IMG/VR virus record: IMGVR_UViG_3300046517_002304
Span: 447,234-511,233 of that record
Strand: one strand, 5' to 3'
Length of the DNA stretch: 64,000 nt
Positions within the stretch are counted from its first letter, which is position 1, and every line of letters begins with the position of its first letter. The notes under the pieces are model-generated. The model worked only from the letters and a program-made list of their open reading frames with translations, had not been told where the DNA came from and made no database searches. Shown one piece after another: positions 1 to 64,000 of this stretch. Made by a program: the position numbers and the translations under genes.

Positions 1-289
1 AAATTATCTCATGTGTATCCATTCGCATTCGTGGTGGATATAACTTCCACTTACTGTCAGAAGGAGGGTATTTAATCTCATTATTATAAGAAACATTATG
101 AAGTGGCACCCCCAAAGATGCTATCTCATTTACCTGAGATTCATCTAAGCTATTATGAGCAATTACATAGTCAAAGGTATCAGTATAAATATTAGTAAAT
201 GAATTAACCGCTTCTTTAAGTGTCCTAAAACCAAGCGCGTGAACCTGTCCTATAGTCCAACGAACCAAAGGCTTCATTGTTTCCGTCAT
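1..289 (-). CDS. Partial CDS (runs off window start), glycosyltransferase-like hypothetical
   Basis: Not in ORF track. ATG at 287-289 overlaps the upstream TGA (ATGA). Open to the edge: MTETMKPLVRWTIG...WKLYPPRMRMDTHEII. Lies in a GT cluster. Confidence 0.6.
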   Translation of the reverse strand, partial: MTETMKPLVRWTIGQVHALGFRTLKEAVNSFTNIYTDTFDYVIAHNSLDESQVNEIASLGVPLHNVSYNNEIKYPPSDSKWKLYPPRMRMDTHEII

Positions 290-1110
290 AGAAATTTCCT
301 TGTGTCTAGTTCTCTAAAAATATCTACCAGGTCTTGCGGGAATAAATGCAAGCTATTTCTTACTTCATGCAGCAAAATACTACTTTCTCTGTCAATCGGC
401 AGCTTACATTTCTTAAAATATTTGACAGCATTAATAGCGGTCATAATTTTAAAATTGTCAACTTTCTGCCCTTTCCAATAAACATTCTTATGATGATATA
501 AATGAAGTTCGTCGTCGTCCAAATATACTTGCTCATATCCCTTGCTTATTATATTATGAGTTTGATAATTATCTGTAAATCCATACCCAGAAAAGGTTTC
601 ATCCATTCCATCGGTCGCCAGGTAATCGTTCTTATAAAAAACTGTATTCCCAGAAAACAAATTTTTACTTCTACCTACGTTTGCAATAGAGCGATAATCC
701 TGCACTTTGTCAATATGATTAGATTCAATTTCATAATCAGAATAAGGCTTGGCCAAATCATACAAATACTTAGTTGTTATAAACTGCTTAGGACGAAGCC
801 CGTTCACGCATTTATGGAAATAACCATGAGGAAGAATGCGATCAGAGTCTAGTAATACAATGACGCTACCGGAGGCATTTTGTACTCCATAATTACAGAA
901 CTTGGCCTTATTATACGTTAAATCGCCAAAATTGTAAACACTATTTACGGCAAATTTAGTGTCAATTTTCTCGCAATTATCGTGGCACAGCAAAAAAAGC
1001 TCACTACCTAAAAGATCAGGTTCCCGATTTTCCAGGAACCTGATAGATTGGCACAAATTATCTAACCGAGAAGAATGAAAGTAAATAACAAATGAAACTG
1101 TGTTTTGCAT
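286..1110 (-). CDS. GT2/GT7-like glycosyltransferase
   Basis: YNKAKFCNYG, LLDSD (DxD), GMDETFSGYGFTD (GT7 C-terminal-like), HLYH. Confidence 0.8.
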   Translation of the reverse strand: MQNTVSFVIYFHSSRLDNLCQSIRFLENREPDLLGSELFLLCHDNCEKIDTKFAVNSVYNFGDLTYNKAKFCNYGVQNASGSVIVLLDSDRILPHGYFHKCVNGLRPKQFITTKYLYDLAKPYSDYEIESNHIDKVQDYRSIANVGRSKNLFSGNTVFYKNDYLATDGMDETFSGYGFTDNYQTHNIISKGYEQVYLDDDELHLYHHKNVYWKGQKVDNFKIMTAINAVKYFKKCKLPIDRESSILLHEVRNSLHLFPQDLVDIFRELDTRKFL

Positions 1111-1139
1111 CTGCTCATTCCACTCAATAACCTATTTTT

Positions 1140-1286
1140 TTATAGACTCTGCTGGCATACATTGATAGCAGGGAGATAAGCGAACGAAAAAGTGCTGCAA
1201 AACAAGTTGTTTTTAGGGCAATTTGCGTAGAAAATCTTCCAATTTACCTGTGTTTGTGAAGCATCACCGTGTTTACAATTAATCAT
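1140..1286 (-). CDS. Small 48-aa Cys-containing peptide
   Basis: Hand-translated MINCKHGDASQTQVNWKIFYANCPKNNLFCSTFSFAYLPAINVCQQSL; AGGAG RBS upstream; fills an intergenic gap. Confidence 0.5.
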   Translation of the reverse strand: MINCKHGDASQTQVNWKIFYANCPKNNLFCSTFSFAYLPAINVCQQSL

Positions 1287-1377
1287 TTTAAGTCTCCTGA
1301 GCTGACATCAATATATATTCACTTTATCTAGGTAAATTTTAAAACGTCAAAACAGCCGCCTTATATCACATATATCG

Positions 1378-2880
1378 TCAAATAATGTCACTCTTTTTAT
1401 AATATTTCTTATACATGCTAACCAAGTCATTTTTAATCTGGCCTTCGGGAATATCCGACCAAGATAAGCTGCACATATCTACAACAGAATTACACTTGGT
1501 ATTCTTATAATAATTTAAACTATTCTTCCCTATCAGCTTAATAAAGCTTACTACGTTGTTTTCTACACAAAACCTAATATACGGCTTTTCTTCTTTTACG
1601 GACTCTATCATCTGATTCCAATGCACATAATAATATGCTGCACGAAGCAATGGGTCAGAAATATCCCGTAATTCAGGCAGATATTTTAAAATGTATTTTT
1701 CGTAATCACTCTCAAAATCCTTAAAGTACCCGATACCATTCACAAAAGAATTAATCACATTTATCGGATGCCTCACTAAATGCACTACTCTTGCTTCACC
1801 GAGAAATTCATCACGCAAATATGGCGCTGCCATATAACTAGCTTCGGCATCTAATGGAATAGTAGGATCTTTAATCTGCTTTATACCAGCCCATTCTGAT
1901 GATCCGCTGTTATATCCATAATTTTTATAAGTGCATCCTTTATTAATGAATATTCTTTCATGACCACAAGAAACGCCAACACTATTAAGCAAGCCGGTAA
2001 AATATGCAGTTCCGCTCCTGCCAGTTCCGCATACAATGTACTGTAGCTTCTTATCTGGAGGATTAATTTCAACGCCTTCAATCACCTTATCCGACCAAGA
2101 CAAATACTTCTCTCTCATCTTCTTGTATTTAATTCTCACTGAACAATCAGAAATAACCTTAAGCGGATGAACAACAGATGCATTGGTCGCAAGGTCTGTT
2201 ATTTCAATGTTCGGACGAAACCTCATTAGGTATCTTGTGTTAGACCAAACATCCTTCCGCCATGCACCAATCTCAAATACGTTTCCGCCAAAATGCTTAA
2301 CAAGAGTGGGGTAAAGAGTTTCCTCAAAAGCATATCCTCTATAATCTGGAAATTTACCTTTCTCAAATGTAGATGTAGCTTCCAAAAATCTATTAAAAAA
2401 ATTAGTGTCAATTAACTTTTTAATAAACTTTCCAGAATAAAAAACACAACACCCAAGCATCGTAGAGTATTTCTCTATTTTTTCACCTATAATTTTATCT
2501 AATACCGGCAAGTCTCCACTATGATGCCTAATATCACAAGCCAGACAAGATATGCCGGTCTTATTTTTTAAATCATCTAAAAAACTACTAGAAGTAAAAA
2601 GACAATCATATTCAACATAAATGTACCAATCATAATCTGGAAATAATTCGTATATCTTCTGAAGTCCAAAAGAAACACTACGATAAGGAGATTTATGAAA
2701 ATTATGAAAAAGACCCCTAATAACCTTTGTATTACCCCAGTGTATGAAGGAAAACTTATTCCATCCAGCATCATCTATCATTATAGCAACATCGTCCGAA
2801 ACCCATGTCCGAATAGACTCTAGTGTATCCAAAACAAGGTTGGGATAATCATGACAATTTAATAATACGGCAATTTTCAT
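1378..2880 (-). CDS. Glycosyltransferase-like N-domain fused to a sulfotransferase-family C-domain
   Basis: N-half is GT-A-like (YVEYD). C-half has the PAPS-binding motifs CGTGRSGT and VHLVRHPINVINS. Confidence 0.7.
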   Translation of the reverse strand: MKIAVLLNCHDYPNLVLDTLESIRTWVSDDVAIMIDDAGWNKFSFIHWGNTKVIRGLFHNFHKSPYRSVSFGLQKIYELFPDYDWYIYVEYDCLFTSSSFLDDLKNKTGISCLACDIRHHSGDLPVLDKIIGEKIEKYSTMLGCCVFYSGKFIKKLIDTNFFNRFLEATSTFEKGKFPDYRGYAFEETLYPTLVKHFGGNVFEIGAWRKDVWSNTRYLMRFRPNIEITDLATNASVVHPLKVISDCSVRIKYKKMREKYLSWSDKVIEGVEINPPDKKLQYIVCGTGRSGTAYFTGLLNSVGVSCGHERIFINKGCTYKNYGYNSGSSEWAGIKQIKDPTIPLDAEASYMAAPYLRDEFLGEARVVHLVRHPINVINSFVNGIGYFKDFESDYEKYILKYLPELRDISDPLLRAAYYYVHWNQMIESVKEEKPYIRFCVENNVVSFIKLIGKNSLNYYKNTKCNSVVDMCSLSWSDIPEGQIKNDLVSMYKKYYKKSDII

Positions 2881-3777
2881 TTAATGCCTTAAAACAAACT
2901 CGCAAAACCTTTGCTCTATCTGAAATATCGGCAATCTGCGGCCAGAGCTTAAGTCGTCATCTGGGGATAATAACCACCTTTGCTTAATTCTATTGGCAAT
3001 AATAGGGGTTTGAAAAAATGGCTCTACGTGGTCTTTCACTATCTTTTCATTCACTCTCCGCAACCCAGCCATATCAAACATTTTATAATATTCACCAAGA
3101 GGATGTATGATTTTTCTGGTATAAGTAAGCTTATATCCCATTTTTTCTATTTCATCGTCAGTAAAAACAAGATGAATATACGCCTTATTAATTTGTTGAT
3201 ACAAATGAGAGCCATGCTTAGAGCACCACGGATGACATACTACGTAAATCTTACCAGAATCGGCTAAGATAGATTTAATGCTTTGCATCATACTATACGG
3301 CGAAAGAGAGTGATCTATAACATCATATAAAAAAATAACATCATACTTGCGACTTGATATACTTTGGAAATCACCGGTCAAAAACAAATTATCATTTTTA
3401 GCCCGCTTATCCCATCCAGAAGAAGAAATATCATATCCATAAGACGCCTTAACTCCCCAGTCTAGCGCTCTTTCACAAATATGCGCCTCTCCGCACCCGA
3501 AGTCAAGGAATACCTTATCTTTTAATTCGATAGATGCCTCGGCCAAAATAGCATCGGCTCTACTAAATTTATCATCTTCGGAATTAGAGTCACATATAAA
3601 AGACGGATCAACCGCTGCTGGCCAAGCATCACTATGGAGCATTTTTACAAGACTTTGATATTCAATTTCTCGTAAAAACGAAGATATGTCGCTTATTTTT
3701 ATATTGTCATCCAGTATTATGTCTGGATCTAAGGACGACAGCAACGGCCAAGTGTTATTAAGTTCTGATATTCTCAC
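2881..3777 (-). CDS. Class I SAM-dependent methyltransferase
   Basis: LDFGCGEAH motif I, YDVIFLYDVIDH, ILADSGKIYV. Confidence 0.85.
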   Translation of the reverse strand: MRISELNNTWPLLSSLDPDIILDDNIKISDISSFLREIEYQSLVKMLHSDAWPAAVDPSFICDSNSEDDKFSRADAILAEASIELKDKVFLDFGCGEAHICERALDWGVKASYGYDISSSGWDKRAKNDNLFLTGDFQSISSRKYDVIFLYDVIDHSLSPYSMMQSIKSILADSGKIYVVCHPWCSKHGSHLYQQINKAYIHLVFTDDEIEKMGYKLTYTRKIIHPLGEYYKMFDMAGLRRVNEKIVKDHVEPFFQTPIIANRIKQRWLLSPDDDLSSGRRLPIFQIEQRFCEFVLRH

Positions 3778-3787
3778 ACACTATTTA

Positions 3788-4699
3788 TCATTCATTCCGA
3801 AAACTATACCATACACCGTAGTTATAGAATAAACTAAACTCACCTCTACAGGGAATTCGCGCCCATTCAACGTCTGCTGTTTTAATCTGCTGAATAGTGT
3901 TAACTTGATCAAAGCCATATATTCTATAGTATTTAAGCGATTTGGTAGCAACATCAAGTCTAGTAAATCCGCCTAATGGCAAAATATCACCAAACATTTT
4001 CTTTCCAGCAAACATCAAGCATTGATAAAAATCTGGAATAAACGGAAAATTCCTTCTTCCGTTCAGCTTATCCACACGGATCAAATGATATGACGATTTT
4101 ATCTTGTGGACTTCTTTATCTTTATCAAGCGCACCCATTTTAGCTGGCACCCAATCGGGCGCAGGGATATGTTTTTTGTTCTTATCTATGAGAACAACCG
4201 ACGCACAGGAAGCAAGGCTGCTATGTGCAATTTTTTCTATCTCAATTACGCTTACGGTATGAGGGATATCTGATATAGGAATCTTACTGCAATAACGACC
4301 ATCCATGTATTCTTCAAGATAATCAACTGGACTATCATGGTCCTCACAACAATTATATTTAAAATGACGCAGTGTCTCTGGGCCACCGTTATCATCACCG
4401 TAATAATGGCTTCCTACAATCTTACTTCTGTAATTATCAGACTTTCCATTTAGCCACTTCCCGCCGCGCCACAAAATACAATCTTCTTCACCATAATCAA
4501 GGACAAAATCTTTTATGCATGACCGCCAATTCACATCGTCTAGCGTGCTGTATTCATAGTACTTCTTAATATCCCCCCTATAGCAAACTAAATAACTCAA
4601 ATCATAAAGATCTATATTAGCCGGCATATTATAGCCGCAATCTATGAATTCAAATACCGTATCTTCACTCAGTTTTTGGGCTTTGCGTCTTCTAGACAT
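3788..4699 (-). CDS. Hypothetical protein
   Basis: 303-aa ORF, tightly packed with neighbours. Confidence 0.6.
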   Translation of the reverse strand: MSRRRKAQKLSEDTVFEFIDCGYNMPANIDLYDLSYLVCYRGDIKKYYEYSTLDDVNWRSCIKDFVLDYGEEDCILWRGGKWLNGKSDNYRSKIVGSHYYGDDNGGPETLRHFKYNCCEDHDSPVDYLEEYMDGRYCSKIPISDIPHTVSVIEIEKIAHSSLASCASVVLIDKNKKHIPAPDWVPAKMGALDKDKEVHKIKSSYHLIRVDKLNGRRNFPFIPDFYQCLMFAGKKMFGDILPLGGFTRLDVATKSLKYYRIYGFDQVNTIQQIKTADVEWARIPCRGEFSLFYNYGVWYSFRNE

Positions 4700-4701
4700 T
4701 G

Positions 4702-7578
4702 TTAATTTTCTAAGAACGCTTTTATTCGGACGATCTTACCAGTGCTAGACATAAAAATTAACCAATCGTCTGCTGTAGCAGGCGCTAAGGATGTGTTAAC
4801 TCTAAACACAAAAGTCCTCTTGGTTTCTGTAAAATATACACCCAGTAAATTAAGCCAATACGGCATTACTATAGGGTGTAAATTCATCTGATCATCAAAA
4901 GACATACGATATTCCTGATTACTACACAGAGTAACATTAGAAATATCCGTATAATTATTCAACTCCACCACTTCTAAGTCACTAGACTCAGGCATATTTA
5001 CTTCTAACTGATCGGCAAAATATTCCGCATATAAATATAACTTTTTAACATATCTCTGTCTTGTTTTAACTAATGTTCCTCCCACCACTCTTTCTTGTGG
5101 CACTATATCGCTTCTAAAAATTATTTCACCGATAGGAAGATTCAAAACACCATAATAATCATGGTATAGCTCTGTCATTTCATTAAACAGCGGCTGGTAC
5201 TTTTTAGGCGATGCTAATGTAAAGCTACGAACGGCTGACGAAGGAAGTAAGTCTTCTGGCCACCATGGATTTAATCTGTCAACACCAGATGCATCCTTTA
5301 ATTTATCCCAAACTTCATCGGGAATAGGATACTGCTTAAGACTAATGTTCCATTTACCATTTGCAAAACTTAAATCCAAACTATCTTCTTTTATGGTAGG
5401 CAAATTAATAGTCAAAGATGAATCCCAATCAAGAGATATGCCAGCCTCATGTTTTAAATTAGATGCTATAACGTCCTTGTTTTCTATGGTTTTACAAATG
5501 CCTATCTGAGGGAATTTAGCCGCATTTGCACCATCGGCTACATCTAGATAATTAGACACTAACCCATTTTTATTAAATGACACCGTTTCGTCAATCGCAC
5601 TGTTGTTAATCAAATGAACGGCAACGTACTTAGTCTTCAATCCCTTATTAAATTTAATTCCACCAAGGAATATAGGCCATTCATTACTAATAGGTAGATA
5701 GCTTGGATTTAAACTAAACTCAAATTCTTGCACAAACCTAGAATCGCTCTTATATGCGATCAAGCTAGTCTGAAGAATAAATGTTTTATCCTGTACAACA
5801 TTGCAGACCCACATACTAGGGCCTTCACTTACAGCATCATCCATCACCAAACGGATTTTCTCATCCCGCGTCATCCTAACCGGAGTAACGACAGCAACAG
5901 GATTCACATGAATGACATTACCTGTTCTGGCAGATGAAGTTGAGGATGTTGCGGAGCAGGTAGTGCTCTTCGTGTTTTTTTTTACGTCTATGGGAACCGG
6001 ATGATTATAAATAGCCGGAGTAGACACAGCGGTCTTCGCAGACGTAGTGGTATATTCTGCCCTAATATCGGACAACTTCTTAATTAAGAACTTATCATCT
6101 TTGCTTATTTTATTAATCTTAACATCAGCAAGATAATCGGTATGAACATGATTACCATATGAGCTGCTACCAGTTTGATCTGAATTATAATACCCGCTTG
6201 TACGAGGCGCCCTATTTTTATAAGAGCTTCTTTTAAAAGCATTTATAGAAACTTCAATCTCACGTTGAAAAGTAGTCCCATTAAATTCACAACTTAAAAT
6301 TACTTTACCGAAAATTGACCGATATGTCACTTTGCCGTGAGTATTAACATATACTCGGAATCTACTAATTTTATATTTATTTGTGTTGTCAACTGAAAGG
6401 TCGCAAAAATTATCTGGCAAAGAAGATATGGTAAAACTACTAGGAAATCCAACGGAATGAATAGACGTTAACTGAGAGCTAGCAGTCCATTTTAACCCAA
6501 TTTCCTTAACCTCAGGAAACCAAAGGCTCGGATCAGAAATTTCAATAGTAAAATCTAAATATGGCTCATAAATCTCAATAGAATCACGACTATTCGGATT
6601 TACCAGAACTCTAGTTTCACTATCCCAATATTTGGTAGTCAAAGCATTCTTAGTAAAGTCCTTGATGCATATCTTATTCTGCTCAACGCTGCTTTTTGAG
6701 AATTTCAGCGGAACCATCAGTTGGAGAAACCCGGAATCTTTAATCATGATGTCTTGCCCATCAAGACAACGTTTTTCATTACCGGTGAACTCAATTGTTC
6801 CGCCATGGTAAACATCATCGCAAATTTTGTCAATTTTAAATCCATGTTTCGGCTTTACCTGAAAGAAATACTGACACTCATTTTTAGGTACAGACTTATC
6901 TGAACCATCTAGAGAAAGCATTCTTCCTTTTAATAAAGGTAAATTGTTTGTCAAATAATTGATCAACACAGTAGGGCCAGCTTCCGTGCTGCCATTTGAA
7001 TGTGAAATCACAATTCTTCCGGCATCCTGCAAGTCAAAGTTCTCAGACTCTTTATTAATATTATAGCAATATTCGGCACTGTCAATAGCAGAATCAAACA
7101 ATACTACGTGTAAAATACTATTAATTGGCACTTTGACAATAGAGTTTTTTGGGTTGATCACCGTGGTTATATGACGACTCTTCTCGTTAGACGACAACAA
7201 ATATATCTGACTGCGAACATAAGTGCCTGCGGTATTAACCCATATTTCTCCCAAAAATAAAGACGAATGCAGCGCCCAAGAAGACAAATCATACTTTTGA
7301 TTTACATGATACTGTACGCTAACCTCCTCTTTGCCATTAACAACTTTGGCCTTGGAATGCTCTATTCTATCTAAATATAAAAAATCACTATCAATAATTA
7401 CCCTATCTTCTTCAGCAATACCTTTAATCTCTGACAAACTAAAATAAAAATCTTGTCTCGGATGAAGAACAATAGAGTAGCCGTCACCTACCGATGGATC
7501 TTTGACTCTAACTGGGTTCATGTGCCGGTTCACTCTCGGCCATTTTTTACCTGGTAAGGCTACGGTTTTCATCGGCAA
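4702..7578 (-). CDS. Large beta-rich hypothetical protein (958 aa)
   Basis: Long ORF with a central S/T-rich linker. Confidence 0.7.
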   Translation of the reverse strand: MPMKTVALPGKKWPRVNRHMNPVRVKDPSVGDGYSIVLHPRQDFYFSLSEIKGIAEEDRVIIDSDFLYLDRIEHSKAKVVNGKEEVSVQYHVNQKYDLSSWALHSSLFLGEIWVNTAGTYVRSQIYLLSSNEKSRHITTVINPKNSIVKVPINSILHVVLFDSAIDSAEYCYNINKESENFDLQDAGRIVISHSNGSTEAGPTVLINYLTNNLPLLKGRMLSLDGSDKSVPKNECQYFFQVKPKHGFKIDKICDDVYHGGTIEFTGNEKRCLDGQDIMIKDSGFLQLMVPLKFSKSSVEQNKICIKDFTKNALTTKYWDSETRVLVNPNSRDSIEIYEPYLDFTIEISDPSLWFPEVKEIGLKWTASSQLTSIHSVGFPSSFTISSLPDNFCDLSVDNTNKYKISRFRVYVNTHGKVTYRSIFGKVILSCEFNGTTFQREIEVSINAFKRSSYKNRAPRTSGYYNSDQTGSSSYGNHVHTDYLADVKINKISKDDKFLIKKLSDIRAEYTTTSAKTAVSTPAIYNHPVPIDVKKNTKSTTCSATSSTSSARTGNVIHVNPVAVVTPVRMTRDEKIRLVMDDAVSEGPSMWVCNVVQDKTFILQTSLIAYKSDSRFVQEFEFSLNPSYLPISNEWPIFLGGIKFNKGLKTKYVAVHLINNSAIDETVSFNKNGLVSNYLDVADGANAAKFPQIGICKTIENKDVIASNLKHEAGISLDWDSSLTINLPTIKEDSLDLSFANGKWNISLKQYPIPDEVWDKLKDASGVDRLNPWWPEDLLPSSAVRSFTLASPKKYQPLFNEMTELYHDYYGVLNLPIGEIIFRSDIVPQERVVGGTLVKTRQRYVKKLYLYAEYFADQLEVNMPESSDLEVVELNNYTDISNVTLCSNQEYRMSFDDQMNLHPIVMPYWLNLLGVYFTETKRTFVFRVNTSLAPATADDWLIFMSSTGKIVRIKAFLEN

Positions 7579-8642
7579 TGTTTTCTACCGCTTACCATTA
7601 TATGGTCATCTTCAAAAGAAATATAAACCCACATTTTTCTTTTATGCAAGTTTAAGTTTAAAGCACCGTCTGATAAAGTAGTGATAATACCATCTGCGGA
7701 TGTAATTTTAAAATGAGATAAGGACTTGCCGCGTAATTCTAGAACCAAACGATCTAAGCTGGCTGTATATACGTAAGTATGTGAAGCGCCTTTATGATAA
7801 GAGCATTTTAAATAACCTGTTCCATCATCAACCGGAAAGGTAAGTATAGTTGACCCTGGACGATCATCCAAATTTCCGTCCACAAATACTGCCGACCCAG
7901 GAGCGCTGGATTCGTTCAGGCACTTGTAAAGTGAATGTCTAAGCTGTACGTCGGCCTTTGTTAAATGAGAATGAGATTCTGATTTAAAAAATGAAAAAGA
8001 CTTGTCATTCACAGAATGCTCCAACGTAGTAATCAGATGAAGCTTCTGCATATGACTACTCGGAATAAAAATTCTTTTGGGGTTATCGTTAATAAACACT
8101 ACGGCATTATTTAACAAACCTTTAGCGCCATGCTCGTCTCGGGCTATATTAAATGTAATAATGTCATTCTTTTTATAAGTACGACCTTCATAATGAATCG
8201 GGGCATCAAATGGTGATATAATATGCAAGTGGCCACTCAAAAAACTATCCTGAAAAAATATCAAAAATCTTTGTTCTGAATAAGATTGATTGCCTCTTTT
8301 AAAGTAGGCTCTCGTCGCCTGATTCTTAATAAAAATACCTTCCGACCAGGTCAAAGAATCCCACCAATCAGAGCGATCTATCGGAACATGAGAAGTGGAT
8401 TTCAAAAATATTTCAAGGCACTTTCGGCCATTTATAATAATAAAAGACTGATCATTCGGACAATCAATACCCATATATCCTGATGAATCTTCATCGTAAA
8501 CAAAGTATGATGAAGATTCACTGGACTTTTTAATTTCCGATAAAGTCGTACATTCTACGCCATTAGGTAGCGGTTCTCTAATTTTTGTAAGAGAAACGAC
8601 GCACGAAAGCTTCGGACCATAATCACATGTTCCTGACCACAT
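7569..8642 (-). CDS. Hypothetical protein
   Basis: 357-aa ORF overlapping the next gene. Confidence 0.6.
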   Translation of the reverse strand: MWSGTCDYGPKLSCVVSLTKIREPLPNGVECTTLSEIKKSSESSSYFVYDEDSSGYMGIDCPNDQSFIIINGRKCLEIFLKSTSHVPIDRSDWWDSLTWSEGIFIKNQATRAYFKRGNQSYSEQRFLIFFQDSFLSGHLHIISPFDAPIHYEGRTYKKNDIITFNIARDEHGAKGLLNNAVVFINDNPKRIFIPSSHMQKLHLITTLEHSVNDKSFSFFKSESHSHLTKADVQLRHSLYKCLNESSAPGSAVFVDGNLDDRPGSTILTFPVDDGTGYLKCSYHKGASHTYVYTASLDRLVLELRGKSLSHFKITSADGIITTLSDGALNLNLHKRKMWVYISFEDDHIMVSGRKHCR

Positions 8643-8672
8643 GAATCAACACTTTCAGTTAGTCCGTGGTTA

Positions 8673-9266
8673 CTAAAACCAAGTCTTAATCCAACTACAA
8701 TAGTTGTCTGGCGAAACATATTTTTTAACCTGCTTCCATGATTCGTTTAGTGCTGTCCTATCGCCCATCTGCAAAAATGTTTTCTCAAATTTATCAGCAG
8801 CGTGAACCCGATCCTCAATATCTGTTGCCGGATTAACCACATCATAATACGTAGGCAAAACAGTATCTTTATGGGACTCAATAAAATGAGAGCACCACAT
8901 ATAAACAAACATTTCTACAGCAGCGACCCGAGCCTCTGCTAACCCAAATACCGGCAAGTATTGATTTTTCCGATAGGCATCAATTTTTGCCTTGATGGTC
9001 GGCTGATAATTATCAAAATTCATAGGGGTGTGCTGCGTATTATACGCCCCCTTATGATTATTATAGCCATTGTAATTAGGCGTATATTCCAATAACAAGC
9101 TATCGCTTGGATGGTTGTTCTGCGGCTGTTCTTGTATGCCAAGAATAGCCCACTTCGGCTTAACATCACGTTTTTCCGAACGAAGAATCAAATATCCTTC
9201 TTTGACATACTTAACAACCGGACATTTCAACAAATGCCTTTTGAAATATTCTTCTTGCAGATTCAT
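8673..9266 (-). CDS. Hypothetical protein
   Basis: 197-aa ORF. Confidence 0.6.
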   Translation of the reverse strand: MNLQEEYFKRHLLKCPVVKYVKEGYLILRSEKRDVKPKWAILGIQEQPQNNHPSDSLLLEYTPNYNGYNNHKGAYNTQHTPMNFDNYQPTIKAKIDAYRKNQYLPVFGLAEARVAAVEMFVYMWCSHFIESHKDTVLPTYYDVVNPATDIEDRVHAADKFEKTFLQMGDRTALNESWKQVKKYVSPDNYCSWIKTWF

Positions 9267-9314
9267 GGTTTTAGCACCTTGAGACTGATGTTATTGATTA
9301 CGCAGATTACAATT

Positions 9315-10136
9315 TTAATACAAAGGGGAGTAAATGTCAAGATAGTATTTCTTTGGAGTTTTGCCAGACTTCATATCGTGCGATAAATCAAATACATACT
9401 TCTCAAACTGATGATTGAACTCTTCGTATGAAGAAAAACCGTAATATTCCTTCACTACTTGTAGTGGCCCCATCGCACAAAAAGACTCCATGTCTTTCGC
9501 TGGAAATTCTTTTTTCAGAAAAAGACACAACATTGTGCTTTGCACTCTATTCCATTTGTCAATATTTTTAGAATTAACATCTTGCTGAAGAATTTCATCC
9601 GCCGTGCAATGCTCATCTTTCAACATGTCCTCTGCCTGCATAAGAGTTTCATATATGTCTGATTCGCTTCCATTCAAAACAGAAATGCCAGTAATCATCC
9701 ACTTAGGAAACTTTATCTTATTCGCTATTTCATATTCACGCAAACATGCTTCCGTCAATTTTTCTGATAAATCTGAGTCTCTCCAATCGCCATCTACGCA
9801 AGTCCAAATAACAGAAATATCTTTTCCATCATGTATTAACGAAGCGCGATAAACTGACTTGTCAAGGTTAAAAAACTTCTTATATAGATCCTTATTGTCA
9901 ATACAAATAACCATACACTTTCTTGAGAATTTAATATCATCAAATCCCCATCGCTTAAATATAGACTCTTTCATAAACTCTACGTGCTGAGACAAATACT
10001 CAGATTTGCCTTCGTGGTTTGATAAGATTTCAAAATTATTCGTCTCATTAGAATAAAGCTTAACCTTCTGATCGCCAATTTCTACATGAGTATCTGCCGC
10101 AACAAACAAAAGTGCGAAAGCAAGCAAGTTATACAT
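9315..10136 (-). CDS. Secreted protein, degenerate gluzincin/peptidase MA-like fold
   Basis: Signal peptide MYNLLAFALLFVAA; FPKWMITGISVL resembles the PxWxxEGxA motif, but there is no HExxH. Confidence 0.4.
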   Translation of the reverse strand: MYNLLAFALLFVAADTHVEIGDQKVKLYSNETNNFEILSNHEGKSEYLSQHVEFMKESIFKRWGFDDIKFSRKCMVICIDNKDLYKKFFNLDKSVYRASLIHDGKDISVIWTCVDGDWRDSDLSEKLTEACLREYEIANKIKFPKWMITGISVLNGSESDIYETLMQAEDMLKDEHCTADEILQQDVNSKNIDKWNRVQSTMLCLFLKKEFPAKDMESFCAMGPLQVVKEYYGFSSYEEFNHQFEKYVFDLSHDMKSGKTPKKYYLDIYSPLY

Positions 10137-10776
10137 TTACGCTACTCTCCTTAAAAAAAGATTGATTTGTTCTAAAAAAGTGAATTGACCTTGGACTAGA
10201 TACATCAAAAATATCATGCTGAGAATCAGCATAAACATTTTTAATAATATCTCTAGCCTCAGATGCAATCTGTGAAATACGTGAATCACAAACACCAATT
10301 TTACTCCCGATTTCCTTCATAGATAATCCCAAAACATAATATGAGTATATGATCTTCTGTTGAATTGGTGTTAGATGCTTCATAATTTTCTTATATGAAT
10401 CATCATTGTCCACTCTAGAAATTCCATCATCTTTTGCTATTAAATTCTCGCTTATGGGTGAAGACTGATGAAAATTAATGCTGTAGGTTGGGACATCAAG
10501 CGACCAAGATGTTATTCTATGTCTTTTTCTACTTCCGCTATACTTCCGTAAAAAATCATTGATTTCGCCATGTATTCTATACCGAGCATACATGGCGAAA
10601 ACGCCTTTGGTTTCATCAAACTTAGTTGCTGCATCAATTAATCCCATATATGCAGCAGATTTTAATTCCGATAATTGTATCCCTCTAACACACCCAGACT
10701 TTCTTTTTTTAGCAATTTTATCCGCAAGGTGCTTGTACTCCACAACTAATTTGTTTCTTTCTTCAATACTTCTCAT
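10129..10776 (-). CDS. Sigma-70 family RNA polymerase sigma factor (FliA/WhiG-like)
   Basis: Region 2 ELKSAAYMGLIDAATKFD...FAMYARYRIHGEINDFLR; region 4 HTH LSMKEIGSKIGVCDSRISQI. Confidence 0.92.
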   Translation of the reverse strand: MRSIEERNKLVVEYKHLADKIAKKRKSGCVRGIQLSELKSAAYMGLIDAATKFDETKGVFAMYARYRIHGEINDFLRKYSGSRKRHRITSWSLDVPTYSINFHQSSPISENLIAKDDGISRVDNDDSYKKIMKHLTPIQQKIIYSYYVLGLSMKEIGSKIGVCDSRISQIASEARDIIKNVYADSQHDIFDVSSPRSIHFFRTNQSFFKESSVNV

Positions 10777-10796
10777 AATAATAAATTTTCAAATCA

Positions 10797-11840
10797 TTAA
10801 ATTAAATCTCCAAGAGTCTTTTTTGCCTCGTCAATTAATGACAAATTAGTTGAGTACTTCAAAATTCTTCTTAGAAACCATATCTTCGTAGCCCGAAGAT
10901 GTTTACTTAGTATATAAAACTGATCACTTCCTTGCAACCCCAATATTTCAAGGGTTTTAGTCAAATTTGCCGGAGACACATCTAATTTGTCTGCCACCTC
11001 CTTGTATTCAGGCGCATACTTTTTAAATCGCTCCATAGATGCCGCTAATAATTCTGTATCATCATAATCATAGCCATATTTCGTAATGTCCGGTCTCTTT
11101 TTCTCATTATTCTTAACCTCTGCCCGCTTAGAAATTGCAACAAAGTTAATAAACAAACGAATCCAGTGCTTTACCGTATAATGGTTAAGCGTACTCTCTG
11201 GCAAACGCAATTCTACAGTCCTAATATCACCACCCTGAACGTAATTGCAGAAATTCAACGAAACCCTTCTATCATGTTCGGCGGCTGTGTGTGTCCCCAA
11301 TCTACTTTGTAATTCTGTGCTTGATAAGTAATCTAGTTTGCCAAGTTTAATTTTTTTACGCATTGACACACAATATATGTTTTCTCTGCGATGTTCAGGA
11401 ACTGCCTCATAAACTATCGGCTCAATCCTCAGCCAATTAGCCAAAAGTTGCGTTGCCATTTTAAATGAATAATCACGAATATCTGCATGAATATGAAGTC
11501 CACAATTTTTATTAACCTGAGCGCCAGCTACTCTCAAGGCATTTACAGCGCGACCCACTGCACATAAGTCTTTATACCCGCTGGCGACAAATGACGCGAC
11601 TTCAAAACCACCAGTATCTTTTTTATATCCTAAATCTCCACAAGTAGAGTCTGTCTTAACATGCCAATAACTGTTATTTCTTGTGTGGCCCCATCCACTA
11701 ACCACAACCTCACGAACAGGATCAGTCTTTTTGATCGCGTTCTTAATGATTGCTTGGCTAATAGCAGAGTTCATTTCAATTTCAACGCCAAAATGTTTTT
11801 TTGACGTAAAACCGACATAACGAATTTTGGGAGTGGTCAT
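10797..11840 (-). CDS. Putative amidoligase (COOH-NH2 ligase type 2)
   Basis: FGVEIE, WHVKTDST, GFEVAS, VNKNCGLHIH and TVELR motifs. Confidence 0.85.
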   Translation of the reverse strand: MTTPKIRYVGFTSKKHFGVEIEMNSAISQAIIKNAIKKTDPVREVVVSGWGHTRNNSYWHVKTDSTCGDLGYKKDTGGFEVASFVASGYKDLCAVGRAVNALRVAGAQVNKNCGLHIHADIRDYSFKMATQLLANWLRIEPIVYEAVPEHRRENIYCVSMRKKIKLGKLDYLSSTELQSRLGTHTAAEHDRRVSLNFCNYVQGGDIRTVELRLPESTLNHYTVKHWIRLFINFVAISKRAEVKNNEKKRPDITKYGYDYDDTELLAASMERFKKYAPEYKEVADKLDVSPANLTKTLEILGLQGSDQFYILSKHLRATKIWFLRRILKYSTNLSLIDEAKKTLGDLI

Positions 11841-11864
11841 TCAGCACCTAAGGTCCATACGCCA

Positions 11865-11893
11865 ATTCTACCACAATTTCAAAGTACCGCAAG
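11865..11893 (-). promoter_or_regulatory. Sigma70-type promoter with extended -10, upstream of the amidoligase/sigma operon
   Basis: Minus strand TTGCGG-N16-TAGAAT, with TGTGG preceding the -10. Confidence 0.5.
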
Positions 11894-11914
11894 CGGATTT
11901 TTTACTGCAAAAAA

Positions 11915-14900
11915 TCAAGAACAGTCAGAAACCGCAAAAAATTGGGCCGTAACATCAGTCAAGGTATTGCAATTTACGCTTTGCGTTTTGGTAAAATCAC
12001 TAAGAAAAACAGGGTTGCTGTACATTTTTACGCTTGCGATGTTCGTTATTATACCAGCTTTTTTCAACTTTGAACAGACCTCTTCCAAAGAACGCGCCGG
12101 AATTGTCATGACTTGACGAGACAAGCAGGATGCAGTGCTGTCACTAAGCGGAGGGCATGTTTGAGTAGAACAATTTGTTTCCACAGTATAAAACATCATT
12201 GACCCTTGCCCAATGCTCCATGACAAAACAAGCGTCGTAGAAAGATTGGCGTTCACATTCCAGCTTATTGGAAGACTGATAACATACGTAACTTGTCCGC
12301 CGGTAGATCCGCCACCGAATATTAGGCCGCCGGTTCCAGTATATGAATGTGATAAAACAATACAATCGGCTTGTCCACCGAAGATAAGACCGCCAGTACC
12401 AAAATATATCCTTGTCTCAACATCAGCATCAGCGCTACCACTAAATATCAATCCGCCTGTTCCGATGTAAGAAAGTTGGAAGCTGGCATCACTACTACCA
12501 CTAAATATCAATCCGCCAGATGTGTTGATCCACGTAAGAATATGGTTCACTATTCCTGTACCGCCCAGCATAAGACCGCCAGAGCCGTCTACAACAAAGT
12601 TAGGAATATAATACCCTGATGGGAAAGACGCATGATAATCAAATGCAATTTCATCGGGATCTGAATAATCACTATAAACTATGACTTCATCAATTAAATT
12701 ATTAAACCGATTTCCGCTGCCTGTTGACGGACCATCAATATACCTTGTGCCATTATTCTTAGCACCAATACTAATCGCATCGTGCGACCCAACATTATCT
12801 GCAAGACCGCCATGAATGCCAAATAAAACGCCGTTCAAATACCCGGCGATAACATGTCCGGCAGCGTGGAACGATAATGCAGCATGATATCTTTGATGTG
12901 ATTGTAAAATTGGGGAACTAAAGACATAGTGGAATCCCCAAGCCGGACTGCCGGAATCAGCCGTCATGTTCCAAACAATCATGACAATTACATAAGAATC
13001 TAAATATATCCCAAACCCGCGAGTAATATCACCTTCTTCATAAAGAGTTCGGCGAGTAACAACATCGGCGCCGGTCCTAAACCAAAGTTCGATAGTTCTC
13101 TGAGTATATGGAGTACTGCTATTTATCGCGACATTATCCGGCGATAAAAGATAACTACTAGTTCCACCAAACAGAACAGAAGCATTACTAGGATCAGACA
13201 AAATTAAACTTGTCTGATTTAAAGTAAAGTCACCATGGTAAGTCCCATTCATCGCAGAACCAAGCGAGCCTGAGTTTACCGCAGTTGTCCCAGATGGATC
13301 GTCCAACCTATACCACACTAACGGATTTCTTGACGTAATAGCATTAGCAAATGACGGAAACGTGTTAAAGAATATCCCGCCAGATGGATAAAAATTCATT
13401 ACGGGATAAGAATGAGCGCTGCCCCCAAAATTTAAACCACCACTGCCAAAAAATGGCGTAATAACAAATCCGTTTGCGCCTATAAATGAATTGGCTCTTA
13501 TGGCACACGTAGCAATGTGATTTACCATCGGCATCGCACCAATACTGGCTACACAAAGTAATGGAGCTGCGGCAGGACCATAAACAAAACTAAAATTTAT
13601 CGGTTTGCTAGTTCTATTTATTAAATTAGGATATGACGCCAAGCTATTTGTATAGCTGGCAAGTACCGTGTTCGCTGGTAAAGCACGATTATAAATCCTA
13701 ACATCATCTAAGTACCCTGTAACAAATGATGTGATCTGGTTATAAGATCCGATAACCAAAGGTTGCCCGGAGTCAGATCCATGTGTACCAGTCCCGTCTG
13801 TCGCCCCGGAATAAGATACTTCCACACCATTATAATAAACATGAATATTAGATGCTGCGCTTCCCCCGCGCCATGTAACCACAACATGAGTCCAAGATCC
13901 AAACGGTGGAGGTGCACAACTTCTGGTGCAGTCTGTTCCATTAAATACAACAGCAACAAGTAGAGACGGAATGTTTACTTGGATGTATAGACCAGCGCTA
14001 GCGTTATTGTCGGTCTTATAAATAACCGTACCACTAGAAACTCCCATTATCCAAAAACTAACAGTAAATGGCCCAGTACCGATTAATTCATTGGGTGGAC
14101 CAACTGCCCCCTGTGATGCTCCTCCGAAAAATAAAATGCTACCAAAGCCACCCTTGCGGGATGTGGGGCGATACCCCCCAAGAAAACGTTGTTGCAGATT
14201 TGCAAATAATGCATGATGCTTGCCGACTATATCATACCAATATAAGCCTTGGCTGGTTACCGGCGATGCCAAATACCACGCAGTCAGCCCCTGCGCTAAC
14301 GGATGTTTAAAGTTAACTTGTCTGGCAAAGTTAGTGTTGTTAATCGTAATAGGAAAAGTGCGACTGGCGTTTTGCGCAAACCCGGCTCTTTGTAGAGTAT
14401 TGCCGCCTTCTACATGATCTACTCTTGCATTTAAAATAGCAGATGAACTATTGGCTACTCTGCATATCTGGCCCTCAATTATTACACAATCGCCTCTGCA
14501 TACAATATGAGTAGTTGCTATATGGGCCACTCTGGCGTTGGGCGTAGCGATATTAGAGACAACCGTTAAGTGAGCAGTGCCAACACGTTGACCGGGACTG
14601 AATGCTATAATTGTGGAATTACATATTACGGCACAGGCGCTCTTAATAGTATTCTTGGCCCGGGGATTTAGGCTAACGCTATTTAATACTACACATGTTG
14701 CTACGTGAGCCACTTTAGATCCAGCAGTGCCAATACTTGACGAACAAATAATAGATGTATTGTTGTTAGATGCTACGTGTCCGCTAGCCCCAATGAATGA
14801 ATTACAAACTATCGTCCAATTACCGGGGGCAACTATAGTATTAAAATTTATATATTTATTAGCCCTATTGATAAGTCCAGGGTATGATGTAATGCTATTC

Positions 14901-16852
14901 TGGTAAAGTAAGTTGGTTTCGCCACGAGATAGTTCTCGGTTATAGATCCTAATGTCGTCCATATAACCAGTTAAATTCTGAGTTGACTGGTTATACGAAC
15001 CTATAACTAACGGAGATCCAGCATCAGTTAATCGCGTTCCGTTTCCATCAGATGTAGTTTGATATGCTTGTTCTACACCATTATAATAAATGTGAATGCC
15101 AGAAGCTAAACTAGACCCATTCCATGTTAAAGTTATATGTACCCAAGCATTAACTGGAGGTACTGGAGAAGACCTGATACAATCATTGTTTTGAAAAGTA
15201 ATATTCAGCGCAAGTCCGCCGCTATTATAATCTATAAACCATCCCGATTGAACATCATTATCTGTTTTATACAAAAGAGTTGTGGCGGTTGATATTGAAA
15301 TATACGTCCAAAAACTAACCGTGAACGCACCGGTACCAGTTAAAGCAGTTCTAGGGCCAAGTATATAAGATGTTCTGCTGCCCGTAAAATGAAAACTACC
15401 AAAACCACCTCTGTGACTAAGGACATTAAATCCATCGCCTTGGGCAGCAAACATATTTGTCAACACACCATTATTACTGCGCGTAGTCAAATCATATACT
15501 ATGGTAGATCGACTCTTCTGCGGTAGAGCCATATACCACAAAACTAATCCCTTAGACAAACAATTACCGCTATTAACCGGATAGCTAAAATTAATATTAT
15601 TAGAATCAGTCGGAAAACTCTTTCTATACTTTTGAACAAACCCAGCATTTTGCGTAACTATTCTAAGTCCAGAAAAATGAGACACCCTACAATTAGGTGT
15701 AGATATACTGGAATTACAAATAACAGCGACGGAATCAATGTGGGCTACTTTAGCGCTAGCCCCAATGTTACTATTACATTTTACTGCACAAGTCGCAACA
15801 TGTGTAACTCTACAATTAGGCGTCGTAATGCTAGAGCTACACTTAACATCACAAATACCAAAAACAAAGTTTTGTAATGCAAAGTAAGGTATAAGAGAAG
15901 GCTGAGAATAAAGTTCGTCAGGGTACCGCCAAAGTTCAAAAACCTGTCCTGCCGTAAAAGGTTCGGCGTAAAGACGGAAGTCACGTATCGGTCCTACGAA
16001 GTCATGGCTTGCACTAGCTCCGCTAGTGGCAACCTGCCCACCGATGGTAATAGCCTGATTAGCACAAGATAATACTCCAGCAGCGTTTGCGCTGCTGGAG
16101 TTACTCGTAGCAATTAATTGTCCATTAATATAAAAAGACTGAGGTCGTGGTGATGGAAATCCTGTAAACTTACTTACAACACAAGCATGTATCCATTCGC
16201 CAGGATTATCATCAATCCTAATAACAAAGTCATTACCGGCATAAATGTTATCGATCCAGTGTAATTCACGAGTATGAGGATCGTACCAGAGGTACCATCC
16301 TTGAATTGTCGCTGGCCCACTATCATGAGGAACATGATTGCCAACAATAACATAGGTAAAACCAATAGAAGCTTGGTCCGGCGGTATCATAAACCAAATT
16401 GACATTGTCCAGCCGACTGATTCTGAATTTACAATTTGCGGAATAGAGCACTGGGTAGGTACAGTAATATAATTACTGACGGCGGTCATATTAAACACCA
16501 TACCGAAATATGTGTCATATATCCACTGACCAGTTAGATGACCTGTCAACGAGCCGTTAAAGTGGTTTGGTCCTACGTCCCTAACTGGCCAGCCGCCGGA
16601 AGTGCTGGTCCCGTTGGAATCTCCAGAACCATCGTTCAACGGCATGGCCAACACAAGTGTTGGCGTGAACTGTGAACTACCTTCGTTAATGCCAGGACAC
16701 CAGCGTCCTCCCCACTCTACGTTTGTAATACAAGGACGAACATCGGGGACTGAGCCAGAGAACGACTGGATAGAAACTAGCTGACCGTCCGTACTGGCCG
16801 TGAAAGTAGGATTAATAGTAGAAAATGTGGGCAAAGTACGGACTAGGGCCAT
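11915..16852 (-). CDS. Large virion protein with four LamG/ConA-like lectin domains and beta-repeats (tail fibre/adhesin-like)
   Basis: Repeated FTVSFW...W.H....W......Y.NG...G.DD.RIYNR LamG signatures; YxGxGGLIFxG repeats; TAAATA motif upstream. Confidence 0.85.
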   Translation of the reverse strand: MALVRTLPTFSTINPTFTASTDGQLVSIQSFSGSVPDVRPCITNVEWGGRWCPGINEGSSQFTPTLVLAMPLNDGSGDSNGTSTSGGWPVRDVGPNHFNGSLTGHLTGQWIYDTYFGMVFNMTAVSNYITVPTQCSIPQIVNSESVGWTMSIWFMIPPDQASIGFTYVIVGNHVPHDSGPATIQGWYLWYDPHTRELHWIDNIYAGNDFVIRIDDNPGEWIHACVVSKFTGFPSPRPQSFYINGQLIATSNSSSANAAGVLSCANQAITIGGQVATSGASASHDFVGPIRDFRLYAEPFTAGQVFELWRYPDELYSQPSLIPYFALQNFVFGICDVKCSSSITTPNCRVTHVATCAVKCNSNIGASAKVAHIDSVAVICNSSISTPNCRVSHFSGLRIVTQNAGFVQKYRKSFPTDSNNINFSYPVNSGNCLSKGLVLWYMALPQKSRSTIVYDLTTRSNNGVLTNMFAAQGDGFNVLSHRGGFGSFHFTGSRTSYILGPRTALTGTGAFTVSFWTYISISTATTLLYKTDNDVQSGWFIDYNSGGLALNITFQNNDCIRSSPVPPVNAWVHITLTWNGSSLASGIHIYYNGVEQAYQTTSDGNGTRLTDAGSPLVIGSYNQSTQNLTGYMDDIRIYNRELSRGETNLLYQNSITSYPGLINRANKYINFNTIVAPGNWTIVCNSFIGASGHVASNNNTSIICSSSIGTAGSKVAHVATCVVLNSVSLNPRAKNTIKSACAVICNSTIIAFSPGQRVGTAHLTVVSNIATPNARVAHIATTHIVCRGDCVIIEGQICRVANSSSAILNARVDHVEGGNTLQRAGFAQNASRTFPITINNTNFARQVNFKHPLAQGLTAWYLASPVTSQGLYWYDIVGKHHALFANLQQRFLGGYRPTSRKGGFGSILFFGGASQGAVGPPNELIGTGPFTVSFWIMGVSSGTVIYKTDNNASAGLYIQVNIPSLLVAVVFNGTDCTRSCAPPPFGSWTHVVVTWRGGSAASNIHVYYNGVEVSYSGATDGTGTHGSDSGQPLVIGSYNQITSFVTGYLDDVRIYNRALPANTVLASYTNSLASYPNLINRTSKPINFSFVYGPAAAPLLCVASIGAMPMVNHIATCAIRANSFIGANGFVITPFFGSGGLNFGGSAHSYPVMNFYPSGGIFFNTFPSFANAITSRNPLVWYRLDDPSGTTAVNSGSLGSAMNGTYHGDFTLNQTSLILSDPSNASVLFGGTSSYLLSPDNVAINSSTPYTQRTIELWFRTGADVVTRRTLYEEGDITRGFGIYLDSYVIVMIVWNMTADSGSPAWGFHYVFSSPILQSHQRYHAALSFHAAGHVIAGYLNGVLFGIHGGLADNVGSHDAISIGAKNNGTRYIDGPSTGSGNRFNNLIDEVIVYSDYSDPDEIAFDYHASFPSGYYIPNFVVDGSGGLMLGGTGIVNHILTWINTSGGLIFSGSSDASFQLSYIGTGGLIFSGSADADVETRIYFGTGGLIFGGQADCIVLSHSYTGTGGLIFGGGSTGGQVTYVISLPISWNVNANLSTTLVLSWSIGQGSMMFYTVETNCSTQTCPPLSDSTASCLSRQVMTIPARSLEEVCSKLKKAGIITNIASVKMYSNPVFLSDFTKTQSVNCNTLTDVTAQFFAVSDCS

Positions 16853-16880
16853 ATATTATTTAGAGAATCTCAACTATATT

Positions 16881-17732
16881 ATGGGCATGCCGCCAGATAT
16901 AGCTCCAATAAGAAATAAAACAGCAAAAGATAAACCATGGGAAGGCAATATAAGTAAGAAACCATGGGATTATCAGGTGAGCGCCACGATAGCAGTATTA
17001 GACGCTGTAGAGCCACTAAAACTCGCCGTCCAGTTACTACAACTACAAACAATCAAGCCTTATATCATTTTAGTAGATACTGGGAGTACGCCAGAAAACT
17101 ACAAGGAAATAGAACAACTAAGATCTGAAAACATAGAAGTCCATTCTTTAAAACTAAATGCAGTAGAGCACCCCTCAGACTTTGTGGCGATGGCATGTGA
17201 TTTAGCCGGGTCGGTATGTAGAACAAAGTATATGCTATGGACACATGCCGATTGTTTCTTAACACGAAGAGATGTAATAGAAGAATTACTTGAATTATGC
17301 GACACAGAAAATCCGGTTGTCGGCTACCGATTATCGCCTAGAGCACACGACAACTGGAAAGATATGTTCGGCCATACGCTGACTATGACTGAAATGAGCA
17401 AGTACTTAGAATACAGAATAATGTGGAATTTAAAACAATTCTGTAATTTTTATGGCTTCCCAAATCACAAGCCAGATGAATCGCGGCCCAATTTACCAGA
17501 CACAGAATATTTTGCTAATTTAATATACCAAGACTGTGGGGTTAAAGCCACACTAATCGGCGACGAAGAAAACTTCAAGAGAAATATAACAGATCATTTT
17601 GACCATTGTAGATCTTTTGCATCAGGCATGCTGTACGCGCCGGAATACTATAAAATATGCCAAACATGGATGAATGATGCCATGAAAGATGCGAGAGCTA
17701 GAATTAAAGAGTGGGGAAAAGATGGATTGTAG
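16881..17732 (+). CDS. GT2-like glycosyltransferase
   Basis: ILVDTGS, WTHADCF. Start moved from 16800 (which overlaps the divergent gene) to ATG 16881 or 16887. Confidence 0.7.
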   Translation: MGMPPDIAPIRNKTAKDKPWEGNISKKPWDYQVSATIAVLDAVEPLKLAVQLLQLQTIKPYIILVDTGSTPENYKEIEQLRSENIEVHSLKLNAVEHPSDFVAMACDLAGSVCRTKYMLWTHADCFLTRRDVIEELLELCDTENPVVGYRLSPRAHDNWKDMFGHTLTMTEMSKYLEYRIMWNLKQFCNFYGFPNHKPDESRPNLPDTEYFANLIYQDCGVKATLIGDEENFKRNITDHFDHCRSFASGMLYAPEYYKICQTWMNDAMKDARARIKEWGKDGL

Positions 17733-17748
17733 AATGTTTTAGTATATT

Positions 17749-18432
17749 CTACATCTCTAATCTTGTTAATATTCTACTGATAATTTCATGACGAACAATA
17801 TCTTCTGGTCCAAGTCTGATAACGCTTATTAAATCTAGGCCCTCTAATTTAGATGCCAATGATTCTAAAGCGCCCTGTTTAAATTTAGGAAGATCAGACT
17901 GGACCGTGTCTCCAGTAATCACCATCTTAGAACCCTCGCCGAACCGAGTTAACAACATTTTAATCTGTTCAAGTGTAGCATTCTGGCATTCATCCGCGAT
18001 AATAAATGCATTTTTAAATGTACGACCACGCATATAATTAAGAGGCAATATTTCAATCTGCTCTATTTCAGAAACATCACGCCTTGACGAGTTTTTAATT
18101 TCATCAAATAATGGGTGCATATAAGGCTCTATTTTTTCCAGGGCTGACCCAGGAAGATATCCGAGACTTCCGCCGGCTTCAACAACTGGCCTTGTCAATA
18201 TAATTTTATCAACAAACTTATTGTGAAGATGCTCGGCGGCCGTCGCGGCTGCAATAAAAGTTTTGCCGGTTCCAGCACCACCAAGAACAAATGTAATTAA
18301 ATTAGCGTTAATAGCATCAATTAATAAAGCTTGATTTTTAGTCCTAGGAATTAATTTTCTAGGAGGCAAAGGCTGATTTTCAGGTTTCCCTTTCCCCGAC
18401 GACGCTTTTGCACGTTTGCGATTTGCCATCAA
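17749..18432 (-). CDS. phoH: PhoH-family ATPase
   Basis: GGAGTGKT Walker A, LTRPVVE, LGYLPG, YMRGRTF, DECQN, GDTVQSD. Confidence 0.97.
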   Translation of the reverse strand: MMANRKRAKASSGKGKPENQPLPPRKLIPRTKNQALLIDAINANLITFVLGGAGTGKTFIAAATAAEHLHNKFVDKIILTRPVVEAGGSLGYLPGSALEKIEPYMHPLFDEIKNSSRRDVSEIEQIEILPLNYMRGRTFKNAFIIADECQNATLEQIKMLLTRFGEGSKMVITGDTVQSDLPKFKQGALESLASKLEGLDLISVIRLGPEDIVRHEIISRILTRLEM

Positions 18433-18455
18433 GTATATTTATCGTTATCAATATC

Positions 18456-18489
18456 AAAAAAAAATAGCCGTCATTTGACGGCTATTTTT
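18456..18489. terminator. Bidirectional intrinsic terminator
   Basis: AAAAATAGCCGTCA-TT-TGACGGCTATTTTT perfect stem with A/T tracts on both sides. Confidence 0.9.
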
Positions 18490-18735
18490 AGCGAAAGACT
18501 TCGTAAACTTAAGCCGTTAGGCTTGCGGAAGAGAAGAATCACATAATATTGGATTCCTAGAATGAAATAAAACTTTGCGAAGATTTAACCTGTGATGAAT
18601 CAAATCTAGTTTTAGATCATTCCGAAAGGCAATAAAGCATACGCTAAAAACAATTTAATCAAAATCCTACCGCAACTATCTTGCTCTTTAACGTAAGCAA
18701 ACTTCCCAACAACAACGATTGGTCTCGCTTATTAA
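18456..18735 (-). ncRNA. Candidate structured non-coding RNA (~270 nt), family unknown
   Basis: No meaningful minus-strand ORF; promoter directly upstream, terminator downstream; 5'/3' ends pair and several nested helices are visible. Confidence 0.6.
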
Positions 18736-18741
18736 TTGTGT

Positions 18742-18769
18742 ATTTTACCAGAAAAATCAATAATGTCAA
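18742..18769 (-). promoter_or_regulatory. Sigma70 promoter for the ncRNA candidate
   Basis: TTGACA-N16-TAAAAT with extended -10 TG. Confidence 0.7.
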
Positions 18770-19521
18770 GACGACTTTACCAAAGACGATATCTCTGGCA
18801 TTTTACGCATCTGAGCAGGAATTTCTAGTGCGGCTTGCTCAGCAAATCTTTCATACAAAGAAACATCTAGTCCCGAAATATGATAATGATGAACAATGGA
18901 TGCTTTCACGGCACGCGGCTTATACCCCTTACCCGTCGCAGAAAGAGTGAATAAGAAAGATGCTCCAATGTGTGGTAGCGCTTCATTGAACGGCCCAACC
19001 TCGTCCCAGCACTTCCTGGTGACCATCAGGCACCAATCCTGCAAATAGTCAATCTTCTGATCCTGCATTACATAATGATGCATCTGTGTTCCTACAATAC
19101 CAGAATCCGATGAATCAGATACGCCAATCAATAAATCAAGCCAAGCAGGATTGAGAACGCTAGTATCGGCATGCATAAAAACTAAATACGCCGAATTCTT
19201 ATCCGCTGCTTTTGCGCCTTGATTAGCAGCTTTGGTCCAGTAAAGGTTCTTCTCATTTCTGATTATCTTAATTCTACCATCATCTAATGTATCAAGGTAA
19301 TCCTTAGAATCTTTGCTGGTTGACCCATTATCTACGACAATAATTTCATAATTATTATTCACGCTACAAATAGAAATCGTTTGTAGGCACACACTAAGAT
19401 ACTCAGGCTTATCATTATGAACTACGATAATAGAAACTTGCTCGTCGGTTGCATCGCCAGTTAAATCAATTACTAAATCAGGTCTAGCACCTTCAAGTGG
19501 GTTATGTGGTTTATTTGCCAT
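18766..19521 (-). CDS. GT2 glycosyltransferase
   Basis: VSIIVV...YEIIVVDNGS, IRNEKNLYWTKAANQG, FMHAD. Confidence 0.9.
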   Translation of the reverse strand: MANKPHNPLEGARPDLVIDLTGDATDEQVSIIVVHNDKPEYLSVCLQTISICSVNNNYEIIVVDNGSTSKDSKDYLDTLDDGRIKIIRNEKNLYWTKAANQGAKAADKNSAYLVFMHADTSVLNPAWLDLLIGVSDSSDSGIVGTQMHHYVMQDQKIDYLQDWCLMVTRKCWDEVGPFNEALPHIGASFLFTLSATGKGYKPRAVKASIVHHYHISGLDVSLYERFAEQAALEIPAQMRKMPEISSLVKSS

Positions 19522-19551
19522 TTTTATAACATTCCTTCAAAACTATTATAG

Positions 19552-19761
19552 TCAATCAATCTCTATTTTGTATACTCCCACTTCACAAGCACAAGAAATA
19601 GAACCGGCACCAGGCACATCTATCTTTTGTCTCGGATTAACTGCAAGAGCCTTGGCATATTCTTCTGCCTTAGCCTTATCCGAAAAGCCTTTTTCTGACT
19701 TAATAAAAATCATTTCACCATACTCTTGGCGAGCTACCGTCATCACTACCCATGCCGTCAT
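19552..19761 (-). CDS. Small hypothetical protein
   Basis: AGGAG RBS, ATGA coupling. Confidence 0.65.
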   Translation of the reverse strand: MTAWVVMTVARQEYGEMIFIKSEKGFSDKAKAEEYAKALAVNPRQKIDVPGAGSISCACEVGVYKIEID

Positions 19762-19976
19762 GAATTTTTACTCCTTATATTTTGAATTTTATTATTTAAT
19801 CCTTGCATAAAACCACTCAAAGCACTATCTGGACAAGCGGCCATATCTTTAAACAAAGTATTATATGTCTTTTCGTCTAAATTCAATGATTTCAGATAAG
19901 ATATAGAGCAATCCCTACTTACCCCTATATTTTGAGCATCTATTTGCTGATTATAATTTATGGCAATTCTTGACAT
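19758..19976 (-). CDS. Small hypothetical protein
   Basis: 72-aa ORF coupled to the next gene. Confidence 0.55.
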   Translation of the reverse strand: MSRIAINYNQQIDAQNIGVSRDCSISYLKSLNLDEKTYNTLFKDMAACPDSALSGFMQGLNNKIQNIRSKNS

Positions 19977-19994
19977 TTATCTAAATATAGTAGT

Positions 19995-20276
19995 ATGAAC
20001 TTTTTGGAATTCTTATATCATCATGGATCGGGCGTAAGCCTAGCTCTGCCAACCGATATTATCATCGGCAAAATTACCGGAATATCGTATAAGACTAATC
20101 CTATACAACTAACGGTGCAAAAAAAGGACGGCGGAAGTATTACCGCATCCTTTAAAGACAGATTTGTATATGACTATATGGTCAGAAAGCAAAACCCAGA
20201 AGTGGGCAAAAATATAGAAATGCATCTGGGACCAGATAAAGTAATCAAATCAATAAAGATTACTTCTTCTCGCTAA
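19995..20276 (+). CDS. Small protein with capsid-targeting-like N-terminus
   Basis: MNFLEFL N-terminus; TAAATA at 19982-19987. Confidence 0.6.
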   Translation: MNFLEFLYHHGSGVSLALPTDIIIGKITGISYKTNPIQLTVQKKDGGSITASFKDRFVYDYMVRKQNPEVGKNIEMHLGPDKVIKSIKITSSR

Positions 20277-20493
20277 GAAATTTTTTCCAAGCATCTTGTC
20301 CGGGTCCGTATGGAGAACGATACCCGTCAGACATATGATGAGAGACTCCCTTAATTAATCCATCATGATTAGAGAGCTTGTCTGCCAACTTAGCAACAAC
20401 AAAATCAGACAAAGAAAACTGTGAAAAGCGAACGCAATATAGGATTACGGATAGAACTAAGATAACGGCTATTTTTTTAATCATACTTTTCAT
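20260..20493 (-). CDS. Small membrane-anchored protein
   Basis: N-terminal hydrophobic helix; ATGA overlap with dnaJ. Confidence 0.55.
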   Translation of the reverse strand: MKSMIKKIAVILVLSVILYCVRFSQFSLSDFVVAKLADKLSNHDGLIKGVSHHMSDGYRSPYGPGQDAWKKFLSEKK

Positions 20494-21551
20494 GCTCCAA
20501 TAGTAAATTCAGTAACACTTTCTCTGAATATATCTATTGTTTTGCACGATAAGTTATTATTCTGCGTTAAGAAATCCTTGTAATTATCATTTATCTCATC
20601 TGGCAAGCATAATTTAACCCTTACGATGAATTGGCCTGCATTACAATCACATATCACAAACTCTTTTCCATGCGAAGTAAAAGCAGGAATAGCCAAATTA
20701 TGTAATTTTCCGTTAATATGAGGAACGTCTATGCTGCCGCCCAACACAGCCAAATGATATGAAATCGGCAAATCGCAAATAACATTTTGTTCTTCTCTAT
20801 AAAAAAGCGGATGATTGGCAACATTAATAGTACAATATATGTCTCCATACTGACCATACGACCAACAGTTGCCAGCTCCAGCTAAGACAAACTGAGAATG
20901 ATTATTGGTTCCAGCCGGTATTTTAACCTGGAAAGTTTCAGTATTAGATTTCAGGCAACTTCCCGAACATGACTGACATTTCTCTTTAATTGTTCTTCTC
21001 GCGCCGCCACAAGCCGCGCAGGATGTAGATACTACAAACGGGCCTTGCCTGGTAGTAGACGAACCAGTGCCATTACAAACAATACATGTATTAAATGAAT
21101 TTCCTAAATGGGAACCATTCCCCTTACAATCTTGACAAGCATTATGTCTGTTGACTATGATATGCTTATCACAACCAAAAGTAGCTTCCAAAAAACTAAT
21201 TTCCATATCATATGCGATATGGGGATCTACATTATAAGTTTGTTGGCGATGATTATGGTTAAAGAATCCATTAAAGAATCCTCCAGCCATATCTGCGCCG
21301 AATGGATTACCGTATCCAGAAACACCATCTCTCTTATCCACGCGGCCATACATATCAAACTGACGCTTAGATTCAGCATCGCCTAATATGTCATATGCTT
21401 CACTCACATCCTTGAAATTATCGGAAGCACCGGTATCCTTATTGGAGTCGGGATGATATTTTTTAGCAAGCTTTTTATAAGCTTTTTTTATTTCGTCTGC
21501 CGATGCGTTCGGATCAACATCTAATACTTCATAAGGATTTAAATTAGGCAT
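20490..21551 (-). CDS. dnaJ: DnaJ chaperone
   Basis: J domain with HPD, G/F region, four CxxCxGx zinc repeats, C-terminal domain. Confidence 0.95.
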   Translation of the reverse strand: MPNLNPYEVLDVDPNASADEIKKAYKKLAKKYHPDSNKDTGASDNFKDVSEAYDILGDAESKRQFDMYGRVDKRDGVSGYGNPFGADMAGGFFNGFFNHNHRQQTYNVDPHIAYDMEISFLEATFGCDKHIIVNRHNACQDCKGNGSHLGNSFNTCIVCNGTGSSTTRQGPFVVSTSCAACGGARRTIKEKCQSCSGSCLKSNTETFQVKIPAGTNNHSQFVLAGAGNCWSYGQYGDIYCTINVANHPLFYREEQNVICDLPISYHLAVLGGSIDVPHINGKLHNLAIPAFTSHGKEFVICDCNAGQFIVRVKLCLPDEINDNYKDFLTQNNNLSCKTIDIFRESVTEFTIGA

Positions 21552-21572
21552 ACAATATAATAGCGAAAGCTA

Positions 21573-21875
21573 TTACTTCTTATCAAACGATATACCAACA
21601 AGATTGCCGTCATCTACGAAATCAATCGTAGTTCCCTTGACCTTTTCTTTGGACTCTTGGTCGCATATAAACTTTAATCCACCGTGCTCACAAACTAAAT
21701 CACCAGAATCCTTTTCCGATGTAATTTGAAACGTATACTGAAAATCATCATCGTCAGAAATAACGCCTATTCTAACAAAAATATCAGCCCCACCCTTTTT
21801 GGCATCTGCCCAAATTGGCGAAGAGTCAATAGCCTTTTTAATTTCCGTAGACGCCTTATCTGTAATCGTTAGCAT
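21573..21875 (-). CDS. HesB/IscA-like protein lacking canonical Cys motifs
   Basis: MLTITDKA...VRIGV...YTF...GTTIDFV scaffold; GGCSG replaced by DDDDF and no C-terminal CGCG. Confidence 0.7.
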   Translation of the reverse strand: MLTITDKASTEIKKAIDSSPIWADAKKGGADIFVRIGVISDDDDFQYTFQITSEKDSGDLVCEHGGLKFICDQESKEKVKGTTIDFVDDGNLVGISFDKK

Positions 21876-21900
21876 GTTTTTTTCCTTACCTTAATTAATT

Positions 21901-23115
21901 TCAGCACCAGTAGCACAAGAAGAAGCACTCACCGTTTCGTTCACCGAGAACGACAGGAGTTATAAATTCTGATTTAGTCAAATGCTGGTCAAGTGCAACA
22001 GAGGCAGGGTTAATTTCACTCTTTTCCTTGCTCTGGTGCCAATTTACCGCTACTTCTTTTCCGTCAATCATCAAGAGCCATTTTTCAGATTTTTTATCAT
22101 GACAAAACTCACGAGCATCAAGATGAAAGCTCGGACAAACAACCCAGTAATGATCAAAAATTGCTTTGCCGCCGGTCGCCGGGTAATGCTCAACTAACTT
22201 AAGAAGCTTCTCAACGCGAGGAGGCATAGGGGCATCAAAGGAATAAAGAGGATACTTATTAGGCTGATACTTTAAATTAGGTAAACCATAAGTATCAGCA
22301 ATTTTCCAGAAAGCCAATTTGGCAGGAACCAAATCTCTAGAAACCTGTATGCAACGAGCGCCACTTTCCCATCTGAGGCCCATAGATTTAGCTAAGATCA
22401 TTGCCGCGTCTACCATTTTTAATCTTACGAACCCATAATATTGTTCGGATACTCTTTTCTTTGTGTAATCCATTTTAGTAGAAATCGCTCTACTAAAGGC
22501 TGCTGCCTGCACATCATCAAATGCACTAAGCATTTTCTCTTGCGCGGCCAGTTCATCTACGTAATCATATCCACAATAATATGATTTAAAGGAATCAGGA
22601 TGTACAGAGCATGGAGTCGCTTCCAAAACTCCGGCAAACGGAATACTATTTGGCTTTTTGATCTGCCTGGCTTTAATCCGCTCTTTATCGCTCTTTAAAA
22701 TTCTAACTGGGGGACGAGAAATTTCGTGACAAAAGTTCTTAGAAACTTCTTTAAACTTAGTAAACTGACTACGAATTAATTCTGATAATTCAGCGGTATT
22801 GTGGTCCCTAATATAAGCCGCAGATCCAATGGCTTCGCAAATCAAGGAAAACTTCTTGCGAGTTATGCCATGCTGACTAATAAAAGTAGCTAAATGTGGG
22901 TGGTCAACATCCACTCTCTGACAGAATGAATTGATGCTTCTGCCAAACTTGCCCAAAACCAACTGGCAATCTTCTTCCTCTTGCCTAGCAATCCACTCCA
23001 TCTTGCCGCTAATTTCGCGGTCTATAACGGTAGTGTCGCCATGTTTATTCTTAGCAATCTTGCCAGCGTCGGCTAAAATTGCTTCCTGAAATTCATCAAC
23101 TTCTCTAACCGCCAT
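21901..23115 (-). CDS. Hypothetical protein
   Basis: 404-aa ORF. Confidence 0.65.
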   Translation of the reverse strand: MAVREVDEFQEAILADAGKIAKNKHGDTTVIDREISGKMEWIARQEEEDCQLVLGKFGRSINSFCQRVDVDHPHLATFISQHGITRKKFSLICEAIGSAAYIRDHNTAELSELIRSQFTKFKEVSKNFCHEISRPPVRILKSDKERIKARQIKKPNSIPFAGVLEATPCSVHPDSFKSYYCGYDYVDELAAQEKMLSAFDDVQAAAFSRAISTKMDYTKKRVSEQYYGFVRLKMVDAAMILAKSMGLRWESGARCIQVSRDLVPAKLAFWKIADTYGLPNLKYQPNKYPLYSFDAPMPPRVEKLLKLVEHYPATGGKAIFDHYWVVCPSFHLDAREFCHDKKSEKWLLMIDGKEVAVNWHQSKEKSEINPASVALDQHLTKSEFITPVVLGERNGECFFLCYWC

Positions 23116-23749
23116 TAGGCACCTTATTTTCGCTTGTTAAGGATTTAGGTGAGGGAGTAATCGCCTTCTTAGGCGAAAGTTTCGCTATAATAGAACGTTC
23201 ACTAAACGCAGGCTTACTCGTAACTTCAGATACATCAGAAACGGCAGCTATTACAGAATTAATAATTTCAAACCACCTGTCTTTATGTGGTTGTATTTTT
23301 CTCTTCTTGGCTCTGACCTTCAACTGAACATGAAAGCCTTTGGCAAGAAATTCTCTTAGTTTATTAATCTGAACATCTAAGTCATGTTGTTCAATATTAG
23401 GCGAAAACAATAACTCTTTTTCCGAAACAGAAACTTGACTTTTCCGTTTCTGCTTTTCCTTAAGACACTGTTCGTATTTAAACTTTCCATAATCTGCAAC
23501 AATGCATATTGATACATTATCCTGTTTCGTAATTTCAATTAAGTCCAATCCGAAACCTTTTGCATATGTCAAAGCATCTTGCTTTGACATAACGCCTATC
23601 TGCTCCCCGTCTTTAACAACACGGATCTTAAATGCGTAAATAGAATGGTTAATGTTGTTAGTCGCGTTTTTTGCAGAAAAATCTGAATTTCTCAAAGATT
23701 GTTCCTTAGAAGTACCCTTCTCGCTCAAGTTCCACGAACCTGAATTCAC
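23105..23749 (-). CDS. infC: Translation initiation factor IF-3
   Basis: IN..I...IRVV.DGEQIGVM, A...GLDLIEI, DYGKFKYE, KE..FSPNIEQHDLDV. True start is probably TTG at 23695. Confidence 0.92.
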   Translation of the reverse strand: MNSGSWNLSEKGTSKEQSLRNSDFSAKNATNNINHSIYAFKIRVVKDGEQIGVMSKQDALTYAKGFGLDLIEITKQDNVSICIVADYGKFKYEQCLKEKQKRKSQVSVSEKELLFSPNIEQHDLDVQINKLREFLAKGFHVQLKVRAKKRKIQPHKDRWFEIINSVIAAVSDVSEVTSKPAFSERSIIAKLSPKKAITPSPKSLTSENKVPNGG

Positions 23750-23993
23750 CAGAATTCATCATATCAGTAGCGATGGAAAGAGTCAATGCGGATTCTACGT
23801 AAATTTCAAAAATACCAGGCTGAAAAAAACTTCTAATAGTACAATTTGGAGCAAACGATTTTACTAAGTACGATCCATAATCTTGCTCCACTCCAAGCTT
23901 TGTGCAGACATAAAGCTTCCCTGGTCTAAACTTAACCTCGCGACCGTTCCAAGTAGTCGTTTCACTTTTTCTGAAAAAACCATCACTCTTCAT
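23706..23993 (-). CDS. Hypothetical protein
   Basis: 95-aa ORF in the operon. Confidence 0.6.
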   Translation of the reverse strand: MKSDGFFRKSETTTWNGREVKFRPGKLYVCTKLGVEQDYGSYLVKSFAPNCTIRSFFQPGIFEIYVESALTLSIATDMMNSGEFRFVELEREGYF

Positions 23994-24008
23994 AAAGACC
24001 TAACTTTC

Positions 24009-25631
24009 TTAAATAATTTTTTGCAACTTAGATGTCATACGCTCTAGTGTAGCAGAACGATCTTTTTTGTCAAGAACAACATTGATAATATACAAATCTT
24101 TACTCAATAAAGCTTCAGAGAAGGCAGAGTCTAATTCTGTTTCGGTGTTAACAAGCCGCCCGACACCACGACCAATAATCTGAGGCAACAAGTGGTACTG
24201 CCAATTAGGAATATCGTTAAAACTACCGTCAATCAAAAATCGCTCTACCGTATAGCCGCCGTTATTCAGCACAACAATAATAGGATTTAGCTTATTGCTA
24301 GCTATCGTTGATATTTCCATTCCAGTCATCTGAAATGCTCCATCGCCAACCAATACAATCGGTCTAACATCCGGTTTAGCAATCTGAACACCCAGGGCAG
24401 CAGGAATAGAGAATCCCATGGATGTATAAAATGCCTGTGATAAAAAGTTGTTACTGTGATGAACAACTAGCTCATTAGAGCCGAATAAGCTGTCGCCTAT
24501 GTCTGCAATTATTGCCATATTCTTGTCTAAAACAGCATTAATTTTTTCAAATAATCTCTTGACCGTAATTTTCTCATTCTTAGGAGAAAAAACTGCTCTT
24601 GTCTTCATTTCGCCAACAATCGGAATTCGATCAGAAGAAATATTAGACTTAATTAACCCATTAACAAAATCTTGGAAAAGAACATTTTCATAGTAATGAT
24701 TTCGCACTCCCATTTTTTCAGTAGTGCAAAATATCGTTCTATCTTTACGAAGAACAGATGGCTTAAATCCAAAGTTAATGTCAGTAATCATCACGCCCAA
24801 CATAATTAAGCAATCTGATTCCTCAACCTTTTGCTTAACTTCTGGGCTACTAGCATCCCCACAATAAACACCTATAGATATCGGATGATTTTCATTTGTC
24901 AAACTCTTACTCAACATAGTTGTAGCAATGGGAATATTATACTTTCTAGCAAACTTGGTAATGACTTCGCCCATACCAAATCTAGCTAATTCAATGCCCG
25001 CCAAAATTACAGGGTTTTTACTTGAGTTGATCCAATTAATAGATTCCTGCAAAGCTTCCGCTAAATTTATCTTATCACTCTCTGTAGCTTTAGGAGAGCC
25101 GACCGTAAATGCATCATAGCTAATAGTTGTGTCCACCATATCTCTGGGGACTTCAATATAAACAGGTTGCTTATGCTGCTTCATGGCCAGAAGCACCCGA
25201 TCAATTTCATAAGCCGCCATTACCGGATTATCTAATACACAAGAAGCGCAGGTCACATGTTTAAAAATCTCAAACTGAGTATCATAAGAACCAACAGCAT
25301 GATGCAGCGTCATTCCGCCGGCTCTCTCCTTTTTCCCGGGAGAACCGCTAATAACAACAACCGGAGATTTTTCTGCGAAAGCGCCCCCGATAGAATTTAA
25401 TAGTTTAAACCCACCGACGCAATAAGTGGTGCATACACAGCCAATACCGTTAACTCTGGCATATGCGTCAGCGGCGAACCCAGCGCACTGTTCGTCAGTA
25501 GTGCCGATTACAGGAAGAGATTTAGAAAACTGATTATACAAATTAAGAACGAAATCGCCAGGAACTCCAAAAATATGCTTTACACCACACTCTTTAAGAC
25601 GAGAAATCAAAAATTGTGCAACTGTTGGCAT
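24009..25631 (-). CDS. TPP-dependent alpha-keto acid decarboxylase (indolepyruvate/pyruvate decarboxylase family)
   Basis: IFGVPGDF, E..AGFAADAYAR, LHH, GDGAFQMTGME...NNGGY TPP motif. Confidence 0.93.
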   Translation of the reverse strand: MPTVAQFLISRLKECGVKHIFGVPGDFVLNLYNQFSKSLPVIGTTDEQCAGFAADAYARVNGIGCVCTTYCVGGFKLLNSIGGAFAEKSPVVVISGSPGKKERAGGMTLHHAVGSYDTQFEIFKHVTCASCVLDNPVMAAYEIDRVLLAMKQHKQPVYIEVPRDMVDTTISYDAFTVGSPKATESDKINLAEALQESINWINSSKNPVILAGIELARFGMGEVITKFARKYNIPIATTMLSKSLTNENHPISIGVYCGDASSPEVKQKVEESDCLIMLGVMITDINFGFKPSVLRKDRTIFCTTEKMGVRNHYYENVLFQDFVNGLIKSNISSDRIPIVGEMKTRAVFSPKNEKITVKRLFEKINAVLDKNMAIIADIGDSLFGSNELVVHHSNNFLSQAFYTSMGFSIPAALGVQIAKPDVRPIVLVGDGAFQMTGMEISTIASNKLNPIIVVLNNGGYTVERFLIDGSFNDIPNWQYHLLPQIIGRGVGRLVNTETELDSAFSEALLSKDLYIINVVLDKKDRSATLERMTSKLQKII

Positions 25632-25642
25632 TATACTCTCTC

Positions 25643-26443
25643 CTATGTAAGAGATTCCGATGTTGGTGATTGTTGAACCTTGATGACAAAACTGCCATCT
25701 GTAGGAAACCTACGAACCCATTCCACGCCTTCGCCAATAAAACATCCATATTCACTAGGAGTAAAACTAGTAAAGCTTGGTGTTGAAATTGATAATGAAT
25801 TTACCATACTCATAGATGTCGTCATCTTTAATAACTTAAACTCAAAATTAAAACACCCAGGAACACAAGTATCATTAGAGAGCCATTCATAAACAAGTTG
25901 GCTTTTAGTTAAAACATTAGTAGAAACTGTTCCATCAACCTGAAGCTGATCTTCGTAAGTTAACTCCGTCTGAGCAACAGAATTCAAAACCCTAAATATT
26001 TTTAAACAAGTGCCCTTTTTATAATCGCCAACTGGTGTACCATTATACCCTCTAAGAACTTGCACCAACTTAAGATTTTCGTCAAACCCAGTAATTAGCA
26101 TCTGCTCTGGATTACGAACTCTACTCACAACTATAATATCGCCAACCAACGCCTGCTGAAAACCAATACCGTCTGCTAAAGCAAAATAAGTGTCTGTAGA
26201 CGTAATAGCTGATTTAAGCTTCGCATTCGCCCACATACTCGCTTCTAATACAAGTCCAGTTAAATCTATCGGACCATTACAATCTGAAATAGCAACTTTA
26301 AACGGAGGCTTGGTGTCATGCTGTTTGATCTGGAAATCTGGGCAACTTCCATCACAATTAAACTCATCGGGACACCCGCCATTACAATTAGTTGAACTAG
26401 CAAAACTGTTTAAATTACTTGAATTACTTTGAGAGCATGTCAT
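25643..26443 (-). CDS. BppU-like (baseplate upper/adaptor) virion protein
   Basis: IKQHDTKP...DCNGPIDLTG and YEW...DT..PG.F.FEF bracket a BppU-type Ig fold with an insertion; late-type motif upstream. Confidence 0.5.
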   Translation of the reverse strand: MTCSQSNSSNLNSFASSTNCNGGCPDEFNCDGSCPDFQIKQHDTKPPFKVAISDCNGPIDLTGLVLEASMWANAKLKSAITSTDTYFALADGIGFQQALVGDIIVVSRVRNPEQMLITGFDENLKLVQVLRGYNGTPVGDYKKGTCLKIFRVLNSVAQTELTYEDQLQVDGTVSTNVLTKSQLVYEWLSNDTCVPGCFNFEFKLLKMTTSMSMVNSLSISTPSFTSFTPSEYGCFIGEGVEWVRRFPTDGSFVIKVQQSPTSESLT

Positions 26444-26466
26444 ACCATTATATATCTTGCACTAAA

Positions 26467-27012
26467 TCAAGAAAATAATTCTGGCACTTGCAACTCCATA
26501 ATCCCTATCTTATCTTTAACCCAATGAAGGTTGCCGCCATATCTCTCTATTTTAACGCTATGATAAGATTTGCTTAAAAACTCAAAAGTTTTTTTATAGT
26601 CTTTAGGCAGACCATAAGGCTTTTTAGGTGCATATACAATCCGCCGAATGCCACGATCAAGTATGTTTACCACCGAGTCAGGATGAGGAATAGTAGTAAT
26701 ATACAAACTAAACGCAAAAAAATTAGTTTCCTTATCAGAAAGCGCTCTTAAAACCTTGATTTCAGCAGGAACGATAAAATCATAAATTTTTGGATTGTCC
26801 CAAGACAATTTAAACGGATTGGCAGCATAAGTTGGGACATCACCTATCGGATAGGTGAAAGCCATAGCTCTTATTTCTTCCTTATCCGCTAAAACAGCTC
26901 CAGACTGGCAATAAGGATCTACCGATGCCCATGACGCAATTACAGCGTGCATCATCATCCGATGATCTAATGCGACAATATCCCTGGCATTCTTTTCCTG
27001 AAACTGAAACAT
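26467..27012 (-). CDS. dCMP deaminase-like protein, zinc ligands altered
   Basis: S.DP..Q.GAVL, PAE (for HAE), LYITTIPHPDS (for PCxxC), GIRRIVY. Confidence 0.7.
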   Translation of the reverse strand: MFQFQEKNARDIVALDHRMMMHAVIASWASVDPYCQSGAVLADKEEIRAMAFTYPIGDVPTYAANPFKLSWDNPKIYDFIVPAEIKVLRALSDKETNFFAFSLYITTIPHPDSVVNILDRGIRRIVYAPKKPYGLPKDYKKTFEFLSKSYHSVKIERYGGNLHWVKDKIGIMELQVPELFS

Positions 27013-28178
27013 TATTCCGTCTTCAGCAGGTAAGACTTAGTTTCTTCCGTAAGCTCTTTAAGCCACTTAACATAGGGCGTTCCACCAGTACCGGTAGGAT
27101 TATCACACTTTTTCTGGATATAGTCAACAGCATACCCAAAGTGAATTTCCCGAAATCGGCATAACTGAAGAATGATGTTATTATAAGTAGCTCTTACATA
27201 CTTGTCAAGTTTATTATTAATAATTCCATCTCTGATATTAACCGATGATCCTTCAAGGTGCGAAACAAACCCACGGTGATTCCTGGGCATATACTTTCTC
27301 ATATCATCAAGATGATGAGTCAAAATAGACTGCTGATGCTTAACTCCGAAAGCTGCCAATACAGCAGGAACAATAGAACTTTGAGCACCCGTTTCGCCTC
27401 TAAAAGACTGCTCTTTTGCACCACTAAAGAACGAACAGCTCGGAACATTTTCATACACTACATTTTCAAAACCAAAAATATAAGGTCTAACCTTACGGAA
27501 ATAAACATCTGGGCTACACTTTTCTGGCATCCTTTCTAAAACCGTATTAATCCCTTTAAAAGAACTGCATATAACCTCTAGATTCTCGGCAAAGAAATCA
27601 TCATTTGGCGCTTTACCGCTATCAAGAAACTCCGTTAAATTATAAATGCTTTTCAGCAATCTCCCTGCCCTAGCTTCAATTTCAACATGAACTAGAATAA
27701 ACCAATCTTCATCATAAATATTATTAAATTTTTGAATTAACTGAATATTACCAAGCGATATATCAGAATTCTTATCGATTCTCTTCCAGTTGTTCAATGC
27801 ATAATCAGCATACGACAAAATCGGCGGTCTACCAACAATCTCTGACAAAGCACAAAGAGGACGAGCAATCGCACTAGGGATATGCTTAACAACTCCAGCT
27901 TGGCCGTGCACATAAGCAGATGCAAAATAAGCATAAATCATCCTAAGTCGGTTTAAAACACCGCGCTCTTTATGCTCTTTAAGAGCCGAATAAGAGATAT
28001 CGTATATCGGCAAGGTGTCTAGGGTAATTCTTACCTTACTGGACTGAACATGAGAAGGTAATTCATAGGCCACCTTATCCAAATAACTAAACCCAGAACC
28101 ACTGGGCAATCGCTCAATCGGGTCTGGGCTAGCAAGAAATCCTCTGTCTTCATGAACGGTGGGATAAAATTCAGTCAT
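27012..28178 (-). CDS. Indoleamine 2,3-dioxygenase family heme enzyme
   Basis: RPPILSYADY.L.NW, DEDWFILVHVEIE, FRGETGAQSS, MRKYMP..HR, FR..H...A..YI, GTGGT. Confidence 0.92.
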   Translation of the reverse strand: MTEFYPTVHEDRGFLASPDPIERLPSGSGFSYLDKVAYELPSHVQSSKVRITLDTLPIYDISYSALKEHKERGVLNRLRMIYAYFASAYVHGQAGVVKHIPSAIARPLCALSEIVGRPPILSYADYALNNWKRIDKNSDISLGNIQLIQKFNNIYDEDWFILVHVEIEARAGRLLKSIYNLTEFLDSGKAPNDDFFAENLEVICSSFKGINTVLERMPEKCSPDVYFRKVRPYIFGFENVVYENVPSCSFFSGAKEQSFRGETGAQSSIVPAVLAAFGVKHQQSILTHHLDDMRKYMPRNHRGFVSHLEGSSVNIRDGIINNKLDKYVRATYNNIILQLCRFREIHFGYAVDYIQKKCDNPTGTGGTPYVKWLKELTEETKSYLLKTE

Positions 28179-28567
28179 TGTGATTTAGACCTTAAAAAAG
28201 AAGGCGGGGAATTTGCGAGTGAAACTATACCGTCCATAGCAATATACTTTATTTTTTTTCTTTTGCCGATATACCGAGAAATAGGCCACAAATTGTCAAA
28301 TTCTACCCAATAATAGCTATCATCGGCATACTTCAACAACTTTACAGCGCCGGAATCACCCTGATAAAAATCTGGGGCTAAAATCGCCATCTTATTAAAA
28401 AATACTTTATAACAAGACCCTTTGCACCAACTATAAACAAAAGCACCAAAATTCTCAGCATTAACGCCGTCAATAATTTCTTGCGACCAAAACCCTATAT
28501 TATGCTTATGAAAAACCTGAAACGGGCGCATCGGGAGTGCTACTGGCATTTTACTTTCTCTGACCAA
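28175..28567 (-). CDS. Hypothetical protein
   Basis: ORF coupled to the IDO gene (ATGA). Confidence 0.55.
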   Translation of the reverse strand: MVRESKMPVALPMRPFQVFHKHNIGFWSQEIIDGVNAENFGAFVYSWCKGSCYKVFFNKMAILAPDFYQGDSGAVKLLKYADDSYYWVEFDNLWPISRYIGKRKKIKYIAMDGIVSLANSPPSFLRSKSQ

Positions 28568-29127
28568 GCATAGTGGGTGCCCTTTTTACAAATAAGATTG
28601 ATGCTGTTCGGGTTCTTATTAGAAATAAACCAACTACATTCTTCAAGACTACAATTTCGGTGCTTTCCTGTTGATACTTGAATTTTTTCTTTTATCCTAC
28701 TAACCTGTTCTGGATATTTCTCCAACGCATCGCAATAATCAATACGCTTGTCAAAAGCGAACAACTTTTGTTCACTGAATAATCTAATTTTGGCTGAATG
28801 TAAATCGCTAAGAACTTCAAAGTCACAATTCAATTTAGCACTCTTCATAATTCTATCTAAATACTCAATTTTGTCAATAGCTTTATAGAAAAACGTGGCG
28901 TACGTTGTTTCACCAGTAAAATCTCTAAAACAAGTCAGCAATTCGTACTTTTGATTTTTATAATCACTGTAAAATGGCTGCAATAGGCATAAAAAAACCA
29001 AAATGCGCGATTCTTTCTCGCCTAAATAAATCTCCATCCACTTTTTATCTTCGGGCAGGAAGTCATAATGAAGTGAGTTTTTGGAGTAAATTCTTAAAAA
29101 TACTAAGTCTTTTTCACTAACACGCAT
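28540..29127 (-). CDS. Hypothetical protein
   Basis: 195-aa ORF. Confidence 0.55.
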   Translation of the reverse strand: MRVSEKDLVFLRIYSKNSLHYDFLPEDKKWMEIYLGEKESRILVFLCLLQPFYSDYKNQKYELLTCFRDFTGETTYATFFYKAIDKIEYLDRIMKSAKLNCDFEVLSDLHSAKIRLFSEQKLFAFDKRIDYCDALEKYPEQVSRIKEKIQVSTGKHRNCSLEECSWFISNKNPNSINLICKKGTHYAWSEKVKCQ

Positions 29128-29653
29128 CGGCCAGTTCTGGTGTTTTCTTTGTTTCTTTAACCTTAACCATTAATGCAGTCCAATCTAACGGAATTCCAAC
29201 AACAACATCCAAATAAATCAAAAGTATTCCGCCGATTCTATTTTGAGGAATCCGCTTTGCCTCACATTCCAGCATCAATTTACGAAGGAGTACCATATCA
29301 TAGTATTTCCCATCACTAAAAAGCTCTCCACACAGCCTAAAATCAGGATTTTTATCAGCCATCAACTTAATGGCCTCATAAAACAAATCCACGGCCGTCA
29401 CAAACTCAATCTGTTCAATAATATCAATTTTTTCTTGGGAAATCAACGCTCGCTGCGGAATAGCTCCGCCGCAATGCCATTTACGCCCTTCAAAAAAGTG
29501 CAAAATACATTCCTTCGCATGTTCATCAATTTCCGCCATTAAGTCAATTACGTTTTGCTCAGCGTCTGTCCATTCATCATCAAAATCGTCATAATCGTCG
29601 TCGTTAAAAACAGGGCTTTCGGAAATCGGCATTTTGTTCTCCGTGATGTTCAA
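29117..29653 (-). CDS. Hypothetical protein with acidic N-terminus
   Basis: 178-aa ORF. Confidence 0.55.
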   Translation of the reverse strand: MNITENKMPISESPVFNDDDYDDFDDEWTDAEQNVIDLMAEIDEHAKECILHFFEGRKWHCGGAIPQRALISQEKIDIIEQIEFVTAVDLFYEAIKLMADKNPDFRLCGELFSDGKYYDMVLLRKLMLECEAKRIPQNRIGGILLIYLDVVVGIPLDWTALMVKVKETKKTPELADAC

Positions 29654-29713
29654 ATCGTTTACTTAACAATACTCCAAAAATTTCAAAAAGGAAGTAAAAT
29701 CCATAAATATTTT

Positions 29714-30184
29714 ATGAAATACCTACTTGCTGCATTTGTGTGTCTATTCGTTGCCGGTTGCAATGTGTCCCCATTTTCTCCTAATACCAAACAAGAGGTA
29801 CAAAATCAAGGGGGAAGTATCGATGAAATAAAAAACAATACCAATGGTATTATGTCAGAAATTGGAACGATGAAACAAAAATTGGATATTCACGCCAGTA
29901 AAATAGGCGAAATCCAAGAGGGGATTGCAAACCTAAAAGTAAAAATAGGAGGGAATGAAAATAACGGAACACAAATACTGTCCGGTGACGGTGCTCTTTT
30001 ATCCATATTTGCCATAGCAGTGATAGGAATGCTTCTTTTCTACTTCTACAAGGAAAAGAAAATCACTAAGATATTGGCTACAGAAATCAAAAACAGAAAC
30101 GATGTATCTTTACACGAAGGGGTGATTCGCGCAGCATCATACACAATGGTTGAAAAAGATGTTTATAATTTATTGTATAAGTAG
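29714..30184 (+). CDS. Lipoprotein with coiled coil and C-proximal transmembrane helix
   Basis: MKYLLAAFVCLFVAG-C lipobox from ATG 29714; TM segment GALLSIFAIAVIGMLLFYFY; TAAATA 4 nt upstream. Confidence 0.7.
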   Translation: MKYLLAAFVCLFVAGCNVSPFSPNTKQEVQNQGGSIDEIKNNTNGIMSEIGTMKQKLDIHASKIGEIQEGIANLKVKIGGNENNGTQILSGDGALLSIFAIAVIGMLLFYFYKEKKITKILATEIKNRNDVSLHEGVIRAASYTMVEKDVYNLLYK

Positions 30185-30274
30185 ACCATTTAACATAGGC
30201 GAAAATACGCCGGTAAGCCAAATTACAACAATCAACGAAATAAGAGCGAAAAACCAAATTTTATCTTTTTTCAT
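30170..30274 (-). CDS. 34-aa single-pass membrane peptide
   Basis: Hand-translated MKKDKIWFFALISLIVVIWLTGVFSPMLNGLLIQ; AGGAG RBS. Confidence 0.6.
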   Translation of the reverse strand: MKKDKIWFFALISLIVVIWLTGVFSPMLNGLLIQ

Positions 30275-30283
30275 AATCCACTC

Positions 30284-30385
30284 CTAGTTAATACGATATA
30301 AAATTAAAACACCCACAGCCAATGCTGTAAAAACCAAAACTGCTAAAAAAGCAGCCCCCTTCCAATCATCGTCTGGCGATTCCAT
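30284..30385 (-). CDS. 33-aa single-pass membrane peptide
   Basis: Hand-translated MESPDDDWKGAAFLAVLVFTALAVGVLILYRIN; AAGGAG RBS. Confidence 0.6.
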   Translation of the reverse strand: MESPDDDWKGAAFLAVLVFTALAVGVLILYRIN

Positions 30386-30396
30386 TATCAATCTCC

Positions 30397-30537
30397 TTAG
30401 TATCGTTCATCTTCGTAGTCGTCGTAAGAATCTTCTTCGCACCATCCACAGGTGCACCAATATAATTCATCGCCATTATAATCATACTTGCTAGTGGCAG
30501 TAATCTGACAGTTTTTACCACAATTAGGGCAAATCAT
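30397..30537 (-). CDS. 46-aa zinc-ribbon peptide
   Basis: MICPNCG...WCTCGWC plus acidic tail; ATGA coupling. Confidence 0.6.
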   Translation of the reverse strand: MICPNCGKNCQITATSKYDYNGDELYWCTCGWCEEDSYDDYEDERY

Positions 30538-30839
30538 ATAATCTCATCTCCAGAAAACATCGGGAAATAACCAGTCATATTAAACTTGGCTCTGTGTTTT
30601 TTAAGATCCAAATTCATTTCTTCTTGGCGGTCTTTTGCATACTGTAACGCTAATTCTACCTTATTTTTAGAAAGGCGAGCAGTATATTGTTCTCTACATA
30701 ATTCTTGAACGTTCATCCCAGCCCTATGATTAAACCAAATATGCCATACTGGAACCTCAATAATATGCGGAATACCATTATTGGATTCAACTTTTATAAC
30801 CATCTGGCCAGAATCATTTTTTTCTAAGAACTGGGCCAT
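30534..30839 (-). CDS. DUF433-like HTH protein
   Basis: GIPHI..VPVW.I......GM...EL....Y...L....V..AL.Y pattern. Confidence 0.6.
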   Translation of the reverse strand: MAQFLEKNDSGQMVIKVESNNGIPHIIEVPVWHIWFNHRAGMNVQELCREQYTARLSKNKVELALQYAKDRQEEMNLDLKKHRAKFNMTGYFPMFSGDEII

Positions 30840-30844
30840 TTTGC

Positions 30845-31030
30845 TTACTTCCTATTAGCTGATTTTATAGTAATAGCAGAACATTCTTCGTCGTACCAAT
30901 GCCTCTCATTAGGACAACCACAATGCCAACCTTCTATAATTCCGTCATACCAAAATGGCTTGCAGCCATTAGATTTTGCAATTTTATAAATCAATTTATC
31001 GTGTTTGGTTTCTTCGGGCATTACTGACAA
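30845..31030 (-). CDS. Small Cys/Trp-rich hypothetical protein
   Basis: ORF in a tightly packed cluster. Confidence 0.5.
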   Translation of the reverse strand: MSVMPEETKHDKLIYKIAKSNGCKPFWYDGIIEGWHCGCPNERHWYDEECSAITIKSANRK

Positions 31031-31284
31031 TCCTCGCTAGAATTTTGCATATCCTTAACTGCACTTGCAACATCATCTAAAGATAACCCATATACATCCC
31101 AAAGACTTTCCTCTAATGTAACTAATCGCTCTAATCTTTCGCTCACACATCCAGTATGATGATATTTAACAACCCCAGGTTCATCTGAATGGCATAATGG
31201 AATGGGCCACAAATTAGGGTTTCCATGAAGACTATTACATGGCTCTCCGCAATAATAGCATGGCTCTTTATGTCCTTCGCTCAT
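31021..31284 (-). CDS. Small zinc-binding hypothetical protein
   Basis: CYYC...HTGC. Confidence 0.55.
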   Translation of the reverse strand: MSEGHKEPCYYCGEPCNSLHGNPNLWPIPLCHSDEPGVVKYHHTGCVSERLERLVTLEESLWDVYGLSLDDVASAVKDMQNSSEDCQ

Positions 31285-31574
31285 TATTTCACCTTAACAT
31301 AATTGTTATCATCAGAGCAAACGGACAAATAATGAATTTCATACTTTCCGTTTTTTCTCTTAAATTTAACCTTATACCAAGGAGTTCCATGTTCATCAAT
31401 TTCATCAATTAAAACAGGTTTGCCTCTAGCAATAATTTTATTGAACACTCTTACAGTATCTTTGTGAATACAATATCCTGGCGTACCATGTAGAACTGGC
31501 AAAGATACAATCTTAATTGTATCGCCGATTTTTAACTTTTTATTCATTACAACATCGCTCCACAAAATGGACAA
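31284..31574 (-). CDS. Small SH3-like hypothetical protein
   Basis: LKIGDTIKI beta-barrel-like start; likely begins at MNKKLK. Confidence 0.5.
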   Translation of the reverse strand: MSILWSDVVMNKKLKIGDTIKIVSLPVLHGTPGYCIHKDTVRVFNKIIARGKPVLIDEIDEHGTPWYKVKFKRKNGKYEIHYLSVCSDDNNYVKVK

Positions 31575-31768
31575 TATTTAATTTTAATAAAACTACTTCC
31601 ACCATCTAAAACAGGCATGCCCCAACGATGCTTGCCATGCCACTCAATCCTTACCTCATACTGACACGCGCTCGTAGCTCTTGCGAATCTTTCACAACAA
31701 GCAATCCAGCCGCGTTTAGGGGCCTGCGGAATACCTTCAAGGCATTTACTGCCATCAGGATGCTTCAT
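31547..31768 (-). CDS. Small zinc-binding hypothetical protein
   Basis: CC...IKYCPFCG, a common phage motif. Confidence 0.6.
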   Translation of the reverse strand: MKHPDGSKCLEGIPQAPKRGWIACCERFARATSACQYEVRIEWHGKHRWGMPVLDGGSSFIKIKYCPFCGAML

Positions 31769-31771
31769 AAA

Positions 31772-32080
31772 TCACCCAAGTATGTTCCAGTTAGAGATAA
31801 ACAAGAAGTTACCATTGTAGCCATAGACATCACCGCTGCACTCAATTTTATGACCAACTAACTGACGCAATATATCATCATGAAACGGACTTCCGCCTGG
31901 ACGACGCATCTCAATATCTCTGTTGTCAAGGTATCTACTATTTTTGATATTAGCCAAAAAAACAGCATCGCGCTCGGACTTACTGCCAATATCAACCTTT
32001 TTAAGAACAACATCTCCGCGGTACTGCATCACTGATGATGTCCATACCTCATCGGGATAATAATTACGGCTTCTTGACAT
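31772..32080 (-). CDS. Hypothetical protein
   Basis: Start moved to MSRSRNYY to limit overlap with the upstream gene. Confidence 0.5.
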   Translation of the reverse strand: MSRSRNYYPDEVWTSSVMQYRGDVVLKKVDIGSKSERDAVFLANIKNSRYLDNRDIEMRRPGGSPFHDDILRQLVGHKIECSGDVYGYNGNFLFISNWNILG

Positions 32081-32351
32081 TTTGATCATACCCCTGCTTA
32101 ACAGTTTTGAGATATGGGTACCCGGGACAGTTTCCGCCGTCGCCACAAGGCACACCAAGCATTGAAATGTCTTGGCCGTTTTTCTTGTTCTTGGCTGTGA
32201 AATCTTTTACCTTAGCATCAATAGATGCTTTTTGACCTGTTAGTTTTAAACAAACGCAGGTCGTGTAATTAATTTCGTCCAAGTACCTACAGGTCTTCGC
32301 CCCGCCGTAACGGAGACAGACATTCTTAAGCTGTTTTTCGCTAAGAGCCAT
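32064..32351 (-). CDS. Cys-containing hypothetical protein
   Basis: 95-aa ORF. Confidence 0.6.
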   Translation of the reverse strand: MALSEKQLKNVCLRYGGAKTCRYLDEINYTTCVCLKLTGQKASIDAKVKDFTAKNKKNGQDISMLGVPCGDGGNCPGYPYLKTVKQGYDQNVKKP

Positions 32352-32353
32352 GC

Positions 32354-32851
32354 TTAATTCCTTGCTTTTGCAGGGGAACCAATTTTGTCAATTGTAATTC
32401 CAAAACTATGATCAATCTCATGGGCATAAACAGCCGCAAAATCTGAGACTACCATATCAACATCTTTCAACACAATTTCATTTTTAGCAATAATTTGCTT
32501 ACCAATCACTCGGATGCTTTTATGACGAGAAACGACGTAAAACTTCAAGTTACCACTGGCATCTTTCAAAGATAAACATCCTTCATAAGATTCATACACT
32601 TCTTCGCCCACTGGCTCGTACCTACAGTTTACCCAATGCGAAAAGCCATGTAAATAGTTTTCTGAAGAAAGACTGTTTTTTATCACAAAAAGATTAAGCG
32701 GAATGCCAACTTGTGTTGCGGATAATCCAACGCCCTGCTCTTTTACGCACAAAACACTTAGCGCTGTAGCCAGCTTAAAAGCATCAACCAACTTGGTTTC
32801 ATCAACAGCTTCAGCTAACGGAATTTTATCAGGAGCAACCAGCTTATACAT
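32354..32851 (-). CDS. def: Peptide deformylase
   Basis: GVGLSATQVG, EGCLS, HEIDH motifs. Confidence 0.93.
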   Translation of the reverse strand: MYKLVAPDKIPLAEAVDETKLVDAFKLATALSVLCVKEQGVGLSATQVGIPLNLFVIKNSLSSENYLHGFSHWVNCRYEPVGEEVYESYEGCLSLKDASGNLKFYVVSRHKSIRVIGKQIIAKNEIVLKDVDMVVSDFAAVYAHEIDHSFGITIDKIGSPAKARN

Positions 32852-33233
32852 TTTTGCTTCCTAACTTGCCAACAATCTTGTCTACTCGCTCTTTAAACCA
32901 AGTGGTTAAAGCAGCAACATTCATTCCCTTTGGGATATTCAAGATCACAGTATGCATTTTATCATTTGGCAAAACTTTGTCAAGTAGATTTGCCAAAAAT
33001 AATTCAATAGCAACACCTTCTTTTTCAGCCGCAACCTTCAACTTCTGAATAACTGCATCGGCTAAAACCAATCCGTTATTCACAGCCGGGGGCAATCCGT
33101 CCATTCCACTACTGCCAACAGCCCAATTCTCCATAATGGTTTTAGCCATCACAGATGCAGGAACTGCTTCGCCAGCCTGTGCTTTAATAGCATCAAATAC
33201 TGAATCCTCTACTTTAAACCTTAACTCTTTCAT
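32844..33233 (-). CDS. Hypothetical protein, possible ribbon-helix-helix repeats
   Basis: LRFKVEDSVFDAIKAQA and LADAVIQKLKVAAEKEG resemble RHH units. Confidence 0.45.
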   Translation of the reverse strand: MKELRFKVEDSVFDAIKAQAGEAVPASVMAKTIMENWAVGSSGMDGLPPAVNNGLVLADAVIQKLKVAAEKEGVAIELFLANLLDKVLPNDKMHTVILNIPKGMNVAALTTWFKERVDKIVGKLGSKNV

Positions 33234-33475
33234 AATCGGTCCTTTTGCTTGTGCTGTGCGCGGTTTCTTTCGATCTTATCACGTTGCCGACGTTTTTCAG
33301 ATGGCTTGCAGTATCGTTCATACTTATCAATTTGATCCTTCACGCCGCCTGTCTCTGAATAGAGAGTACGAAACATCTTCATCATCTTGTCCAAGTTACG
33401 CTTCTGTTCTTCATAAGAAGCGTTCGGACTTAACCGACTAGTAATTTTAATGTTAACCACACTCATAATTTTCAC
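33230..33475 (-). CDS. rpsU: Ribosomal protein bS21 homologue
   Basis: LDKMMKMFR.....GGVKDQI..YERYCKPSEKRR matches the bS21 pattern (YEKPSxKR). Confidence 0.75.
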   Translation of the reverse strand: MKIMSVVNIKITSRLSPNASYEEQKRNLDKMMKMFRTLYSETGGVKDQIDKYERYCKPSEKRRQRDKIERNRAQHKQKDRL

Positions 33476-34611
33476 ACCTTTTCATTATTGACCTTAATAA
33501 AATTTAGACCAATCTTTCTGGTCTTTCTCTTGCGTACATTGTCGTACACTAATATATCGTCCGTCTCAACGGCAGACTTGAGATTATTTCGGTCAATAGT
33601 CGGAAGAAACTGCTTTAGCTTAATCAGAACTTGTATTAGAGCATAATTCCAATCAATTTCAATAGCATTATTGAATAAAAATGCATATTTTTTCTGGATT
33701 CCTACGGCACATAAGTCATCTAACTCATACTCTTTTGTACCAAAATACCTTTGGCGTATATCCGCACATAAATATGGAGCGCGAGCCATAATGGCAAACT
33801 TTGATAGACCTGAACAGATGTCTAGCACGCAACTGCTGGCGCGCATAGCCGAAAGCACAGATAAAGAGTTCGCCTCCGTCACATAAGCGCACTTGTCGGT
33901 AAAAATACTAGACACATCGTATGCCGATGAACTAAGCCAAACTACTGGAAAAACTCCTTCGGCAATAAGAGAATTAATTAGTGTGTGCCAAAGATGAATG
34001 CTTACAGATGCGATTTCTTCACGCCCATTACGCCATATCTTAATCTGCGGAGATGGACAAATAAAAACACTATAATTAAACTTAGATATCTTTTTAGCCA
34101 ACTCCAAAGATGGTGAAGGAATAGAAGGCAAAAAGTAATTAATTTCCTTATAATCATCAAAGAATTTTTGTGTAAGTCCATTATTGTAATAAATCGCAAA
34201 CATAGATCCATTAATTACTTCGCCAGGAAAATATCGTAATAGATTAGACTCATACACAGAAAGTGATGAAGAGTTATTCTTAAACCCATCTGCCTTTTTG
34301 AAAATCTCAGAAGCTGAAACAGAATCGGTTAATTGCCAGTATTCATTCACGCCAGCATATGGAAATAAACTAGAATTCCCTGGGTGTGAACAAAGTATAA
34401 CATACCTTGGCCTACGAATCTTCTTAATATAATTCTTTAGCAATAACGACGACAAAATAAAGGTCGCTTTGCAATCACCGAAAAAGAATATTACCAATAT
34501 GTCGCTAAGATTCGTTGGTATCTGCGACTCTTCATATTTTACTCTAGTAAACCCGGTGCGCTCTGCTGCTCTAGAAAGAAACTCGGCTGGATTAAAAATT
34601 TCAGATGTCAT
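33472..34611 (-). CDS. GT9 (heptosyltransferase)-like GT-B protein
   Basis: FFGD, W..LI..L, SAMRASSCVLDICSGLSKFAIMARAP. Confidence 0.55.
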   Translation of the reverse strand: MTSEIFNPAEFLSRAAERTGFTRVKYEESQIPTNLSDILVIFFFGDCKATFILSSLLLKNYIKKIRRPRYVILCSHPGNSSLFPYAGVNEYWQLTDSVSASEIFKKADGFKNNSSSLSVYESNLLRYFPGEVINGSMFAIYYNNGLTQKFFDDYKEINYFLPSIPSPSLELAKKISKFNYSVFICPSPQIKIWRNGREEIASVSIHLWHTLINSLIAEGVFPVVWLSSSAYDVSSIFTDKCAYVTEANSLSVLSAMRASSCVLDICSGLSKFAIMARAPYLCADIRQRYFGTKEYELDDLCAVGIQKKYAFLFNNAIEIDWNYALIQVLIKLKQFLPTIDRNNLKSAVETDDILVYDNVRKRKTRKIGLNFIKVNNEKV

Positions 34612-35726
34612 TTTGGAATTAAGAATTCATTTTGCTTGAGTAGAAACTTAATATAGTCCGGATTTTCTACTTGTCCTATAATCGGAGCAAAATTATTTTG
34701 TTCAATCTCTTGGAGCGCTTGAAGGACTAGCTCTATACATTTATCCTGTGCATAATAAGCATTCCAAAAATGCGAGATAATAATCTTACGCTTGTTATCT
34801 TTATCGGCCAAGAACATTCTATAGCCTTCTTGTCCACTAGCCGTTTTAGACAGGACTTGCTGATCTGATTCTGTAATAATGTGTGGCGTGCCCGACATCG
34901 CAGCTATTCTATGCGATGCAGTAAAAAATTGCACAGTTGCCTTAACCTGACTAGTTAAGGCAAAAGTACATTCTATATCTTTAGACTCAGGTGTTTTAGT
35001 AAAATCAATTACATCGCCAGGAGGACACGGCAAGCTCGTTTCATCTCCGGTCCATATCACATTATAGCCTTTATCTTTTATAGATTTAATTAAATTTCCA
35101 TAAAACTCAGGACTTAGGTTTCTACCATAACAAGCACGATTCCTACCGGTGACAATCACGCTATTTGACTTGATGTACTTTCTAATAGAATCCATCTTAT
35201 CTTGAGAAGGTGTCGGAGGAAAAACTGTATCTAATTTAACATCGGGTATCTTCGGATATATTTCCGTAAGAGCAATCTTTCCTAGTTCATTAGCACCAAT
35301 GACCGTTCCATGATAATCTAATAAAACTTCTAAGCGTTTTAAGTTCTTGCTGTTGTGATGAAATGCACGAGTATATTCTTTTAAATATCCATGCTCTGGA
35401 AAAATCTCTATTATTTCATCTACCAAATGTTTGTATAAATAAGAAGTTCCTGGCCAAGTCAAAACAGTAGAATATTTCCCAGCATAACGGTCCCGCATCA
35501 AAAAACTGATACAGGCTATTCCAGCGATTGTGTTAGATCCGAATTCGCCCATTAAACTAAATATTACACAATTACGCCTGCCTGGTTTAGGGCGATTATT
35601 ACACTTTATAATCTTGAAATTCATGCTGCCCAGCATTTTTTCTACTGGTGTGGGCAATCTTGAACCAACATTGTATATCTTGCCATCAACTATCGTATGT
35701 GGATATATTTTGGTCTGGAACATCAC
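34608..35726 (-). CDS. GT9 (heptosyltransferase)-like GT-B protein
   Basis: GEFG, RNLSPEFY..LI..I..KGYNVIWTG, TASHRIAAMSGTP. Confidence 0.6.
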   Translation of the reverse strand: MMFQTKIYPHTIVDGKIYNVGSRLPTPVEKMLGSMNFKIIKCNNRPKPGRRNCVIFSLMGEFGSNTIAGIACISFLMRDRYAGKYSTVLTWPGTSYLYKHLVDEIIEIFPEHGYLKEYTRAFHHNSKNLKRLEVLLDYHGTVIGANELGKIALTEIYPKIPDVKLDTVFPPTPSQDKMDSIRKYIKSNSVIVTGRNRACYGRNLSPEFYGNLIKSIKDKGYNVIWTGDETSLPCPPGDVIDFTKTPESKDIECTFALTSQVKATVQFFTASHRIAAMSGTPHIITESDQQVLSKTASGQEGYRMFLADKDNKRKIIISHFWNAYYAQDKCIELVLQALQEIEQNNFAPIIGQVENPDYIKFLLKQNEFLIPK

Positions 35727-35757
35727 AAATTAACCTAGTAATTCGTCCACAGAACTT

Positions 35758-36183
35758 CTAGCCATCTAAACAGCAATCCTTTATTTCAACTACAAATAAA
35801 CCCTTCGTTTGCTCAATTTCGGGAGGATCGTATCCATCCATTTTAGCACTGCCTTCTCGTAAATAATTTCCAATTTTATCTTTAAAGTTATTTTTGTTCG
35901 TTGTTCCGTATTGCCAGCCATTTCGGAACTTTACATTCTCATGGAGCCAATCATAAAAGTGGGCATCTGGAATATTAATATTGTCAACAAATGTTCCCGT
36001 ATAATCCATTTTTTCTTTTACACACTTTGCAATATGCTTGCCTGCTTGATCTATAAAATTTGTAGCATCTTCTTTCGATGCAAATGATGCTACAAAATCA
36101 ATATATTCAATATATGAAAAGTCATCCGCCACAGGTGAGGGATAATAAGAACAATTCGGTCTAACTACAGCAAAACAACTCAT
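35758..36183 (-). CDS. Hypothetical protein
   Basis: Coupled ORF. Confidence 0.55.
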   Translation of the reverse strand: MSCFAVVRPNCSYYPSPVADDFSYIEYIDFVASFASKEDATNFIDQAGKHIAKCVKEKMDYTGTFVDNINIPDAHFYDWLHENVKFRNGWQYGTTNKNNFKDKIGNYLREGSAKMDGYDPPEIEQTKGLFVVEIKDCCLDG

Positions 36184-36491
36184 TGAATCTTCTCCATTTC
36201 CTTAATCTGCTTGTACATGTTATATCTTTTAAACCCATCGAAAGTAGTATTCCTACGAATATCGGAATACTTGTCACTCCAAACAATTCCATATCTTATC
36301 TGCGCAATCCCACTAGCCATGCATCCATCATAATCATCTGGAATATAAACATAATCATCGCTAGCAAAAACATAACCTGCGTCTAAAACGATCTGCTTCT
36401 CCTCAAGAGATAAGGGGCGATTCATGTATTCATTAAATTCTTTAATCTCTTGTTCTGTAGGCATAACCTGCACATTACTCTCAATTTTCAT
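36180..36491 (-). CDS. Hypothetical protein
   Basis: Coupled ORF. Confidence 0.55.
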   Translation of the reverse strand: MKIESNVQVMPTEQEIKEFNEYMNRPLSLEEKQIVLDAGYVFASDDYVYIPDDYDGCMASGIAQIRYGIVWSDKYSDIRRNTTFDGFKRYNMYKQIKEMEKIQ

Positions 36492-36897
36492 AAATCAAAT
36501 TTTTTTCTTTTAAAAATGAAACAATGCTAAAATGATTGTTATCTTCAAGTGCATTACTTGCCACCTTGCCATAAACATCCACCAAAATACCATCTTTTGA
36601 TTTAGAATGCACAAACAAATTAGCACTGCTACAACTCTGAAGCACATCTGCCATAGCGTCACGGCCACCTTCTTTGACCTTTAAATATAACTTTACAAAG
36701 TACGACTTTCCATCAATCATAACAGACAAATCGTTATCAGATAAAATATTAAGATTTTCCAGCGGGTATTCTTTGCCAACATCCAATGAAGACATAACTG
36801 TAGCTGTCGGCGTATGAAAGTAATTCTTAATTCTCTCTCTTCCAAGCCATAACACTAATAAAAGCAACGCCGCTAATGCCATGAGTTCAATTTTCAT
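36481..36897 (-). CDS. Membrane-anchored protein, possibly degenerate thermonuclease OB-fold
   Basis: N-terminal TM helix; SNase-like strand pattern without the DGDT and RYGR motifs. Confidence 0.35.
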   Translation of the reverse strand: MKIELMALAALLLLVLWLGRERIKNYFHTPTATVMSSLDVGKEYPLENLNILSDNDLSVMIDGKSYFVKLYLKVKEGGRDAMADVLQSCSSANLFVHSKSKDGILVDVYGKVASNALEDNNHFSIVSFLKEKNLIYEN

Positions 36898-37424
36898 GCC
36901 TGCTTCTCCTCATGCTCATCAATAGCCTGCTTAATCTGAAGCAAGTCTTCATACCAAAGACCGTACCGAGAAATTGACTTGGAGAATACAGAGATATCAA
37001 GTTGCGCAACTTCCCAGCATACGCTTCCATCATCATTGTACTTAATGTTTGTAGAGTATTTTGTACAACCGCGTTCATCCTTTACTTTTACCTGCTTACC
37101 GTTCTCCTCTATTGTCTCGGGAAGATACTTCGGACTTATCCTTGATAAATTAAGATCTAAAAGTGCTTCGCGCTGAGCGTCATTGCATATATCAAGCCAG
37201 GCATCAGATGAAATAACAATCGCCATTTCATACTGTTCGCCAATCCATATCTTGGATAGCGGCGAAAACTTAGATACCTTACCCCAATTAAATTTATTTC
37301 TTATAAACGGCTTAGCATCACAAAAAGCCAGCGCAATCGTGGCCAACTCAAGATTTGGGTGATTCTTTAATTTAACTTCCTGAAGCTTAGCTGCTTCAAC
37401 TGGACCGGCTTTCCAAATTAACAT
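36894..37424 (-). CDS. Putative phage metallopeptidase-family protein, HExxH lost
   Basis: HP.L..A.I, GK..K, W......QREALLD(LNLSR), D...F...I.RYGLW. Confidence 0.6.
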   Translation of the reverse strand: MLIWKAGPVEAAKLQEVKLKNHPNLELATIALAFCDAKPFIRNKFNWGKVSKFSPLSKIWIGEQYEMAIVISSDAWLDICNDAQREALLDLNLSRISPKYLPETIEENGKQVKVKDERGCTKYSTNIKYNDDGSVCWEVAQLDISVFSKSISRYGLWYEDLLQIKQAIDEHEEKQA

Positions 37425-37485
37425 ATATCTCTCCTAATTGTTTTAGATAATATGTTATCGGTAGAATAAAGAAAGGAGTTTAACC

Positions 37486-37950
37486 CTAAACTCTATCGCC
37501 CATTAAATCATCACTCAAGAAATCAATCTTGGCGCGCATTTCATCAAGGAGCTTTTTAACTTCGGCTGCACTTTCCTTAGTTAAATTAGAATTTAAGGCA
37601 AATATTCCATTAGTAGAGATGTGATGTAATCTTTCAAGTACCTCAACAGAAACCTTAAGATTATGCAACGCATCTAACTTTGGACCAAAAGAAAAATCGG
37701 GAGTCGCCTTATTATCGCCGTCATTTCCAAGCGTATATGTATCAACTGGATTATCGGCCATTCCTTTAGGCTTAAAAGAAAGCCTATGAACCTTCTCTTC
37801 TGGACTATACTGATCTTTGTCATAGTAATCAACAGACTGATTGCCGAAAGCATCATTGGCTCTCTGTGTGCCATTCATTAGCTCTGCCTCCTGCTCTTCT
37901 TTAGACAGTGCCGCAGAATAAGCCTCAATCAATTCTCTCATAGATTCCAT
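37486..37950 (-). CDS. Late acidic hypothetical protein
   Basis: TAAATA (37969-37974) and GGAGG RBS upstream. Confidence 0.65.
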   Translation of the reverse strand: MESMRELIEAYSAALSKEEQEAELMNGTQRANDAFGNQSVDYYDKDQYSPEEKVHRLSFKPKGMADNPVDTYTLGNDGDNKATPDFSFGPKLDALHNLKVSVEVLERLHHISTNGIFALNSNLTKESAAEVKKLLDEMRAKIDFLSDDLMGDRV

Positions 37951-38005
37951 ATAGATTTTCCTCCATATTATTTATGCCGCCCACAACAAAAACCGATAAA
38001 CTAAC

Positions 38006-40456
38006 ATGGAAGATTGTAAGCGACTAGTACTTCTGTGCCAAGAAGCACTAAAAACAAAAGGCATAGACGACACAATACACAATAACCGCCTCAGGTGGGA
38101 ACTCAAGGAATTACAGGTCAAAAATGACTGCGGATATTTCCTGAACATCCATGATAAAGGCGTTAAAAACCAACCTAACCATAAAAATGTATTAGTTCCC
38201 TATTTGCTTGATATCTGTAATGAATTTGATATTACCAAGCTTCCAGAATTCCTAATGGGAGAAATGCCAGATATTGACGTTGACTACCTCCCAGAAATAC
38301 AACAATATCTCAAAAATGATTATGTTCCCAAAGCGTTCGGAGCAGAATACGTTTGCAATATAGGAAGCCACAATACGCTTGGCGTAAAATCTGCGCTTAT
38401 CGACACAGTAAGAATTTATAGCAAAGATAGAGACGAAATTCTTAAGATTACAACTAAACTCCAAGACAAGAATGACGAAGGCAAGCCTATTTCCTTTGAA
38501 GAAGCGATTAACTCTAATTCCGACTTAAAGAAGTATTTGGCCGAAAATCCAGAAATTAAAGAAGCAGCGGGAAAGCTGGTCGGTAAAACTAGAAGCTTTG
38601 GGCAACATGCGGCTGGTGTTATCATATCCAGCGTACCTTTAAAAACCCTAGTGCCACTTATTTCCGGCAAAGATGGGATGCAATGTAGCGCATGGGGCGA
38701 AGGACAGCATAGCCTAGATTTAAGTACAGTAGGATTAATTAAATTTGACTTTCTAGGAAGCGAATCCTTAAACAAAGTCATGCAATGCCTTAAGCTTATA
38801 AAAGAAAGACATGGTATTGAAAAAGTATGTGCGGCACCAGGTGGAGACAACTGGTCAGACATTTCTTATCTTAACGATCCAAAATGCCTAGAAATGGCTA
38901 GTAAAGGCGATCTCAAAACTATTTTCCAGTTTGATTCCGACGTTGCGCGTAAAATGTGCAAAGATGGTGGCGTTGATAGATTTGAAGATTTGGTAGCCTA
39001 TACGTCATTAAACCGCCCAGGATGCTTGGAAATGGGTACAGATGTGGAATTCATCAAGCGCAAAAAGGGCGCTTCATATGAGGTCCACCCGCTTCTAGAG
39101 CCTATCCTAAGAGATACTTACGCGCTAATGTTATATCAGGAGCAACTCTTCCGTATTCTTAACGTGGTGGGCAAAATTCCAGAACATCAATGCATGGAGG
39201 TTCAAAAAGCAGTATCTAAGAAAAAAGTAGATAAGTTCGCAAAATATAAAGAAATGTTCGTAGAAAATGGCCAAAAAGTATTAAACCAATCAAAAGAAGA
39301 ACTAGAAAAACTTTGGGCATTAATTGAAGCGTTCGCCAAGTACTCCTTCAACCTCGCGCACGCCTGTAGCTATACCTATGTTTCTTCCAGAATGTTATGG
39401 TTAAAATGCCACTACCCACTTGAATGGTATGCGGCCTGTATGTCGTCTTTAAAAACAGCCGATTCTAAGCTACAAGAGTATCGTTACGATGGTGTTAAGC
39501 ATGATATAGTTTTTAACCGTCTTGACATTAACAAATCCAAGAGTAATTTTGCTATCGCAGAAGACAACTCAATCTACTATGCTTTCTCTAAGATTAAGGG
39601 AATCGGTGATGATATTGCGGATAGAATTACATCATTGCAACCCTATGCTGATTTAAAGGATTTTCTACATAAGTTCGGAGTTCTTTCTAATACACTAAAG
39701 CCGCTTATAGCACTAAGAATATTCGGCGATGACACAGTTTCTCTATGGAAGGAATATGAAAGATTTAAAGATGGCATTGACCAGAAAATAGAAGATTTAA
39801 ACACTAAGCACGCTGAAACAATAAACAAGCACGCTTCGGAATTAATGTCTCTGCTTCCAGAACAATTGATGGATATCAATTCAATAAGTGAAATAGACAA
39901 ATTAGAAAACATTATAGATGCTAAAATCTATAAGAAGTTATTAAAAATTAAAGAAAAAAACGGCAAAACGATTGAGACATTTAATAAGAAACTAGCCAAA
40001 CTTGAGAATTATGAAGTTAAAATTGAGCCTGAATACGAAAAGCTACTCCTAGACAAAGATGCAGCGGAAATCGCATTTTACGGATTTCCTTGGGACAGCC
40101 CATTATCCAAATACGTATCGGCAGAAGAACATCACTTTGACTGGATGGATGCTAACGGATTAGAAGTAGCGCCCATTAATGTAAGAATTACAAACATACA
40201 AGAAAAACAGGGAAAAGTTAAGTTTTATCAATTAACGGTTCAGGATATTTTAGGTGCGGAAAAGAAAGCAAACATATGGAACTCTGACTATAATATCTGG
40301 AAGGAATTGTTAGTAGTTGGTGCGCTAATAAGAATACAGTTAAAGGCTCCAAATGGCGGTTTTCCAACTTATACGATGACATCGGAACGATTTAAAAAAT
40401 ATGTACGTGGAGTTAACGATTTTAGAATAGTGAATTTAGCAGGAGAAGTAAAATGA
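38006..40456 (+). CDS. dnaE: DNA polymerase III alpha, C-terminal half (palm catalytic Asp, fingers, HhH, OB)
   Basis: MPDIDVDY, GQHAAGVII, GLIKFDFLG, IFQFDS, SLNRPG, YQEQ, YSFNLAHA, KIKGIG; no PHP domain. Confidence 0.95.
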   Translation: MEDCKRLVLLCQEALKTKGIDDTIHNNRLRWELKELQVKNDCGYFLNIHDKGVKNQPNHKNVLVPYLLDICNEFDITKLPEFLMGEMPDIDVDYLPEIQQYLKNDYVPKAFGAEYVCNIGSHNTLGVKSALIDTVRIYSKDRDEILKITTKLQDKNDEGKPISFEEAINSNSDLKKYLAENPEIKEAAGKLVGKTRSFGQHAAGVIISSVPLKTLVPLISGKDGMQCSAWGEGQHSLDLSTVGLIKFDFLGSESLNKVMQCLKLIKERHGIEKVCAAPGGDNWSDISYLNDPKCLEMASKGDLKTIFQFDSDVARKMCKDGGVDRFEDLVAYTSLNRPGCLEMGTDVEFIKRKKGASYEVHPLLEPILRDTYALMLYQEQLFRILNVVGKIPEHQCMEVQKAVSKKKVDKFAKYKEMFVENGQKVLNQSKEELEKLWALIEAFAKYSFNLAHACSYTYVSSRMLWLKCHYPLEWYAACMSSLKTADSKLQEYRYDGVKHDIVFNRLDINKSKSNFAIAEDNSIYYAFSKIKGIGDDIADRITSLQPYADLKDFLHKFGVLSNTLKPLIALRIFGDDTVSLWKEYERFKDGIDQKIEDLNTKHAETINKHASELMSLLPEQLMDINSISEIDKLENIIDAKIYKKLLKIKEKNGKTIETFNKKLAKLENYEVKIEPEYEKLLLDKDAAEIAFYGFPWDSPLSKYVSAEEHHFDWMDANGLEVAPINVRITNIQEKQGKVKFYQLTVQDILGAEKKANIWNSDYNIWKELLVVGALIRIQLKAPNGGFPTYTMTSERFKKYVRGVNDFRIVNLAGEVK

Positions 40457-40815
40457 ATGTAATGTTATTTGTGTTAGGAACAATTGGAGCTTCGTTTATT
40501 CTAGTAGACAGCACTTTATTTGCTCCAATTAGAAGCAAGCTAGAAAAATATGAATACCTATATTCTATGGTTACTTGCTATCAATGCAACTCTTTCTGGC
40601 TCGGAATGCTATTTGGATTCTTTTTAATTTCCAGTAATTTGTTTAGCGTATTTGCTTGTGGTTGCGCTGCAAGTTTTCTTAGCATCTTTGCGGCAGCTTT
40701 TATCAATGTATTTGAATCGTTTACTAGCAGAATGCAATCGCTTGGATCTCCCTTCCCGCAAAACGTTCCATGCGTTAACTGCGGCAAGAAACAAACAGAA
40801 GAAGCGTCTAAATAA
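40453..40815 (+). CDS. DUF1360-like membrane protein
   Basis: F.PIR...L..CYQC.SFW motif between TM helices. Confidence 0.65.
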   Translation: MNVMLFVLGTIGASFILVDSTLFAPIRSKLEKYEYLYSMVTCYQCNSFWLGMLFGFFLISSNLFSVFACGCAASFLSIFAAAFINVFESFTSRMQSLGSPFPQNVPCVNCGKKQTEEASK

Positions 40816-40818
40816 CAT

Positions 40819-41499
40819 ATGACGTGCAGAAAATACGTACGCGGATCATACCCCACTAAAGGGAAGTGTTCGCCTTGTGGCGTTTCATTGTGTAATTCTA
40901 AATTGCTACAATGCTGCGGTAAAATCTGTCCGCCTCCAGCGTGCCCGCAAATAGAAAATCAATATGGCATCGGCTGCTGCGCAATCATTGTAGATGGCGC
41001 AAGAACTATGAATTACTCTATAGAATCATCGTGTCCATGCCTAGATGGACTTACCGGCACATTTCAAGCTCTGGGGAATGGGGGTGAGGTAACATCTTGG
41101 GGAGAGGATGGCCATCACCTCGCTAGCCCTCAGTGCGACTGTCGGGAAGGCGGATGCCTAGGACTTCCAGATACATTCAATAAATCTACATTCAGCATGA
41201 CGATCAGGTGCGACAGTGGTGGATTTTCGCTACTGGCGCAAACTTTCGGCGGGAACAACCGAATGTGCGAAGGCGGCTCCTGGGTATGCCAAATGTCTGC
41301 AAATGCATCATGGGTGTGCTGCGATACATCCATGCCGTTACCACTAGAGCCAATAGGCATTGACGGACAAGCATGCGATAGTTTTTCTTACACCTTTGAG
41401 GGATTTATGATGAAGCCTGATTCTTTTTTTAATAGAAATACATGTGGCTGTCCATGTGCTCAAGGATCTTCTATATCCGTTACAGTTACAAATATATAA
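40819..41499 (+). CDS. Cys-rich late (probable virion) protein
   Basis: More than 25 Cys; TAAATA 4 nt upstream. Confidence 0.65.
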   Translation: MTCRKYVRGSYPTKGKCSPCGVSLCNSKLLQCCGKICPPPACPQIENQYGIGCCAIIVDGARTMNYSIESSCPCLDGLTGTFQALGNGGEVTSWGEDGHHLASPQCDCREGGCLGLPDTFNKSTFSMTIRCDSGGFSLLAQTFGGNNRMCEGGSWVCQMSANASWVCCDTSMPLPLEPIGIDGQACDSFSYTFEGFMMKPDSFFNRNTCGCPCAQGSSISVTVTNI

Positions 41500-41502
41500 A
41501 AT

Positions 41503-42027
41503 ATGACAAGATGTAACACGCCAGGCAATCAAAAGTCCTGTTATGTAATAATAGGATTTACAAGTAACATCAAACTAGAGGCCGGAAGCCCAAATACATT
41601 TGACCTCCATTGCGTAAATCAATTCTACTCAATCGGCGATCAAACAATAACTGAAAATGATATCATAAAAAAATATTACTGTAGTGATGGTAGTGACGGA
41701 CATCTACCCTGCAATGTATCATCGGAATGGGCGAATTGTAGCGTACAAGGTGTAACAGTATATCTCAATATCGGAGGACCATACTTAACGCCGCCGGTTG
41801 ATGTGCATGATGGAGACAATATAACAGTGATAGTCACCTTTCCCGGAGATGCACCAATAAACCCCCCCCTGTCCTTAGGAAGATTTCCTGACGGCATTGA
41901 GTGCGTACAGTCTATGCCTATGTTCGTCTTTAGCTACTATAAGCCTAGCCAAAACAAGATAGTTATAAACAGACAGGCATTAATTAGACAAATTAAAGCC
42001 GACCAAAAACGTAGAAATATCCGATAG
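41503..42027 (+). CDS. Cys-containing probable virion protein
   Basis: Follows the Cys-rich gene. Confidence 0.55.
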   Translation: MTRCNTPGNQKSCYVIIGFTSNIKLEAGSPNTFDLHCVNQFYSIGDQTITENDIIKKYYCSDGSDGHLPCNVSSEWANCSVQGVTVYLNIGGPYLTPPVDVHDGDNITVIVTFPGDAPINPPLSLGRFPDGIECVQSMPMFVFSYYKPSQNKIVINRQALIRQIKADQKRRNIR

Positions 42028-42090
42028 TCTTAAAATATACCTTTTCCACAATATATAATACGTACAGTAATTTAATAGGATAATCTAAAA

Positions 42091-42963
42091 ATGAGTCTAA
42101 AATCATTCGAAGAGTTTGTAAAAAATAAAGGTGGAGTTCCTTACGTGTTTTCGGAAAAGATTCCACCAAAGTCAATTTCTGCTGATTCAGAAGGCGATGA
42201 AGAAGGCATGGGATTGCTTGGAAGTCCTCAGATGATGGACAAAGAACAACCCCCACTAACGCGGGTTGAGAAAAAGGACATGGCCGATCCAGAGTATACG
42301 AAGAATGGCGAAAAACTAAAGACTCAAAAAGAAGGCGTTGAACTAGTTGAGCATCGTGGCGAAAGCGATGATTTATCAATGTCAAGTATTGATGGCGGAA
42401 AATTTTCGCCATCAATTAGCGAAGTTGCTTCATATACGGCTAAGTTAATTAAGAAGCACCCTCATACAGCAGAGCACTTTGTTAGAAACCTAAAGAAGCA
42501 CGGCAGTTTTGAGGGATTTATCGCTGAGGCCGTTGAGCACCCAGAAACATTCGCGTGTCTAGCAAATCACATCGGGCATGACGAACATGGTCCCCGCCAT
42601 TCAAAAAAGATGGTCAAGGCCCTAATGGCGCATCACACTGCAAAACATGCTATTAAAGAAAGCGTTGATGGTCCTCGTGGTGGCGATTTCGGTGGCGGAA
42701 TGCCTTCGGCTCCTCCAGCACCAATGGGAGTTGCGCCAATGCCAGTTAATTCAGATCCTACCGGGCTTTCACCAACGACCGGAATGAGTGGGATGGGTGG
42801 AAGCGGGAACCTGAGTACAAGCCAAGCGCCGCCGGCCGTTCAGATGCCTGCTCCATCCGAGTCAGCACACAAGGGCGAAGGGTACCACAACCTGGTATCA
42901 GAAATGAGCAAGGAGCCGGAAATGCACGATGCGATGCGTGAATGTTGCGGCATGGGATACTAA
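42091..42963 (+). CDS. Probable head/internal protein with low-complexity P/G/M tract
   Basis: MSLKSFEEFV N-terminus resembles a T4 capsid-targeting sequence; followed by a terminator. Confidence 0.6.
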   Translation: MSLKSFEEFVKNKGGVPYVFSEKIPPKSISADSEGDEEGMGLLGSPQMMDKEQPPLTRVEKKDMADPEYTKNGEKLKTQKEGVELVEHRGESDDLSMSSIDGGKFSPSISEVASYTAKLIKKHPHTAEHFVRNLKKHGSFEGFIAEAVEHPETFACLANHIGHDEHGPRHSKKMVKALMAHHTAKHAIKESVDGPRGGDFGGGMPSAPPAPMGVAPMPVNSDPTGLSPTTGMSGMGGSGNLSTSQAPPAVQMPAPSESAHKGEGYHNLVSEMSKEPEMHDAMRECCGMGY

Positions 42964-42977
42964 CTTAGTCATAAGTT

Positions 42978-43006
42978 AAAAAAAGCCGCTTTAAGCGGCT
43001 TTTTTT
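42978..43006. terminator. Bidirectional intrinsic terminator between convergent genes
   Basis: AAAAAAAGCCGCTT-T-AAGCGGCTTTTTTT. Confidence 0.9.
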
Positions 43007-43012
43007 ATTCGA

Positions 43013-43555
43013 TCAATCCCCATTACCCTTTTTGTAAATTTTCTTGATCTGGGATAAATCTTCCTTAGACGGCTTGCTACCACGATACTTCTGATATAAT
43101 GGCTGCGCCTTGCACTTATGCTTCCAAAACTTCTCAGTAGCAATCTGTATTTCACATATCATGCCACCAATTACAATATCTACATGCACAGTTCCATAAT
43201 AGCCAAACTCATACTCATTAGGACTATCATTATGGGCGACCTTCTTAACAATGAAATGCTTCTTGATATTATCAACAATTTTAGATATTTGATTTTTGGT
43301 ATCTACAAGAATCGCGGCCCTTAATATGTCAAATACCTTAGATGGAGACTTATTCCTTTTCTTGGTTTTATTATTAAACGACTTCTCGCTTTTAATATCT
43401 ATGACAATCTTATGTCCATCAGCAGAATGCTTGAGTAGCGTAGCAAATTTTGGCTTCAATTCTAAAGCCATTTTCTTTGCTTTATCATAAGTTTGAAAAT
43501 CCTGCTTTTTAGCAATCGGCTGAGGATTTTTCTCTATCCATTCTTTAAAGTCCAT
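43013..43555 (-). CDS. RelA/SpoT-domain small alarmone synthetase-like protein
   Basis: IKSEKSF..K, DILR, GYYGTVH, EIQIAT, LYQKYR. Confidence 0.85.
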   Translation of the reverse strand: MDFKEWIEKNPQPIAKKQDFQTYDKAKKMALELKPKFATLLKHSADGHKIVIDIKSEKSFNNKTKKRNKSPSKVFDILRAAILVDTKNQISKIVDNIKKHFIVKKVAHNDSPNEYEFGYYGTVHVDIVIGGMICEIQIATEKFWKHKCKAQPLYQKYRGSKPSKEDLSQIKKIYKKGNGD

Positions 43556-43569
43556 ACATTATTTATGAA

Positions 43570-43764
43570 CTAGGATTTCTTCTTTTTCTTTTTACGATGT
43601 TCGGCCCTATCACCAGCACTACCAATCGGCCAACCTTCCATTGAAACTCCGGCAACACCTGCCGAGCCAGCAATATTAAAACCGAGTTTCTGCAACCTGC
43701 TTTTTGGCACGGTCCCTACAATAATTGCCCCGCCTTCTTTTAGCCATTCTTGAAACGTTTTCAT
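43570..43764 (-). CDS. Small internal-protein-like peptide
   Basis: MKTFQEWLKE matches the T4 internal-protein CTS; poly-Lys C-terminus. Confidence 0.7.
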   Translation of the reverse strand: MKTFQEWLKEGGAIIVGTVPKSRLQKLGFNIAGSAGVAGVSMEGWPIGSAGDRAEHRKKKKKKS

Positions 43765-43775
43765 ATATTATATAA

Positions 43776-43806
43776 CAAAAGCGGCCTAGGAAATTCCTAG
43801 GCCGCT
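43776..43806 (-). terminator. Intrinsic terminator after the paralog array
   Basis: AGCGGCCTAGGA/TCCTAGGCCGCT 12-bp stem followed by TTT on the minus strand. Confidence 0.8.
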
Positions 43807-43867
43807 CACTATCCAAAAAGGAGACTTGGCTCCTGACAGAAATTATATACCAACTACGCTTTAATAA

Positions 43868-44362
43868 TTAAAAGCCGCCAACTATTTCATGCACTTCATC
43901 AACACTAATTCCTAACACTTTAGAAGCATTTTTAATCTTCTTATGAAGAAGGGTATAATTAGCCTTCATTCGCTTTACGTGCTCTTTCAACTGAGGGTGA
44001 TCGGTATTATATAAAGCGTCCTCTCCCGCGTCCCAAACATCAGCATATGCATCGGCAACATCAATTTCACCAGAGCTAAAATAAGCACAAGCCAAAGATA
44101 CATTATACACAATCGGGTGTTGAACTGTGACCTGTATATCGGTACTAGCCGTAACCGAAATAAGAGACTTTATTTCTCGTATAAGAGGATGTCCCGCTAG
44201 TTTGTTTTGTTCATCATACTGAATATGGTAAATTTTCTGATTAATCTTGCTCTGCAACGCCTGCAAAGCTTTTAAATCATTAACGCTATCTATATCAACG
44301 CCTTTTTTAGCGCCCTTGATTTTAGTTTTAATAGCTTTAACTTTAGTTTTCATATTTTTCAT
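43868..44362 (-). CDS. Hypothetical protein, paralog family A (copy 1)
   Basis: Shares ND.K.L..L...I..KI, HP..K and GIS...V..IV with 44893..45354. Confidence 0.7.
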   Translation of the reverse strand: MKNMKTKVKAIKTKIKGAKKGVDIDSVNDLKALQALQSKINQKIYHIQYDEQNKLAGHPLIREIKSLISVTASTDIQVTVQHPIVYNVSLACAYFSSGEIDVADAYADVWDAGEDALYNTDHPQLKEHVKRMKANYTLLHKKIKNASKVLGISVDEVHEIVGGF

Positions 44363-44914
44363 TTAATCGCCTATTAATTGTTCAAGATCATGCATTCTAA
44401 GATTTGATACAAAGCCACATCTATCATTATAATGGTATCTTGTATTCACGCAACCAGATGCAAACCGATTAATAAACTTACGCTTTTTACCAAACGGCCA
44501 AACTCTATATTTTAACAAATAACTTAATACCGACCATCGCATAGAACTACCGCGCCAAAACTCGCCAGGCTCAATGCAAAAGGTGTGCTGGTTGGTAGTA
44601 CAGTAAATCACAGCAGGGTTTTTTAACTTTAACTTGGCTTCAATATCGGACACGACCTTAATGCGTCCTGGATTATTTGTCGTAATAAAAAATGCTTTAA
44701 ACTTTCCACTTCGGAAGTAATGTAAGTAACCCTGAAAAGAATCCCGACATGACATAGGATTCCATCCATTGGCCGAATAAACACTAGGAAGATAAAAACT
44801 AAAAGATGAGTCTACCGGAAACGGAACTCCTTCTGGAAGTTCCGGCAAACTTTCTATGTAATTACGAGAAAACATGGCATCTCTCATTGTCCTCATAAAT
44901 TGACTATGTCCCAA
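44363..44914 (-). CDS. Hypothetical protein, paralog family B (copy 1)
   Basis: CRDSFQ, FW..S.MR.S, F.SGCVNT..HYN. Confidence 0.7.
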   Translation of the reverse strand: MGHSQFMRTMRDAMFSRNYIESLPELPEGVPFPVDSSFSFYLPSVYSANGWNPMSCRDSFQGYLHYFRSGKFKAFFITTNNPGRIKVVSDIEAKLKLKNPAVIYCTTNQHTFCIEPGEFWRGSSMRWSVLSYLLKYRVWPFGKKRKFINRFASGCVNTRYHYNDRCGFVSNLRMHDLEQLIGD

Positions 44915-45354
44915 ACATCGCCCTCTGATATGCCGAATTCTTTCGCAGTCTTTAATACTTTTTCTCTAATCTGTTTTTGAATTATTCTAATATCCTTAAT
45001 CCTTTGTTTTATTACAGGATGATTGCCACCCTGTATTTTATTCTCTTCTACAGCAGGATAATAATCCCCTTTAAGTTCCACGTAGTCTACTGCAATTTCG
45101 CTGCCTTGATCGTATGAATCTACGATTAGAGAAACTCTAAATTCCAGTGCTTTTTTAGAGGGCACAGTAACATCAAACTCACACCTTCCATTAATCTGCT
45201 GTGCCAATAAACGAATTTCTTTTACCAATGAAAAGCTTGAAAGCTTATTCTTCTTAGCACGATCCTGACTATCAATCTTAGATATTTTATTATCAATACT
45301 TTCTCTAAGCTTAGTCAAAACCTTACGATCATTAATTTTTTCAACATCAATCAT
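44893..45354 (-). CDS. Hypothetical protein, paralog family A (copy 2)
   Basis: See copy 1. Confidence 0.7.
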   Translation of the reverse strand: MIDVEKINDRKVLTKLRESIDNKISKIDSQDRAKKNKLSSFSLVKEIRLLAQQINGRCEFDVTVPSKKALEFRVSLIVDSYDQGSEIAVDYVELKGDYYPAVEENKIQGGNHPVIKQRIKDIRIIQKQIREKVLKTAKEFGISEGDVWDIVNL

Positions 45355-45971
45355 ATCGCATCTCCCATAATTTTCTTGAGTTCTTTACGATTCACAAAGC
45401 ATTTATCAACTTGCTTCGGAGTTAAATTATAAAAATGATCACACCAGCCAGTAAATTTAGGCGCATCATAATAACTATAACCATTATTATGCCTAAAAGT
45501 CTGATAGCGTACATAATGATTGCCGTTTAAAAACTTATTAACGGCAACCCTCGTATTGCGCGATGAAAAATACTCTGACCTACGTATCGTAGAAACAACG
45601 TTGGCCCTATAGCTTCTACCGGCTCTTATTAAAGCTGTCAGTAAAGAAAACCTAACTCTCTTCATCCAAAAACCGGTCAGCTTAATACAAACAATATTCT
45701 TTCCGTCAGTTCTATATCCATTACACCGAAATCTTTTGGGTACCTTAGACTTAATCTGAAAATCTTTCAAAAATTTTATAATATTTCCTAAGTGAGCGCC
45801 ACTCTTACACTGATAAAACAATCTTCTCGGATACGGATTATAGCGAAACGTATCATCCACAGATTCACGACAATACTCCCAATACTGGTAATTGTCGTTT
45901 ACTAAATAAAATGAATCTTTATATTCTCCATAAATATCATCGTTAGATGGAGCTTTAATCAATCTTTTCAT
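45351..45971 (-). CDS. Hypothetical protein, paralog family B (copy 2)
   Basis: CRESVD, FW...VRFSLLT. Confidence 0.65.
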   Translation of the reverse strand: MKRLIKAPSNDDIYGEYKDSFYLVNDNYQYWEYCRESVDDTFRYNPYPRRLFYQCKSGAHLGNIIKFLKDFQIKSKVPKRFRCNGYRTDGKNIVCIKLTGFWMKRVRFSLLTALIRAGRSYRANVVSTIRRSEYFSSRNTRVAVNKFLNGNHYVRYQTFRHNNGYSYYDAPKFTGWCDHFYNLTPKQVDKCFVNRKELKKIMGDAI

Positions 45972-45975
45972 TAAG

Positions 45976-46515
45976 TCACCTACAGATTAACTTGGAAACA
46001 TCAGGAAGTAATTTTAAATTTTCAAAAATACCAAAATCAGGATTGTAATGAATCGCCGTGTTCACACAGCCTGATTTAAACTTTGCTAAAAATTCTTTTT
46101 TCAAATCAGTATCAAAGTATGGGCCAACATACCCCCGAGCCTTAAATACAGAACTAAAAACAGAAAGCCTCATCGGACTAGCAAGCCAAAATTTGCTCAT
46201 TTCAATATAAGTGATACGTTTCTCATCAGTAGGAAAAAAATTAGTGCGATCTAAAGTATCAATATTTAATTCTTGTTCAATATCTTGAACCGGCTGAATA
46301 TGCATTTTAGATGCACCCTCTGGTGCTCTCAAATAAAGAATGTGTCTTTTATCTTCGCTAATTTTCAAAATTCTGCTCTGAAATACGTCCCTGCAAAGAT
46401 ACCACGCTTTATCTGTAAAGCTGAGAAAGTCAGCTATTAAAAATGGATACGACGAGAAATCATAATTAGCATGTGTTGGGGGTATCTTTACACTAGATTT
46501 AAATGGCCAAAACAT
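45976..46515 (-). CDS. Hypothetical protein, paralog family B (copy 3)
   Basis: CRDVFQ, FWLASPMRLS, FKSGCVNTAIHYN; start moved to MFWPF after the GAGG RBS. Confidence 0.7.
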   Translation of the reverse strand: MFWPFKSSVKIPPTHANYDFSSYPFLIADFLSFTDKAWYLCRDVFQSRILKISEDKRHILYLRAPEGASKMHIQPVQDIEQELNIDTLDRTNFFPTDEKRITYIEMSKFWLASPMRLSVFSSVFKARGYVGPYFDTDLKKEFLAKFKSGCVNTAIHYNPDFGIFENLKLLPDVSKLICR

Positions 46516-46516
46516 A

Positions 46517-46750
46517 TTAGACCTCTTTATAACCTTTTGCCGTTTTCTCTTTAACCATCTTAGACACATGCTTAATGGCATCGTCGTTACTTGAGAATTC
46601 CTTAATACTAAAACTGCCAGCAGCGCCTATCTTGCCATACTTAAAAAATACTACGTCTTCTTCACAAAAAACGCTCCAGAACTTATTAGACCGCCCCTTC
46701 GTAAATTCAAACCTACGAAAGACTTCTTTAACGCCATCTAGTTTTTTCAT
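46517..46750 (-). CDS. Stand-alone WGR domain protein
   Basis: RRFEF..G.SNKFW...YGKIG..G...K.F......A.......EK..KGY. Confidence 0.9.
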   Translation of the reverse strand: MKKLDGVKEVFRRFEFTKGRSNKFWSVFCEEDVVFFKYGKIGAAGSFSIKEFSSNDDAIKHVSKMVKEKTAKGYKEV

Positions 46751-46776
46751 AATTGTACTTTTAGAAAGGAAGGCCA

Positions 46777-46805
46777 AATATACCACATTTTGTCAAGCCG
46801 GTCAA
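46777..46805 (-). promoter_or_regulatory. Sigma70 (early-type) promoter of the WGR/paralog operon
   Basis: TTGACC-N17-TATATT with TGTGG extended -10. Confidence 0.65.
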
Positions 46806-46839
46806 TCTCTCCTAAGCAGAATTTTTGTGGTAAAGCCGC

Positions 46840-47319
46840 CTATTGTGATACAAAAACAGCACACCAATAATACATGCTATTATCGCCGCAGGCAACACCT
46901 ATTCCAATATGAGAATAATCTCCTAGCATATTTTTTCTATGACCAGAAGAATTTTCCCACATAGTAATTACTGCTTCGGGGTCATACCAAGATTCGTCGG
47001 CGATATTTTCACCTATCGCACTAAAAGACTTTCCGACTTTCTCTACTCTGTCCCATGGCTCTTCGCCATTATCATTTTTGTGAGAAAGCTTGCCTGCACG
47101 CGCCATCCAGTCAGCATGTCGTTGAGCAACAGAACAAATAATAGCATCCTTAGTTAAATCAGCTTTCCCATTATTAAAACGAAAAGCATTAACGTAATGG
47201 AGCAGCTTATCTGTTTTTTCATCATAGGCTGACACCGCAGTATTAAACGGCGTCTGATGATGGCAACTTACCGCGCAACATAAGAAAAGAATAATAACGA
47301 TTTTTTGGAACATTTTCAA
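46840..47319 (-). CDS. CAP/SCP domain lipoprotein
   Basis: Lipobox-like N-terminus; AQRHADWM...SH, GENIA, W.NSSGHRKNML, IGIG. Confidence 0.92.
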   Translation of the reverse strand: MKMFQKIVIILFLCCAVSCHHQTPFNTAVSAYDEKTDKLLHYVNAFRFNNGKADLTKDAIICSVAQRHADWMARAGKLSHKNDNGEEPWDRVEKVGKSFSAIGENIADESWYDPEAVITMWENSSGHRKNMLGDYSHIGIGVACGDNSMYYWCAVFVSQ

Positions 47320-47322
47320 TCC

Positions 47323-47529
47323 CTATAAATGGCTAATGTCTGCATCATGCTGCCTTGGCAGATTCTTAGCATCATTTTCATCCATGATGATAAGCTCGGG
47401 AACCCCATCTTGCCAAACAGTAATGCCAATTACGTTGTCTAAGTTAGAGCACTTGACGCAGGTCTTGGTACTAGGAAGAGCTTCAAGGCGCTCTTTAGGA
47501 ATCTTCTTACCGCAGGTTTCGCACAACAT
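47323..47529 (-). CDS. TraR/DksA C4-type zinc finger protein
   Basis: CETCGKKIPKERLEALPSTKTCVKC. Confidence 0.9.
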   Translation of the reverse strand: MLCETCGKKIPKERLEALPSTKTCVKCSNLDNVIGITVWQDGVPELIIMDENDAKNLPRQHDADISHL

Positions 47530-47552
47530 AATCTGTATCTAGAATAGTAGTC

Positions 47553-47747
47553 CTAGTTTTTAAAATCACTACGACTAAAAATTATAATAGGAAACGCTAT
47601 AAAAAAATACAAAGATGCTGCGGCACAAACCCATATTGCCCTACCGTCTAATACATTCAACCAGCACATAGCTTGCAAAAGCCAAGCCCCAATGTAGTCA
47701 AAAGAAAACCAAGTTTTCTTAAAGTACTTAAAGTACTGGCGAAACAT
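47553..47747 (-). CDS. Small membrane protein
   Basis: Two hydrophobic segments. Confidence 0.5.
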   Translation of the reverse strand: MFRQYFKYFKKTWFSFDYIGAWLLQAMCWLNVLDGRAIWVCAAASLYFFIAFPIIIFSRSDFKN

Positions 47748-47749
47748 GA

Positions 47750-48001
47750 TTATCGTCCGAATCGGAACCCGAAGCCAAAATATGGCTGGTAGTATGGCTG
47801 ATTATAGTAATAAGGGTTATTATAATAATACGGCTGGTTGTAATAGGGGCGATTGTAGTATGGGTTCCCATAATACTGGCGACCATATGGGCGATTATAA
47901 TTGTTATTCGGCCCACCTACACCAACTCCAAGTCCCCATCCCGCATCACTTACGGCGGGAGCACACAAAAATAAAGCAACAGCAATCAATAGTTTTTTCA
48001 T
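47750..48001 (-). CDS. Secreted Tyr/Asn/Pro-rich low-complexity peptide
   Basis: Signal peptide ending SDA, (N/Q/R)PYY repeats; TATAAATA and GGAG upstream. Confidence 0.7.
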   Translation of the reverse strand: MKKLLIAVALFLCAPAVSDAGWGLGVGVGGPNNNYNRPYGRQYYGNPYYNRPYYNQPYYYNNPYYYNQPYYQPYFGFGFRFGR

Positions 48002-48022
48002 GATTTTTTTCTCCAATTATAT

Positions 48023-48307
48023 TTATATTTCCGAACGAACATCTTCAACAAGCATCACGTACTCTTGTGCTTTTTTCAGTACTTTCAGACAAAGACTTTT
48101 GACAATGCTATCATAATTATTCCGCAAAGTGCCAACCTCAAACCTGTTATAAACTAAATAACCGCCATTATTAGTATCAATAATACCTATATTCCATAGG
48201 CCCATATCGTATATTCCAACGGATAATCCCCGGCGTGAAAACTGGTAGCCATTCAGGCTCTTCCTTGCGAAACCTTTTTCCATCAAATAAGCCATATCAT
48301 CTTCCAT
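48023..48307 (-). CDS. Hypothetical protein
   Basis: ORF in the cluster. Confidence 0.5.
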   Translation of the reverse strand: MEDDMAYLMEKGFARKSLNGYQFSRRGLSVGIYDMGLWNIGIIDTNNGGYLVYNRFEVGTLRNNYDSIVKSLCLKVLKKAQEYVMLVEDVRSEI

Positions 48308-48310
48308 ACT

Positions 48311-48670
48311 TCACCATCCCATAGTTCTTTTAGCGCCATCACGATATTCTTTGGTCAAATGATTTAACTGAAATAAAGTACGATTTGCGTTGAATTGCTT
48401 AAGCACTTTATTATCGTGAGACGCCATCATCTTGTCACTAATCGCATCAACGCCTTCAAGGCCAGAGTCTATATTTCGCATGTCTACCATAATTCTATAC
48501 TCAGAAGAATTACGCCACTCTTGAATTGACTTAAACTTTTTTCCGTCAACAATGAATCCAGAAGTGCTTCTTTTCTCAAAAAGGCCAGGGCGAGGTGGAT
48601 GAGGAATCTTATCCGCAGCCATAACCAAAGTAGAACTCCACACCAACACCGCAAACGTAAAAATACGCAT
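48311..48670 (-). CDS. Secreted hypothetical protein
   Basis: Signal peptide, AGGAG RBS. Confidence 0.6.
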   Translation of the reverse strand: MRIFTFAVLVWSSTLVMAADKIPHPPRPGLFEKRSTSGFIVDGKKFKSIQEWRNSSEYRIMVDMRNIDSGLEGVDAISDKMMASHDNKVLKQFNANRTLFQLNHLTKEYRDGAKRTMGW

Positions 48671-48779
48671 GATCTTTCTCCTGTATTAGAAAAAATAGTT
48701 CCAGTGCTTTTTAACCCATCGGTAAGCAAATGGAAAGCCAATGATGCAAGCCAAAATAACAAACAATTGAAGTATTAAA

Positions 48780-49106
48780 TCAAACATTTTTTAACTCCTC
48801 CCGCCAATCATTCAAGCCACAAATAATTTCATAATATTCCAAAATTGATTTTCTTAAACTATTTTCTAGTTGTTCCTCAAGCTGGCCCAGGGGAACATAG
48901 AAGGCAAATTTTCCGCCAACAGCAATAGTCCAATTACCATAACCAGTATTGGTAATTTTTATTTTACTGTTTTCATATGTTTCAGCAGGTGTTTGGAATG
49001 AAAATAAGCTAACAGAATGGCTATTGACCGAAAACGGAGAGTTAAGATTAGCCTTAACCGCAATTTTTTCAAATCCAATGCTTAATAAATAATCATAGTC
49101 ACTCAT
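48780..49106 (-). CDS. Hypothetical protein
   Basis: ATGA coupling. Confidence 0.55.
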   Translation of the reverse strand: MSDYDYLLSIGFEKIAVKANLNSPFSVNSHSVSLFSFQTPAETYENSKIKITNTGYGNWTIAVGGKFAFYVPLGQLEEQLENSLRKSILEYYEIICGLNDWREELKNV

Positions 49107-49390
49107 TGCTTGTACTCATCTAAATCGCCATTTTTAACAATACACTTATCCTCATACGGAGCCACTAGTCTACGATTAAACTCTAAGCCAGCAGCATTGA
49201 ATACTTCCTGTGCTCGGCTAAGATTAGCGTATCGCCAGCCGGCATCTGGCTTCATTGAAGCCGCAACAATTCTAGTAATCGTATAATTACAATTACCCTC
49301 TAAGCTATCTGGATAAGACTTCAATAAAGTAATTAGCTCATCAATTTTAGGATTTAATACTGATCGAATATCAATAGGAACGTACGGCAT
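49103..49390 (-). CDS. Conserved phage hypothetical protein (MPY...G..NY.IT...EF.RR.VAPYED.....NGD family)
   Basis: Recognisable widespread phage motif. Confidence 0.75.
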   Translation of the reverse strand: MPYVPIDIRSVLNPKIDELITLLKSYPDSLEGNCNYTITRIVAASMKPDAGWRYANLSRAQEVFNAAGLEFNRRLVAPYEDKCIVKNGDLDEYKQ

Positions 49391-49416
49391 AATAACTACC
49401 TTTAATAAAAAACTAA

Positions 49417-49638
49417 TTAATCAACTGTAAAGCTTGCAATAACATCATTATCAAAACGAACTTCTACATCCACATATTCACCACCAGCATGACTTACTTG
49501 CTGAAAAGTAAGTCTTTGTTTTAAAACCTGCTTTACCAATTCGGTAAAGCACTCCATTTGTTTCACAGACTGATTGCTACCCGGCAACCAAGTGCAGTTA
49601 TTGCCAAACAAACCCGCCAACGCTTGTTCTGTTTTCAT
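49417..49638 (-). CDS. Hypothetical protein
   Basis: Downstream of a sigma70 promoter. Confidence 0.55.
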   Translation of the reverse strand: MKTEQALAGLFGNNCTWLPGSNQSVKQMECFTELVKQVLKQRLTFQQVSHAGGEYVDVEVRFDNDVIASFTVD

Positions 49639-49670
49639 GACTTGTTCCTAGATTATGGATACTTTTACCA

Positions 49671-49699
49671 ATTTTACTAGAAAAAACCCAACAATGCAA
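49671..49699 (-). promoter_or_regulatory. Sigma70-type promoter
   Basis: TTGCAT-N17-TAAAAT. Confidence 0.5.
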
Positions 49700-49701
49700 T
49701 A

Positions 49702-51081
49702 TCAATTTTTGGGTTTTGAGAATTTTGTTAAAAACTCATTAACTGTTTGATCAAAAACATTTTTAGTTTTTTTAGTGAAGGCGCATGGCAATGAAACCTG
49801 TTTAATCGCTTCCACAATCTTCTGGTCACTTTTAGCCAAAACATCCTTCAACTTATCAAAGAAGACACTAGAGTTTGCTTTAGTGATTTTCTTCATTCCA
49901 CTAAAATTCTCCTGCCATATCTTTTGAGTAATTTGCTTATTCTCCTCATACTTTTCTTTATACTCGGCATTTATCTGATTAACTTTATCAATAGAATCTT
50001 GCGCTAAAGATTTAGTCCAGTTCCATGCCTGTAATGCAGGAATGGTACAAATAAACTTCATCATCTGATCTTCTAGCTCATACATTTCGTCCGGGCCATC
50101 GCCAGCAAAAAAATCTTCTATCTGCTTAGAGTTCATGCCTTTGAGAAATTCTTCTTCTAACGTTTCGCTGATTAATTCAAAAACATCAAAATCATATGTG
50201 ATATGGCGCACTTCGCGGCCTGGTTCATGAACATCAAAAGACTCGCCAGTATAACAACTATAAAGCCACTCGCCCAAAAACTCAAAACTCAAAAGACGAT
50301 CTGATTTTCCAGTATTAACAAACTCTAGTTCGCCAGAACAATCCCACTCTGGATCTTTATCATAATTAACATTAAAAGTTGGTCCTTCTAATACCCACTC
50401 GGAATACATCTGACAAATAACAAGAGCAATTTTCTTTCTTAGAGAACATCTAACTTTTAGAAAATCAAACTTATCTCTATTTTTTGCGTACCAAGTAGAT
50501 TCATTAAATATAACTTCTTTATACTTAACTTCCTCCGAATGCATCAATTCATGTTCTGAAAATTGTTCCTGCAATATATCAGACGTTCGCTCTGGATAAT
50601 CGTACTCCAACAAAGCCTGGTTTAAAAAACTATCGGCATAAAATTTCTCCCCACAAGTGTCGCAAGTAGAGAATATATTAAATAAATTATGATCATCTAA
50701 TTCTGCCGGAAGCCTATGGCCATGATGAATTTCTTTAGAAAGATACTCTACAAACTCTTCTTTACGCTCTTCTAAAGTTTCAGTTTTATATGGAGACATA
50801 TAACTATCAATAACATTAATCTCGTCTGCCACTTCGTCTAACCATAAGTTAGCATTCCCAGTTAGTTGCTTAATCTGCTTTTCGGTAGATGCGTAAAAGA
50901 AATTACCACATTGAAAACAAATGCACACAGGACCATTCTTAGTTGCGTCATGTTTTAATAAATGATTCTGACAAGACGGACAAGTTAAGAAGTGACTTTT
51001 GTCAGAACTCTTCTGACGACTTATAGTTCCACGCTTAACTAATTTATCAAATAAATGTTTATTCATACAGTTAGTCTCCAC
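49702..51081 (-). CDS. Hypothetical acidic protein with zinc ribbons
   Basis: CPSC..CFQC and CDTC; directly downstream of dnaE-N. Confidence 0.65.
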   Translation of the reverse strand: METNCMNKHLFDKLVKRGTISRQKSSDKSHFLTCPSCQNHLLKHDATKNGPVCICFQCGNFFYASTEKQIKQLTGNANLWLDEVADEINVIDSYMSPYKTETLEERKEEFVEYLSKEIHHGHRLPAELDDHNLFNIFSTCDTCGEKFYADSFLNQALLEYDYPERTSDILQEQFSEHELMHSEEVKYKEVIFNESTWYAKNRDKFDFLKVRCSLRKKIALVICQMYSEWVLEGPTFNVNYDKDPEWDCSGELEFVNTGKSDRLLSFEFLGEWLYSCYTGESFDVHEPGREVRHITYDFDVFELISETLEEEFLKGMNSKQIEDFFAGDGPDEMYELEDQMMKFICTIPALQAWNWTKSLAQDSIDKVNQINAEYKEKYEENKQITQKIWQENFSGMKKITKANSSVFFDKLKDVLAKSDQKIVEAIKQVSLPCAFTKKTKNVFDQTVNEFLTKFSKPKN

Positions 51082-51083
51082 TA

Positions 51084-52418
51084 TTATTTATCGGCTACTG
51101 GCTCCAATAAATTAATATCAAACTTATAGTCAATAGCCCGGCCTCGTGCCTCGCTCAAAAACCTACTAAATAGCAATCCGTGGTGCACACTATCAATATC
51201 TGTAATGCCCATTGTATAGAGCACTAGGCTTGACGCTGCACTACCTCTGCCTGGATTAATAGCATTGGTTTCACTAGTTCCCAAAACATCTCTACAATAC
51301 CTGCGAGCTTCATCAATCACTTGTTGTTGTATAAGAAAATACGATGAAAATCCTTTACGGGTAATCAAATCATACTCTTCCGCAATTCTCTTCTTGTACT
51401 CAGTTGTGTTAGGAAGATTTCGTTTTTTAAAACCAACTTTAATTGCTTCTTTTAACTTTTCGTCAGCATCAGGTATTTCCGGCAGTTTAATAGATCGGTC
51501 AATCCTAACGCCTTCTGCCATCTGACAAATTCTTACAGTATTACGCTTTGCTTCTTGATAAATGTCTAGTGGAATAATATCACTAAAATCGTTCTCCCAC
51601 TTTTCATTTAACTGTTGTTCATTCTTGAAATAAATTTGCTTATCTTGTACCTCAAACATATCGTTACCAGCCGCAACTAACTTATCTAGTTCAGCTCTAG
51701 TTCTCTTACTTTGAACCAACAGTAAATTTGTTTGCGCTTCGTGATCTTGCTGGTCCACATAATGCACATCATTAGTTAATACCATATGAATGTTGTGCTT
51801 TAAATGCATCTTTACCAAAAACTGGTTGAACGCTCGTTGTGGCGCATAATCAATCATCATCATTTCAAGATAATAATTATCACCAAACACAGAACGATAA
51901 TCTAGAATCATTGCTTCGGCTGCATCTTCACCATGATTAACAAATGCCTGTCCTACTTCCCCCATAATACAGCAAGAGCCAACAATTAATCCTTCAGAAA
52001 ACTTCTTAAGAACGTCCCAGTTAACTCTAGGCTTGTAATAAAAGCCATGTATCTCGGCAAAACTAGTAATCTGTACTAGGTTGCTGTATCCTACATTACT
52101 AGCCGCAATTAAAAGAAGATGATAAGATTTCTTAATCTTAACTCGTTCTTCTGGGGGTAGGTCAGCAAAAGTATCTGGGTTATGCGCTCGCTGTATGTAT
52201 ATTTCACAAGCAATTACCGGCTTTGTCCCAAATTTATCACATGCTCTTAGCTGTGATGGAACAGCAGCCATTGATCCATGATCGCTCAAGCAAAGATACT
52301 GATGATTATTTTTCTTTGCTTTCTCAGCGTATTGATGGCAGAAACCAACAGCATCTAGAATACTCGCTTCAGCACTATGAAGATGAAGATGCTCAAATCC
52401 AGTAATTTCCTGTTTCAT
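51084..52418 (-). CDS. dnaE: DNA polymerase III alpha, N-terminal half (PHP domain plus first palm segment)
   Basis: HLHLHS, SDHG, HLLLIA...GY.NL, FYYKPR, YYLE, TNDVHY, GFSSYFL, PGRGSAASSLV.Y..GITDID, LLFSRFL. Confidence 0.95.
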   Translation of the reverse strand: MKQEITGFEHLHLHSAEASILDAVGFCHQYAEKAKKNNHQYLCLSDHGSMAAVPSQLRACDKFGTKPVIACEIYIQRAHNPDTFADLPPEERVKIKKSYHLLLIAASNVGYSNLVQITSFAEIHGFYYKPRVNWDVLKKFSEGLIVGSCCIMGEVGQAFVNHGEDAAEAMILDYRSVFGDNYYLEMMMIDYAPQRAFNQFLVKMHLKHNIHMVLTNDVHYVDQQDHEAQTNLLLVQSKRTRAELDKLVAAGNDMFEVQDKQIYFKNEQQLNEKWENDFSDIIPLDIYQEAKRNTVRICQMAEGVRIDRSIKLPEIPDADEKLKEAIKVGFKKRNLPNTTEYKKRIAEEYDLITRKGFSSYFLIQQQVIDEARRYCRDVLGTSETNAINPGRGSAASSLVLYTMGITDIDSVHHGLLFSRFLSEARGRAIDYKFDINLLEPVADK

Positions 52419-52624
52419 TACTTCTTAATCATTTCTTTCTTGCGAGTTTCCCAAGAAAGAAGCAGCGCCTTAGCTTCGGCCTCTAGCTTAAGCTTATCTT
52501 CTTTATAAGTATCTAAAACCTTCTTTACAGTTTCATTTTTAGTTTTTAAAAGATTATGGATTTCCGAAATCTTAGTACTAAACTGCACGAAATCATCTGT
52601 TAAAAGTGATTCTAATTCATTCAT
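52418..52624 (-). CDS. Small coiled-coil protein
   Basis: GGAGA RBS; stop overlaps the dnaE-N start. Confidence 0.65.
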   Translation of the reverse strand: MNELESLLTDDFVQFSTKISEIHNLLKTKNETVKKVLDTYKEDKLKLEAEAKALLLSWETRKKEMIKK

Positions 52625-52629
52625 GATAT

Positions 52630-52662
52630 TTTCTCCGATTAGGTATTAATATATCGGAGAAA
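52630..52662 (-). promoter_or_regulatory. Hairpin sequestering the RBS of the gene leading dnaE-N
   Basis: TTTCTCCGAT / ATCGGAGAAA 10-bp inverted repeat; the 3' arm on the minus strand contains the GGAGA SD. Confidence 0.55.
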
Positions 52663-52679
52663 TGCAGAAGAAACCTTAA

Positions 52680-53279
52680 TTAAATTATGCTATCGGCCAA
52701 ACCTATATCAACAGTTTCTTTGGCATTAAGAATTGTGTCGGTTTCCAGCATCTTTTGAAGCTCTTTACGGTCAAAATCTGGATGCTTTTCTATAATTCTC
52801 TTGAAGTATATTTCTTCAAGCTCTAAGTCTGTTTTATCCATCTCTTTAGTCCAATTTTTAGCAATCTTAGAATAATCAGAAATTTCAAATATCCCATAAT
52901 GCATCATAAAACGACTATGGGCAGAAATCCTCCGCTCACCAGTGGCACCTTGTAATATCACCCCAGTAGCAGAAAAGGCTGGACCAAAAACATCAATATT
53001 AACTTTTGGCTTACATGTGGCGATAAAATCGTATATGGCACCGCAATAATACCAATCCCCTCCAAGGCCACTTAATACAATTCGTATAGGGCCTGGAGGG
53101 GCGAGGTTATCAAGGAAATGCAGCCCTTTTATAGCGTTAGCTGCAAAATCAGAGTTTATTTCTAGCTCATTTCCGTCAGGATCAGACGGATTACCCATAT
53201 AAAGCGTTCTAGTACTGGTATGAATTCCATGGTCATACCAGAGAAGCGCTTCATTGAATACGAAACTTTTAACAGCCAT
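52680..53279 (-). CDS. ClpP-family protease
   Basis: RTLYM, I.I.L...GG, AFSA (Ser), RFMMH (His), D..LNA.E.V..GLAD.I. Confidence 0.88.
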   Translation of the reverse strand: MAVKSFVFNEALLWYDHGIHTSTRTLYMGNPSDPDGNELEINSDFAANAIKGLHFLDNLAPPGPIRIVLSGLGGDWYYCGAIYDFIATCKPKVNIDVFGPAFSATGVILQGATGERRISAHSRFMMHYGIFEISDYSKIAKNWTKEMDKTDLELEEIYFKRIIEKHPDFDRKELQKMLETDTILNAKETVDIGLADSII

Positions 53280-53331
53280 ATAACGTCCTTATCAGACGCT
53301 ATATTATAGTCATTTGGCTGTTAAAAATTGC

Positions 53332-53499
53332 CTACTTGTCCATAATTAGGTATAAAAGCAGGTATACCAAAATACCCAGTCCTGCGGCATGTGCTAAAAG
53401 CACGAATAAAATGCGTACAACCCAAGGATTCCACCCTAGATCTGCCGCGATCCCGCTACAAACTCCCAACAATAGCTTCCTACTTGTATCAATCTTCAT
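53332..53499 (-). CDS. PspC domain membrane protein (55 aa)
   Basis: Not in ORF track: MKIDTSRKLLLGVCSGIAADLGWNPWVVRILFVLL...GILVYLLLYLIMDK, a classic PspC signature; AAGG RBS. Confidence 0.88.
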   Translation of the reverse strand: MKIDTSRKLLLGVCSGIAADLGWNPWVVRILFVLLAHAAGLGILVYLLLYLIMDK

Positions 53500-53525
53500 A
53501 ATAATTACCTTTCTTGTTTTTAAAC

Positions 53526-54350
53526 TTACTTCTTAACAGAAACCTTTGTCTCTATGTACTTATCCATAAAAGAACCAAATCGCTCTAAAACTTTTCTAGA
53601 AGGAGTATTAGTATTATAGTCAATTTCAGGATGGAATTGCGCTCCAATCCAAGGCGCGGTTTTGCCGCACATTAGTTCAACGATCTGCTCACAGTCCTTA
53701 ACTCCGGTAGCAGCAATGCCAATCACAGACAATGCATCGGTAGCCCATTTTCTACCCTGATCCTTTGCGCCATAATATTTAATCGCCTGGTGGTGGTAAG
53801 AATTCACCCAGATAAGATCTGTATCATATTTGAACGATTCGCGCACAAAGAACTTGCGCTCTTCCGGCACATCTGGATTAAAATAATCTTTATATTTTTC
53901 CAACAATCTCACGGCATGAGACGGTTCATGATTTCTAAGAGTAATGTCTTGCCTATGAGGCGTATGCGCAATTCGGCCATGTGTAATATCAGCGAAAAGT
54001 TCCATTCCATGGTAAACGCCTAAGAGTTGCATACCTCTACAAACTCCAAGCATCGGAATCTTATCTTTAATACAATTCTCAATCAAAAACAATTCTCTAA
54101 TATCTCGGTCAATATCAAACTTTCCAAAGTTATTGTGGTTCGTCACATTATGACCATAAGCAGACGGGTGAATGTCAACACCGCCCGAAAGAATAACACC
54201 ACTACATCGCTTGAGCCAATATTTCAAATTATCTTTGTCGTTGTGATAAAGCAACACAAAGTTAGCATTGAAAAACTTCTCAACCATTTCCAGCATTTCT
54301 GCCGTAAAGCTGGAAGGTCCAGAGACACCGATGAGCTTGCGTATCGTCAT
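53526..54350 (-). CDS. Peptidase C26 / gamma-glutamyl hydrolase (class I glutamine amidotransferase)
   Basis: LSGGVDIHP..YG, RD..E, LGVCRGMQ, VNSYHHQA, QFHPE. Confidence 0.93.
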   Translation of the reverse strand: MTIRKLIGVSGPSSFTAEMLEMVEKFFNANFVLLYHNDKDNLKYWLKRCSGVILSGGVDIHPSAYGHNVTNHNNFGKFDIDRDIRELFLIENCIKDKIPMLGVCRGMQLLGVYHGMELFADITHGRIAHTPHRQDITLRNHEPSHAVRLLEKYKDYFNPDVPEERKFFVRESFKYDTDLIWVNSYHHQAIKYYGAKDQGRKWATDALSVIGIAATGVKDCEQIVELMCGKTAPWIGAQFHPEIDYNTNTPSRKVLERFGSFMDKYIETKVSVKK

Positions 54351-54658
54351 TATTTATTCCCGTAAAGAGAAAAGACCAAATCCATGCTGGGCTGGTCAAG
54401 GTGTTTGTAGTTTCGCAACATGATAGCAGTTAAAGCCTTCTCTGTCCATCCCGATTTCATCGCGGCCAGATATGCTCCAGAACGCTCAATTTCATTAGAT
54501 TCAGACCACTCCATTGACCCCATATCAAGCCAGCCTCTTACCCCTATTTTAAATCCGGCGGCCTGAACTACTCCATCAATGCTATTAATAATGTGTTCAT
54601 CGCCATAATCCTGTCCATAAACAATCGGATCGCCGCAATCTTCGCCACAGTTTTTCAT
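54350..54658 (-). CDS. Hypothetical protein
   Basis: Coupled to the C26 gene. Confidence 0.55.
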   Translation of the reverse strand: MKNCGEDCGDPIVYGQDYGDEHIINSIDGVVQAAGFKIGVRGWLDMGSMEWSESNEIERSGAYLAAMKSGWTEKALTAIMLRNYKHLDQPSMDLVFSLYGNK

Positions 54659-54670
54659 TTGATGCCTTTC

Positions 54671-54689
54671 TTGACTATATTATAGTCAA
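54671..54689. promoter_or_regulatory. Palindrome between divergent genes (bidirectional promoter or operator)
   Basis: TTGACTATA-T-TATAGTCAA, 9-bp perfect arms. Confidence 0.55.
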
Positions 54690-55309
54690 TGATTTCTTCA
54701 ACTGGTGATAATCTTAATATCCTTATCTGCACTGAATACGCTCCACATAACGACTGGATGTCATTTGTAGCTTGGTATTCAATTCATAAAGCTATGCCGT
54801 CCAGCCAAGTTGCCATTTCTTGTTCTCGCGTAAAAGGCAACACTCACTCGCTTTTTAACTGGACCACAAGGTGTGGAGTTAAATGTTTTCAACATAAAAA
54901 CAGTGGATTTGAGAATTGTATCAGCACTGCAATAAAAAATCAAGTCATATCTCTACCAATTTTGGCAATTCCACCTTCTTATTTAGCTGTAAAAGAATTG
55001 TCTCAACTATGCGCGAATCAATTAAACGAAATCAATGCTGGCAGAAATCCAAATGGAGATATTTTGTTTCTTAAAAATGAACAGACCAATGACGCAACAA
55101 TAATCAGTGAACTAGATAACACATTCGTAAACCACGATGCCCTCCAAAAGTTCTCATCCAAAGACTGGACAAAAAACAAAACATCGCCACCATTTAATAT
55201 CTTCTGGAAGTTTTTCCACGAAAATATGACGGTGCAAGAAGCAAAAATTTTACACATTTGGAAAAGAGCGAAGTATATTTACGAAAACCTGAGATTTGTG
55301 GAGTTATGA
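54689..55309 (+). CDS. Hypothetical protein (GT-like N-terminus)
   Basis: 206-aa ORF. Confidence 0.5.
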   Translation: MISSTGDNLNILICTEYAPHNDWMSFVAWYSIHKAMPSSQVAISCSRVKGNTHSLFNWTTRCGVKCFQHKNSGFENCISTAIKNQVISLPILAIPPSYLAVKELSQLCANQLNEINAGRNPNGDILFLKNEQTNDATIISELDNTFVNHDALQKFSSKDWTKNKTSPPFNIFWKFFHENMTVQEAKILHIWKRAKYIYENLRFVEL

Positions 55310-55323
55310 TACTAATATAAGGT

Positions 55324-55659
55324 ATGAGGAGAATCAACATGAGCAATAGAGACGATAGTAATTTCTTTTCTGAAGAAGAATACGACGAAAACTTCGATGA
55401 AGGCGATGAAGATGCCAACGACGAAGACGCAAAGGATTTTATCAATAAAAACGAAGTCCTTTATACGATGGAATTAGACCACTTAGATAATCGTCTGCAC
55501 AAAGAAACTAATGTCGCAGTAATGAAAGAAGCAGTGAAGCTTGCCAAAGACACGCTCTTATGGCGTTTTCGCACTAAAACCAATAAACTCAAAATCATAC
55601 TCGGTTTTTATTACGATATTATTCCACATGTGAATTTTGACAAAAGTGATATTGAATGA
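55324..55659 (+). CDS. Acidic hypothetical protein
   Basis: GAGGAG RBS before the internal ATG 55339. Confidence 0.6.
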   Translation: MRRINMSNRDDSNFFSEEEYDENFDEGDEDANDEDAKDFINKNEVLYTMELDHLDNRLHKETNVAVMKEAVKLAKDTLLWRFRTKTNKLKIILGFYYDIIPHVNFDKSDIE

Positions 55660-55687
55660 TTCGGCCACTTGTGCTATCTTATGAACC

Positions 55688-56266
55688 ATGACAAACGAAC
55701 AAACCAATGCGATCTCGCCAATGAATGCTCAAACGATAACCATAGACAAATCGCCCGTTAAAGAAATTGTCGTGGAAACAAATAAGAGAGTTTTACCTAG
55801 TAAAATCGGCTCGGCGGAGTTTGAAGCGGCTCTTCTGCTGGAGTTCACTGGCAAACACGAATGGAGAAGTTCAACAGGACTTGCCAAAAAGCTTGGCGTA
55901 GACGCAAAAGAATTAGAGTCTTTTCTAGATAAAGATAAGAGATTCGTTCGTTCTGCTGGTGAAGAGGACGGTTCTTGGTTTTACGCCGTAAAAAAGAGAC
56001 TTGACACTGGCACCGAAACCTGCTCTAATAAGACAAAGGTAAAGACGAAAATTACCCTCAGTCCTGAAGATCGCTACGCATTAGGACAACTCAATCTTTT
56101 GTCAGTAGTTTTAGACAAGGTTCTTGACAACTATGCGTTGCGAGTAATGGAACAAAGCGAAGAAGCATTATCCCACCTAACAAGAGCGTTAAAGCATTTA
56201 AAAGCTGGCACCGCTCTGTACGCCACCGAAACTAAAGCCAATCCCGAACACCTTATTACCCTTTAA
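55688..56266 (+). CDS. Hypothetical protein with probable winged-helix domain
   Basis: WRSSTGLAKKLGVDAKELESFL. Confidence 0.55.
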   Translation: MTNEQTNAISPMNAQTITIDKSPVKEIVVETNKRVLPSKIGSAEFEAALLLEFTGKHEWRSSTGLAKKLGVDAKELESFLDKDKRFVRSAGEEDGSWFYAVKKRLDTGTETCSNKTKVKTKITLSPEDRYALGQLNLLSVVLDKVLDNYALRVMEQSEEALSHLTRALKHLKAGTALYATETKANPEHLITL

Positions 56267-56272
56267 TTAATC

Positions 56273-56563
56273 ATGCCAATATACGATCTAAGATGTAAAA
56301 AATGTGGAATAGAGTTTGAAGAATTATGCAAACTAGATGATGTTATCACTTGTTTATGCGGAAGTACTGAAACGGAAAAATTAATCTCAGGTTTTGCCGT
56401 TACCTTTACAAATCCTATCGGAACAAGTAAAATGGATTCGTTCGGGTATCGTGCCGGTCACAACATGGAAAAAGCGAAAGCGGAAAGACGACACGCCCAA
56501 AAATTAGACCCAAAGGGCGGAAGCGTTTACAAAGAAACTAAACTCCCTCGCACCGAAATCTAA
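56273..56563 (+). CDS. FmdB-family zinc ribbon protein
   Basis: MPIYDLRCKKCG.EFE...C.CGS..TEKLIS. Confidence 0.88.
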   Translation: MPIYDLRCKKCGIEFEELCKLDDVITCLCGSTETEKLISGFAVTFTNPIGTSKMDSFGYRAGHNMEKAKAERRHAQKLDPKGGSVYKETKLPRTEI

Positions 56564-56594
56564 GAAACAAATCCCCTGACAAAACGGAGATAGC

Positions 56595-58673
56595 ATGACA
56601 GTCAGTCCACTCAAGAGTCGGTTTGACAATCTGGCGGAAAAGTTCCCCAAAAAGGAATTTGACACCCTTCACGAAACGATGACGTTTAGTGAATACTATG
56701 ATCTGGTTCACAAGAACCCTGCCTTGGCAAGAACCTCGCACCAACGCATATACGATATGATTTTGGTCAAGGGCACCGAAACAATCAAGCGATGCAACAA
56801 GACGGTGACCATTTACAAGTTCTTCAATGATTCACAGTTTCCTATCTTCGGACTGGAAAACACTCTTGAAGAACTTGTGCGGGTCTTCCGTTCGGCTGCC
56901 GGGTTTTACGGAACCGAAAAACGAATTATTCTTCTTCACGGACCTGTGGGTAGTTCAAAGTCAACTATCTGCCGCCTGATTAAGAAAGAGCTTGAGGCGT
57001 CCTCCAAGACTGACGCTGGAGCACTTTATAGCTTTTCTTGGAAGGATCTTCCTCCCGATCTGGAATCGGAAAGCTGTATCAACTGCCCCATGCACGAAGA
57101 CCCACTGAATTTAATTCCTAAATTCATGCGTGCCGACTTGGAGAAGGAACTCAACGAAATTCACCAGGAGCAGTATCGTGCTCGCTTCCCTGGCGAAACC
57201 CCATACCCCATCCGCATTCGCGGTGAACTTGATCCGCAGTGCCGATTCTTCATGGAGCACTTGCTCAAGCAAGAAAAGGGCGACCTGAAAGCGGTTCTAG
57301 ACAAGTACATTGAAGTACGCCGAATCTGCTTCTCTGAAGCTGACCGTTGTGGTATCGGCACCTTCCAGCCGAAAGATGAAAAGAATCAGGACTCAACCGA
57401 ACTTACTGGAGATATTAACTTCCGTAAGCTTGGCGAACTCGGCAAGGATTCTGACCCCAGAGCGTTCAGCTTTGACGGTGAATTCAATATCGCCAATCGC
57501 GGTGTGATTGAATTTATCGAAGTGCTGAAGCTTGACAAGGCGTTCCTGTATGACCTGCTCGGTGCTGCTCAGGAACAGCAGATTAAGCCTAAGAAGTTTG
57601 CACAAACTTCTATTGACTTGGCAATCATCGGGCATACGAATAATCCTGAATTCCAAAAGCTTCAGGCAGACCGAACGATGGAAGCTATCAAGGATAGAAC
57701 CATCAAGATTGACGTTCCTTATCTGCTTGAAGTAAGCAAGGAACTGATGGTCCTCCTGCAAGATTACGGGAACGGCAAGGTGCCTCAGCACATCGCTCCC
57801 CATACTTTGGAAGTAGCCGCACTTTGGGCGGTTTGCACTCGCCTCAAAGACCCTCAGGACAAGAGTTGCTCGCTGATTGAAAAGGCCAAACTCTACGACG
57901 GGAAGATCCTGCCTGGATGGACCGAAGACAGAGTGAAGGAACTGCGGTTGACGGGTGGCGAAGGAATTGAAAAGGGCATGTCGGTGCGATATACCCAAAA
58001 TAAGATTTCCAACGCCCTTGTTAATAACAAACAATACATCAATCCATTCATTGTCTTGAACGAAATCCAGAATGGATTAGACAAGACTCCGCTGATTGAT
58101 GACAAGAAGGACTTGGAATACTATCTGACCTGCATCACCCATGTGAGAAATGAATTAAACAACATTCTCAAGAAGGAAGTGCAGGAAGCAATCTCTCTTG
58201 ACGGAAATCAGATGGAACGGCTCTGCCAAAAGTATATGAATAACGTTGTCGCCCACATTGAAGGGACAAAGATAACGGACCCGTATACCAACGAAGAGCA
58301 AGACCCAGACGAACCGTTGATGCGAGCGATTGAGGAAAAGATTGACATTCCCGAACCTCTTGCGGATGACTTCCGACGCTCTCTCGCTGGCTTCGCTGGT
58401 GGACTGGCGATGAAAGATAAGAAGTTTGAGTGGGATAGCAATCCCAAACTCAAGAAGGGTCTTGAGAAATACATGTTTGAAATCAGCAAGGATACCATCA
58501 ACATTGCCAAGCTGAACAATGGTGGACAAGTTGTCGGCCACGATCAGCAGGAAAAGATTGACACTATCCGTGGGCGACTCATTGAGCGCTTCGGATACAA
58601 CGAACAGTCGGCAACCGATGTGATGAACTACGTCAGCCAACTCTTTGCCCGAGGCGACATCGCCGAAGAGTAA
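56595..58673 (+). CDS. prkA: PrkA/YeaG AAA+ serine protein kinase
   Basis: LHGPVGSSKST, CPMHEDPL, GIGTFQPKDEKNQD, DPRAFSFDGE...ANRG..EF.E. Confidence 0.97.
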   Translation: MTVSPLKSRFDNLAEKFPKKEFDTLHETMTFSEYYDLVHKNPALARTSHQRIYDMILVKGTETIKRCNKTVTIYKFFNDSQFPIFGLENTLEELVRVFRSAAGFYGTEKRIILLHGPVGSSKSTICRLIKKELEASSKTDAGALYSFSWKDLPPDLESESCINCPMHEDPLNLIPKFMRADLEKELNEIHQEQYRARFPGETPYPIRIRGELDPQCRFFMEHLLKQEKGDLKAVLDKYIEVRRICFSEADRCGIGTFQPKDEKNQDSTELTGDINFRKLGELGKDSDPRAFSFDGEFNIANRGVIEFIEVLKLDKAFLYDLLGAAQEQQIKPKKFAQTSIDLAIIGHTNNPEFQKLQADRTMEAIKDRTIKIDVPYLLEVSKELMVLLQDYGNGKVPQHIAPHTLEVAALWAVCTRLKDPQDKSCSLIEKAKLYDGKILPGWTEDRVKELRLTGGEGIEKGMSVRYTQNKISNALVNNKQYINPFIVLNEIQNGLDKTPLIDDKKDLEYYLTCITHVRNELNNILKKEVQEAISLDGNQMERLCQKYMNNVVAHIEGTKITDPYTNEEQDPDEPLMRAIEEKIDIPEPLADDFRRSLAGFAGGLAMKDKKFEWDSNPKLKKGLEKYMFEISKDTINIAKLNNGGQVVGHDQQEKIDTIRGRLIERFGYNEQSATDVMNYVSQLFARGDIAEE

Positions 58674-58707
58674 TCTGACTTGTGTCCTTGGTAGAGAATT
58701 TTATAAA

Positions 58708-58747
58708 CGCCTAGTAGGTAAAACTTCACTGTGATACCTACTAGGCG
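58708..58747 (+). terminator. Intergenic hairpin (attenuator or mRNA stabiliser) between prkA and yeaH
   Basis: CGCCTAGTAGGTA / TACCTACTAGGCG 13-bp stem. Confidence 0.65.
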
Positions 58748-58786
58748 AATTATTTTAAATACAAACATCAAAATAAGGAATCAATC

Positions 58787-60016
58787 ATGCCTAACGGTAT
58801 TCAAGAAGACTTTGATGATTTCCAGCAAATCATCGGTGGCAAGAAGCGAGAAGAACTTAAGCGACATATCCAAACTGGAGAAATCTTTGGGCAAAGACCA
58901 AACGGTCGCGGTGCTCTCAGTATTCCCATCAAAAGAATTGAACTTCCTTATATAACTCACGGTGAAGAAAAAGACGGTGTAGGAAGTGGTCCCGGCAAAC
59001 CTGGCGATGTCATCGGCAAAAAGCCAGGCAAGGGCGACGGCAAGGGTGGACACAAGCCCGGCACAAATCCTGGCGAAGGAATGTTGGTTGACGTTGACAT
59101 GGAAGAAATCTGGAAGGAACTTCAGGAAGAATTGAAGCTTCCTAATATGCAGCCGAAGGATACACCTACGTGGGAAGATATAGAAGTTAAGTATAACGGC
59201 ATTTCCCGACTTGGCCCCAGATCGCTTCTGCATCCGAGAAGAACATTCAAGGAATGTCTGAAGCGCGAAATCGCCCAGACTGGTGGAAAATTAGAAAAGA
59301 AAATAGTGCCTGGGTGTAATCGCCCCGTCACGGTTTTCCATCCAATCAAGGACGATTTCAGATACCGTCAGTATAATGAAATTAAGAAACCGTCATCCAA
59401 TGCCGCCATCTTCTTCGTAAGAGACGGCTCTGGCTCCATGGACGATAATAAGTGCGAAATAGTAAGCGATGTATCTTTCTGGATTGATGCTTGGATCAGA
59501 AGGTTCTACAAAACCACCAAGAAGATTTATGTCTGGCACGATACTGAAGCGAAAGAACTCAGTGAGAAAAAGTTCTATAACCTCAGGTACGGTGGCGGAA
59601 CATACGCAACATCTGCAATGGAATTCGTTGAGAGACAGCTTTATCACAGAGTACCTCCCCAGAAGTGGAACATCTACGTATTCTACTTCGGCGACGGTGA
59701 AACTTTCGGTAGAGACAACGACGCCTTTGTTGAATTGCTAAAAACTAAACTCGGGCCTCAGGCCATTAACCTGACTGGTGTTGTCCAGATTCTCAGTTAT
59801 TCTTATACAGGAACTTTGAAACATTCTATTGACTTGGCTCTGGAATCTGGTAAACTGGATAAGAAGTTTGTGAGAACTGTTTCTGTGGGCGATGAAAAAG
59901 ATCACGGATACGGCAGCTACCAAACTATGACTCCGGAACAAAAAGGACAGGCTGTTAAAAAGGCTATATCGGCTTTGCTTGGAGCAAAGGCAACAGAAAC
60001 TACGGCCAAAGCTTAA
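58787..60016 (+). CDS. yeaH: YeaH/YhbH (DUF444) vWA-like protein
   Basis: Gly-rich GxGxG tract, L.LPN..PK, DDFRYR, RDGSGSMD, GGT, WNIY.FYFGDGE. Confidence 0.93.
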   Translation: MPNGIQEDFDDFQQIIGGKKREELKRHIQTGEIFGQRPNGRGALSIPIKRIELPYITHGEEKDGVGSGPGKPGDVIGKKPGKGDGKGGHKPGTNPGEGMLVDVDMEEIWKELQEELKLPNMQPKDTPTWEDIEVKYNGISRLGPRSLLHPRRTFKECLKREIAQTGGKLEKKIVPGCNRPVTVFHPIKDDFRYRQYNEIKKPSSNAAIFFVRDGSGSMDDNKCEIVSDVSFWIDAWIRRFYKTTKKIYVWHDTEAKELSEKKFYNLRYGGGTYATSAMEFVERQLYHRVPPQKWNIYVFYFGDGETFGRDNDAFVELLKTKLGPQAINLTGVVQILSYSYTGTLKHSIDLALESGKLDKKFVRTVSVGDEKDHGYGSYQTMTPEQKGQAVKKAISALLGAKATETTAKA

Positions 60017-60064
60017 TTTTAAATTTTATCAGTAAAAATCAAGCTTTCACAAGAAAGAAATAAA

Positions 60065-61630
60065 ATGCACGTTGCACCGATGCTTTCTGGCGACAACACA
60101 ATTCCGGGAGAACTCATTCCTCCCGATGTTCAAAAAAGAATCCCCGAAATTTTTGACGCTTGCGCAAAATTCGGATTAGACTATCCGCCGACAGTCGTTG
60201 AATTCCTTGACTGGGATACGATGGCCGAAATCTGTTCTTACGGCGGATTTCCCAGCCGATACCCTCACTGGAAGTGGGGTATGGAATGGGCAGATTTCCG
60301 AAAGAATTATCTCGCTGGAAGAATGCGAGTTTATGAAATAGTAATTAATTCAAACCCAGTTGAGCTGTACTGCCTCAACAGCAACACTCACACGGATAAC
60401 GTTACGGTAATTGCTCACGCTCTGGGACATGCTGACTTTTTTAAGAACAATATATTCTTTAAATCTACGAGCCAGAATGCAGTCAATGAACTTGCCTGCC
60501 ATGGTACCAGAATTCGCAAATACCAAAGTCGTAGAGGGCGTGAACAAGTCAGTAAGTTTCTTGATAAGCTGCTGATGATTGAAACCCTCATTGATCCGGC
60601 TGCGGCGTGGGATAAGCCTAAGTGCAAGGATGTTATTGTTTCTGATAAAAGAGACTACAAATATCCAAGGAAGCACAAGATTGCTGATGGGCATGAATAT
60701 ATGCATGACTGGATTAATACTCCAGAGCATATGAAAAAAGAAGAACACAGAATTAAAATGGACGAAATAAAAGCTGAGCTTTCTATTTTCGGACAAGCCA
60801 CCAGAGATATCTTCGGCTTCCTAATGAAGAATGCTCCCCTTAAACCTTGGGAGCAAGATATCATGGCTATGATTTACAGAGAAGGACTTTACTTCTCGCC
60901 TCAGCGCCCCACCAAAGTCAGCAATGAAGGATTCGCCTCTTGGGTTGATTTTAATATTATGGCGAGACTAGGCATGGCCGACTCTTCTGGAATCATGGAT
61001 TACTCTCACCACAAAGCGGGTGTGCTTGGTGGGAAATACTCAATGAATCCATACAAGTTAGGATTTAACATCCTGCTTGACATTGAGGAGCGTTGGAATA
61101 AGGGCCGCTTCGGCGACGACTACGAAAAGTGCGACAGCTACGATGAAAAGAGAAACTGGGACAAAAAACTTGGTCTTGGAAAAGAAAAAGTTTTTGAAGT
61201 CCGCGAATACTACAACGACATGATGCTGATTCATGAGTTCGTCACCGAGGACTTCGTCGCGAAAAATGAGATGTTTGAATGGGCGTTACTGCCTAACGGC
61301 GAATATCAAATTGTTTCTCGCAATGCGAAGGAAATTAAGAAGAAGTTGCTCAGGAAATTCATGAATGGCGGACTTCCAGATATCCACCTTGAAGATCCTA
61401 ACTACAAGGGTAAGAACTACCTGTTGTTGCAACACAACTGGGATGGACGACTTCTTAAAGACAAATGGATAAGAGAAGTCTTGCCGTCTCTCTTCTTCCT
61501 TTGGAAGCGACCCGTATTCCTCGCTACTAGAAACAAAAGCGGCGAAGAAATGGTCTATGTATGCGACAGCGATGATTACAAGAAAGTGCAATACGTCACC
61601 AGGAAAGAACTGGACGCAAGCATACGATGA
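60065..61630 (+). CDS. spoVR: SpoVR/YcgB family protein
   Basis: G.P.RYPHW.WG, YEIVINSNP, AHALGHADFFKNN, YF.PQ..TK..NEG.AS, NPY.LG. Confidence 0.96.
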   Translation: MHVAPMLSGDNTIPGELIPPDVQKRIPEIFDACAKFGLDYPPTVVEFLDWDTMAEICSYGGFPSRYPHWKWGMEWADFRKNYLAGRMRVYEIVINSNPVELYCLNSNTHTDNVTVIAHALGHADFFKNNIFFKSTSQNAVNELACHGTRIRKYQSRRGREQVSKFLDKLLMIETLIDPAAAWDKPKCKDVIVSDKRDYKYPRKHKIADGHEYMHDWINTPEHMKKEEHRIKMDEIKAELSIFGQATRDIFGFLMKNAPLKPWEQDIMAMIYREGLYFSPQRPTKVSNEGFASWVDFNIMARLGMADSSGIMDYSHHKAGVLGGKYSMNPYKLGFNILLDIEERWNKGRFGDDYEKCDSYDEKRNWDKKLGLGKEKVFEVREYYNDMMLIHEFVTEDFVAKNEMFEWALLPNGEYQIVSRNAKEIKKKLLRKFMNGGLPDIHLEDPNYKGKNYLLLQHNWDGRLLKDKWIREVLPSLFFLWKRPVFLATRNKSGEEMVYVCDSDDYKKVQYVTRKELDASIR

Positions 61631-61833
61631 AAAAAGCATTCCTAGATGGCCTGAAGGGCATGTCGTTAAAAACTGCTCAGCAAATATGTCTATCAGAAGG
61701 ATTTGATGTCTACATCATGGAAGATGGACTGCCTCTAGGAATGGCTGCGGTGCCTGATCTAATCGTGCTTTGGCATAAACATGATGTAATTACCGAAGCG
61801 TTTGCAGGCGACCCTTGCCAGATAGAAAATTAA
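61627..61833 (+). CDS. Small hypothetical protein
   Basis: ATGA coupled to spoVR. Confidence 0.55.
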   Translation: MKKAFLDGLKGMSLKTAQQICLSEGFDVYIMEDGLPLGMAAVPDLIVLWHKHDVITEAFAGDPCQIEN

Positions 61834-61845
61834 TAATGAAACTAT

Positions 61846-62793
61846 TTAACCGCCAACTAGTTTCACCCAAATACTAATAGCCTTGCCCAATTTCACATAA
61901 TACTCGTCCATAGTTTTTTGCAATCCATCTGCAATCTCTAGCATGCACTCGCTTGGCGTACTGCCCACCATAGGAATATCATCTATAACTTTCCAAAAAG
62001 TTTCATTCCTCTGAATTCCAGCAGCTTCTTTAATCAAATTAACAAAGCAATTACTTGCTCTTGAGTGATTCACAAAAGGCTCGCCAACGGCCACCAATAA
62101 ATTTAAATGATGGCAAACCTTTAATAAAATTACCCCGCACCAGATATCATCAAACCTTGAGAACATCTGATCTTCTCCCATTAATGGAAAATACATTAAT
62201 GGGAGAATTTCTTTTTTAAAACATAAATTCATTCCGCAAACTGGCATATATTTACCATTAGGGACAATCATAGTTCCATTCGGAACAGAGTCGCACTCAG
62301 GATTTCTCAACCGATTAAGTTCTTGTGGAGCATCATAATCAAGATTATTAATCCATAGGCCCGCATTCAAAACAACATTATTCATCAAACCCAAATTTTG
62401 ATATGGAAATCCCCTGGTCTTAATATTAGGCACTGATTCAATCCACTTAGACTGTTCTGACAACTGCTTAACATGCTTCTTTACGAAATCGTCACCTACC
62501 GGCATGCAATCATCGTCTAAAGTAAAAACGTAGTCCGCGCCAAGTCGCCTCACTGCTGCATAAAATCCAAAATTTCTTACGGCAGAATCTTTCTTGCTAA
62601 TAATCCATGAATTATCTTTAAGTGAATCTTGTATCTCTTGCCAAGAATAATGACAGTCAACATCTATATTAAATGTTTTCTTTGGGCCATCTTCAACAAC
62701 AACAATATAATCCCACTGTTTAAGATCCCATGATCCAAGAAACTTTTTTAAATTACTTTCACGATTAGAAGGAATTACTAGGGCTGTGGTCAT
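61846..62793 (-). CDS. Reversibly glycosylated polypeptide / UDP-arabinopyranose mutase family (GT75)
   Basis: KDSAVRNFG, TLDDDC, RGFPY, GLW...DYDAP, P.CGMNL.F, MYF.LMG, RFDDIWCG, HSRASN.FVNL.KE. Confidence 0.88.
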   Translation of the reverse strand: MTTALVIPSNRESNLKKFLGSWDLKQWDYIVVVEDGPKKTFNIDVDCHYSWQEIQDSLKDNSWIISKKDSAVRNFGFYAAVRRLGADYVFTLDDDCMPVGDDFVKKHVKQLSEQSKWIESVPNIKTRGFPYQNLGLMNNVVLNAGLWINNLDYDAPQELNRLRNPECDSVPNGTMIVPNGKYMPVCGMNLCFKKEILPLMYFPLMGEDQMFSRFDDIWCGVILLKVCHHLNLLVAVGEPFVNHSRASNCFVNLIKEAAGIQRNETFWKVIDDIPMVGSTPSECMLEIADGLQKTMDEYYVKLGKAISIWVKLVGG

Positions 62794-64000
62794 AAAGAAT
62801 TTTATCAATTATATCTGTAGTAGACGGTAAATCAAACTTAGGAGTCAAGATTACGTTATCTTCTCCAACTATAGAGCATCCTACTATTTCACTTTTAGAA
62901 ACATAGTCGCCACCTTTACATATGTAATTTGGGACTATTACTTTAATTATTTGCTCAGGAGTAACCTCGTCAAACGAAACAACAAAATCAATACAATCAA
63001 GCAAAGATAATGTTGTCATCCTATCATTCAATGAAATGACTGGCCTGCTATCGCCCTTGAGCTGTTTAACACTCTTGTCAGAGTTAACCCCTACAACTAG
63101 CTTGCATCGTCTCTTATCCGCTTCACTTTTAGCATACTGTAATTGCTTAATATGAGACGCATGCAACAAATCGTAGCATCCATTCGTAAAAACTAAACCA
63201 AAATCTCTCAGCTTTAAATCTAACGGATTTACTATTTTGCCGGACAAATCGGCAGGACTCACTGGCTGGTTCATACCTTTTTGCACATAAGATGCACCGG
63301 CGTTCCATGCAATTTCAATCGCATCCGGTATTTCAAACCCATGTCCTAAAGACAAGGACATAACCGCAACAAAGGCATCGCCGGCACCTACTGAACTTTT
63401 GGCTTTTACCATACGCTTAGGCTCATAACAAAAATAATCTTTATTATAAACTCCAGAAACGATTCCGCCACTGTGCGTAATTACAACAGACTTACACTGA
63501 AGTATGTTCTGTAAATAAACAGATTGCTCTTTCCAGTTTTTAAGGCCAGTAAATCTTTCGGCCTCAATAGCATTAAGCTTAAACACAGTACAGCCAATCC
63601 ATTTAGATAAATCTCCATCTTTTGGATCTACTATCGTAATATTATTTTTAAATGGCTCAATGTAATTAAAATCAGGCTTAGAAAAAAATCCCTTTGAGTA
63701 GTCTGATAGCACAATTACCGTAGACGCACTACATTTAGTTTTTATATTATTAATAACTTGATTTACCGCATTCTCAATATCACTTTGTGTCGTCCCGTAT
63801 AACGGTGGCTCAATATCATGTCTAATTATCTGAATGCCTTCGCTGGTTAAAAATCGTCTTTTAACAGGCATAGAAAAAAACGACTCATCTGATGGATACA
63901 GACATTCAATCTGATTTTCACGAAACAACCAATTGTACCTCGGGTCGTAAAGACATCCTAGCTTAACCGACGAATTAAAATACTTAAACTGCGCAGCAAC
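62765..64000 (-). CDS. hldE: Bifunctional ADP-heptose synthase HldE (PfkB kinase plus cytidylyltransferase-type domain), 5' truncated by window
   Basis: LSDYSKG, VDPK, VGAGDAF, FTNGCYDLLH..H, GVNSD.SV..LKG..RP, KGGDY; frame stays open to 64000. Confidence 0.93.
   Translation of the reverse strand, partial: VAAQFKYFNSSVKLGCLYDPRYNWLFRENQIECLYPSDESFFSMPVKRRFLTSEGIQIIRHDIEPPLYGTTQSDIENAVNQVINNIKTKCSASTVIVLSDYSKGFFSKPDFNYIEPFKNNITIVDPKDGDLSKWIGCTVFKLNAIEAERFTGLKNWKEQSVYLQNILQCKSVVITHSGGIVSGVYNKDYFCYEPKRMVKAKSSVGAGDAFVAVMSLSLGHGFEIPDAIEIAWNAGASYVQKGMNQPVSPADLSGKIVNPLDLKLRDFGLVFTNGCYDLLHASHIKQLQYAKSEADKRRCKLVVGVNSDKSVKQLKGDSRPVISLNDRMTTLSLLDCIDFVVSFDEVTPEQIIKVIVPNYICKGGDYVSKSEIVGCSIVGEDNVILTPKFDLPSTTDIIDKILYDHSPSNSF

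What the first reader, a model, noticed from the sequence alone, without database searches (positions are those of the whole stretch)
16850..48027. Late-promoter-like TA(A/T)ATA box at fixed short spacing before SD-less ATGs: probable leaderless late mRNAs
Seen: TAAATA lies exactly 4 nt before the ATG at 16857-16862 (LamG fibre), 29704-29709 (lipoprotein), 40809-40814 (Cys-rich protein) and 43560-43565 (SAS). TATATA lies 4-5 nt before the ATG at 43769-43774 and 26449-26454. TAAATA lies 6-7 nt before at 18436-18441 (phoH) and 19982-19987. None has room for an SD between box and ATG. Leadered versions occur at 37969-37974 and 48020-48027 (full TATAAATA). Known: T4 late promoters are a lone TATAAATA -10 element. 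Inference: transcription starts at or next to the AUG, so much of the late programme is leaderless.
Basis: partly seen in the sequence, partly recalled or inferred. Interest (0 to 1): 0.62.

Follow-up and report, generated by a model that had tools for sequence, protein, structure and literature searches.

The report
Leaderless late promoters in huge phage
In this 511-kb soil phage a strict six-base box (TA-N-ATA) sits exactly four bases before the ATG of about 45 mostly virion genes, which most likely means that a T4-gp55-like phage sigma factor makes late messenger RNAs that begin at the start codon itself, without any ribosome-binding leader.

Summary
All ten cited sites are as described. 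Genome-wide (the window is the last 64 kb of a complete 511,233-bp phage with terminal repeats), TA[N]ATA lies exactly 4 nt before the first ATG of 44 genes, against 1.4 expected per position (Poisson about 7e-49). No one-mismatch variants occur. Position -1 is a pyrimidine in 43 of 44, and only ATG starts are involved.

The box behaves as a DNA-level promoter:
- Half of these genes sit at divergent junctions, with a median spacer of 37 nt.
- Two divergent pairs share one palindromic TATATA.
- One box follows a 13-bp terminator directly.
- All four box variants are depleted inside genes on both strands.
- The box is absent from the early-like 255-410 kb block.

In related phages the same box sits 5 nt before the ATG, or about 18 nt before it with an AGGA Shine-Dalgarno between. 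The genome encodes a region-2-only sigma resembling T4 gp55, and no RNA polymerase of its own was found. In T4 itself the 32 TATAAATA boxes do not abut ATGs.

No RNA data exist, so the transcription start is inferred. Verdict: a leaderless, gp55-type late regulon, a new variant of known kinds. Also noticed: a second fixed-spacing motif, and a phage-encoded IF3.

The parts
16857..16862 (-). TAAATA box, 4 nt before ATG 16852 of the 1645-aa LamG (4x Laminin_G_3) fibre-like gene 11915-16852
29704..29709 (+). TAAATA box, 4 nt before ATG 29714 (156-aa protein with a signal-peptide-like N-terminus)
40809..40814 (+). TAAATA box, 4 nt before ATG 40819 (226 aa). The last TA plus the next A form the stop codon of the upstream gene.
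41493..41498 (+). TATATA box, 4 nt before ATG 41503 (174 aa).
43560..43565 (-). TAAATA box, 4 nt before ATG 43555 of the RelA_SpoT (small alarmone synthetase-like) gene 43013-43555
43769..43774 (-). TATATA box, 4 nt before ATG 43764 (64 aa), directly after a terminator
43779..43807 (-). Intrinsic terminator-like hairpin (13 pairs, 8 G-C) whose T-run merges into the TATATA box. Between the terminator and the ATG there is room for nothing but the box.
26449..26454 (-). TATATA box, 5 nt before ATG 26443 (266 aa)
18436..18441 (-). TAAATA box, 6 nt before ATG 18429 of the PhoH-like gene
19982..19987 (+). TAAATA box, 7 nt before ATG 19995, in an 18-nt divergent spacer
47536..47541 (-). TAGATA variant box, 6 nt before ATG 47529 (68 aa)
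37969..37974 (-). Leadered form: TAAATA-ATAT-GGAGG-N9-ATG (ATG 37950). The SD begins at the position where the ATG sits in the leaderless form.
48020..48027 (-). Leadered form with the full TATAAATA: TAAATA-TAATT-GGAG-N9-ATG (ATG 48001)
51085..51090 (-). Leadered form: TAAATA-ATAGT-GGAG-N9-ATG (ATG 51066)
10129..10776 (-). Second phage sigma factor (215 aa, Sigma70 regions 2 and 4, phrog_351). This is not the gp55-like one, which lies outside the window at genome 95290-95760.
23105..23749 (-). Phage-encoded full-length translation initiation factor IF3 (IF3_N 69 bits, IF3_C 60 bits). Possibly relevant to the choice between leadered and leaderless initiation.

Best explanation
TA-N-ATA (TAAATA > TATATA > TACATA, TAGATA) is the -10-only late promoter of this phage. 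It is read by host RNA polymerase core carrying the phage's gp55-like sigma, which has region 2 only. Transcription starts at the purine five bases after the box. In about 44 genes (about 65 if gaps of 5-7 are included) that purine is the A of the ATG, so the mRNA has no 5' leader or only 1-3 nt. It has no Shine-Dalgarno sequence and must be translated by the leaderless route, in which a ribosome binds a 5'-terminal AUG. A few units keep a minimal leader that begins with GGAG at the same offset.

Shown: the motif, its spacing, its genomic context, its conservation, its depletion inside genes, and the presence of the sigma gene.

Inferred: that this sigma reads this box, the exact start site, the late timing, and leaderless translation.
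For: 1. Sharp spike: 44 genes at gap 4 against 1.43 expected. The gene-call-free count is 61 against about 15.

2. Strict motif: T, A, A, T, A are invariant and there is no excess of one-mismatch variants. No conserved element lies from -60 to -12, so there is no -35.

3. Start-site signature: -1 is T or C in 43/44, -2 is a purine in 36/44, and +1 is A. Only ATG is involved; GTG and TTG show no peak.

4. Unit starts: 23/44 box genes have a divergent upstream neighbour, against 115/728 other genes (Fisher 9e-8), with a median spacer of 37 nt. Divergent ATGs only 14 nt apart share one palindromic TATATA at genome 43191/43206 and 87726/87741. Genes 246193(-) and 246244(+) each have a box within a 50-nt spacer. 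A 13-bp terminator abuts the box at window 43779-43807.

5. DNA-level signal: inside genes all four variants are depleted on both the sense and the antisense strand. Observed/expected is 0.46-0.81, ranking 2-121 of 3400 hexamers, while 13 AT-rich control hexamers give 0.93-1.38.

6. Temporal logic: none of 323 genes in the early-like, one-strand block at 255-410 kb has the box. Box genes with a recognised function are mostly virion genes: tail tube, head closure, tail sheath stabilizer, four phrog_8510 virion proteins, a protease and the LamG fibre.

7. The ATG is the real start. 42/44 have no upstream in-frame start, and there is no excess of downstream SD-led starts (11%, as in other genes). 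The N-terminus of the tail sheath stabilizer matches its orthologues.

8. Relatives (76 loci, 36-53% aa identity): orthologues of the tail sheath stabilizer carry TAAATA, CATAAATA or ATAGATA, then about 8 nt, then AGGA, then 6-8 nt, then ATG; others carry TATATA-N5-ATG. Over 653 distinct gene starts the box peaks at gap 5 (37) and again at gaps 17-19.

9. The sigma: a 156-aa protein matching phrog_234 at E 1e-10 and 2.9e-11. Its best PDB hit is T4 gp55, 7d7c_F. hhalign against T4 gp55 gives 27% identity over 82 columns, pairwise E 0.008 but HHalign probability only 4.8%. A model with pLDDT 80 hits only sigma domain 2 and gp55 (TM 0.52). The gene is conserved and syntenic in relatives, and is itself SD-led.

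10. No phage RNA polymerase was found with PF00562, PF00623 or PF00940 (the PF00940 positive control did not ring, so that negative is uninformative).

11. Leadered mini-class: the box at gap 18 occurs 7 times against 1.4 expected, and in five of them GGAG follows the box (after 4-5 nt in four, 8 nt in one).

12. T4 control: of 32 TATAAATA boxes only 4 have an ATG within 8 nt, at scattered gaps.
Against: - No transcript 5' ends are available. All six runs that hold the phage are soil or rhizosphere DNA.
- A 6-mer is weak as a sole determinant. About 830 TA[AT]ATA copies exist and only about 45-60 precede genes, so something more must restrict use. Candidates are the R-Y-ATG context, replication coupling, or a co-activator.
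- The inferred 4-nt spacer is one shorter than T4's. There the box spans -13 to -6 (PMC2988020). It is also one shorter than in the relatives, which have 5 nt.
- Apart from gap 18 there is no excess of leadered boxes, which is unusual for a promoter class.
- No gp45-type or beta clamp was detected with single Pfam models, and no gp33 was recognised.
- The phage encodes IF3, which in E. coli disfavours leaderless initiation (general knowledge).
- Some box genes are not obviously late functions.
- Which of the two phage sigmas, or the host sigma, reads the box is untested.
Confidence: 0.72

Rival explanations
1. The box is a promoter that yields leaderless mRNAs, but it is read by another holoenzyme and not by the gp55-like protein. 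Candidates are host sigma-70/sigma-A acting on a -10-only promoter, or the phage's 215-aa region 2+4 sigma (window 10129-10776). The genes need not be late.
For: TA-N-ATA resembles a generic TANNNT -10 element. A second phage sigma exists. A few sigma-70-type promoters abut ATGs, for example TTGACA-16-TATAAT-6-ATG at genome 429635. Some box genes (SAS, PhoH, methyltransferase, HNH) are not classic late functions.
Against: - The final invariant A and the 4-nt spacer do not fit sigma-70 geometry, where the hexamer ends in T at -7.
- There is no -35 for a sigma that has region 4.
- The box matches the last six bases of T4's gp55 box.
- The gp55-like gene and the box co-occur across the relatives.
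- The box is absent from the early-like block.
- Sigma-70-type promoters are not enriched over shuffles (48 against 51.6).
Confidence: 0.15
2. The box is an RNA-level translation signal. It would be an A/U-rich element occupying the SD position on leadered or polycistronic mRNAs, which recruits ribosomes (for example through S1) or supports re-initiation after the upstream stop codon.
For: The box occupies -10 to -5, where an SD would sit. 21 of 44 box genes follow a same-strand gene, often 7-16 nt away, and in a few the box overlaps the upstream stop (window 40809, 41493; genome 117090).
Against: - The motif is exact, without degenerate variants, and has a one-position spike, unlike SD or S1 sites.
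- Half the sites are at divergent junctions with spacers of 9-50 nt, and one is directly behind a terminator.
- The depletion inside genes is equally strong on the antisense strand, where an RNA signal would be irrelevant.
- In relatives the same box lies upstream of a normal SD.
Confidence: 0.07
3. The box marks an endonuclease processing site that trims longer transcripts to leaderless or near-leaderless mRNAs.
For: Fixed distance to the AUG. A/U-rich single-stranded sites are typical RNase targets (general knowledge). T4 RegB sets a precedent for phage mRNA cleavage at translation-initiation regions.
Against: The same points on antisense depletion and divergent junctions apply. Transcripts would also have to start inside the opposing gene at 23 junctions. 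No candidate nuclease was sought or found. The conserved Y(-1)/A(+1) context fits initiation.
Confidence: 0.04
4. The pattern is a by-product of AT-rich upstream composition or of TAA stop codons close to the next ATG.
For: The genome is 39% G+C and intergenic spacers are short. TAA is the commonest stop.
Against: 44 observed against 1.4 expected, and against a maximum of 10 in resampled upstream regions. Ten other AT-rich hexamers show no spike. Only three sites overlap an upstream stop.
Confidence: 0.01

Closest known systems
T4-type late transcription: gp55 sigma reading the -10-only late promoter TATAAATA (Geiduschek & Kassavetis 2010, PMC2988020; PDB 7D7C)
   Same: - A small sigma with region 2 only.
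- A strict A/T box without a -35.
- TAAATA equals the last six bases of the T4 box.
- Late genes lie on either strand.
- The sigma gene itself is SD-led and not under the box.
   Different: - Only six bases are conserved here; the two bases before the box are free, apart from 'not T' at -11.
- The box abuts the ATG (4 nt) in about 44 genes. In T4 only 4 of 32 boxes have an ATG within 8 nt, at scattered gaps, and T4 late mRNAs carry SD leaders (general knowledge).
- The inferred spacer is 4 nt against 5 in T4.
- No gp45-type clamp was detected, and gp33 was not recognised.
- The sigma is very divergent: hhalign pairwise E 0.008 (HHalign probability 4.8%), 27% identity over 82 columns.
Leaderless middle/late transcripts of Thermus phages phiYS40 and Lalka27a (review PMC3594737; bioRxiv 10.64898/2026.04.20.719267)
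   Same: Most transcripts of a temporal class begin at the A or G of the initiator codon. The promoters are -10-type with a class-specific hexamer. There is a link to initiation factors: phiYS40 infection raises IF2 and lowers IF3.
   Different: - Those are experimentally mapped; this one is only predicted.
- Different hexamer (TAGGGT in Lalka27a) and a different host lineage, Thermus, which itself uses many leaderless mRNAs.
- No gp55-like sigma is reported there.
- Here the phage encodes its own IF3, whereas phiYS40 infection lowers IF3.
Cellular leaderless genes with a -10 box at fixed distance from the start codon (mycobacteria, PMC4633059; Deinococcus and archaea, from general knowledge)
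   Same: A promoter element at a fixed short distance from the ATG, no SD, and a preference for AUG.
   Different: In those cases the box is TANNNT ending at -7 (6-nt spacer) and is read by the housekeeping sigma. Here the box is TA-N-ATA ending at -5, in a phage-specific regulon with a phage sigma.
Giant phages with mapped start sites: phiKZ (PMC8244752) and AR9 (PMC5312081)
   Same: Large phage genomes with class-specific short promoter motifs.
   Different: [quoted passage not shown] AR9: UTRs of 26-491 nt. No such polymerase was found in this phage.

Membership tests
T4-type (gp55-dependent) late transcription system | Phage-encoded small sigma with similarity confined to sigma region/domain 2 (gp55 family) | tested here: met
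   The 156-aa protein at G000:95290-95760 has only Sigma70_r2 in Pfam. It matches phrog_234 'late sigma transcription factor' at E 1e-10 and 2.9e-11. Its best PDB sequence hit is T4 gp55, 7d7c_F, at E 0.016. hhalign against T4 gp55 gives pairwise E 0.008 (HHalign probability 4.8%) with 27% identity over 82 columns. Foldseek hits are only sigma domain 2 and gp55 (TMt 0.52), though with weak E-values of 0.05-0.13.
T4-type (gp55-dependent) late transcription system | Promoter is a -10-type box alone, with no -35 element | tested here: met
   Information content is about 0 from -60 to -12 in the 44 box genes.
T4-type (gp55-dependent) late transcription system | 8-bp consensus TATAAATA | tested here: not met
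   Only TA-N-ATA is conserved. Positions -12 and -11 are variable (-11 is A 24, G 9, C 9, T 2). The third base is A 29, T 10, C 3, G 2. The full 8-mer is seen in the window only at 48020-48027.
T4-type (gp55-dependent) late transcription system | Box spans -13 to -6 relative to the mapped start (5-nt spacer) | not testable with these tools
   No RNA data. If the start is the A of the ATG, the spacer is 4 nt here and 5 nt in relatives.
T4-type (gp55-dependent) late transcription system | Sliding-clamp (gp45) activation with gp33 co-activator | tested here: inconclusive
   PF09116 (gp45 C-terminal) and PF02768 (beta-clamp domain 3) gave no hit in the genome. Only single models were tried. gp33 has no usable model, and the 88-aa ORF just downstream of the sigma gene has no PHROG hit.
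Leaderless mRNA regulon | Primary transcript 5' end coincides with the A of the AUG | not testable with these tools
   No RNA run holds the phage. The contigs laid on the window carry no information about 5' ends.
Leaderless mRNA regulon | Promoter element at fixed distance from the start codon, with no room for an SD | tested here: met
   Spike at exactly 4 nt. The box occupies -10 to -5.
Leaderless mRNA regulon | AUG (not GUG/UUG) start codons; the annotated start is the true start | tested here: met
   No peak for GTG or TTG. 42/44 have no upstream in-frame start, and there is no excess of downstream SD-led starts. The N-terminus agrees with orthologues.
Leaderless mRNA regulon | Sites lie at the starts of transcription units | tested here: met
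   23/44 are at divergent junctions, against 115/728 for other genes (Fisher 9e-8). One site is directly behind a terminator. However, 19 sites are internal to same-strand arrays.

The most novel reading that the evidence does not exclude
A widespread clade of soil and aquatic phages runs its gp55-type late programme largely on leaderless mRNAs and controls the matching translation mode itself. On this reading the phage-encoded IF3 (window 23105-23749), and perhaps the S21-like protein, retune ribosomes between SD-led early/middle mRNAs and 5'-AUG late mRNAs. A 39-aa deletion in this phage's sigma, in the segment before the region-2 core, would have shifted start-site selection by one base: box-to-ATG is 4 nt here against 5 nt in all relatives that keep the segment.
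Probability: 0.15. Interest if true: 0.85.

Novelty: new variant of a known kind. Interest (0 to 1): 0.62.

Why it matters
If confirmed, this would be the first gp55-type late regulon built on leaderless mRNAs, and as far as I could find the first leaderless temporal class predicted in a huge phage (over 500 kb). phiKZ and AR9, the giant phages with mapped starts, have none.

It gives a simple, testable rule (TA-N-ATA-N4-ATG) for annotating gene starts and late units in this clade. Standard gene callers that expect an SD will mis-start such genes.

It also offers a natural pair of sigma variants with 4-nt and 5-nt box-to-start spacing for studying start-site selection.

Together with a phage-encoded IF3, it makes directly testable the question of whether phages switch the host's mode of translation initiation during infection.

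Tried and rejected
- RNA evidence: the look-up of sequencing runs found six holders, all soil or rhizosphere DNA contigs and none RNA.
- Population variation: read laying on four of those runs over window 39500-44500 showed no differences, so it gave no test of constraint.
- Phage RNA polymerases: multisubunit beta/beta' (PF00562, PF00623) gave no hit. T7-like (PF00940) gave no hit, but its control also rang nowhere, so that negative is weak.
- Sigma-70-type bipartite promoters are not enriched over shuffles in window 36000-52000 (48 against 51.6). Genome-wide they are only anecdotally placed 5-7 nt before ATGs.
- Terminators directly upstream of boxes: only one case genome-wide. Terminator-like hairpins are rare upstream of all classes.
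- An upstream -35-like or other fixed element for the box: none. The enriched upstream words (TCATA, CATAA) are the divergent neighbour's start codon and box.
- The search for related loci with the sigma protein alone found only the same phage. Homologues were recovered by phmmer in loci fetched with the neighbouring tail gene.
- A profile search of PDB with the sigma alignment hit SigA region 2 only weakly (E 0.03) and did not list gp55. The single sequence did.
- Host inference from the phage IF3: best bacterial matches are 31-42% identical and spread over many phyla, so it was uninformative.
- Megablast of a window segment against GenBank phages gave nothing. The nearest DnaE relative is an unannotated 595-kb uncultured phage, LR756511.1, at 38.5% aa identity.
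- S1 domain (PF00575): no hit.
- Complex prediction was not used. The host RNA polymerase is unknown, so no meaningful partner could be chosen.
- The large protein searches were not used, because the family scans sufficed.

Full report
CONTEXT. The window is the last 64 kb (447234-511233) of a single-contig virus record of 511,233 bp. The record has direct terminal repeats, is rated complete, and has 39% G+C. It is held by soil and rhizosphere metagenomes. It has no near relative among GenBank phages. Its DnaE-type polymerase is closest (38.5% aa) to an unannotated 595-kb uncultured phage. I made crude self-trained gene calls for the whole genome: 774 genes with 89% coverage. I used them together with tests that need no gene calls.

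THE OBSERVATION. Three further sites lie in the window: TATATA-N4-ATG at 41493-41498, TAGATA-N6-ATG at 47536-47541, and a third leadered copy at 51085-51090.

Genome-wide the signal is far above chance:
- A position-by-position hexamer census upstream of first ATGs puts TAAATA at gap 4 at the top, with 29 genes against a background of 0.3. TATATA at gap 4 occurs in 10 genes.
- TA.ATA occurs at gap 4 in 44 of 736 ATG genes, against 1.43 per position further upstream (Poisson 6.6e-49). Markov resampling of the proximal 40 nt gave at most 10.
- Ignoring gene calls, TA[AT]ATA-N4-ATG occurs 61 times against 10-25 at any other gap from 0 to 12. About 45 of these open real ORFs.
- Ten control AT-rich hexamers show no spike, and neither do GTG, TTG, CTG, ATA, ATT or ATC in place of ATG.
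- The motif is strict. T, A, A, T, A are invariant, the third base is A 29, T 10, C 3, G 2, and single-mismatch versions are not enriched.
- The flanks add 'not T' at -11, a purine at -2 (36/44) and a pyrimidine at -1 (43/44). The full pattern is V-TA-N-ATA-NN-R-Y-ATG.
- Gaps of 5-7 are mildly enriched (7, 9 and 5 genes against 1.4).

IS IT A PROMOTER? Seven independent lines say the box is a DNA-level transcription signal at unit starts.

(i) 23 of 44 box genes have a divergent upstream neighbour, against 115 of 728 other genes (Fisher 9e-8). The median divergent spacer is 37 nt. Such spacers cannot hold two conventional promoters plus two leaders.

(ii) In two places, divergent ATGs 14 nt apart share one palindromic TATATA with 4 nt on either side (genome 43191/43206 and 87726/87741). 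At 246193/246244 two boxes face outward in a 50-nt spacer. At 223972 and 236982 the box overlaps the neighbour's start codon in a 9-nt spacer.

(iii) In the window, the best terminator-like hairpin (43779-43807, minus strand, 13 pairs) runs through its T-tract straight into the TATATA box of the 64-aa gene at 43764. Nothing but the box fits between the terminator and the ATG.

(iv) Inside coding regions all four box variants are under-represented on both the sense and the antisense strand. Observed/expected is 0.46-0.81, ranking 2, 25, 51 and 121 of 3400 on the sense strand and 2, 16, 21 and 29 on the antisense strand. Thirteen AT-rich control hexamers give 0.93-1.38. The other most-avoided hexamers are palindromic restriction-type sites. 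An RNA-level signal would not be avoided on the antisense strand.

(v) None of the 323 genes in the 255-410 kb block has the box. That block consists of short genes, almost all on one strand, and looks early.

(vi) Y(-1)/A(+1) is the usual initiation dinucleotide of multisubunit RNA polymerases (general knowledge).

(vii) A small leadered class exists. The box at gap 18 occurs 7 times against 1.4 expected, and five of these contain GGAG: four read TAAATA-N4/5-GGAG(G)-N9-ATG, three of them in the window, and one has the GGAG 8 nt after the box. In those four the SD begins where the ATG sits in the leaderless class, as expected if the start lies about five bases after the box.

IS THE ATG THE START? 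42 of 44 box genes have no in-frame start upstream. Downstream SD-preceded alternative starts are no more frequent than in other genes (11%). The N-terminus of the tail sheath stabilizer (MPDNPC...) matches the orthologues' N-termini.

WHICH GENES? Box genes with a recognisable function are mostly virion genes:
- tail tube (phrog_4542)
- head closure (phrog_218)
- tail sheath stabilizer (phrog_227)
- four large phrog_8510 virion proteins in tandem, each with its own box
- a protease (phrog_3677)
- the 1645-aa LamG fibre

There are also a thioredoxin-domain protein, a methyltransferase, an HNH endonuclease, a RelA_SpoT small alarmone synthetase and, at gap 6, PhoH. Outside the early-like block, 41 of 171 first-in-unit genes and 36 of 120 genes at divergent junctions carry the box at gap 4-7.

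WHO READS IT? I found no multisubunit and no T7-like RNA polymerase gene (the T7 control was uninformative). Two sigma-family genes exist.

One lies in the window at 10129-10776. It is 215 aa with regions 2 and 4.

The other lies at genome 95290-95760. It is 156 aa with region 2 only. The evidence that it is gp55-like is:
- It matches phrog_234 'late sigma transcription factor' at E 1e-10, and at 2.9e-11 in the genome search.
- Its best PDB sequence hit is T4 gp55 (7d7c_F, E 0.016).
- It aligns to T4 gp55 residues 42-127 with 27% identity (hhalign pairwise E 0.008, HHalign probability 4.8%).
- An AlphaFold model (pLDDT 80) matches only sigma domain 2 structures and gp55 (TMt 0.52), though with weak Foldseek E-values.

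Because the box has no -35 partner, a region-2-only sigma is the natural reader. That assignment is inference.

RELATIVES. Using the tail sheath stabilizer, I fetched 76 loci at 36-53% identity.
- The gp55-like gene is conserved and syntenic in them, and it is itself SD-led (AAGGAG).
- Upstream of the orthologous tail gene, many relatives have TAAATA, CATAAATA or ATAGATA followed by about 8 nt, AGGA, 6-8 nt and the ATG. Others have TATATA-N5-ATG.
- Over 653 distinct gene starts the box peaks at gap 5 (37; TATATA 28), with a second hump at gaps 17-19. Several orthologous groups repeat the gap-5 form.

So the box is a conserved upstream element of late genes in this clade, and the leader is optional. 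The spacer is 5 nt in relatives, equal to T4's (there the box spans -13 to -6; PMC2988020), but 4 nt in this phage. This phage's sigma also lacks about 39 residues that all 15 aligned relatives keep between the first helix and the region-2 core. The coincidence is a single event and only suggestive.

CONTROL. T4 has 32 perfect TATAAATA boxes. Only four have any ATG within 8 nt, at gaps 1, 3, 5 and 7, which is fewer than for the reversed control pattern. The abutting arrangement is therefore not a general property of gp55 phages.

WHAT IS KNOWN. Thermus phages phiYS40 and Lalka27a make mostly leaderless middle/late transcripts, and phiYS40 infection raises IF2 and lowers IF3 (PMC3594737; bioRxiv 10.64898/2026.04.20.719267). 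[quoted passage not shown] AR9: UTRs of 26-491 nt (PMC5312081). My literature searches found no report of gp55-type boxes fused to start codons. Such a search is not exhaustive.

WEAK POINTS.
- No RNA data exist, so the start site, the timing and leaderless translation are all inferred.
- A 6-mer with about 830 genomic copies cannot by itself define about 50 promoters. The R-Y-ATG context, a co-activator, or coupling to replication may add specificity.
- No clamp or gp33 was recognised.
- The phage encodes a full-length IF3 (window 23105-23749). In E. coli this factor counteracts leaderless initiation (general knowledge). That is either a complication or a clue to regulation.

SIDE FINDINGS.
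- A second and longer motif, tTAGTTATCCnTAa, occurs 185 times, 162 of them on the minus strand within 260-409 kb. An ATG lies exactly 10 nt after TCC in about 46 cases and 13 nt after it in 14-20. It looks like the promoter of another temporal class, again partly fused to start codons.
- A perfect TTGACA-16-TATAAT-6-ATG lies at genome 429635.

VERDICT. It is a new variant of two known kinds: the gp55-type late promoter and the phage leaderless regulon.

Noticed in passing
genome G000:C1 about 260,000-409,000 (outside the window), minus strand; e.g. 278946, 289935, 326018: A second fixed-spacing motif, tTAGTTATCCnTAa. There are 185 copies of AGTTATCC, 162 on the minus strand, with a median spacing of 465 nt. 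They lie in front of small same-strand genes. An ATG lies exactly 10 nt after TCC in about 46 cases and 13 nt after it in 14-20; 76 copies have no ATG within 30 nt. It is probably the promoter of another (early or middle) class, partly leaderless as well. TAGTTA is depleted on the antisense strand of genes.
   Followed up: partly
window 23105-23749 (-): A phage-encoded full-length translation initiation factor IF3 (IF3_N 69 bits, IF3_C 60 bits). It is at most 42% identical to any bacterial IF3 found. Its start codon is uncertain (GTG at 23749, with the IF3_N domain beginning at residue 33).
   Followed up: partly
window 33230-33475 (-): An 81-aa ORF with a weak, sub-threshold match to ribosomal protein S21 (20.6 bits against a cut-off of 27).
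   Followed up: no
window 10129-10776 (-): A second phage sigma factor (215 aa, Sigma70 regions 2 and 4, phrog_351). Its promoter class is unknown; the TAGTTATCC motif is a candidate.
   Followed up: partly
whole genome, coding regions: Strong avoidance of palindromic restriction-type hexamers inside genes: CTGCAG 0 observed against 60 expected, CAGCTG 0 against 43, GGATCC 3 against 47, and also CAATTG, GGCGCC and TCGCGA.
   Followed up: no
window 38006-40456 (+) and 51084-52418 (-): A DnaE-type (Pol III alpha-like, phrog_405) DNA polymerase split into two genes about 11 kb apart on opposite strands. The 444-aa gene matches profile positions 42-439 and the 816-aa gene matches positions 441-1045.
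   Followed up: no
genome G000:C1:429635 (-), and 409081 (+), 147670 (-): Sigma-70-type promoters that abut start codons, e.g. TTGACA-16-TATAAT-6-ATG. This would be a textbook leaderless design for the host sigma. There are too few to test statistically.
   Followed up: partly
genome 95290-95760 (L002:1327-1797), alignment A1: This phage's gp55-like sigma lacks about 39 residues that all 15 aligned relatives keep, and it starts with TTG. The deletion coincides with the 4-nt box-to-ATG spacing, against 5 nt in the relatives.
   Followed up: partly
window 24009-25631 (-) and 43013-43555 (-): Auxiliary genes: a thiamine-pyrophosphate enzyme (three TPP domains, 540 aa) and a RelA_SpoT-domain small alarmone synthetase-like protein (180 aa). 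The latter is under a leaderless box.
   Followed up: no
genome 114874-123086 (-) (L003:5874-14086): Four tandem large genes (738, 745, 766 and 475 aa; three are paralogous phrog_8510 virion proteins), each preceded by its own box at 4 nt, with only 7-16 nt between genes.
   Followed up: partly

What the first reader, a model, noticed from the sequence alone, without database searches (positions are those of the whole stretch)
24009..28178. Phage-borne tryptophan-catabolism pair: IDO-family dioxygenase plus indolepyruvate-decarboxylase-like enzyme
Seen: an apparently intact IDO (27012..28178) and a TPP alpha-keto acid decarboxylase (24009..25631) lie co-oriented ~1.4 kb apart, among virion and translation genes. 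Known: IDO converts Trp to N-formylkynurenine, the entry to the kynurenine route to NAD+; IpdC decarboxylates indole-3-pyruvate on the auxin route. Neither is a commonly described phage auxiliary gene. Inference: the phage redirects Trp or aromatic metabolism, perhaps feeding NAD+ synthesis against NAD-depleting defences, making indole signals, or draining Trp. The substrate of the decarboxylase cannot be read from sequence.
Basis: partly seen in the sequence, partly recalled or inferred. Interest (0 to 1): 0.72.

Follow-up and report, generated by a model that had tools for sequence, protein, structure and literature searches.

The report
Huge-phage IDO beside keto-acid decarboxylase
A 511-kb soil phage carries an intact tryptophan-opening haem dioxygenase (IDO) and a thiamine-dependent 2-keto-acid decarboxylase, but relatives show the decarboxylase is a core gene of this huge-phage clade while the IDO is an optional single-gene extra, so they are neighbours rather than a proven pathway pair.

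Summary
ORF 27012..28178(-) is an intact IDO-family haem dioxygenase. ORF 24009..25631(-) is an intact PDC/KdcA/PPDC-type TPP 2-keto-acid decarboxylase. Both lie in a complete 511,233-bp phage genome from soil and rhizosphere metagenomes.

The "pair" reading is only partly right. The decarboxylase sits in a conserved co-directional block: deaminase-fold protein, 266-aa protein, decarboxylase, IF3, about 400-aa protein, (IscA, ALDH), DnaJ. This block occurs in every relative examined, including a published 595-kb huge phage.

An aldehyde dehydrogenase accompanies the block in 14 of 25 IMG/VR records. In this genome it lies about 45 kb away.

IDO is present in only 4 of 25 records and is absent from a complete 572-kb relative. 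When present it always occupies one fixed site upstream of the block, and no other gene is specific to IDO-carrying loci. In 80 bacterial loci, IDO homologues have no decarboxylase neighbour of this kind.

The phage encodes no kynureninase, cyclase-type formamidase, aminotransferase (classes I/II, IV, V) or DAO-type FAD oxidoreductase. It does encode a NAMPT salvage enzyme, so the NAD+ de novo idea is unsupported.

Most likely these are two independent auxiliary enzymes. Decarboxylase plus ALDH would form an Ehrlich-type route from host 2-keto acids to acids. IDO would be an accessory Trp-to-N-formylkynurenine step. Substrates remain unproven. I found no phage IDO in the literature searched or in the reference phage collections.

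The parts
27012..28178 (-). IDO-family haem dioxygenase, 388 aa. It is an accessory gene found in a subset of the clade.
   Evidence: PF01231 at E 9e-71. The proximal His (H346), the carboxylate-binding Arg (R231) and the GTGGT loop are invariant in 35 homologues. His164 sits at the human IDO1 Ser167 position. Present in 4 of 25 related IMG/VR records.
26467..27012 (-). 181-aa protein with a cytidine/dCMP-deaminase fold and non-canonical motifs: PAE in place of HAE, and PHPD in place of PCxxC. It belongs to the conserved block.
   Evidence: ESM Atlas feature score 0.93 and structure TM 0.74 to dCMP deaminases. The L002 homologue matches PF00383 at E 3e-4. Motifs were read from the alignment. 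Present in both IDO-plus and IDO-minus loci.
25643..26443 (-). 266-aa phage-only protein with a Cys-rich N-terminus and a beta-rich fold. It always lies directly upstream of the decarboxylase.
   Evidence: Present in 26 of 26 related IMG/VR loci and in LR756511.1. No Pfam match. Weak hit to phrog_1101, a tail protein family, at E 7e-4. The AF2 model is poor, pLDDT 53.
24009..25631 (-). TPP-dependent non-oxidative 2-keto-acid decarboxylase of the PDC/KdcA/PPDC family, 540 aa. It is a core gene of the clade.
   Evidence: Family assignment. Catalytic residues D26, E47, H110, H111 and E463 are conserved in 118-120 of 120 homologues. Pocket residues are L382, I285, V462 and L466.
23706..23993 (-). 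95-aa hypothetical protein between the decarboxylase and IF3.
   Evidence: ORF. No family match. Homologues found in L002 and L117 only.
23105..23749 (-). Translation initiation factor IF-3 homologue.
   Evidence: TIGR00168 infC at 129 bits against a cut-off of 60. Follows the decarboxylase in 24 of 26 loci.
21901..23115 (-). 404-aa conserved protein of unknown fold. In relatives it lies between IF3 and ALDH.
   Evidence: Present in 22 of 26 loci. AF2 pLDDT 66, with no informative fold match.
21573..21875 (-). IscA/HesB-like Fe-S cluster assembly protein.
   Evidence: PF01521 at E 8.5e-9.
20490..21551 (-). DnaJ co-chaperone homologue, at the end of the conserved block.
   Evidence: PF00226, PF01556 and PF00684. 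TIGR02349 at 284 bits, below its cut-off. Present in most relatives.
29117..29653 (-). 178-aa conserved hypothetical protein. It marks the upstream edge of the site where IDO is present or absent.
   Evidence: The family is found in 9 of 9 IDO-plus loci and 15 of 16 IDO-minus loci. The order pdf, hyp178, [IDO], deaminase-fold gene, 266-aa gene, TPP is shown.
32354..32851 (-). Peptide deformylase homologue, a syntenic upstream marker.
   Evidence: PF01327 at E 9e-19. Synteny shown.

Best explanation
The two genes are separate auxiliary metabolic enzymes. They lie in one long co-directional block of host-takeover genes that also holds peptide deformylase, IF3, an IscA-like protein, DnaJ and PhoH. 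The block belongs to a clade of huge phages from soil and other environmental metagenomes.

Shown:
- The decarboxylase is a core gene of the clade. It is always preceded by the same 266-aa protein and usually followed by IF3.
- It retains every catalytic residue of non-oxidative TPP 2-keto-acid decarboxylases.
- It has a medium-sized hydrophobic substrate pocket.
- Roughly half of the related IMG/VR records (14 of 25), and this genome, also encode an aldehyde dehydrogenase.

Inferred:
- Decarboxylase plus ALDH form an Ehrlich-type two-step route. Host transaminases would supply aromatic or branched-chain 2-keto acids, such as indolepyruvate, phenylpyruvate or keto-isovalerate.
- The phage would convert these to the aldehyde and then to the acid (IAA, phenylacetate or branched acids), yielding CO2 and NAD(P)H.

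Shown for IDO:
- It is an accessory single gene at a fixed site upstream of this block.
- It has been inherited alongside the block in some lineages and is missing in others.
- Its haem and substrate-binding residues are intact.

Inferred for IDO:
- It opens the indole ring of L-Trp, or a related indole, with O2 to give N-formylkynurenine.
- It acts on its own with host enzymes.
- It does not feed a phage-encoded kynurenine-to-NAD+ route.
For: Gene identity and intactness.

Phage genome and habitat: complete phage genome, from soil and rhizosphere metagenomes.

Conserved block:
- Seen in the independent assemblies L002, L008, L009 and L010.
- Seen in 26 IMG/VR loci: the 266-aa gene in 26 of 26, IF3 in 24 of 26, the 404-aa gene in 22 of 26.
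- Seen in GenBank LR756511.1, 595 kb.

ALDH:
- In this genome at C1:424986-426323, 434 bits.
- Two to four genes downstream of the decarboxylase in relatives.
- In 14 of 25 related records, including all 4 IDO-plus records.

IDO distribution:
- Present in only 4 of 25 records. Absent from the complete 572-kb genome and the 97%-complete 430-kb genome.
- Fixed insertion site between the hyp178 family gene and the block.
- No other gene family is exclusive to IDO-plus loci.
- IDO and decarboxylase pairwise identities correlate across nine phages, Spearman 0.69.
- IDO-plus phages fall in three decarboxylase subclades, each with IDO-minus sisters.

Bacterial IDO homologues: no close decarboxylase neighbour in 80 loci and no conserved neighbour at all.

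Missing pathway genes in the phage: no aminotransferase of class I/II, IV or V, no DAO, no cyclase-type formamidase and no kynureninase.

NAD salvage: a NAMPT gene is present.
Against: - No enzyme assay, expression data or host identification exists. No RNA run was listed.
- The decarboxylase misses the cut-offs of both indolepyruvate-decarboxylase equivalogs. It is about equally distant from KdcA/KivD and PPDC, so the substrate class is inferred only from pocket residues.
- The ALDH matches no equivalog. Its best partial hits are to acidic semialdehyde dehydrogenases.
- In this genome the ALDH is about 45 kb from the decarboxylase. The complete 572-kb relative has no ALDH, so the two-step route is not universal.
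- Every IDO-plus record seen also has ALDH (4 of 4). IDO also always sits within 0.5-9 kb of the block. A functional link in those lineages is therefore not excluded.
- Most IMG/VR relatives are fragments, so the absences outside the two near-complete genomes are weak.
Confidence: 0.5

Rival explanations
1. One coupled tryptophan pathway. In IDO-carrying phages, IDO, a host transaminase, the decarboxylase and the ALDH would act in series on Trp-derived metabolites to make one small-molecule product. For example, the keto acid of kynurenine could be decarboxylated and oxidised to a 2-aminobenzoyl-acetate or quinolone-type compound.
For: - IDO lies 0.5-9 kb upstream of the decarboxylase, in the same orientation, in every IDO-plus phage.
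- In this window and in L001/L002 it abuts the block, and its stop overlaps the next start.
- All 4 IDO-plus IMG/VR records, plus this genome and L008-L010, also have ALDH.
- The two genes appear to have been co-inherited.
Against: - The decarboxylase block persists without IDO in most relatives, including a complete genome.
- No gene is specific to IDO-plus loci.
- There is no phage formamidase or aminotransferase.
- The association of IDO with ALDH is not significant (4/4 versus 10/21; my hypergeometric estimate is p about 0.08), and the records are not phylogenetically independent.
- From general chemistry, the keto acid of kynurenine cyclises spontaneously to kynurenic acid.
Confidence: 0.15
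2. NAD+ supply. IDO would start the kynurenine route to quinolinate and NAD+ in order to counter NAD-depleting defences.
For: IDO is the first enzyme of that route in organisms that have it (established knowledge). Phages are known to rebuild NAD+, and this phage invests in NAD metabolism through a NAMPT gene.
Against: - There is no kynureninase and no cyclase-type kynurenine formamidase in the complete phage genome.
- Five bacterial genomes that carry homologues of this IDO also lack a kynureninase above the family cut-off.
- The phage already has a one-step salvage enzyme.
- The CTP_transf_like hit in the window is an HldE-like heptose enzyme, not an NMNAT.
- I did not search for KMO, HAAO or QPRT.
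Confidence: 0.05
3. Central-carbon bypass. The decarboxylase plus ALDH would act on pyruvate or 2-oxoglutarate. This would be a PDH-bypass or a cyanobacterial-type 2-OG decarboxylase/SSADH shunt that keeps energy and NAD(P)H flowing during infection. IDO would be unrelated.
For: - The best partial NCBIfam hits of the ALDH are alpha-ketoglutaric, succinate and succinylglutamate semialdehyde dehydrogenases.
- The decarboxylase is core to the clade and is embedded among general takeover genes.
Against: - The pocket position that is Trp392 in Zymomonas PDC (residue numbering recalled, not tested here) is Leu in 109 of 120 homologues. The other pocket residues are hydrophobic, with no conserved basic residue at the positions examined.
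- PDCs score lower (224-244 bits) than KdcA and PPDC (293-300 bits).
Confidence: 0.12
4. Hitch-hiking or decaying cargo. One or both genes would be recent, functionless captures from a host.
For: IDO is patchy across the clade.
Against: - Both ORFs are intact, with catalytic residues conserved across homologues that are only 43-64% identical.
- Phage IDOs and decarboxylases have diverged in parallel.
- The closest homologues of both genes are other phages of the clade, not a particular bacterium.
Confidence: 0.03

Closest known systems
Indoleamine 2,3-dioxygenase family (Pfam PF01231; human IDO1/IDO2; bacterial IDO homologues)
   Same: - Full-length single-domain match of 239 bits.
- Proximal haem His, Arg231 equivalent and GTGGT loop are all conserved.
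- About 40-48% identical to stand-alone IDO genes in Chloroflexota, Planctomycetota, Acidobacteriota, Pseudomonadota and other phyla.
   Different: - It is encoded by a phage.
- His replaces the human IDO1 Ser167 position. This His is invariant in the clade and in the aligned bacterial homologues.
- Only about 27% identical to human IDO1, by my reading of the alignment.
- No downstream kynurenine-pathway genes are encoded.
Lactococcus KdcA/KivD branched-chain keto-acid decarboxylases and Azospirillum PPDC (PDB 2vbf, 6vgs, 9msa, 2nxw)
   Same: - Same three-domain architecture and about the same length.
- Conserved Asp/Glu/His-His/Glu catalytic set and GDG...NN TPP motif.
- These are the best solved-structure matches, at 293-300 bits.
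   Different: - Below the cut-off of the PPDC/IPDC equivalog TIGR03394 (387 versus 554 bits) and of the IpdC equivalog TIGR03393 (305 versus 946 bits).
- Mixed features: it has the KdcA/PDC-type GYTVE motif but PPDC-like ADIGD and AEKSPVVVISG segments.
- Its nearest cellular clusters are archaeal, from Nitrososphaeraceae (50% identity) and Methanoregula (44%), and are uncharacterised.
Indole-3-pyruvate route to auxin in rhizobacteria (aminotransferase, IpdC/PPDC, aldehyde dehydrogenase)
   Same: - A decarboxylase of the right superfamily plus an NAD(P)-type ALDH are encoded.
- The phage comes from soil and rhizosphere samples.
   Different: - No phage aminotransferase is encoded.
- The substrate is unproven.
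- Relatives' records carry lake and other environmental sample names (for example L023 and L031).
- In this genome the ALDH is unlinked, about 45 kb away.
Uncultured huge phage LR756511.1 (595 kb, GenBank) and related IMG/VR huge-phage records
   Same: It has the same block of 266-aa protein, decarboxylase, IF3, about 400-aa protein, IscA-like protein and ALDH.
   Different: It has no IDO. The record is unannotated, and the huge-phage papers I searched do not mention these genes.

Membership tests
IDO family (PF01231) | Full-length match to the family profile above the gathering score | tested here: met
   239 bits against a cut-off of 26, covering residues 7-359.
IDO family (PF01231) | Proximal haem-ligand His (human IDO1 His346) | tested here: met
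   His346 of the query aligns with it. It is invariant in 35 homologues.
IDO family (PF01231) | Substrate carboxylate-binding Arg (human Arg231) and the GTGGT loop | tested here: met
   R231 and T364-G-G-T367 are invariant.
IDO family (PF01231) | Dioxygenase activity on L-Trp | not testable with these tools
   This needs haem reconstitution and an enzyme assay. The distal-pocket position is His rather than the Ser of human IDO1.
Indolepyruvate decarboxylase equivalogs (TIGR03393, TIGR03394) | Score above NCBIfam's curated equivalog cut-off | tested here: not met
   TIGR03394 scores 387.3 against 554.5. TIGR03393 scores 305.2 against 946.
Non-oxidative TPP 2-keto-acid decarboxylases (PDC/IPDC/KdcA/PPDC group) | N-terminal, middle and C-terminal TPP-enzyme domains in one chain of about 540-570 aa | tested here: met
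   PF02776, PF00205 and PF02775 all match.
Non-oxidative TPP 2-keto-acid decarboxylases (PDC/IPDC/KdcA/PPDC group) | Catalytic Asp, cofactor-activating Glu, His-His pair, second catalytic Glu, and the GDG...NN motif | tested here: met
   D26, E47, H110, H111 and E463 are present, as are G429-D-G and N456-N. They are conserved in 118-120 of 120 homologues.
Non-oxidative TPP 2-keto-acid decarboxylases (PDC/IPDC/KdcA/PPDC group) | Substrate preference (pyruvate, branched-chain or aromatic keto acids) | tested here: inconclusive
   The pocket residues L382, I285, V462 and L466 suggest a medium-to-large hydrophobic substrate. There is no assay.
Kynurenine pathway module (Trp to NAD+ or anthranilate) | Kynurenine formamidase and kynureninase encoded with the dioxygenase | tested here: not met
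   No PF04199 and no TIGR01814 match in the complete genome. I did not search for KMO, HAAO or QPRT.
Indole-3-pyruvate auxin route | Aminotransferase, indolepyruvate decarboxylase and aldehyde dehydrogenase | tested here: inconclusive
   ALDH is present. The decarboxylase is of the right superfamily but below the equivalog cut-offs. No phage aminotransferase was found, so a host enzyme would be needed.

The most novel reading that the evidence does not exclude
In the IDO-carrying lineages, IDO, the decarboxylase and the ALDH would together form a phage-specific route from tryptophan to a diffusible aromatic signal or antimicrobial. Candidates are an auxin or phenylacetate-type acid, or a kynurenine-derived aminobenzoyl or quinolone-type compound. 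Infected soil or rhizosphere bacteria would then alter their neighbours or plant roots. This would be the first case of a phage-encoded tryptophan-to-signal pathway.
Probability: 0.1. Interest if true: 0.85.

Novelty: new member of a known kind. Interest (0 to 1): 0.55.

Why it matters
- Phage auxiliary metabolic genes are well known, but a haem IDO has no PHROG family. It has no tblastn match in about 50,000 GenBank phage records, and I found no mention of one in the literature searched.
- A 2-keto-acid decarboxylase that is a core gene of a whole clade of 340-600-kb phages, often with an aldehyde dehydrogenase, is likewise undescribed.
- If active, these enzymes mean that huge soil phages rewire aromatic or branched amino-acid catabolism in infected cells. 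Possible products such as IAA, phenylacetate and kynurenines are biologically active in soil and the rhizosphere.
- The presence/absence of IDO at one fixed site gives a natural experiment for testing its contribution.
- For annotation, the finding warns against reading adjacency inside a conserved huge-phage block as an operon-level pathway.

Tried and rejected
- A single-protein IDO scan of IMG/VR and DNA and protein searches of GenBank phages found nothing. An alignment-based scan was needed.
- NMNAT lead: the PF01467 hit at window 62765..63928 is an HldE-like heptose kinase/adenylyltransferase, so I dropped it.
- Structure of the conserved 404-aa protein: pLDDT 66. The only match in AFDB clusters was to an uncharacterised protein, and PDB gave nothing.
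- Structure of the 266-aa protein: pLDDT 53, too poor to search. The Atlas gave only weak beta-sandwich or tail-like leads.
- Complex prediction of the decarboxylase with the 266-aa protein gave no answer (score 0.00). This is not evidence either way.
- ALDH subtype: no NCBIfam equivalog was reached.
- Promoter and terminator scan: counts are not clearly above shuffles (42 versus 34 ± 5, and 13 versus 7.7 ± 3.4). I therefore make no operon-boundary claim.
- Expression: no RNA run was listed, so I did not use read laying.
- IDO phylogeny: the phage sequences form three groups inside a clade that also holds bacterial groups. The deep nodes are unresolved, so I claim neither a donor nor a direction of transfer.
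- I did not attempt host identification, so the host remains unknown.
- I could not place characterised IpdC, PDC and KdcA sequences in a tree, because their sequences are not held as references. I relied on PDB and NCBIfam scores and on printed alignments.

Full report
**1. The observation**

The window is the last 64 kb of a single-contig genome of 511,233 bp. IMG/VR classes it as a virus with direct terminal repeats, and CheckV estimates it as 100% complete. Its GC content is about 0.39 and it carries four tRNA genes. The same sequence occurs in several soil and rhizosphere metagenome runs.

- The 388-aa product of 27012..28178 matches Pfam IDO at E 9e-71 over nearly the whole profile. It aligns with human IDO1 and IDO2 structures.
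- The 540-aa product of 24009..25631 has the three TPP-enzyme domains.
- Its best NCBIfam match is the Azospirillum-type indolepyruvate/phenylpyruvate decarboxylase model. The score of 387 bits is well under that model's cut-off of 554. The Enterobacter-type IpdC model scores 305 against 946.
- Among solved structures it is about equally close to Lactococcus KivD/KdcA (295-300 bits) and Azospirillum PPDC (293 bits). It is further from pyruvate decarboxylases (224-244 bits) and Enterobacter IpdC (238 bits).

**2. Are the enzymes intact?**

For the IDO, an alignment of 35 homologues shows several invariant residues:

- the proximal haem histidine (query H346);
- the arginine that binds the substrate carboxylate in human IDO1 (R231);
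- the GTGGT loop.

The position of human Ser167 is an invariant histidine (H164).

For the decarboxylase, the catalytic Asp26, the cofactor-activating Glu47, the His110-His111 pair and Glu463 are conserved in 118-120 of 120 homologues. The GDG...NN TPP motif is also present.

Some residues align with the pocket positions I recall as size-determining in Zymomonas PDC and KdcA. In the query these are Leu382, Ile285, Val462 and Leu466. They are hydrophobic and mid-sized. This argues against a dedicated pyruvate enzyme and gives no sign of a site for a second carboxylate. This is an inference from alignment, not a measured specificity.

**3. What lies between and around the two genes**

The 1.4-kb gap holds two ORFs.

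- The 181-aa protein has a cytidine/dCMP-deaminase fold (Atlas feature score 0.93, structure TM 0.74). Its zinc-binding motifs are replaced: PAE for HAE, and PHPD for PCxxC. These replacements are conserved in its homologues.
- The 266-aa protein is phage-only, Cys-rich at the N-terminus and beta-rich. It has only a weak tail-protein PHROG hit.

Downstream, on the same strand with small gaps or overlaps, come:

- a 95-aa ORF;
- IF3;
- a conserved 404-aa protein of unknown fold;
- an IscA/HesB-like protein;
- DnaJ.

A GT2 glycosyltransferase and PhoH follow further downstream on the same strand. A peptide deformylase lies upstream of IDO.

**4. Relatives: the decisive evidence**

The nearest IDO homologues are 47-64% identical and the nearest decarboxylase homologues are 55-80% identical. 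Several sit on the same metagenomic contigs.

Contexts fetched from four independent assemblies show the same order: IDO..., deaminase-fold gene, about 266-aa gene, decarboxylase, IF3, about 400-aa gene, (RpiB), aldehyde dehydrogenase..., DnaJ. Ribosomal protein S21, peptide deformylase, PhoH and a sigma factor lie nearby.

A decarboxylase-alignment scan of IMG/VR returned 26 loci from contigs of 31-572 kb. Counts of block genes at those loci:

| Gene | Loci |
|---|---|
| 266-aa gene directly upstream of the decarboxylase | 26 of 26 |
| IF3 | 24 of 26 |
| About 400-aa gene | 22 of 26 |
| ALDH within 10 kb | 13 of 26 |
| IDO within 10 kb | 5 of 26 |

Whole-record searches gave these results.

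- IDO is in 4 of 25 records. It is absent from a complete 572-kb genome and a 97%-complete 430-kb genome.
- ALDH is in 14 of 25 records, including all four IDO-plus ones. It is absent from the 572-kb genome.
- GenBank's 595-kb uncultured huge phage LR756511.1 carries the block with ALDH. No GenBank phage record has an IDO match.

This genome also has an ALDH (434 bits to PF00171). It lies at C1:424986-426323, about 45 kb from the decarboxylase.

**5. IDO is a presence/absence gene at a fixed site**

The order is the same in IDO-plus and IDO-minus genomes: peptide deformylase, hyp178 family gene, [IDO]..., deaminase-fold gene, 266-aa gene, decarboxylase.

I clustered all ORFs from 9 IDO-plus and 16 IDO-minus loci. 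IDO itself is the only real gene family exclusive to IDO-plus loci. The only other exclusive family is an antisense ORF artefact inside IDO.

On a decarboxylase tree, the IDO-plus phages fall in three subclades, each with IDO-minus sisters. IDO and decarboxylase pairwise identities across nine phages correlate, with Spearman 0.69. These pairs are not independent.

This pattern fits long co-residence with repeated loss. A few transfers within the clade would also fit. It does not fit recent capture.

The IDO tree places the phage sequences in three groups within a well-supported clade. That clade also contains Planctomycetota, CPR and other bacterial groups. The deep nodes are unresolved, so I claim no donor.

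**6. Bacterial comparison**

GTDB representative genomes hold at least 586 loci with homologues of this IDO.

- In the 80 best loci, none has a close decarboxylase homologue within 10 kb. One locus has a 30%-identical TPP enzyme.
- No neighbouring gene family recurs in more than 7 of the 80 loci.
- Five of these genomes have no kynureninase above the family cut-off.

This IDO clade therefore behaves as a stand-alone gene in bacteria too.

The nearest non-phage clusters of the decarboxylase are stand-alone genes in genuine archaeal contexts. These are from Nitrososphaeraceae (50% identity) and Methanoregula (44%), and both are uncharacterised.

**7. Pathway completeness in the phage**

The complete genome has no match to any of these:

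- class I/II, IV or V aminotransferases;
- DAO-type FAD oxidoreductases;
- the cyclase-type kynurenine formamidase;
- kynureninase.

It does encode a NAMPT, with NAMPT_N plus NAPRTase domains. The apparent NMNAT hit in the window is an HldE-like heptose enzyme.

So any 2-keto acid must come from host transaminases, and nothing downstream of N-formylkynurenine is phage-encoded. The NAD+ de novo idea has no support beyond the presence of IDO itself.

**8. Interpretation**

What is shown is the anatomy:

- a conserved huge-phage block in which the decarboxylase is core;
- an ALDH that is a frequent companion;
- an IDO that is an optional single gene.

What is inferred is the chemistry.

- Decarboxylase plus ALDH would convert host-made aromatic or branched 2-keto acids to aldehydes and then to acids, yielding NAD(P)H.
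- IDO would independently oxidise Trp or another indole.

I put about 0.5 on this independent-enzymes reading. The rivals are:

| Rival | Confidence |
|---|---|
| Real three-enzyme Trp pathway in the IDO-plus lineages | about 0.15 |
| Pyruvate or 2-oxoglutarate bypass role for decarboxylase plus ALDH | about 0.12 |
| NAD+ supply | about 0.05 |
| Functionless cargo | about 0.03 |

The soil and rhizosphere origin makes auxin- or phenylacetate-type products attractive. Against that, some relatives' records carry lake sample names, and the substrate is unproven.

**9. Novelty**

Both enzymes are ordinary members of known superfamilies. What is new is their setting.

- IDO has no PHROG family and no match in GenBank phages.
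- The decarboxylase and ALDH fall in PHROGs of unknown function.
- Literature searches found no description of phage IDO or of a phage keto-acid decarboxylase/ALDH module. These included full-text checks of two huge-phage papers, PMC7162821 and PMC11748809.
- The only hit was one EC-table line for indolepyruvate decarboxylase in a virome survey, PMC6008428.

I rate this as new members of a known kind, namely phage auxiliary metabolic genes. Interest is moderate, and would be higher if the enzymes prove to make a signalling molecule.

Noticed in passing
window 26467..27012 (-); homologues L001:2583-3050 and L002:3993-4520: The deaminase-fold protein has its zinc-ligand motifs replaced: HAE becomes PAE or RAE, and PCxxC becomes PHP[DE]. 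The catalytic-type Glu and the new PHP motif are invariant in the three aligned homologues. It may be a pseudo-enzyme or a deaminase-fold protein with new chemistry.
   Followed up: partly
window 25643..26443 (-): The 266-aa Cys-rich, beta-rich protein lies directly upstream of the decarboxylase in 26 of 26 related phage loci. Its function is unknown, and the complex prediction with the decarboxylase gave no answer.
   Followed up: partly
window 38006..40456 (+) and 51084..52418 (-): Two separate ORFs on opposite strands match different parts of the same DNA polymerase PHROG, phrog_405 (profile positions 441-1045 and 42-439). The polymerase appears to be split and rearranged.
   Followed up: no
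genome C1:375752-376600 (L005:1438-2883:-), outside the window: A 481-aa NAMPT (NAMPT_N plus NAPRTase domains). This is a nicotinamide salvage enzyme of the kind phages use to rebuild NAD+. I found no NMNAT partner.
   Followed up: partly
window 62765..63928 (-): An HldE-like bifunctional heptose-7-phosphate kinase / heptose-1-phosphate adenylyltransferase (186 bits, below the equivalog cut-off). This points to phage-encoded sugar-nucleotide synthesis.
   Followed up: no
window 27208..27180 (-), inside the 3' end of the IDO ORF: A perfect sigma-70 consensus (TTGACA, 17 nt, TATAAT) lies about 170 bp upstream of the deaminase-fold gene. It could be an internal promoter for the block downstream of IDO. 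The overall promoter count is not clearly above shuffles.
   Followed up: no
L004, L023 and L031 (Planctomycetota/Gemmataceae contigs): On the IDO tree, these bacterial IDOs sit next to one of the phage IDO groups (L017/L018) at 85% SH-aLRT support, which is unstarred. L004 is a genuine bacterial contig with ribosomal protein genes. This may reflect phage-bacterium exchange or be a hint about the host.
   Followed up: no
L151 (Nitrososphaeraceae MAG) and L153/L154 (Methanoregula-like): The nearest cellular relatives of the phage decarboxylase, at 44-50% identity, are stand-alone archaeal genes of unknown function.
   Followed up: partly
window 11915..16852 (-) and the GC-richer stretches 12-18 kb and 56-62 kb: A 1,645-aa ORF with only a weak PHROG hit. 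GC is locally elevated (0.41-0.46 against about 0.37). The 56-62 kb stretch coincides with plus-strand genes that match unknown-function PHROGs.
   Followed up: no
L150 (GenBank LR756511.1:316583-338208): A published 595-kb huge phage record carries the same decarboxylase/IF3/ALDH block. The record has no annotation at all.
   Followed up: yes

Follow-up and report, generated by a model that had tools for sequence, protein, structure and literature searches.

A RelA/SpoT-homologue synthetase with a T4 capsid-targeting-like leader in a T4-superfamily megaphage

The internal proteins (IPs) of phage T4 are unrelated cargo proteins that have only a leader in common, the capsid-targeting sequence or CTS (PMC3012670). 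The first 10 residues of IPIII are sufficient for packaging (PMC9026906, PMC8442874). Within the CTS, targeting depends on residues 4 and 7 and processing on residues 8 and 10 (PMC9026906), and the prohead protease gp21 cleaves after L/I-x-E (PMC9026906, PMC8442874). In the T4 record, IPII and IPIII start with MKTYQEFIAE↓A and IPI starts with MKTFKEF...ITE↓A. A second group of described systems concerns alarmone synthetases. RelA/SpoT-homologue (RSH) enzymes that are exported by Sec or T7SS are known, and phage-encoded SAS and toxSAS enzymes, cargo proteins of the T4 CTS, and delivered (p)ppApp synthetases (Tas1 and Apk1 by T6SS, Apk2 by MuF) are each known singly.

The gene described in this study appears to bring these ingredients together. 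It encodes an RSH synthetase whose N-terminus resembles the T4 CTS, and it lies in a window of 64,000 nucleotides (the whole stretch of DNA that was analysed). The window is the end of an IMG/VR phage record of 511,233 bp, which is complete and carries direct terminal repeats. A full-text literature search with CTS and alarmone terms gave no paper with a CTS term among the ten matches listed.

The phage and its synthetase

The source phage is a T4-superfamily megaphage and is T4-like. Its genome has a gene for a Peptidase_S77/gp21-type prohead protease (88 bits) and a gene for a gp23-type capsid protein (290 bits); a prohead protease had been implied by the initial annotation. A 303-aa gene lies between the protease and capsid genes, in the place that the scaffold gene has in T4, and an L-M-E in the capsid protein aligns with the maturation site of T4 gp23, L-T-E↓A. 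The nearest database record is LR756511.1, an uncultured phage of 595 kb whose capsid protein is 60.7% identical. When the region was searched by megablast in the phage collection, no match was returned. DNA runs that contain the record's sequence came only from soil and rhizosphere metagenomes, and no RNA run was among those listed. A tRNA scan of the 64-kb window found no tRNA genes. The lifestyle of this megaphage is presumed to be lytic.

The synthetase gene occupies positions 43013..43555 on the minus strand and encodes a protein of 180 aa with the motifs IKSEKSF (residues 54-60), DILRAA (76-81), GYYGTVH (118-124) and EIQIAT (135-140). Pfam RelA_SpoT (PF04607), whose gathering cut-off is 27 bits, matched the protein with 31.6 bits, and with 32 bits in the genome-wide search, while phrog_37685, a family of unknown function, matched at 5e-24. 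Searching the PDB with the single sequence gave nothing useful and a profile search was needed; the profile, made from 59 homologues, found RelP (5e-6), RelQ, Rel and Tas1. The AF2 model of the synthetase has a pLDDT of 93.7, with values of at least 92 in the domain and of 72-80 in the first 20 residues. When this model was used as a Foldseek query, RelP, RelQ, Rel, an exported Streptomyces synthetase, Tas1 and CapRel were all returned with probability 1.0, at TM-scores of up to 0.65 (0.64 for Tas1). The product is an RSH synthetase with the SAS fold, and its initial description as a single-domain RelA/SpoT-type synthetase with the motifs listed above is upheld by the ORF, the Pfam match above cut-off and the fold. 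The protein has a net charge of +17.

An exhaustive HMMER search with the synthetase found 250 cluster representatives at E<=1e-3. Among the complete records examined the family is confined to T4-superfamily phages. Peptidase_S77 was above cut-off in 5/5 other complete phage records with a member of the synthetase family, and a gp21-type protease was found in 6/6 checked genomes with the family when this one is included.

A recurrent leader resembling the T4 capsid-targeting sequence

Codons 1-9 of the synthetase (43529..43555, minus strand) read MDFKEWIEK, a CTS-like leader with two aromatics three residues apart and then I-E. These aromatics, F3 and W6, have the T4 spacing but stand one residue nearer to the initiating Met, a placement shared by 15 other leaders of this genome. 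The synthetase leader is one residue short and goes on as W-I-E-K (I7-E8-K9) with nothing between I and E, so the canonical L/I-x-E processing site is absent, and this [LIV]-E variant is shared by only seven leader genes in the genome. The neighbouring gene, which had been noted for a product beginning MKTFQEWLKE, was confirmed as a 64-aa ORF on the minus strand (43570..43764) that encodes a Gly/Ala-rich basic protein (pI 10.35) with a poly-Lys tail. Its codons 1-10 (43735..43764, minus strand) form a canonical CTS-like leader that resembles the MKTYQEFIAE of T4 IPII and IPIII; F4, W7, L8 and E10 give the exact T4 CTS pattern, and an L-K-E site is present.

These two leaders belong to a larger set. 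A simple non-overlapping call gave 843 genes, and the strict leader pattern M-x(0-3)-[FYW]-x-x-[WF]-[LIVMF]-x(0-2)-E matched 21 of them when about 1.3-1.7 matches were expected with internal sequence or the internal Met positions as background, while a loose pattern matched 36 when about 7 were expected. At internal Met positions the leader-like pattern has a frequency of 0.2-1%. About 28 leader proteins were left after obvious false positives had been dropped, and these have the form M-x-F-x-x-[WF]-[LI]-(x)-E. Once their first 12 residues had been cut off, the leader proteins showed no mutual similarity at E<=1e-3; none of the 20 tested had a Pfam family and only 1 of the 10 tested had a PHROG family. 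The leader is kept at the peptide level, as Phe is encoded 18 times by TTT and 9 times by TTC and the hydrophobic position uses 11 different codons. In contrast to the T4 IPs, the leader proteins taken together do not exceed other proteins in basicity. The same leader and upstream motif recur in related megaphage contigs, and one related megaphage has a leader-bearing PolyA_pol/CCA-adding enzyme.

The leader is also found across the synthetase family, where it stands at the start of 62 of 151 representatives from many different metagenomic phages, with several further near misses. When they are anchored on the first aromatic, the family leaders give the consensus M-x-x-F-[KS]-[EQ]-F-[LI]-x-E. 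This aromatic is residue 4 in 39/61 family leaders, and a Glu stands two residues past the hydrophobic position, forming the L/I-x-E site, in 40/61. Examples are MKTFKEFITE, MKSFKEFITEA and MLSFSEFIQEG, as well as the starts of the synthetases of Paraglaciecola phage PANV1 (gp92, MIGFSEYLEEQ), Nitratidesulfovibrio phage SRB7757 (MIEFKQYVLME) and a 151-kb IMG/VR phage (MHRFTDFYYED). The leader is less clear in Sinorhizobium phages phiM12 and phiN3, where the synthetase starts MSLLKEFREYQ, and in a Variovorax phage, where it starts MKKIRPELVRIEKL and has no aromatics.

The closest relatives of the synthetase, with 45-54% identity, are proteins of about 310 aa that have an N-terminal NIF/HAD phosphatase domain. 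Most of these NIF-SAS fusions begin with a leader of their own (MGFKTWFSEQ, MSFNLWLIEK, MENFSVWLEK, MNMEFSLWLES). Four NIF fusions keep the N-terminal segment of the window protein internally (NKEWVED, NEWVEK and similar), which at first sight speaks against a leader, and part of the leader segment of the synthetase may therefore be structural; the Phe is lost from the internal EWVEK remnant in all fusions that retain the segment, and two fusions have the segment deleted. In this genome the NIF phosphatase is a separate gene with its own leader (G000:3635-4108 in the numbering of the whole record; Pfam NIF, 77 bits; start MFKTWLETVQLEK), about 24 kb from the synthetase across the record ends. 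There is one leader per polypeptide, a single one in the fused NIF-SAS proteins and one each where the domains are split, and this is the pattern that a sorting signal predicts. A complex prediction for the synthetase and the NIF phosphatase of this genome scored 0.00, which gives no verdict and counts neither way on binding. Other members of the family fuse the synthetase to HD_4, a Rel/SpoT-type hydrolase, in one case in the order leader-HD_4-SAS, and further fusions are to a 2H/LigT phosphoesterase and to NDK. This genome also has a leaderless HD_4 alarmone-hydrolase-like gene (G000:382613-383188, 34 bits), 107 kb from the synthetase. In a mini-Rel layout the NIF domain thus stands where the hydrolase of the product would be, and the partners HD_4, NIF, 2H phosphoesterase and NDK, all of which act on nucleotide or 3'-end phosphates, point to nucleotide or 3'-phosphate chemistry.

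As judged from these sequence patterns, the leader is a real recurrent class, and each of its positions can be matched to the T4 CTS. The initial proposal of a capsid-targeting-like leader on the synthetase stands with regard to the spacing of the aromatics, the recurrence of the class and the conservation in the family, but the synthetase itself does not have the L/I-x-E site. Because its leader has I-E-K instead, cleavage of the synthetase, and hence the activation by cleavage that had also been proposed, is speculative.

Expression, proposed delivery and alternatives

On the minus strand the synthetase start is preceded by TTCATAAATAATGT-ATG, in which TAAATA ends 4 nt before the ATG, as had been stated at first. 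The corresponding late-type element, assigned from sequence and motif class, is CATAAATA (43560..43567, minus strand). The 64-aa gene has the element GTTATATAATAT (43765..43776, minus strand), an ATATATA variant of the late-type motif that abuts its ATG. The motif class was defined as [CGT]TAAATA or ATA[TA]ATA ending 4-6 nt before the ATG, and it was found before 16/28 leader genes compared to 52/815 other genes (odds ratio about 20, p=8e-12). Carriers of the motif that are not leader genes include very large proteins (1391, 1028, 738, 2580 and 1645 aa), and the 1028-aa, the 738-aa and other carriers have PHROG matches to virion structural, tail sheath stabiliser and baseplate wedge families. 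The TAAATA element thus belongs to a motif that virion structural genes also carry, as would fit the late expression that the initial annotation had proposed. For the capsid gene itself, by contrast, the start is of the Shine-Dalgarno type.

The T4 late promoter is TATAAATA. This exact sequence was rejected as the relevant motif, as it is upstream of only 7 genes and the looser motif is the relevant one. A different element, TAGTTATCC[AG]TAA, is found about 17 nt before the ATG of 84 small genes, which lie in a single block of the minus strand (259-408 kb). The HD_4 gene is inside this block, and the only match to the leader pattern there is a false positive. TAAATA/ATATATA are read by analogy as late-type signals and the TAGTTATCC element as an early-type signal. 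A search of the genome for gp55, the late sigma factor of T4, found no homologue, with no positive control for so distant a relative, and the late-promoter reading of TAAATA therefore rests on analogy and the accompanying genes.

The reading that we prefer, with a probability of about 50%, is that the synthetase is made late, is loaded through its T4-CTS-like leader, is ejected as an enzymatic internal protein and acts at the start of infection. The synthetase would be expressed together with the late virion genes, its N-terminal leader would load it into the prohead, and it would leave the head with the DNA like T4 Alt or the IPs, which would put it to work at the very start of infection. It would then move pyrophosphate from ATP to a nucleotide 3'-OH, and the product would be a (p)ppGpp- or (p)ppApp-type alarmone or a modified tRNA CCA end. 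The NIF phosphatase, made from a separate gene with its own leader, would probably be co-delivered, and the HD_4 hydrolase from the presumed early gene block could remove the product later. Late timing, packaging, ejection, the substrate and any cleavage are what we infer here.

The serious rival to this reading is that the leader has a role other than capsid targeting. The synthetase would then be a late cytoplasmic protein that is never packaged and that, late in infection, tunes translation or the nucleotide pools of host or phage, while the shared N-terminal motif might bind a phage chaperone or a scaffold-unrelated partner, or serve localisation or stability. This seems rather unlikely, since the leader matches an experimentally defined T4 CTS position by position, since the synthetase family was found only together with a gp21-type protease (6/6 genomes checked), and since unrelated cargo proteins with a common leader and nothing else in common are the pattern of the T4 internal proteins (PMC3012670). 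It has to be weighed nonetheless, as packaging is itself read from sequence, the synthetase leader is without the canonical cleavage site, the leader proteins are not biased to high pI, and the leader-bearing PolyA_pol/CCA-adding enzyme of the related megaphage is normally a cytoplasmic enzyme.

Another alternative is a protein of SAS fold that is catalytically dead or has a quite different substrate, for example as a decoy or binder of host toxSAS regulators, alarmones or tRNA. The D before IKS and the DILRAA had initially been pointed out as deviations from canonical Rel, and both are present; Y120 and A139 deviate as well. Four canonical arginines are thereby replaced, by D53 (RxKS), A81 (DxxGxR), Y120 (GYR) and A139 (EIQIRT), and because these are nucleotide-binding arginines the predicted pyrophosphokinase activity is unproven. 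However, K55, K63, D76, R79, Y119, G121 and E135 are invariant over the 59 homologues. The catalytic Asp76 (syn2), Tyr119 (syn3) and Glu135 (syn4) align with RelP residues, and D76 and Y119 correspond to FaRel2 D90, which coordinates Mg2+, and Y128, which stacks the acceptor, both of which are required for FaRel2 activity. Compensating basic residues are also conserved, with R79 fully invariant and R67, K147 and R158 nearly so, and active (p)ppApp synthetases likewise have lost the guanosine-type syn2 and syn4 arginines (PMC12226406). That relatives have the synthetase fused to HD_4, NIF and NDK also speaks for genuine chemistry on nucleotides. With invariant catalytic residues and enzymatic fusion partners, a dead enzyme is improbable.

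The motifs also bear on the acceptor. In the Apk2 study adenosine and guanosine types were told apart by RYT versus AVR in syn2, GxN versus SxH in syn3 and YH versus IR in syn4 (PMC12226406). Compared to these signatures, the synthetase agrees in the position of the syn2 Arg, which is shifted to the invariant residue 79 (D-I-L-R), whereas its syn3 has a Gly at the Ser position plus one extra residue, and its syn4 is without Arg and reads I-A, not Y-H. Since the syn2 Arg is shifted as in Apk2 and the syn4 Arg is lost, the predicted acceptor leans toward an adenosine 3'-OH, either of ATP/ADP or of the tRNA CCA end.

The synthetase gene and the 64-aa gene are separated by a gap of 14 nt. A strong hairpin of 13 pairs followed by a T-run, like an intrinsic terminator (43779..43807, minus strand), found by a hairpin scan, divides this cassette from the upstream genes. 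On the other side, the hairpin A7-GCCGC-TTTAA-GCGGC-T7 (42978..43006) was read from the sequence between the convergent genes 42091-42963(+) and 43013-43555(-), and it reads as a bidirectional terminator; the scan missed it, and a probable reason is that the stem can be lengthened by the A and T runs. The convergent gene (42091..42963, plus strand) encodes a low-complexity, G/P/M-rich protein of 290 aa that starts MSLKSFEEFVKNKGG; it has no Pfam or PHROG family, and its N-terminus is leader-like in a looser way, so that it is uncertain whether it belongs to the leader class. For the 64-aa protein, too, there was no Pfam or PHROG family, and it has no paralogue in the genome and no homologue beside the synthetase in the loci of relatives. 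The initial annotation had found no hydrolase or antitoxin adjacent to the synthetase. This holds at the locus, where Pfam, PADLOC and NCBIfam gave no hydrolase or recognisable antitoxin next to the synthetase, but the separate NIF phosphatase and HD_4 hydrolase elsewhere in the genome had been missed. Matches to DUF3780 from PADLOC/NCBIfam were below threshold and were disregarded.

Although the tight cassette with terminators on both sides, the small protein upstream of a potentially toxic SAS and the existence of phage-encoded toxSAS (PMC7229694) would suit a toxSAS toxin-antitoxin or superinfection-exclusion pair of the Phrann gp29/gp30 or CapRel-like kind, such a pair is very improbable here because the small gene is not beside the synthetase in relatives, whose neighbourhoods vary, no known antitoxin or defence domain was found with Pfam, PADLOC or NCBIfam, the 64-aa protein itself bears a canonical CTS-like leader, each gene has a separate upstream motif, and tblastn against the phage collection met no phages that carry PhRel, PhRel2 or CapRel.

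Significance and comparison with known systems

If the leader is a capsid-targeting signal, an alarmone-type synthetase would be delivered as a T4-style internal protein, by a route unlike the known T6SS, MuF, Sec and T7SS routes. Phages would then attack or rewire the stringent-response or tRNA-charging machinery of the host ahead of any phage gene expression. A 10-residue motif would also list, by sequence, the ejected proteins of uncultured T4-like phages, with about 28 candidates in this genome. Additionally, the NIF-SAS and HD_4-SAS fusions suggest RSH architectures of which no description was met in a literature search that was not specific to them. The cultured carriers phiM12/phiN3 and PANV1 make the packaging idea directly testable.

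A wider proposal, which is offered tentatively and with less confidence than the preferred reading of the synthetase, is that T4-superfamily megaphages load dozens of unrelated proteins into the capsid by a conserved CTS-type leader, which could then be used as a sequence tag to predict ejected effectors of uncultured T4-like phages. Among these would be a nucleotide-signalling kit made up of the RSH pyrophosphokinase and the NIF phosphatase and, in relatives, of a CCA-adding enzyme and fusions with HD_4, 2H and NDK. Infection would open with a burst of alarmone synthesis or tRNA-end modification by injected enzymes, which an early phage hydrolase would later reset.

Compared to the long RSH enzymes Rel and SpoT, some relatives of the synthetase are HD_4-SAS proteins, and the one with leader-HD_4-SAS corresponds to the catalytic N-terminal half of Rel. 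However, there are no TGS, ACT or other ribosome-sensing domains, the closest relatives have a NIF/HAD phosphatase in the hydrolase position, and in this genome synthetase, NIF phosphatase and HD_4 hydrolase are three separate genes. The toxSAS enzymes (PhRel, PhRel2, FaRel2, CapRel) are likewise phage-encoded single-domain SAS proteins, and the basic surface predicted for the synthetase would be compatible with tRNA binding. Unlike these enzymes, the synthetase is without a conserved antitoxin partner and belongs to a separate family, phrog_37685, and by tblastn it has no detectable similarity to the phages that carry toxSAS.

The comparison with Apk2 (MuF, temperate phages) and with Apk1/Tas1 (T6SS) is closer in that an RSH synthetase is joined to a delivery module, which in Apk2 is head-associated. 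The shift of the syn2 Arg (D-x-x-R) and the loss of guanosine-type syn2 and syn4 arginines are also shared, and Tas1 is among the nearest folds. The differences are that delivery would here depend on a 10-residue CTS-like leader and not on a MuF or PAAR domain, that the carrier is a T4-superfamily megaphage, presumed to be lytic, and not a temperate phage, that there are no adjacent immunity genes, and that syn3 and syn4 read GYYGTVH and EIQIAT.

The T4 CTS and its internal proteins differ from this system in three respects. The cargo predicted here is an RSH pyrophosphokinase, there are about 28 leader proteins in one genome and three IPs in T4, and the synthetase leader has I-E instead of I-x-E. 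In other respects the likeness is close. In the leader of the 64-aa neighbour, as in T4, positions 4 and 7 are aromatic, position 8 is L/I and position 10 is E. Many unrelated cargo proteins have only the leader in common, the genome encodes both the gp21-type protease and the gp23 capsid protein, and the L-x-E site is conserved in the capsid protein.

Genes around the synthetase cassette

Immediately upstream of the cassette formed by the RelA/SpoT-type synthetase and its 64-aa neighbour lie tandem paralogous two-gene modules (window 43868-46581, minus strand). The modules contain three copies of a ~200-aa protein, which are 27-31% identical and have an SGCVNT...HYN motif in common, and two copies of a ~160-aa protein with 27% identity (E=1e-14), and no Pfam or PHROG family was found for any of these proteins. 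Two Cys-rich proteins of 226 and 174 aa are encoded on the plus strand at window 40819-42027; each gene is preceded by the TAAATA/ATATATA element, and neither protein was assigned a Pfam family. The DnaE-type DNA polymerase III alpha subunit is divided into two genes, one N-terminal and one C-terminal (window 51084-52418, minus strand, and 38006-40456, plus strand), which lie on opposite strands with ~11 kb between them and both match phrog_405.

A block of GTTATCC-preceded genes

Outside the window, in the full 511,233-bp record (G000), the element TAGTTATCC[AG]TAA precedes each of 84 mostly small genes on the minus strand (G000:C1:259426-408290); one example is found at locus L004:1921-1960. 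The distance from the start of GTTATCC to the ATG was 17 nt in 27 cases and 20 nt in 11, and a Shine-Dalgarno sequence is usually missing from these genes. The region looks like an early-type promoter block whose transcripts would be leaderless or have very short 5' ends. It includes the HD_4 gene of G000, which is alarmone-hydrolase-like.

Leader-like N-termini and partners of the synthetase family

N-terminal fusions to HD_4, 2H/LigT phosphoesterase or NDK domains were found in the synthetase family (P0013, P0040, P0041, P0095, P0140, P0074, P0085), and P0040 consists of a CTS-like leader followed by HD_4 and the synthetase. A stand-alone NIF/HAD phosphatase (G000:C1:3635-4108, plus strand, equivalent to L037:1498-1971; Pfam NIF, 77 bits; DLDET motif) begins MFKTWLETVQLEK. 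Relatives carry a homologous domain, 37% identical to this protein, fused at the N-terminal side of their synthetase.

Leader-like N-termini were also detected at G000:C1:153771-157614 in two ~470-aa paralogues (MRFRAYLESFGSFN and MRFSQFIESFGSFN) and two ~73-aa proteins (MKTWTQYCEN and MKTWTQYLEA), whose genes adjoin the head module, with the genes for protease, scaffold and capsid only a few kb away. A PolyA_pol/CCA-adding-type nucleotidyltransferase encoded by a related megaphage (L015:1-948, minus strand, on a 587-kb metagenomic contig) begins MRRTFLEFLSLKE and has CCATAAATAAGG upstream of its gene, the same leader and upstream motif as in the window phage.

Residues 20-178 of the synthetase align structurally (TM 0.75) with a viral cluster of the ESM Atlas, 94% of whose members contain Peptidase_S78_2, the XkdF-type prohead protease. 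This alignment hints that other phage lineages may have head-maturation proteins with SAS-like folds attached.
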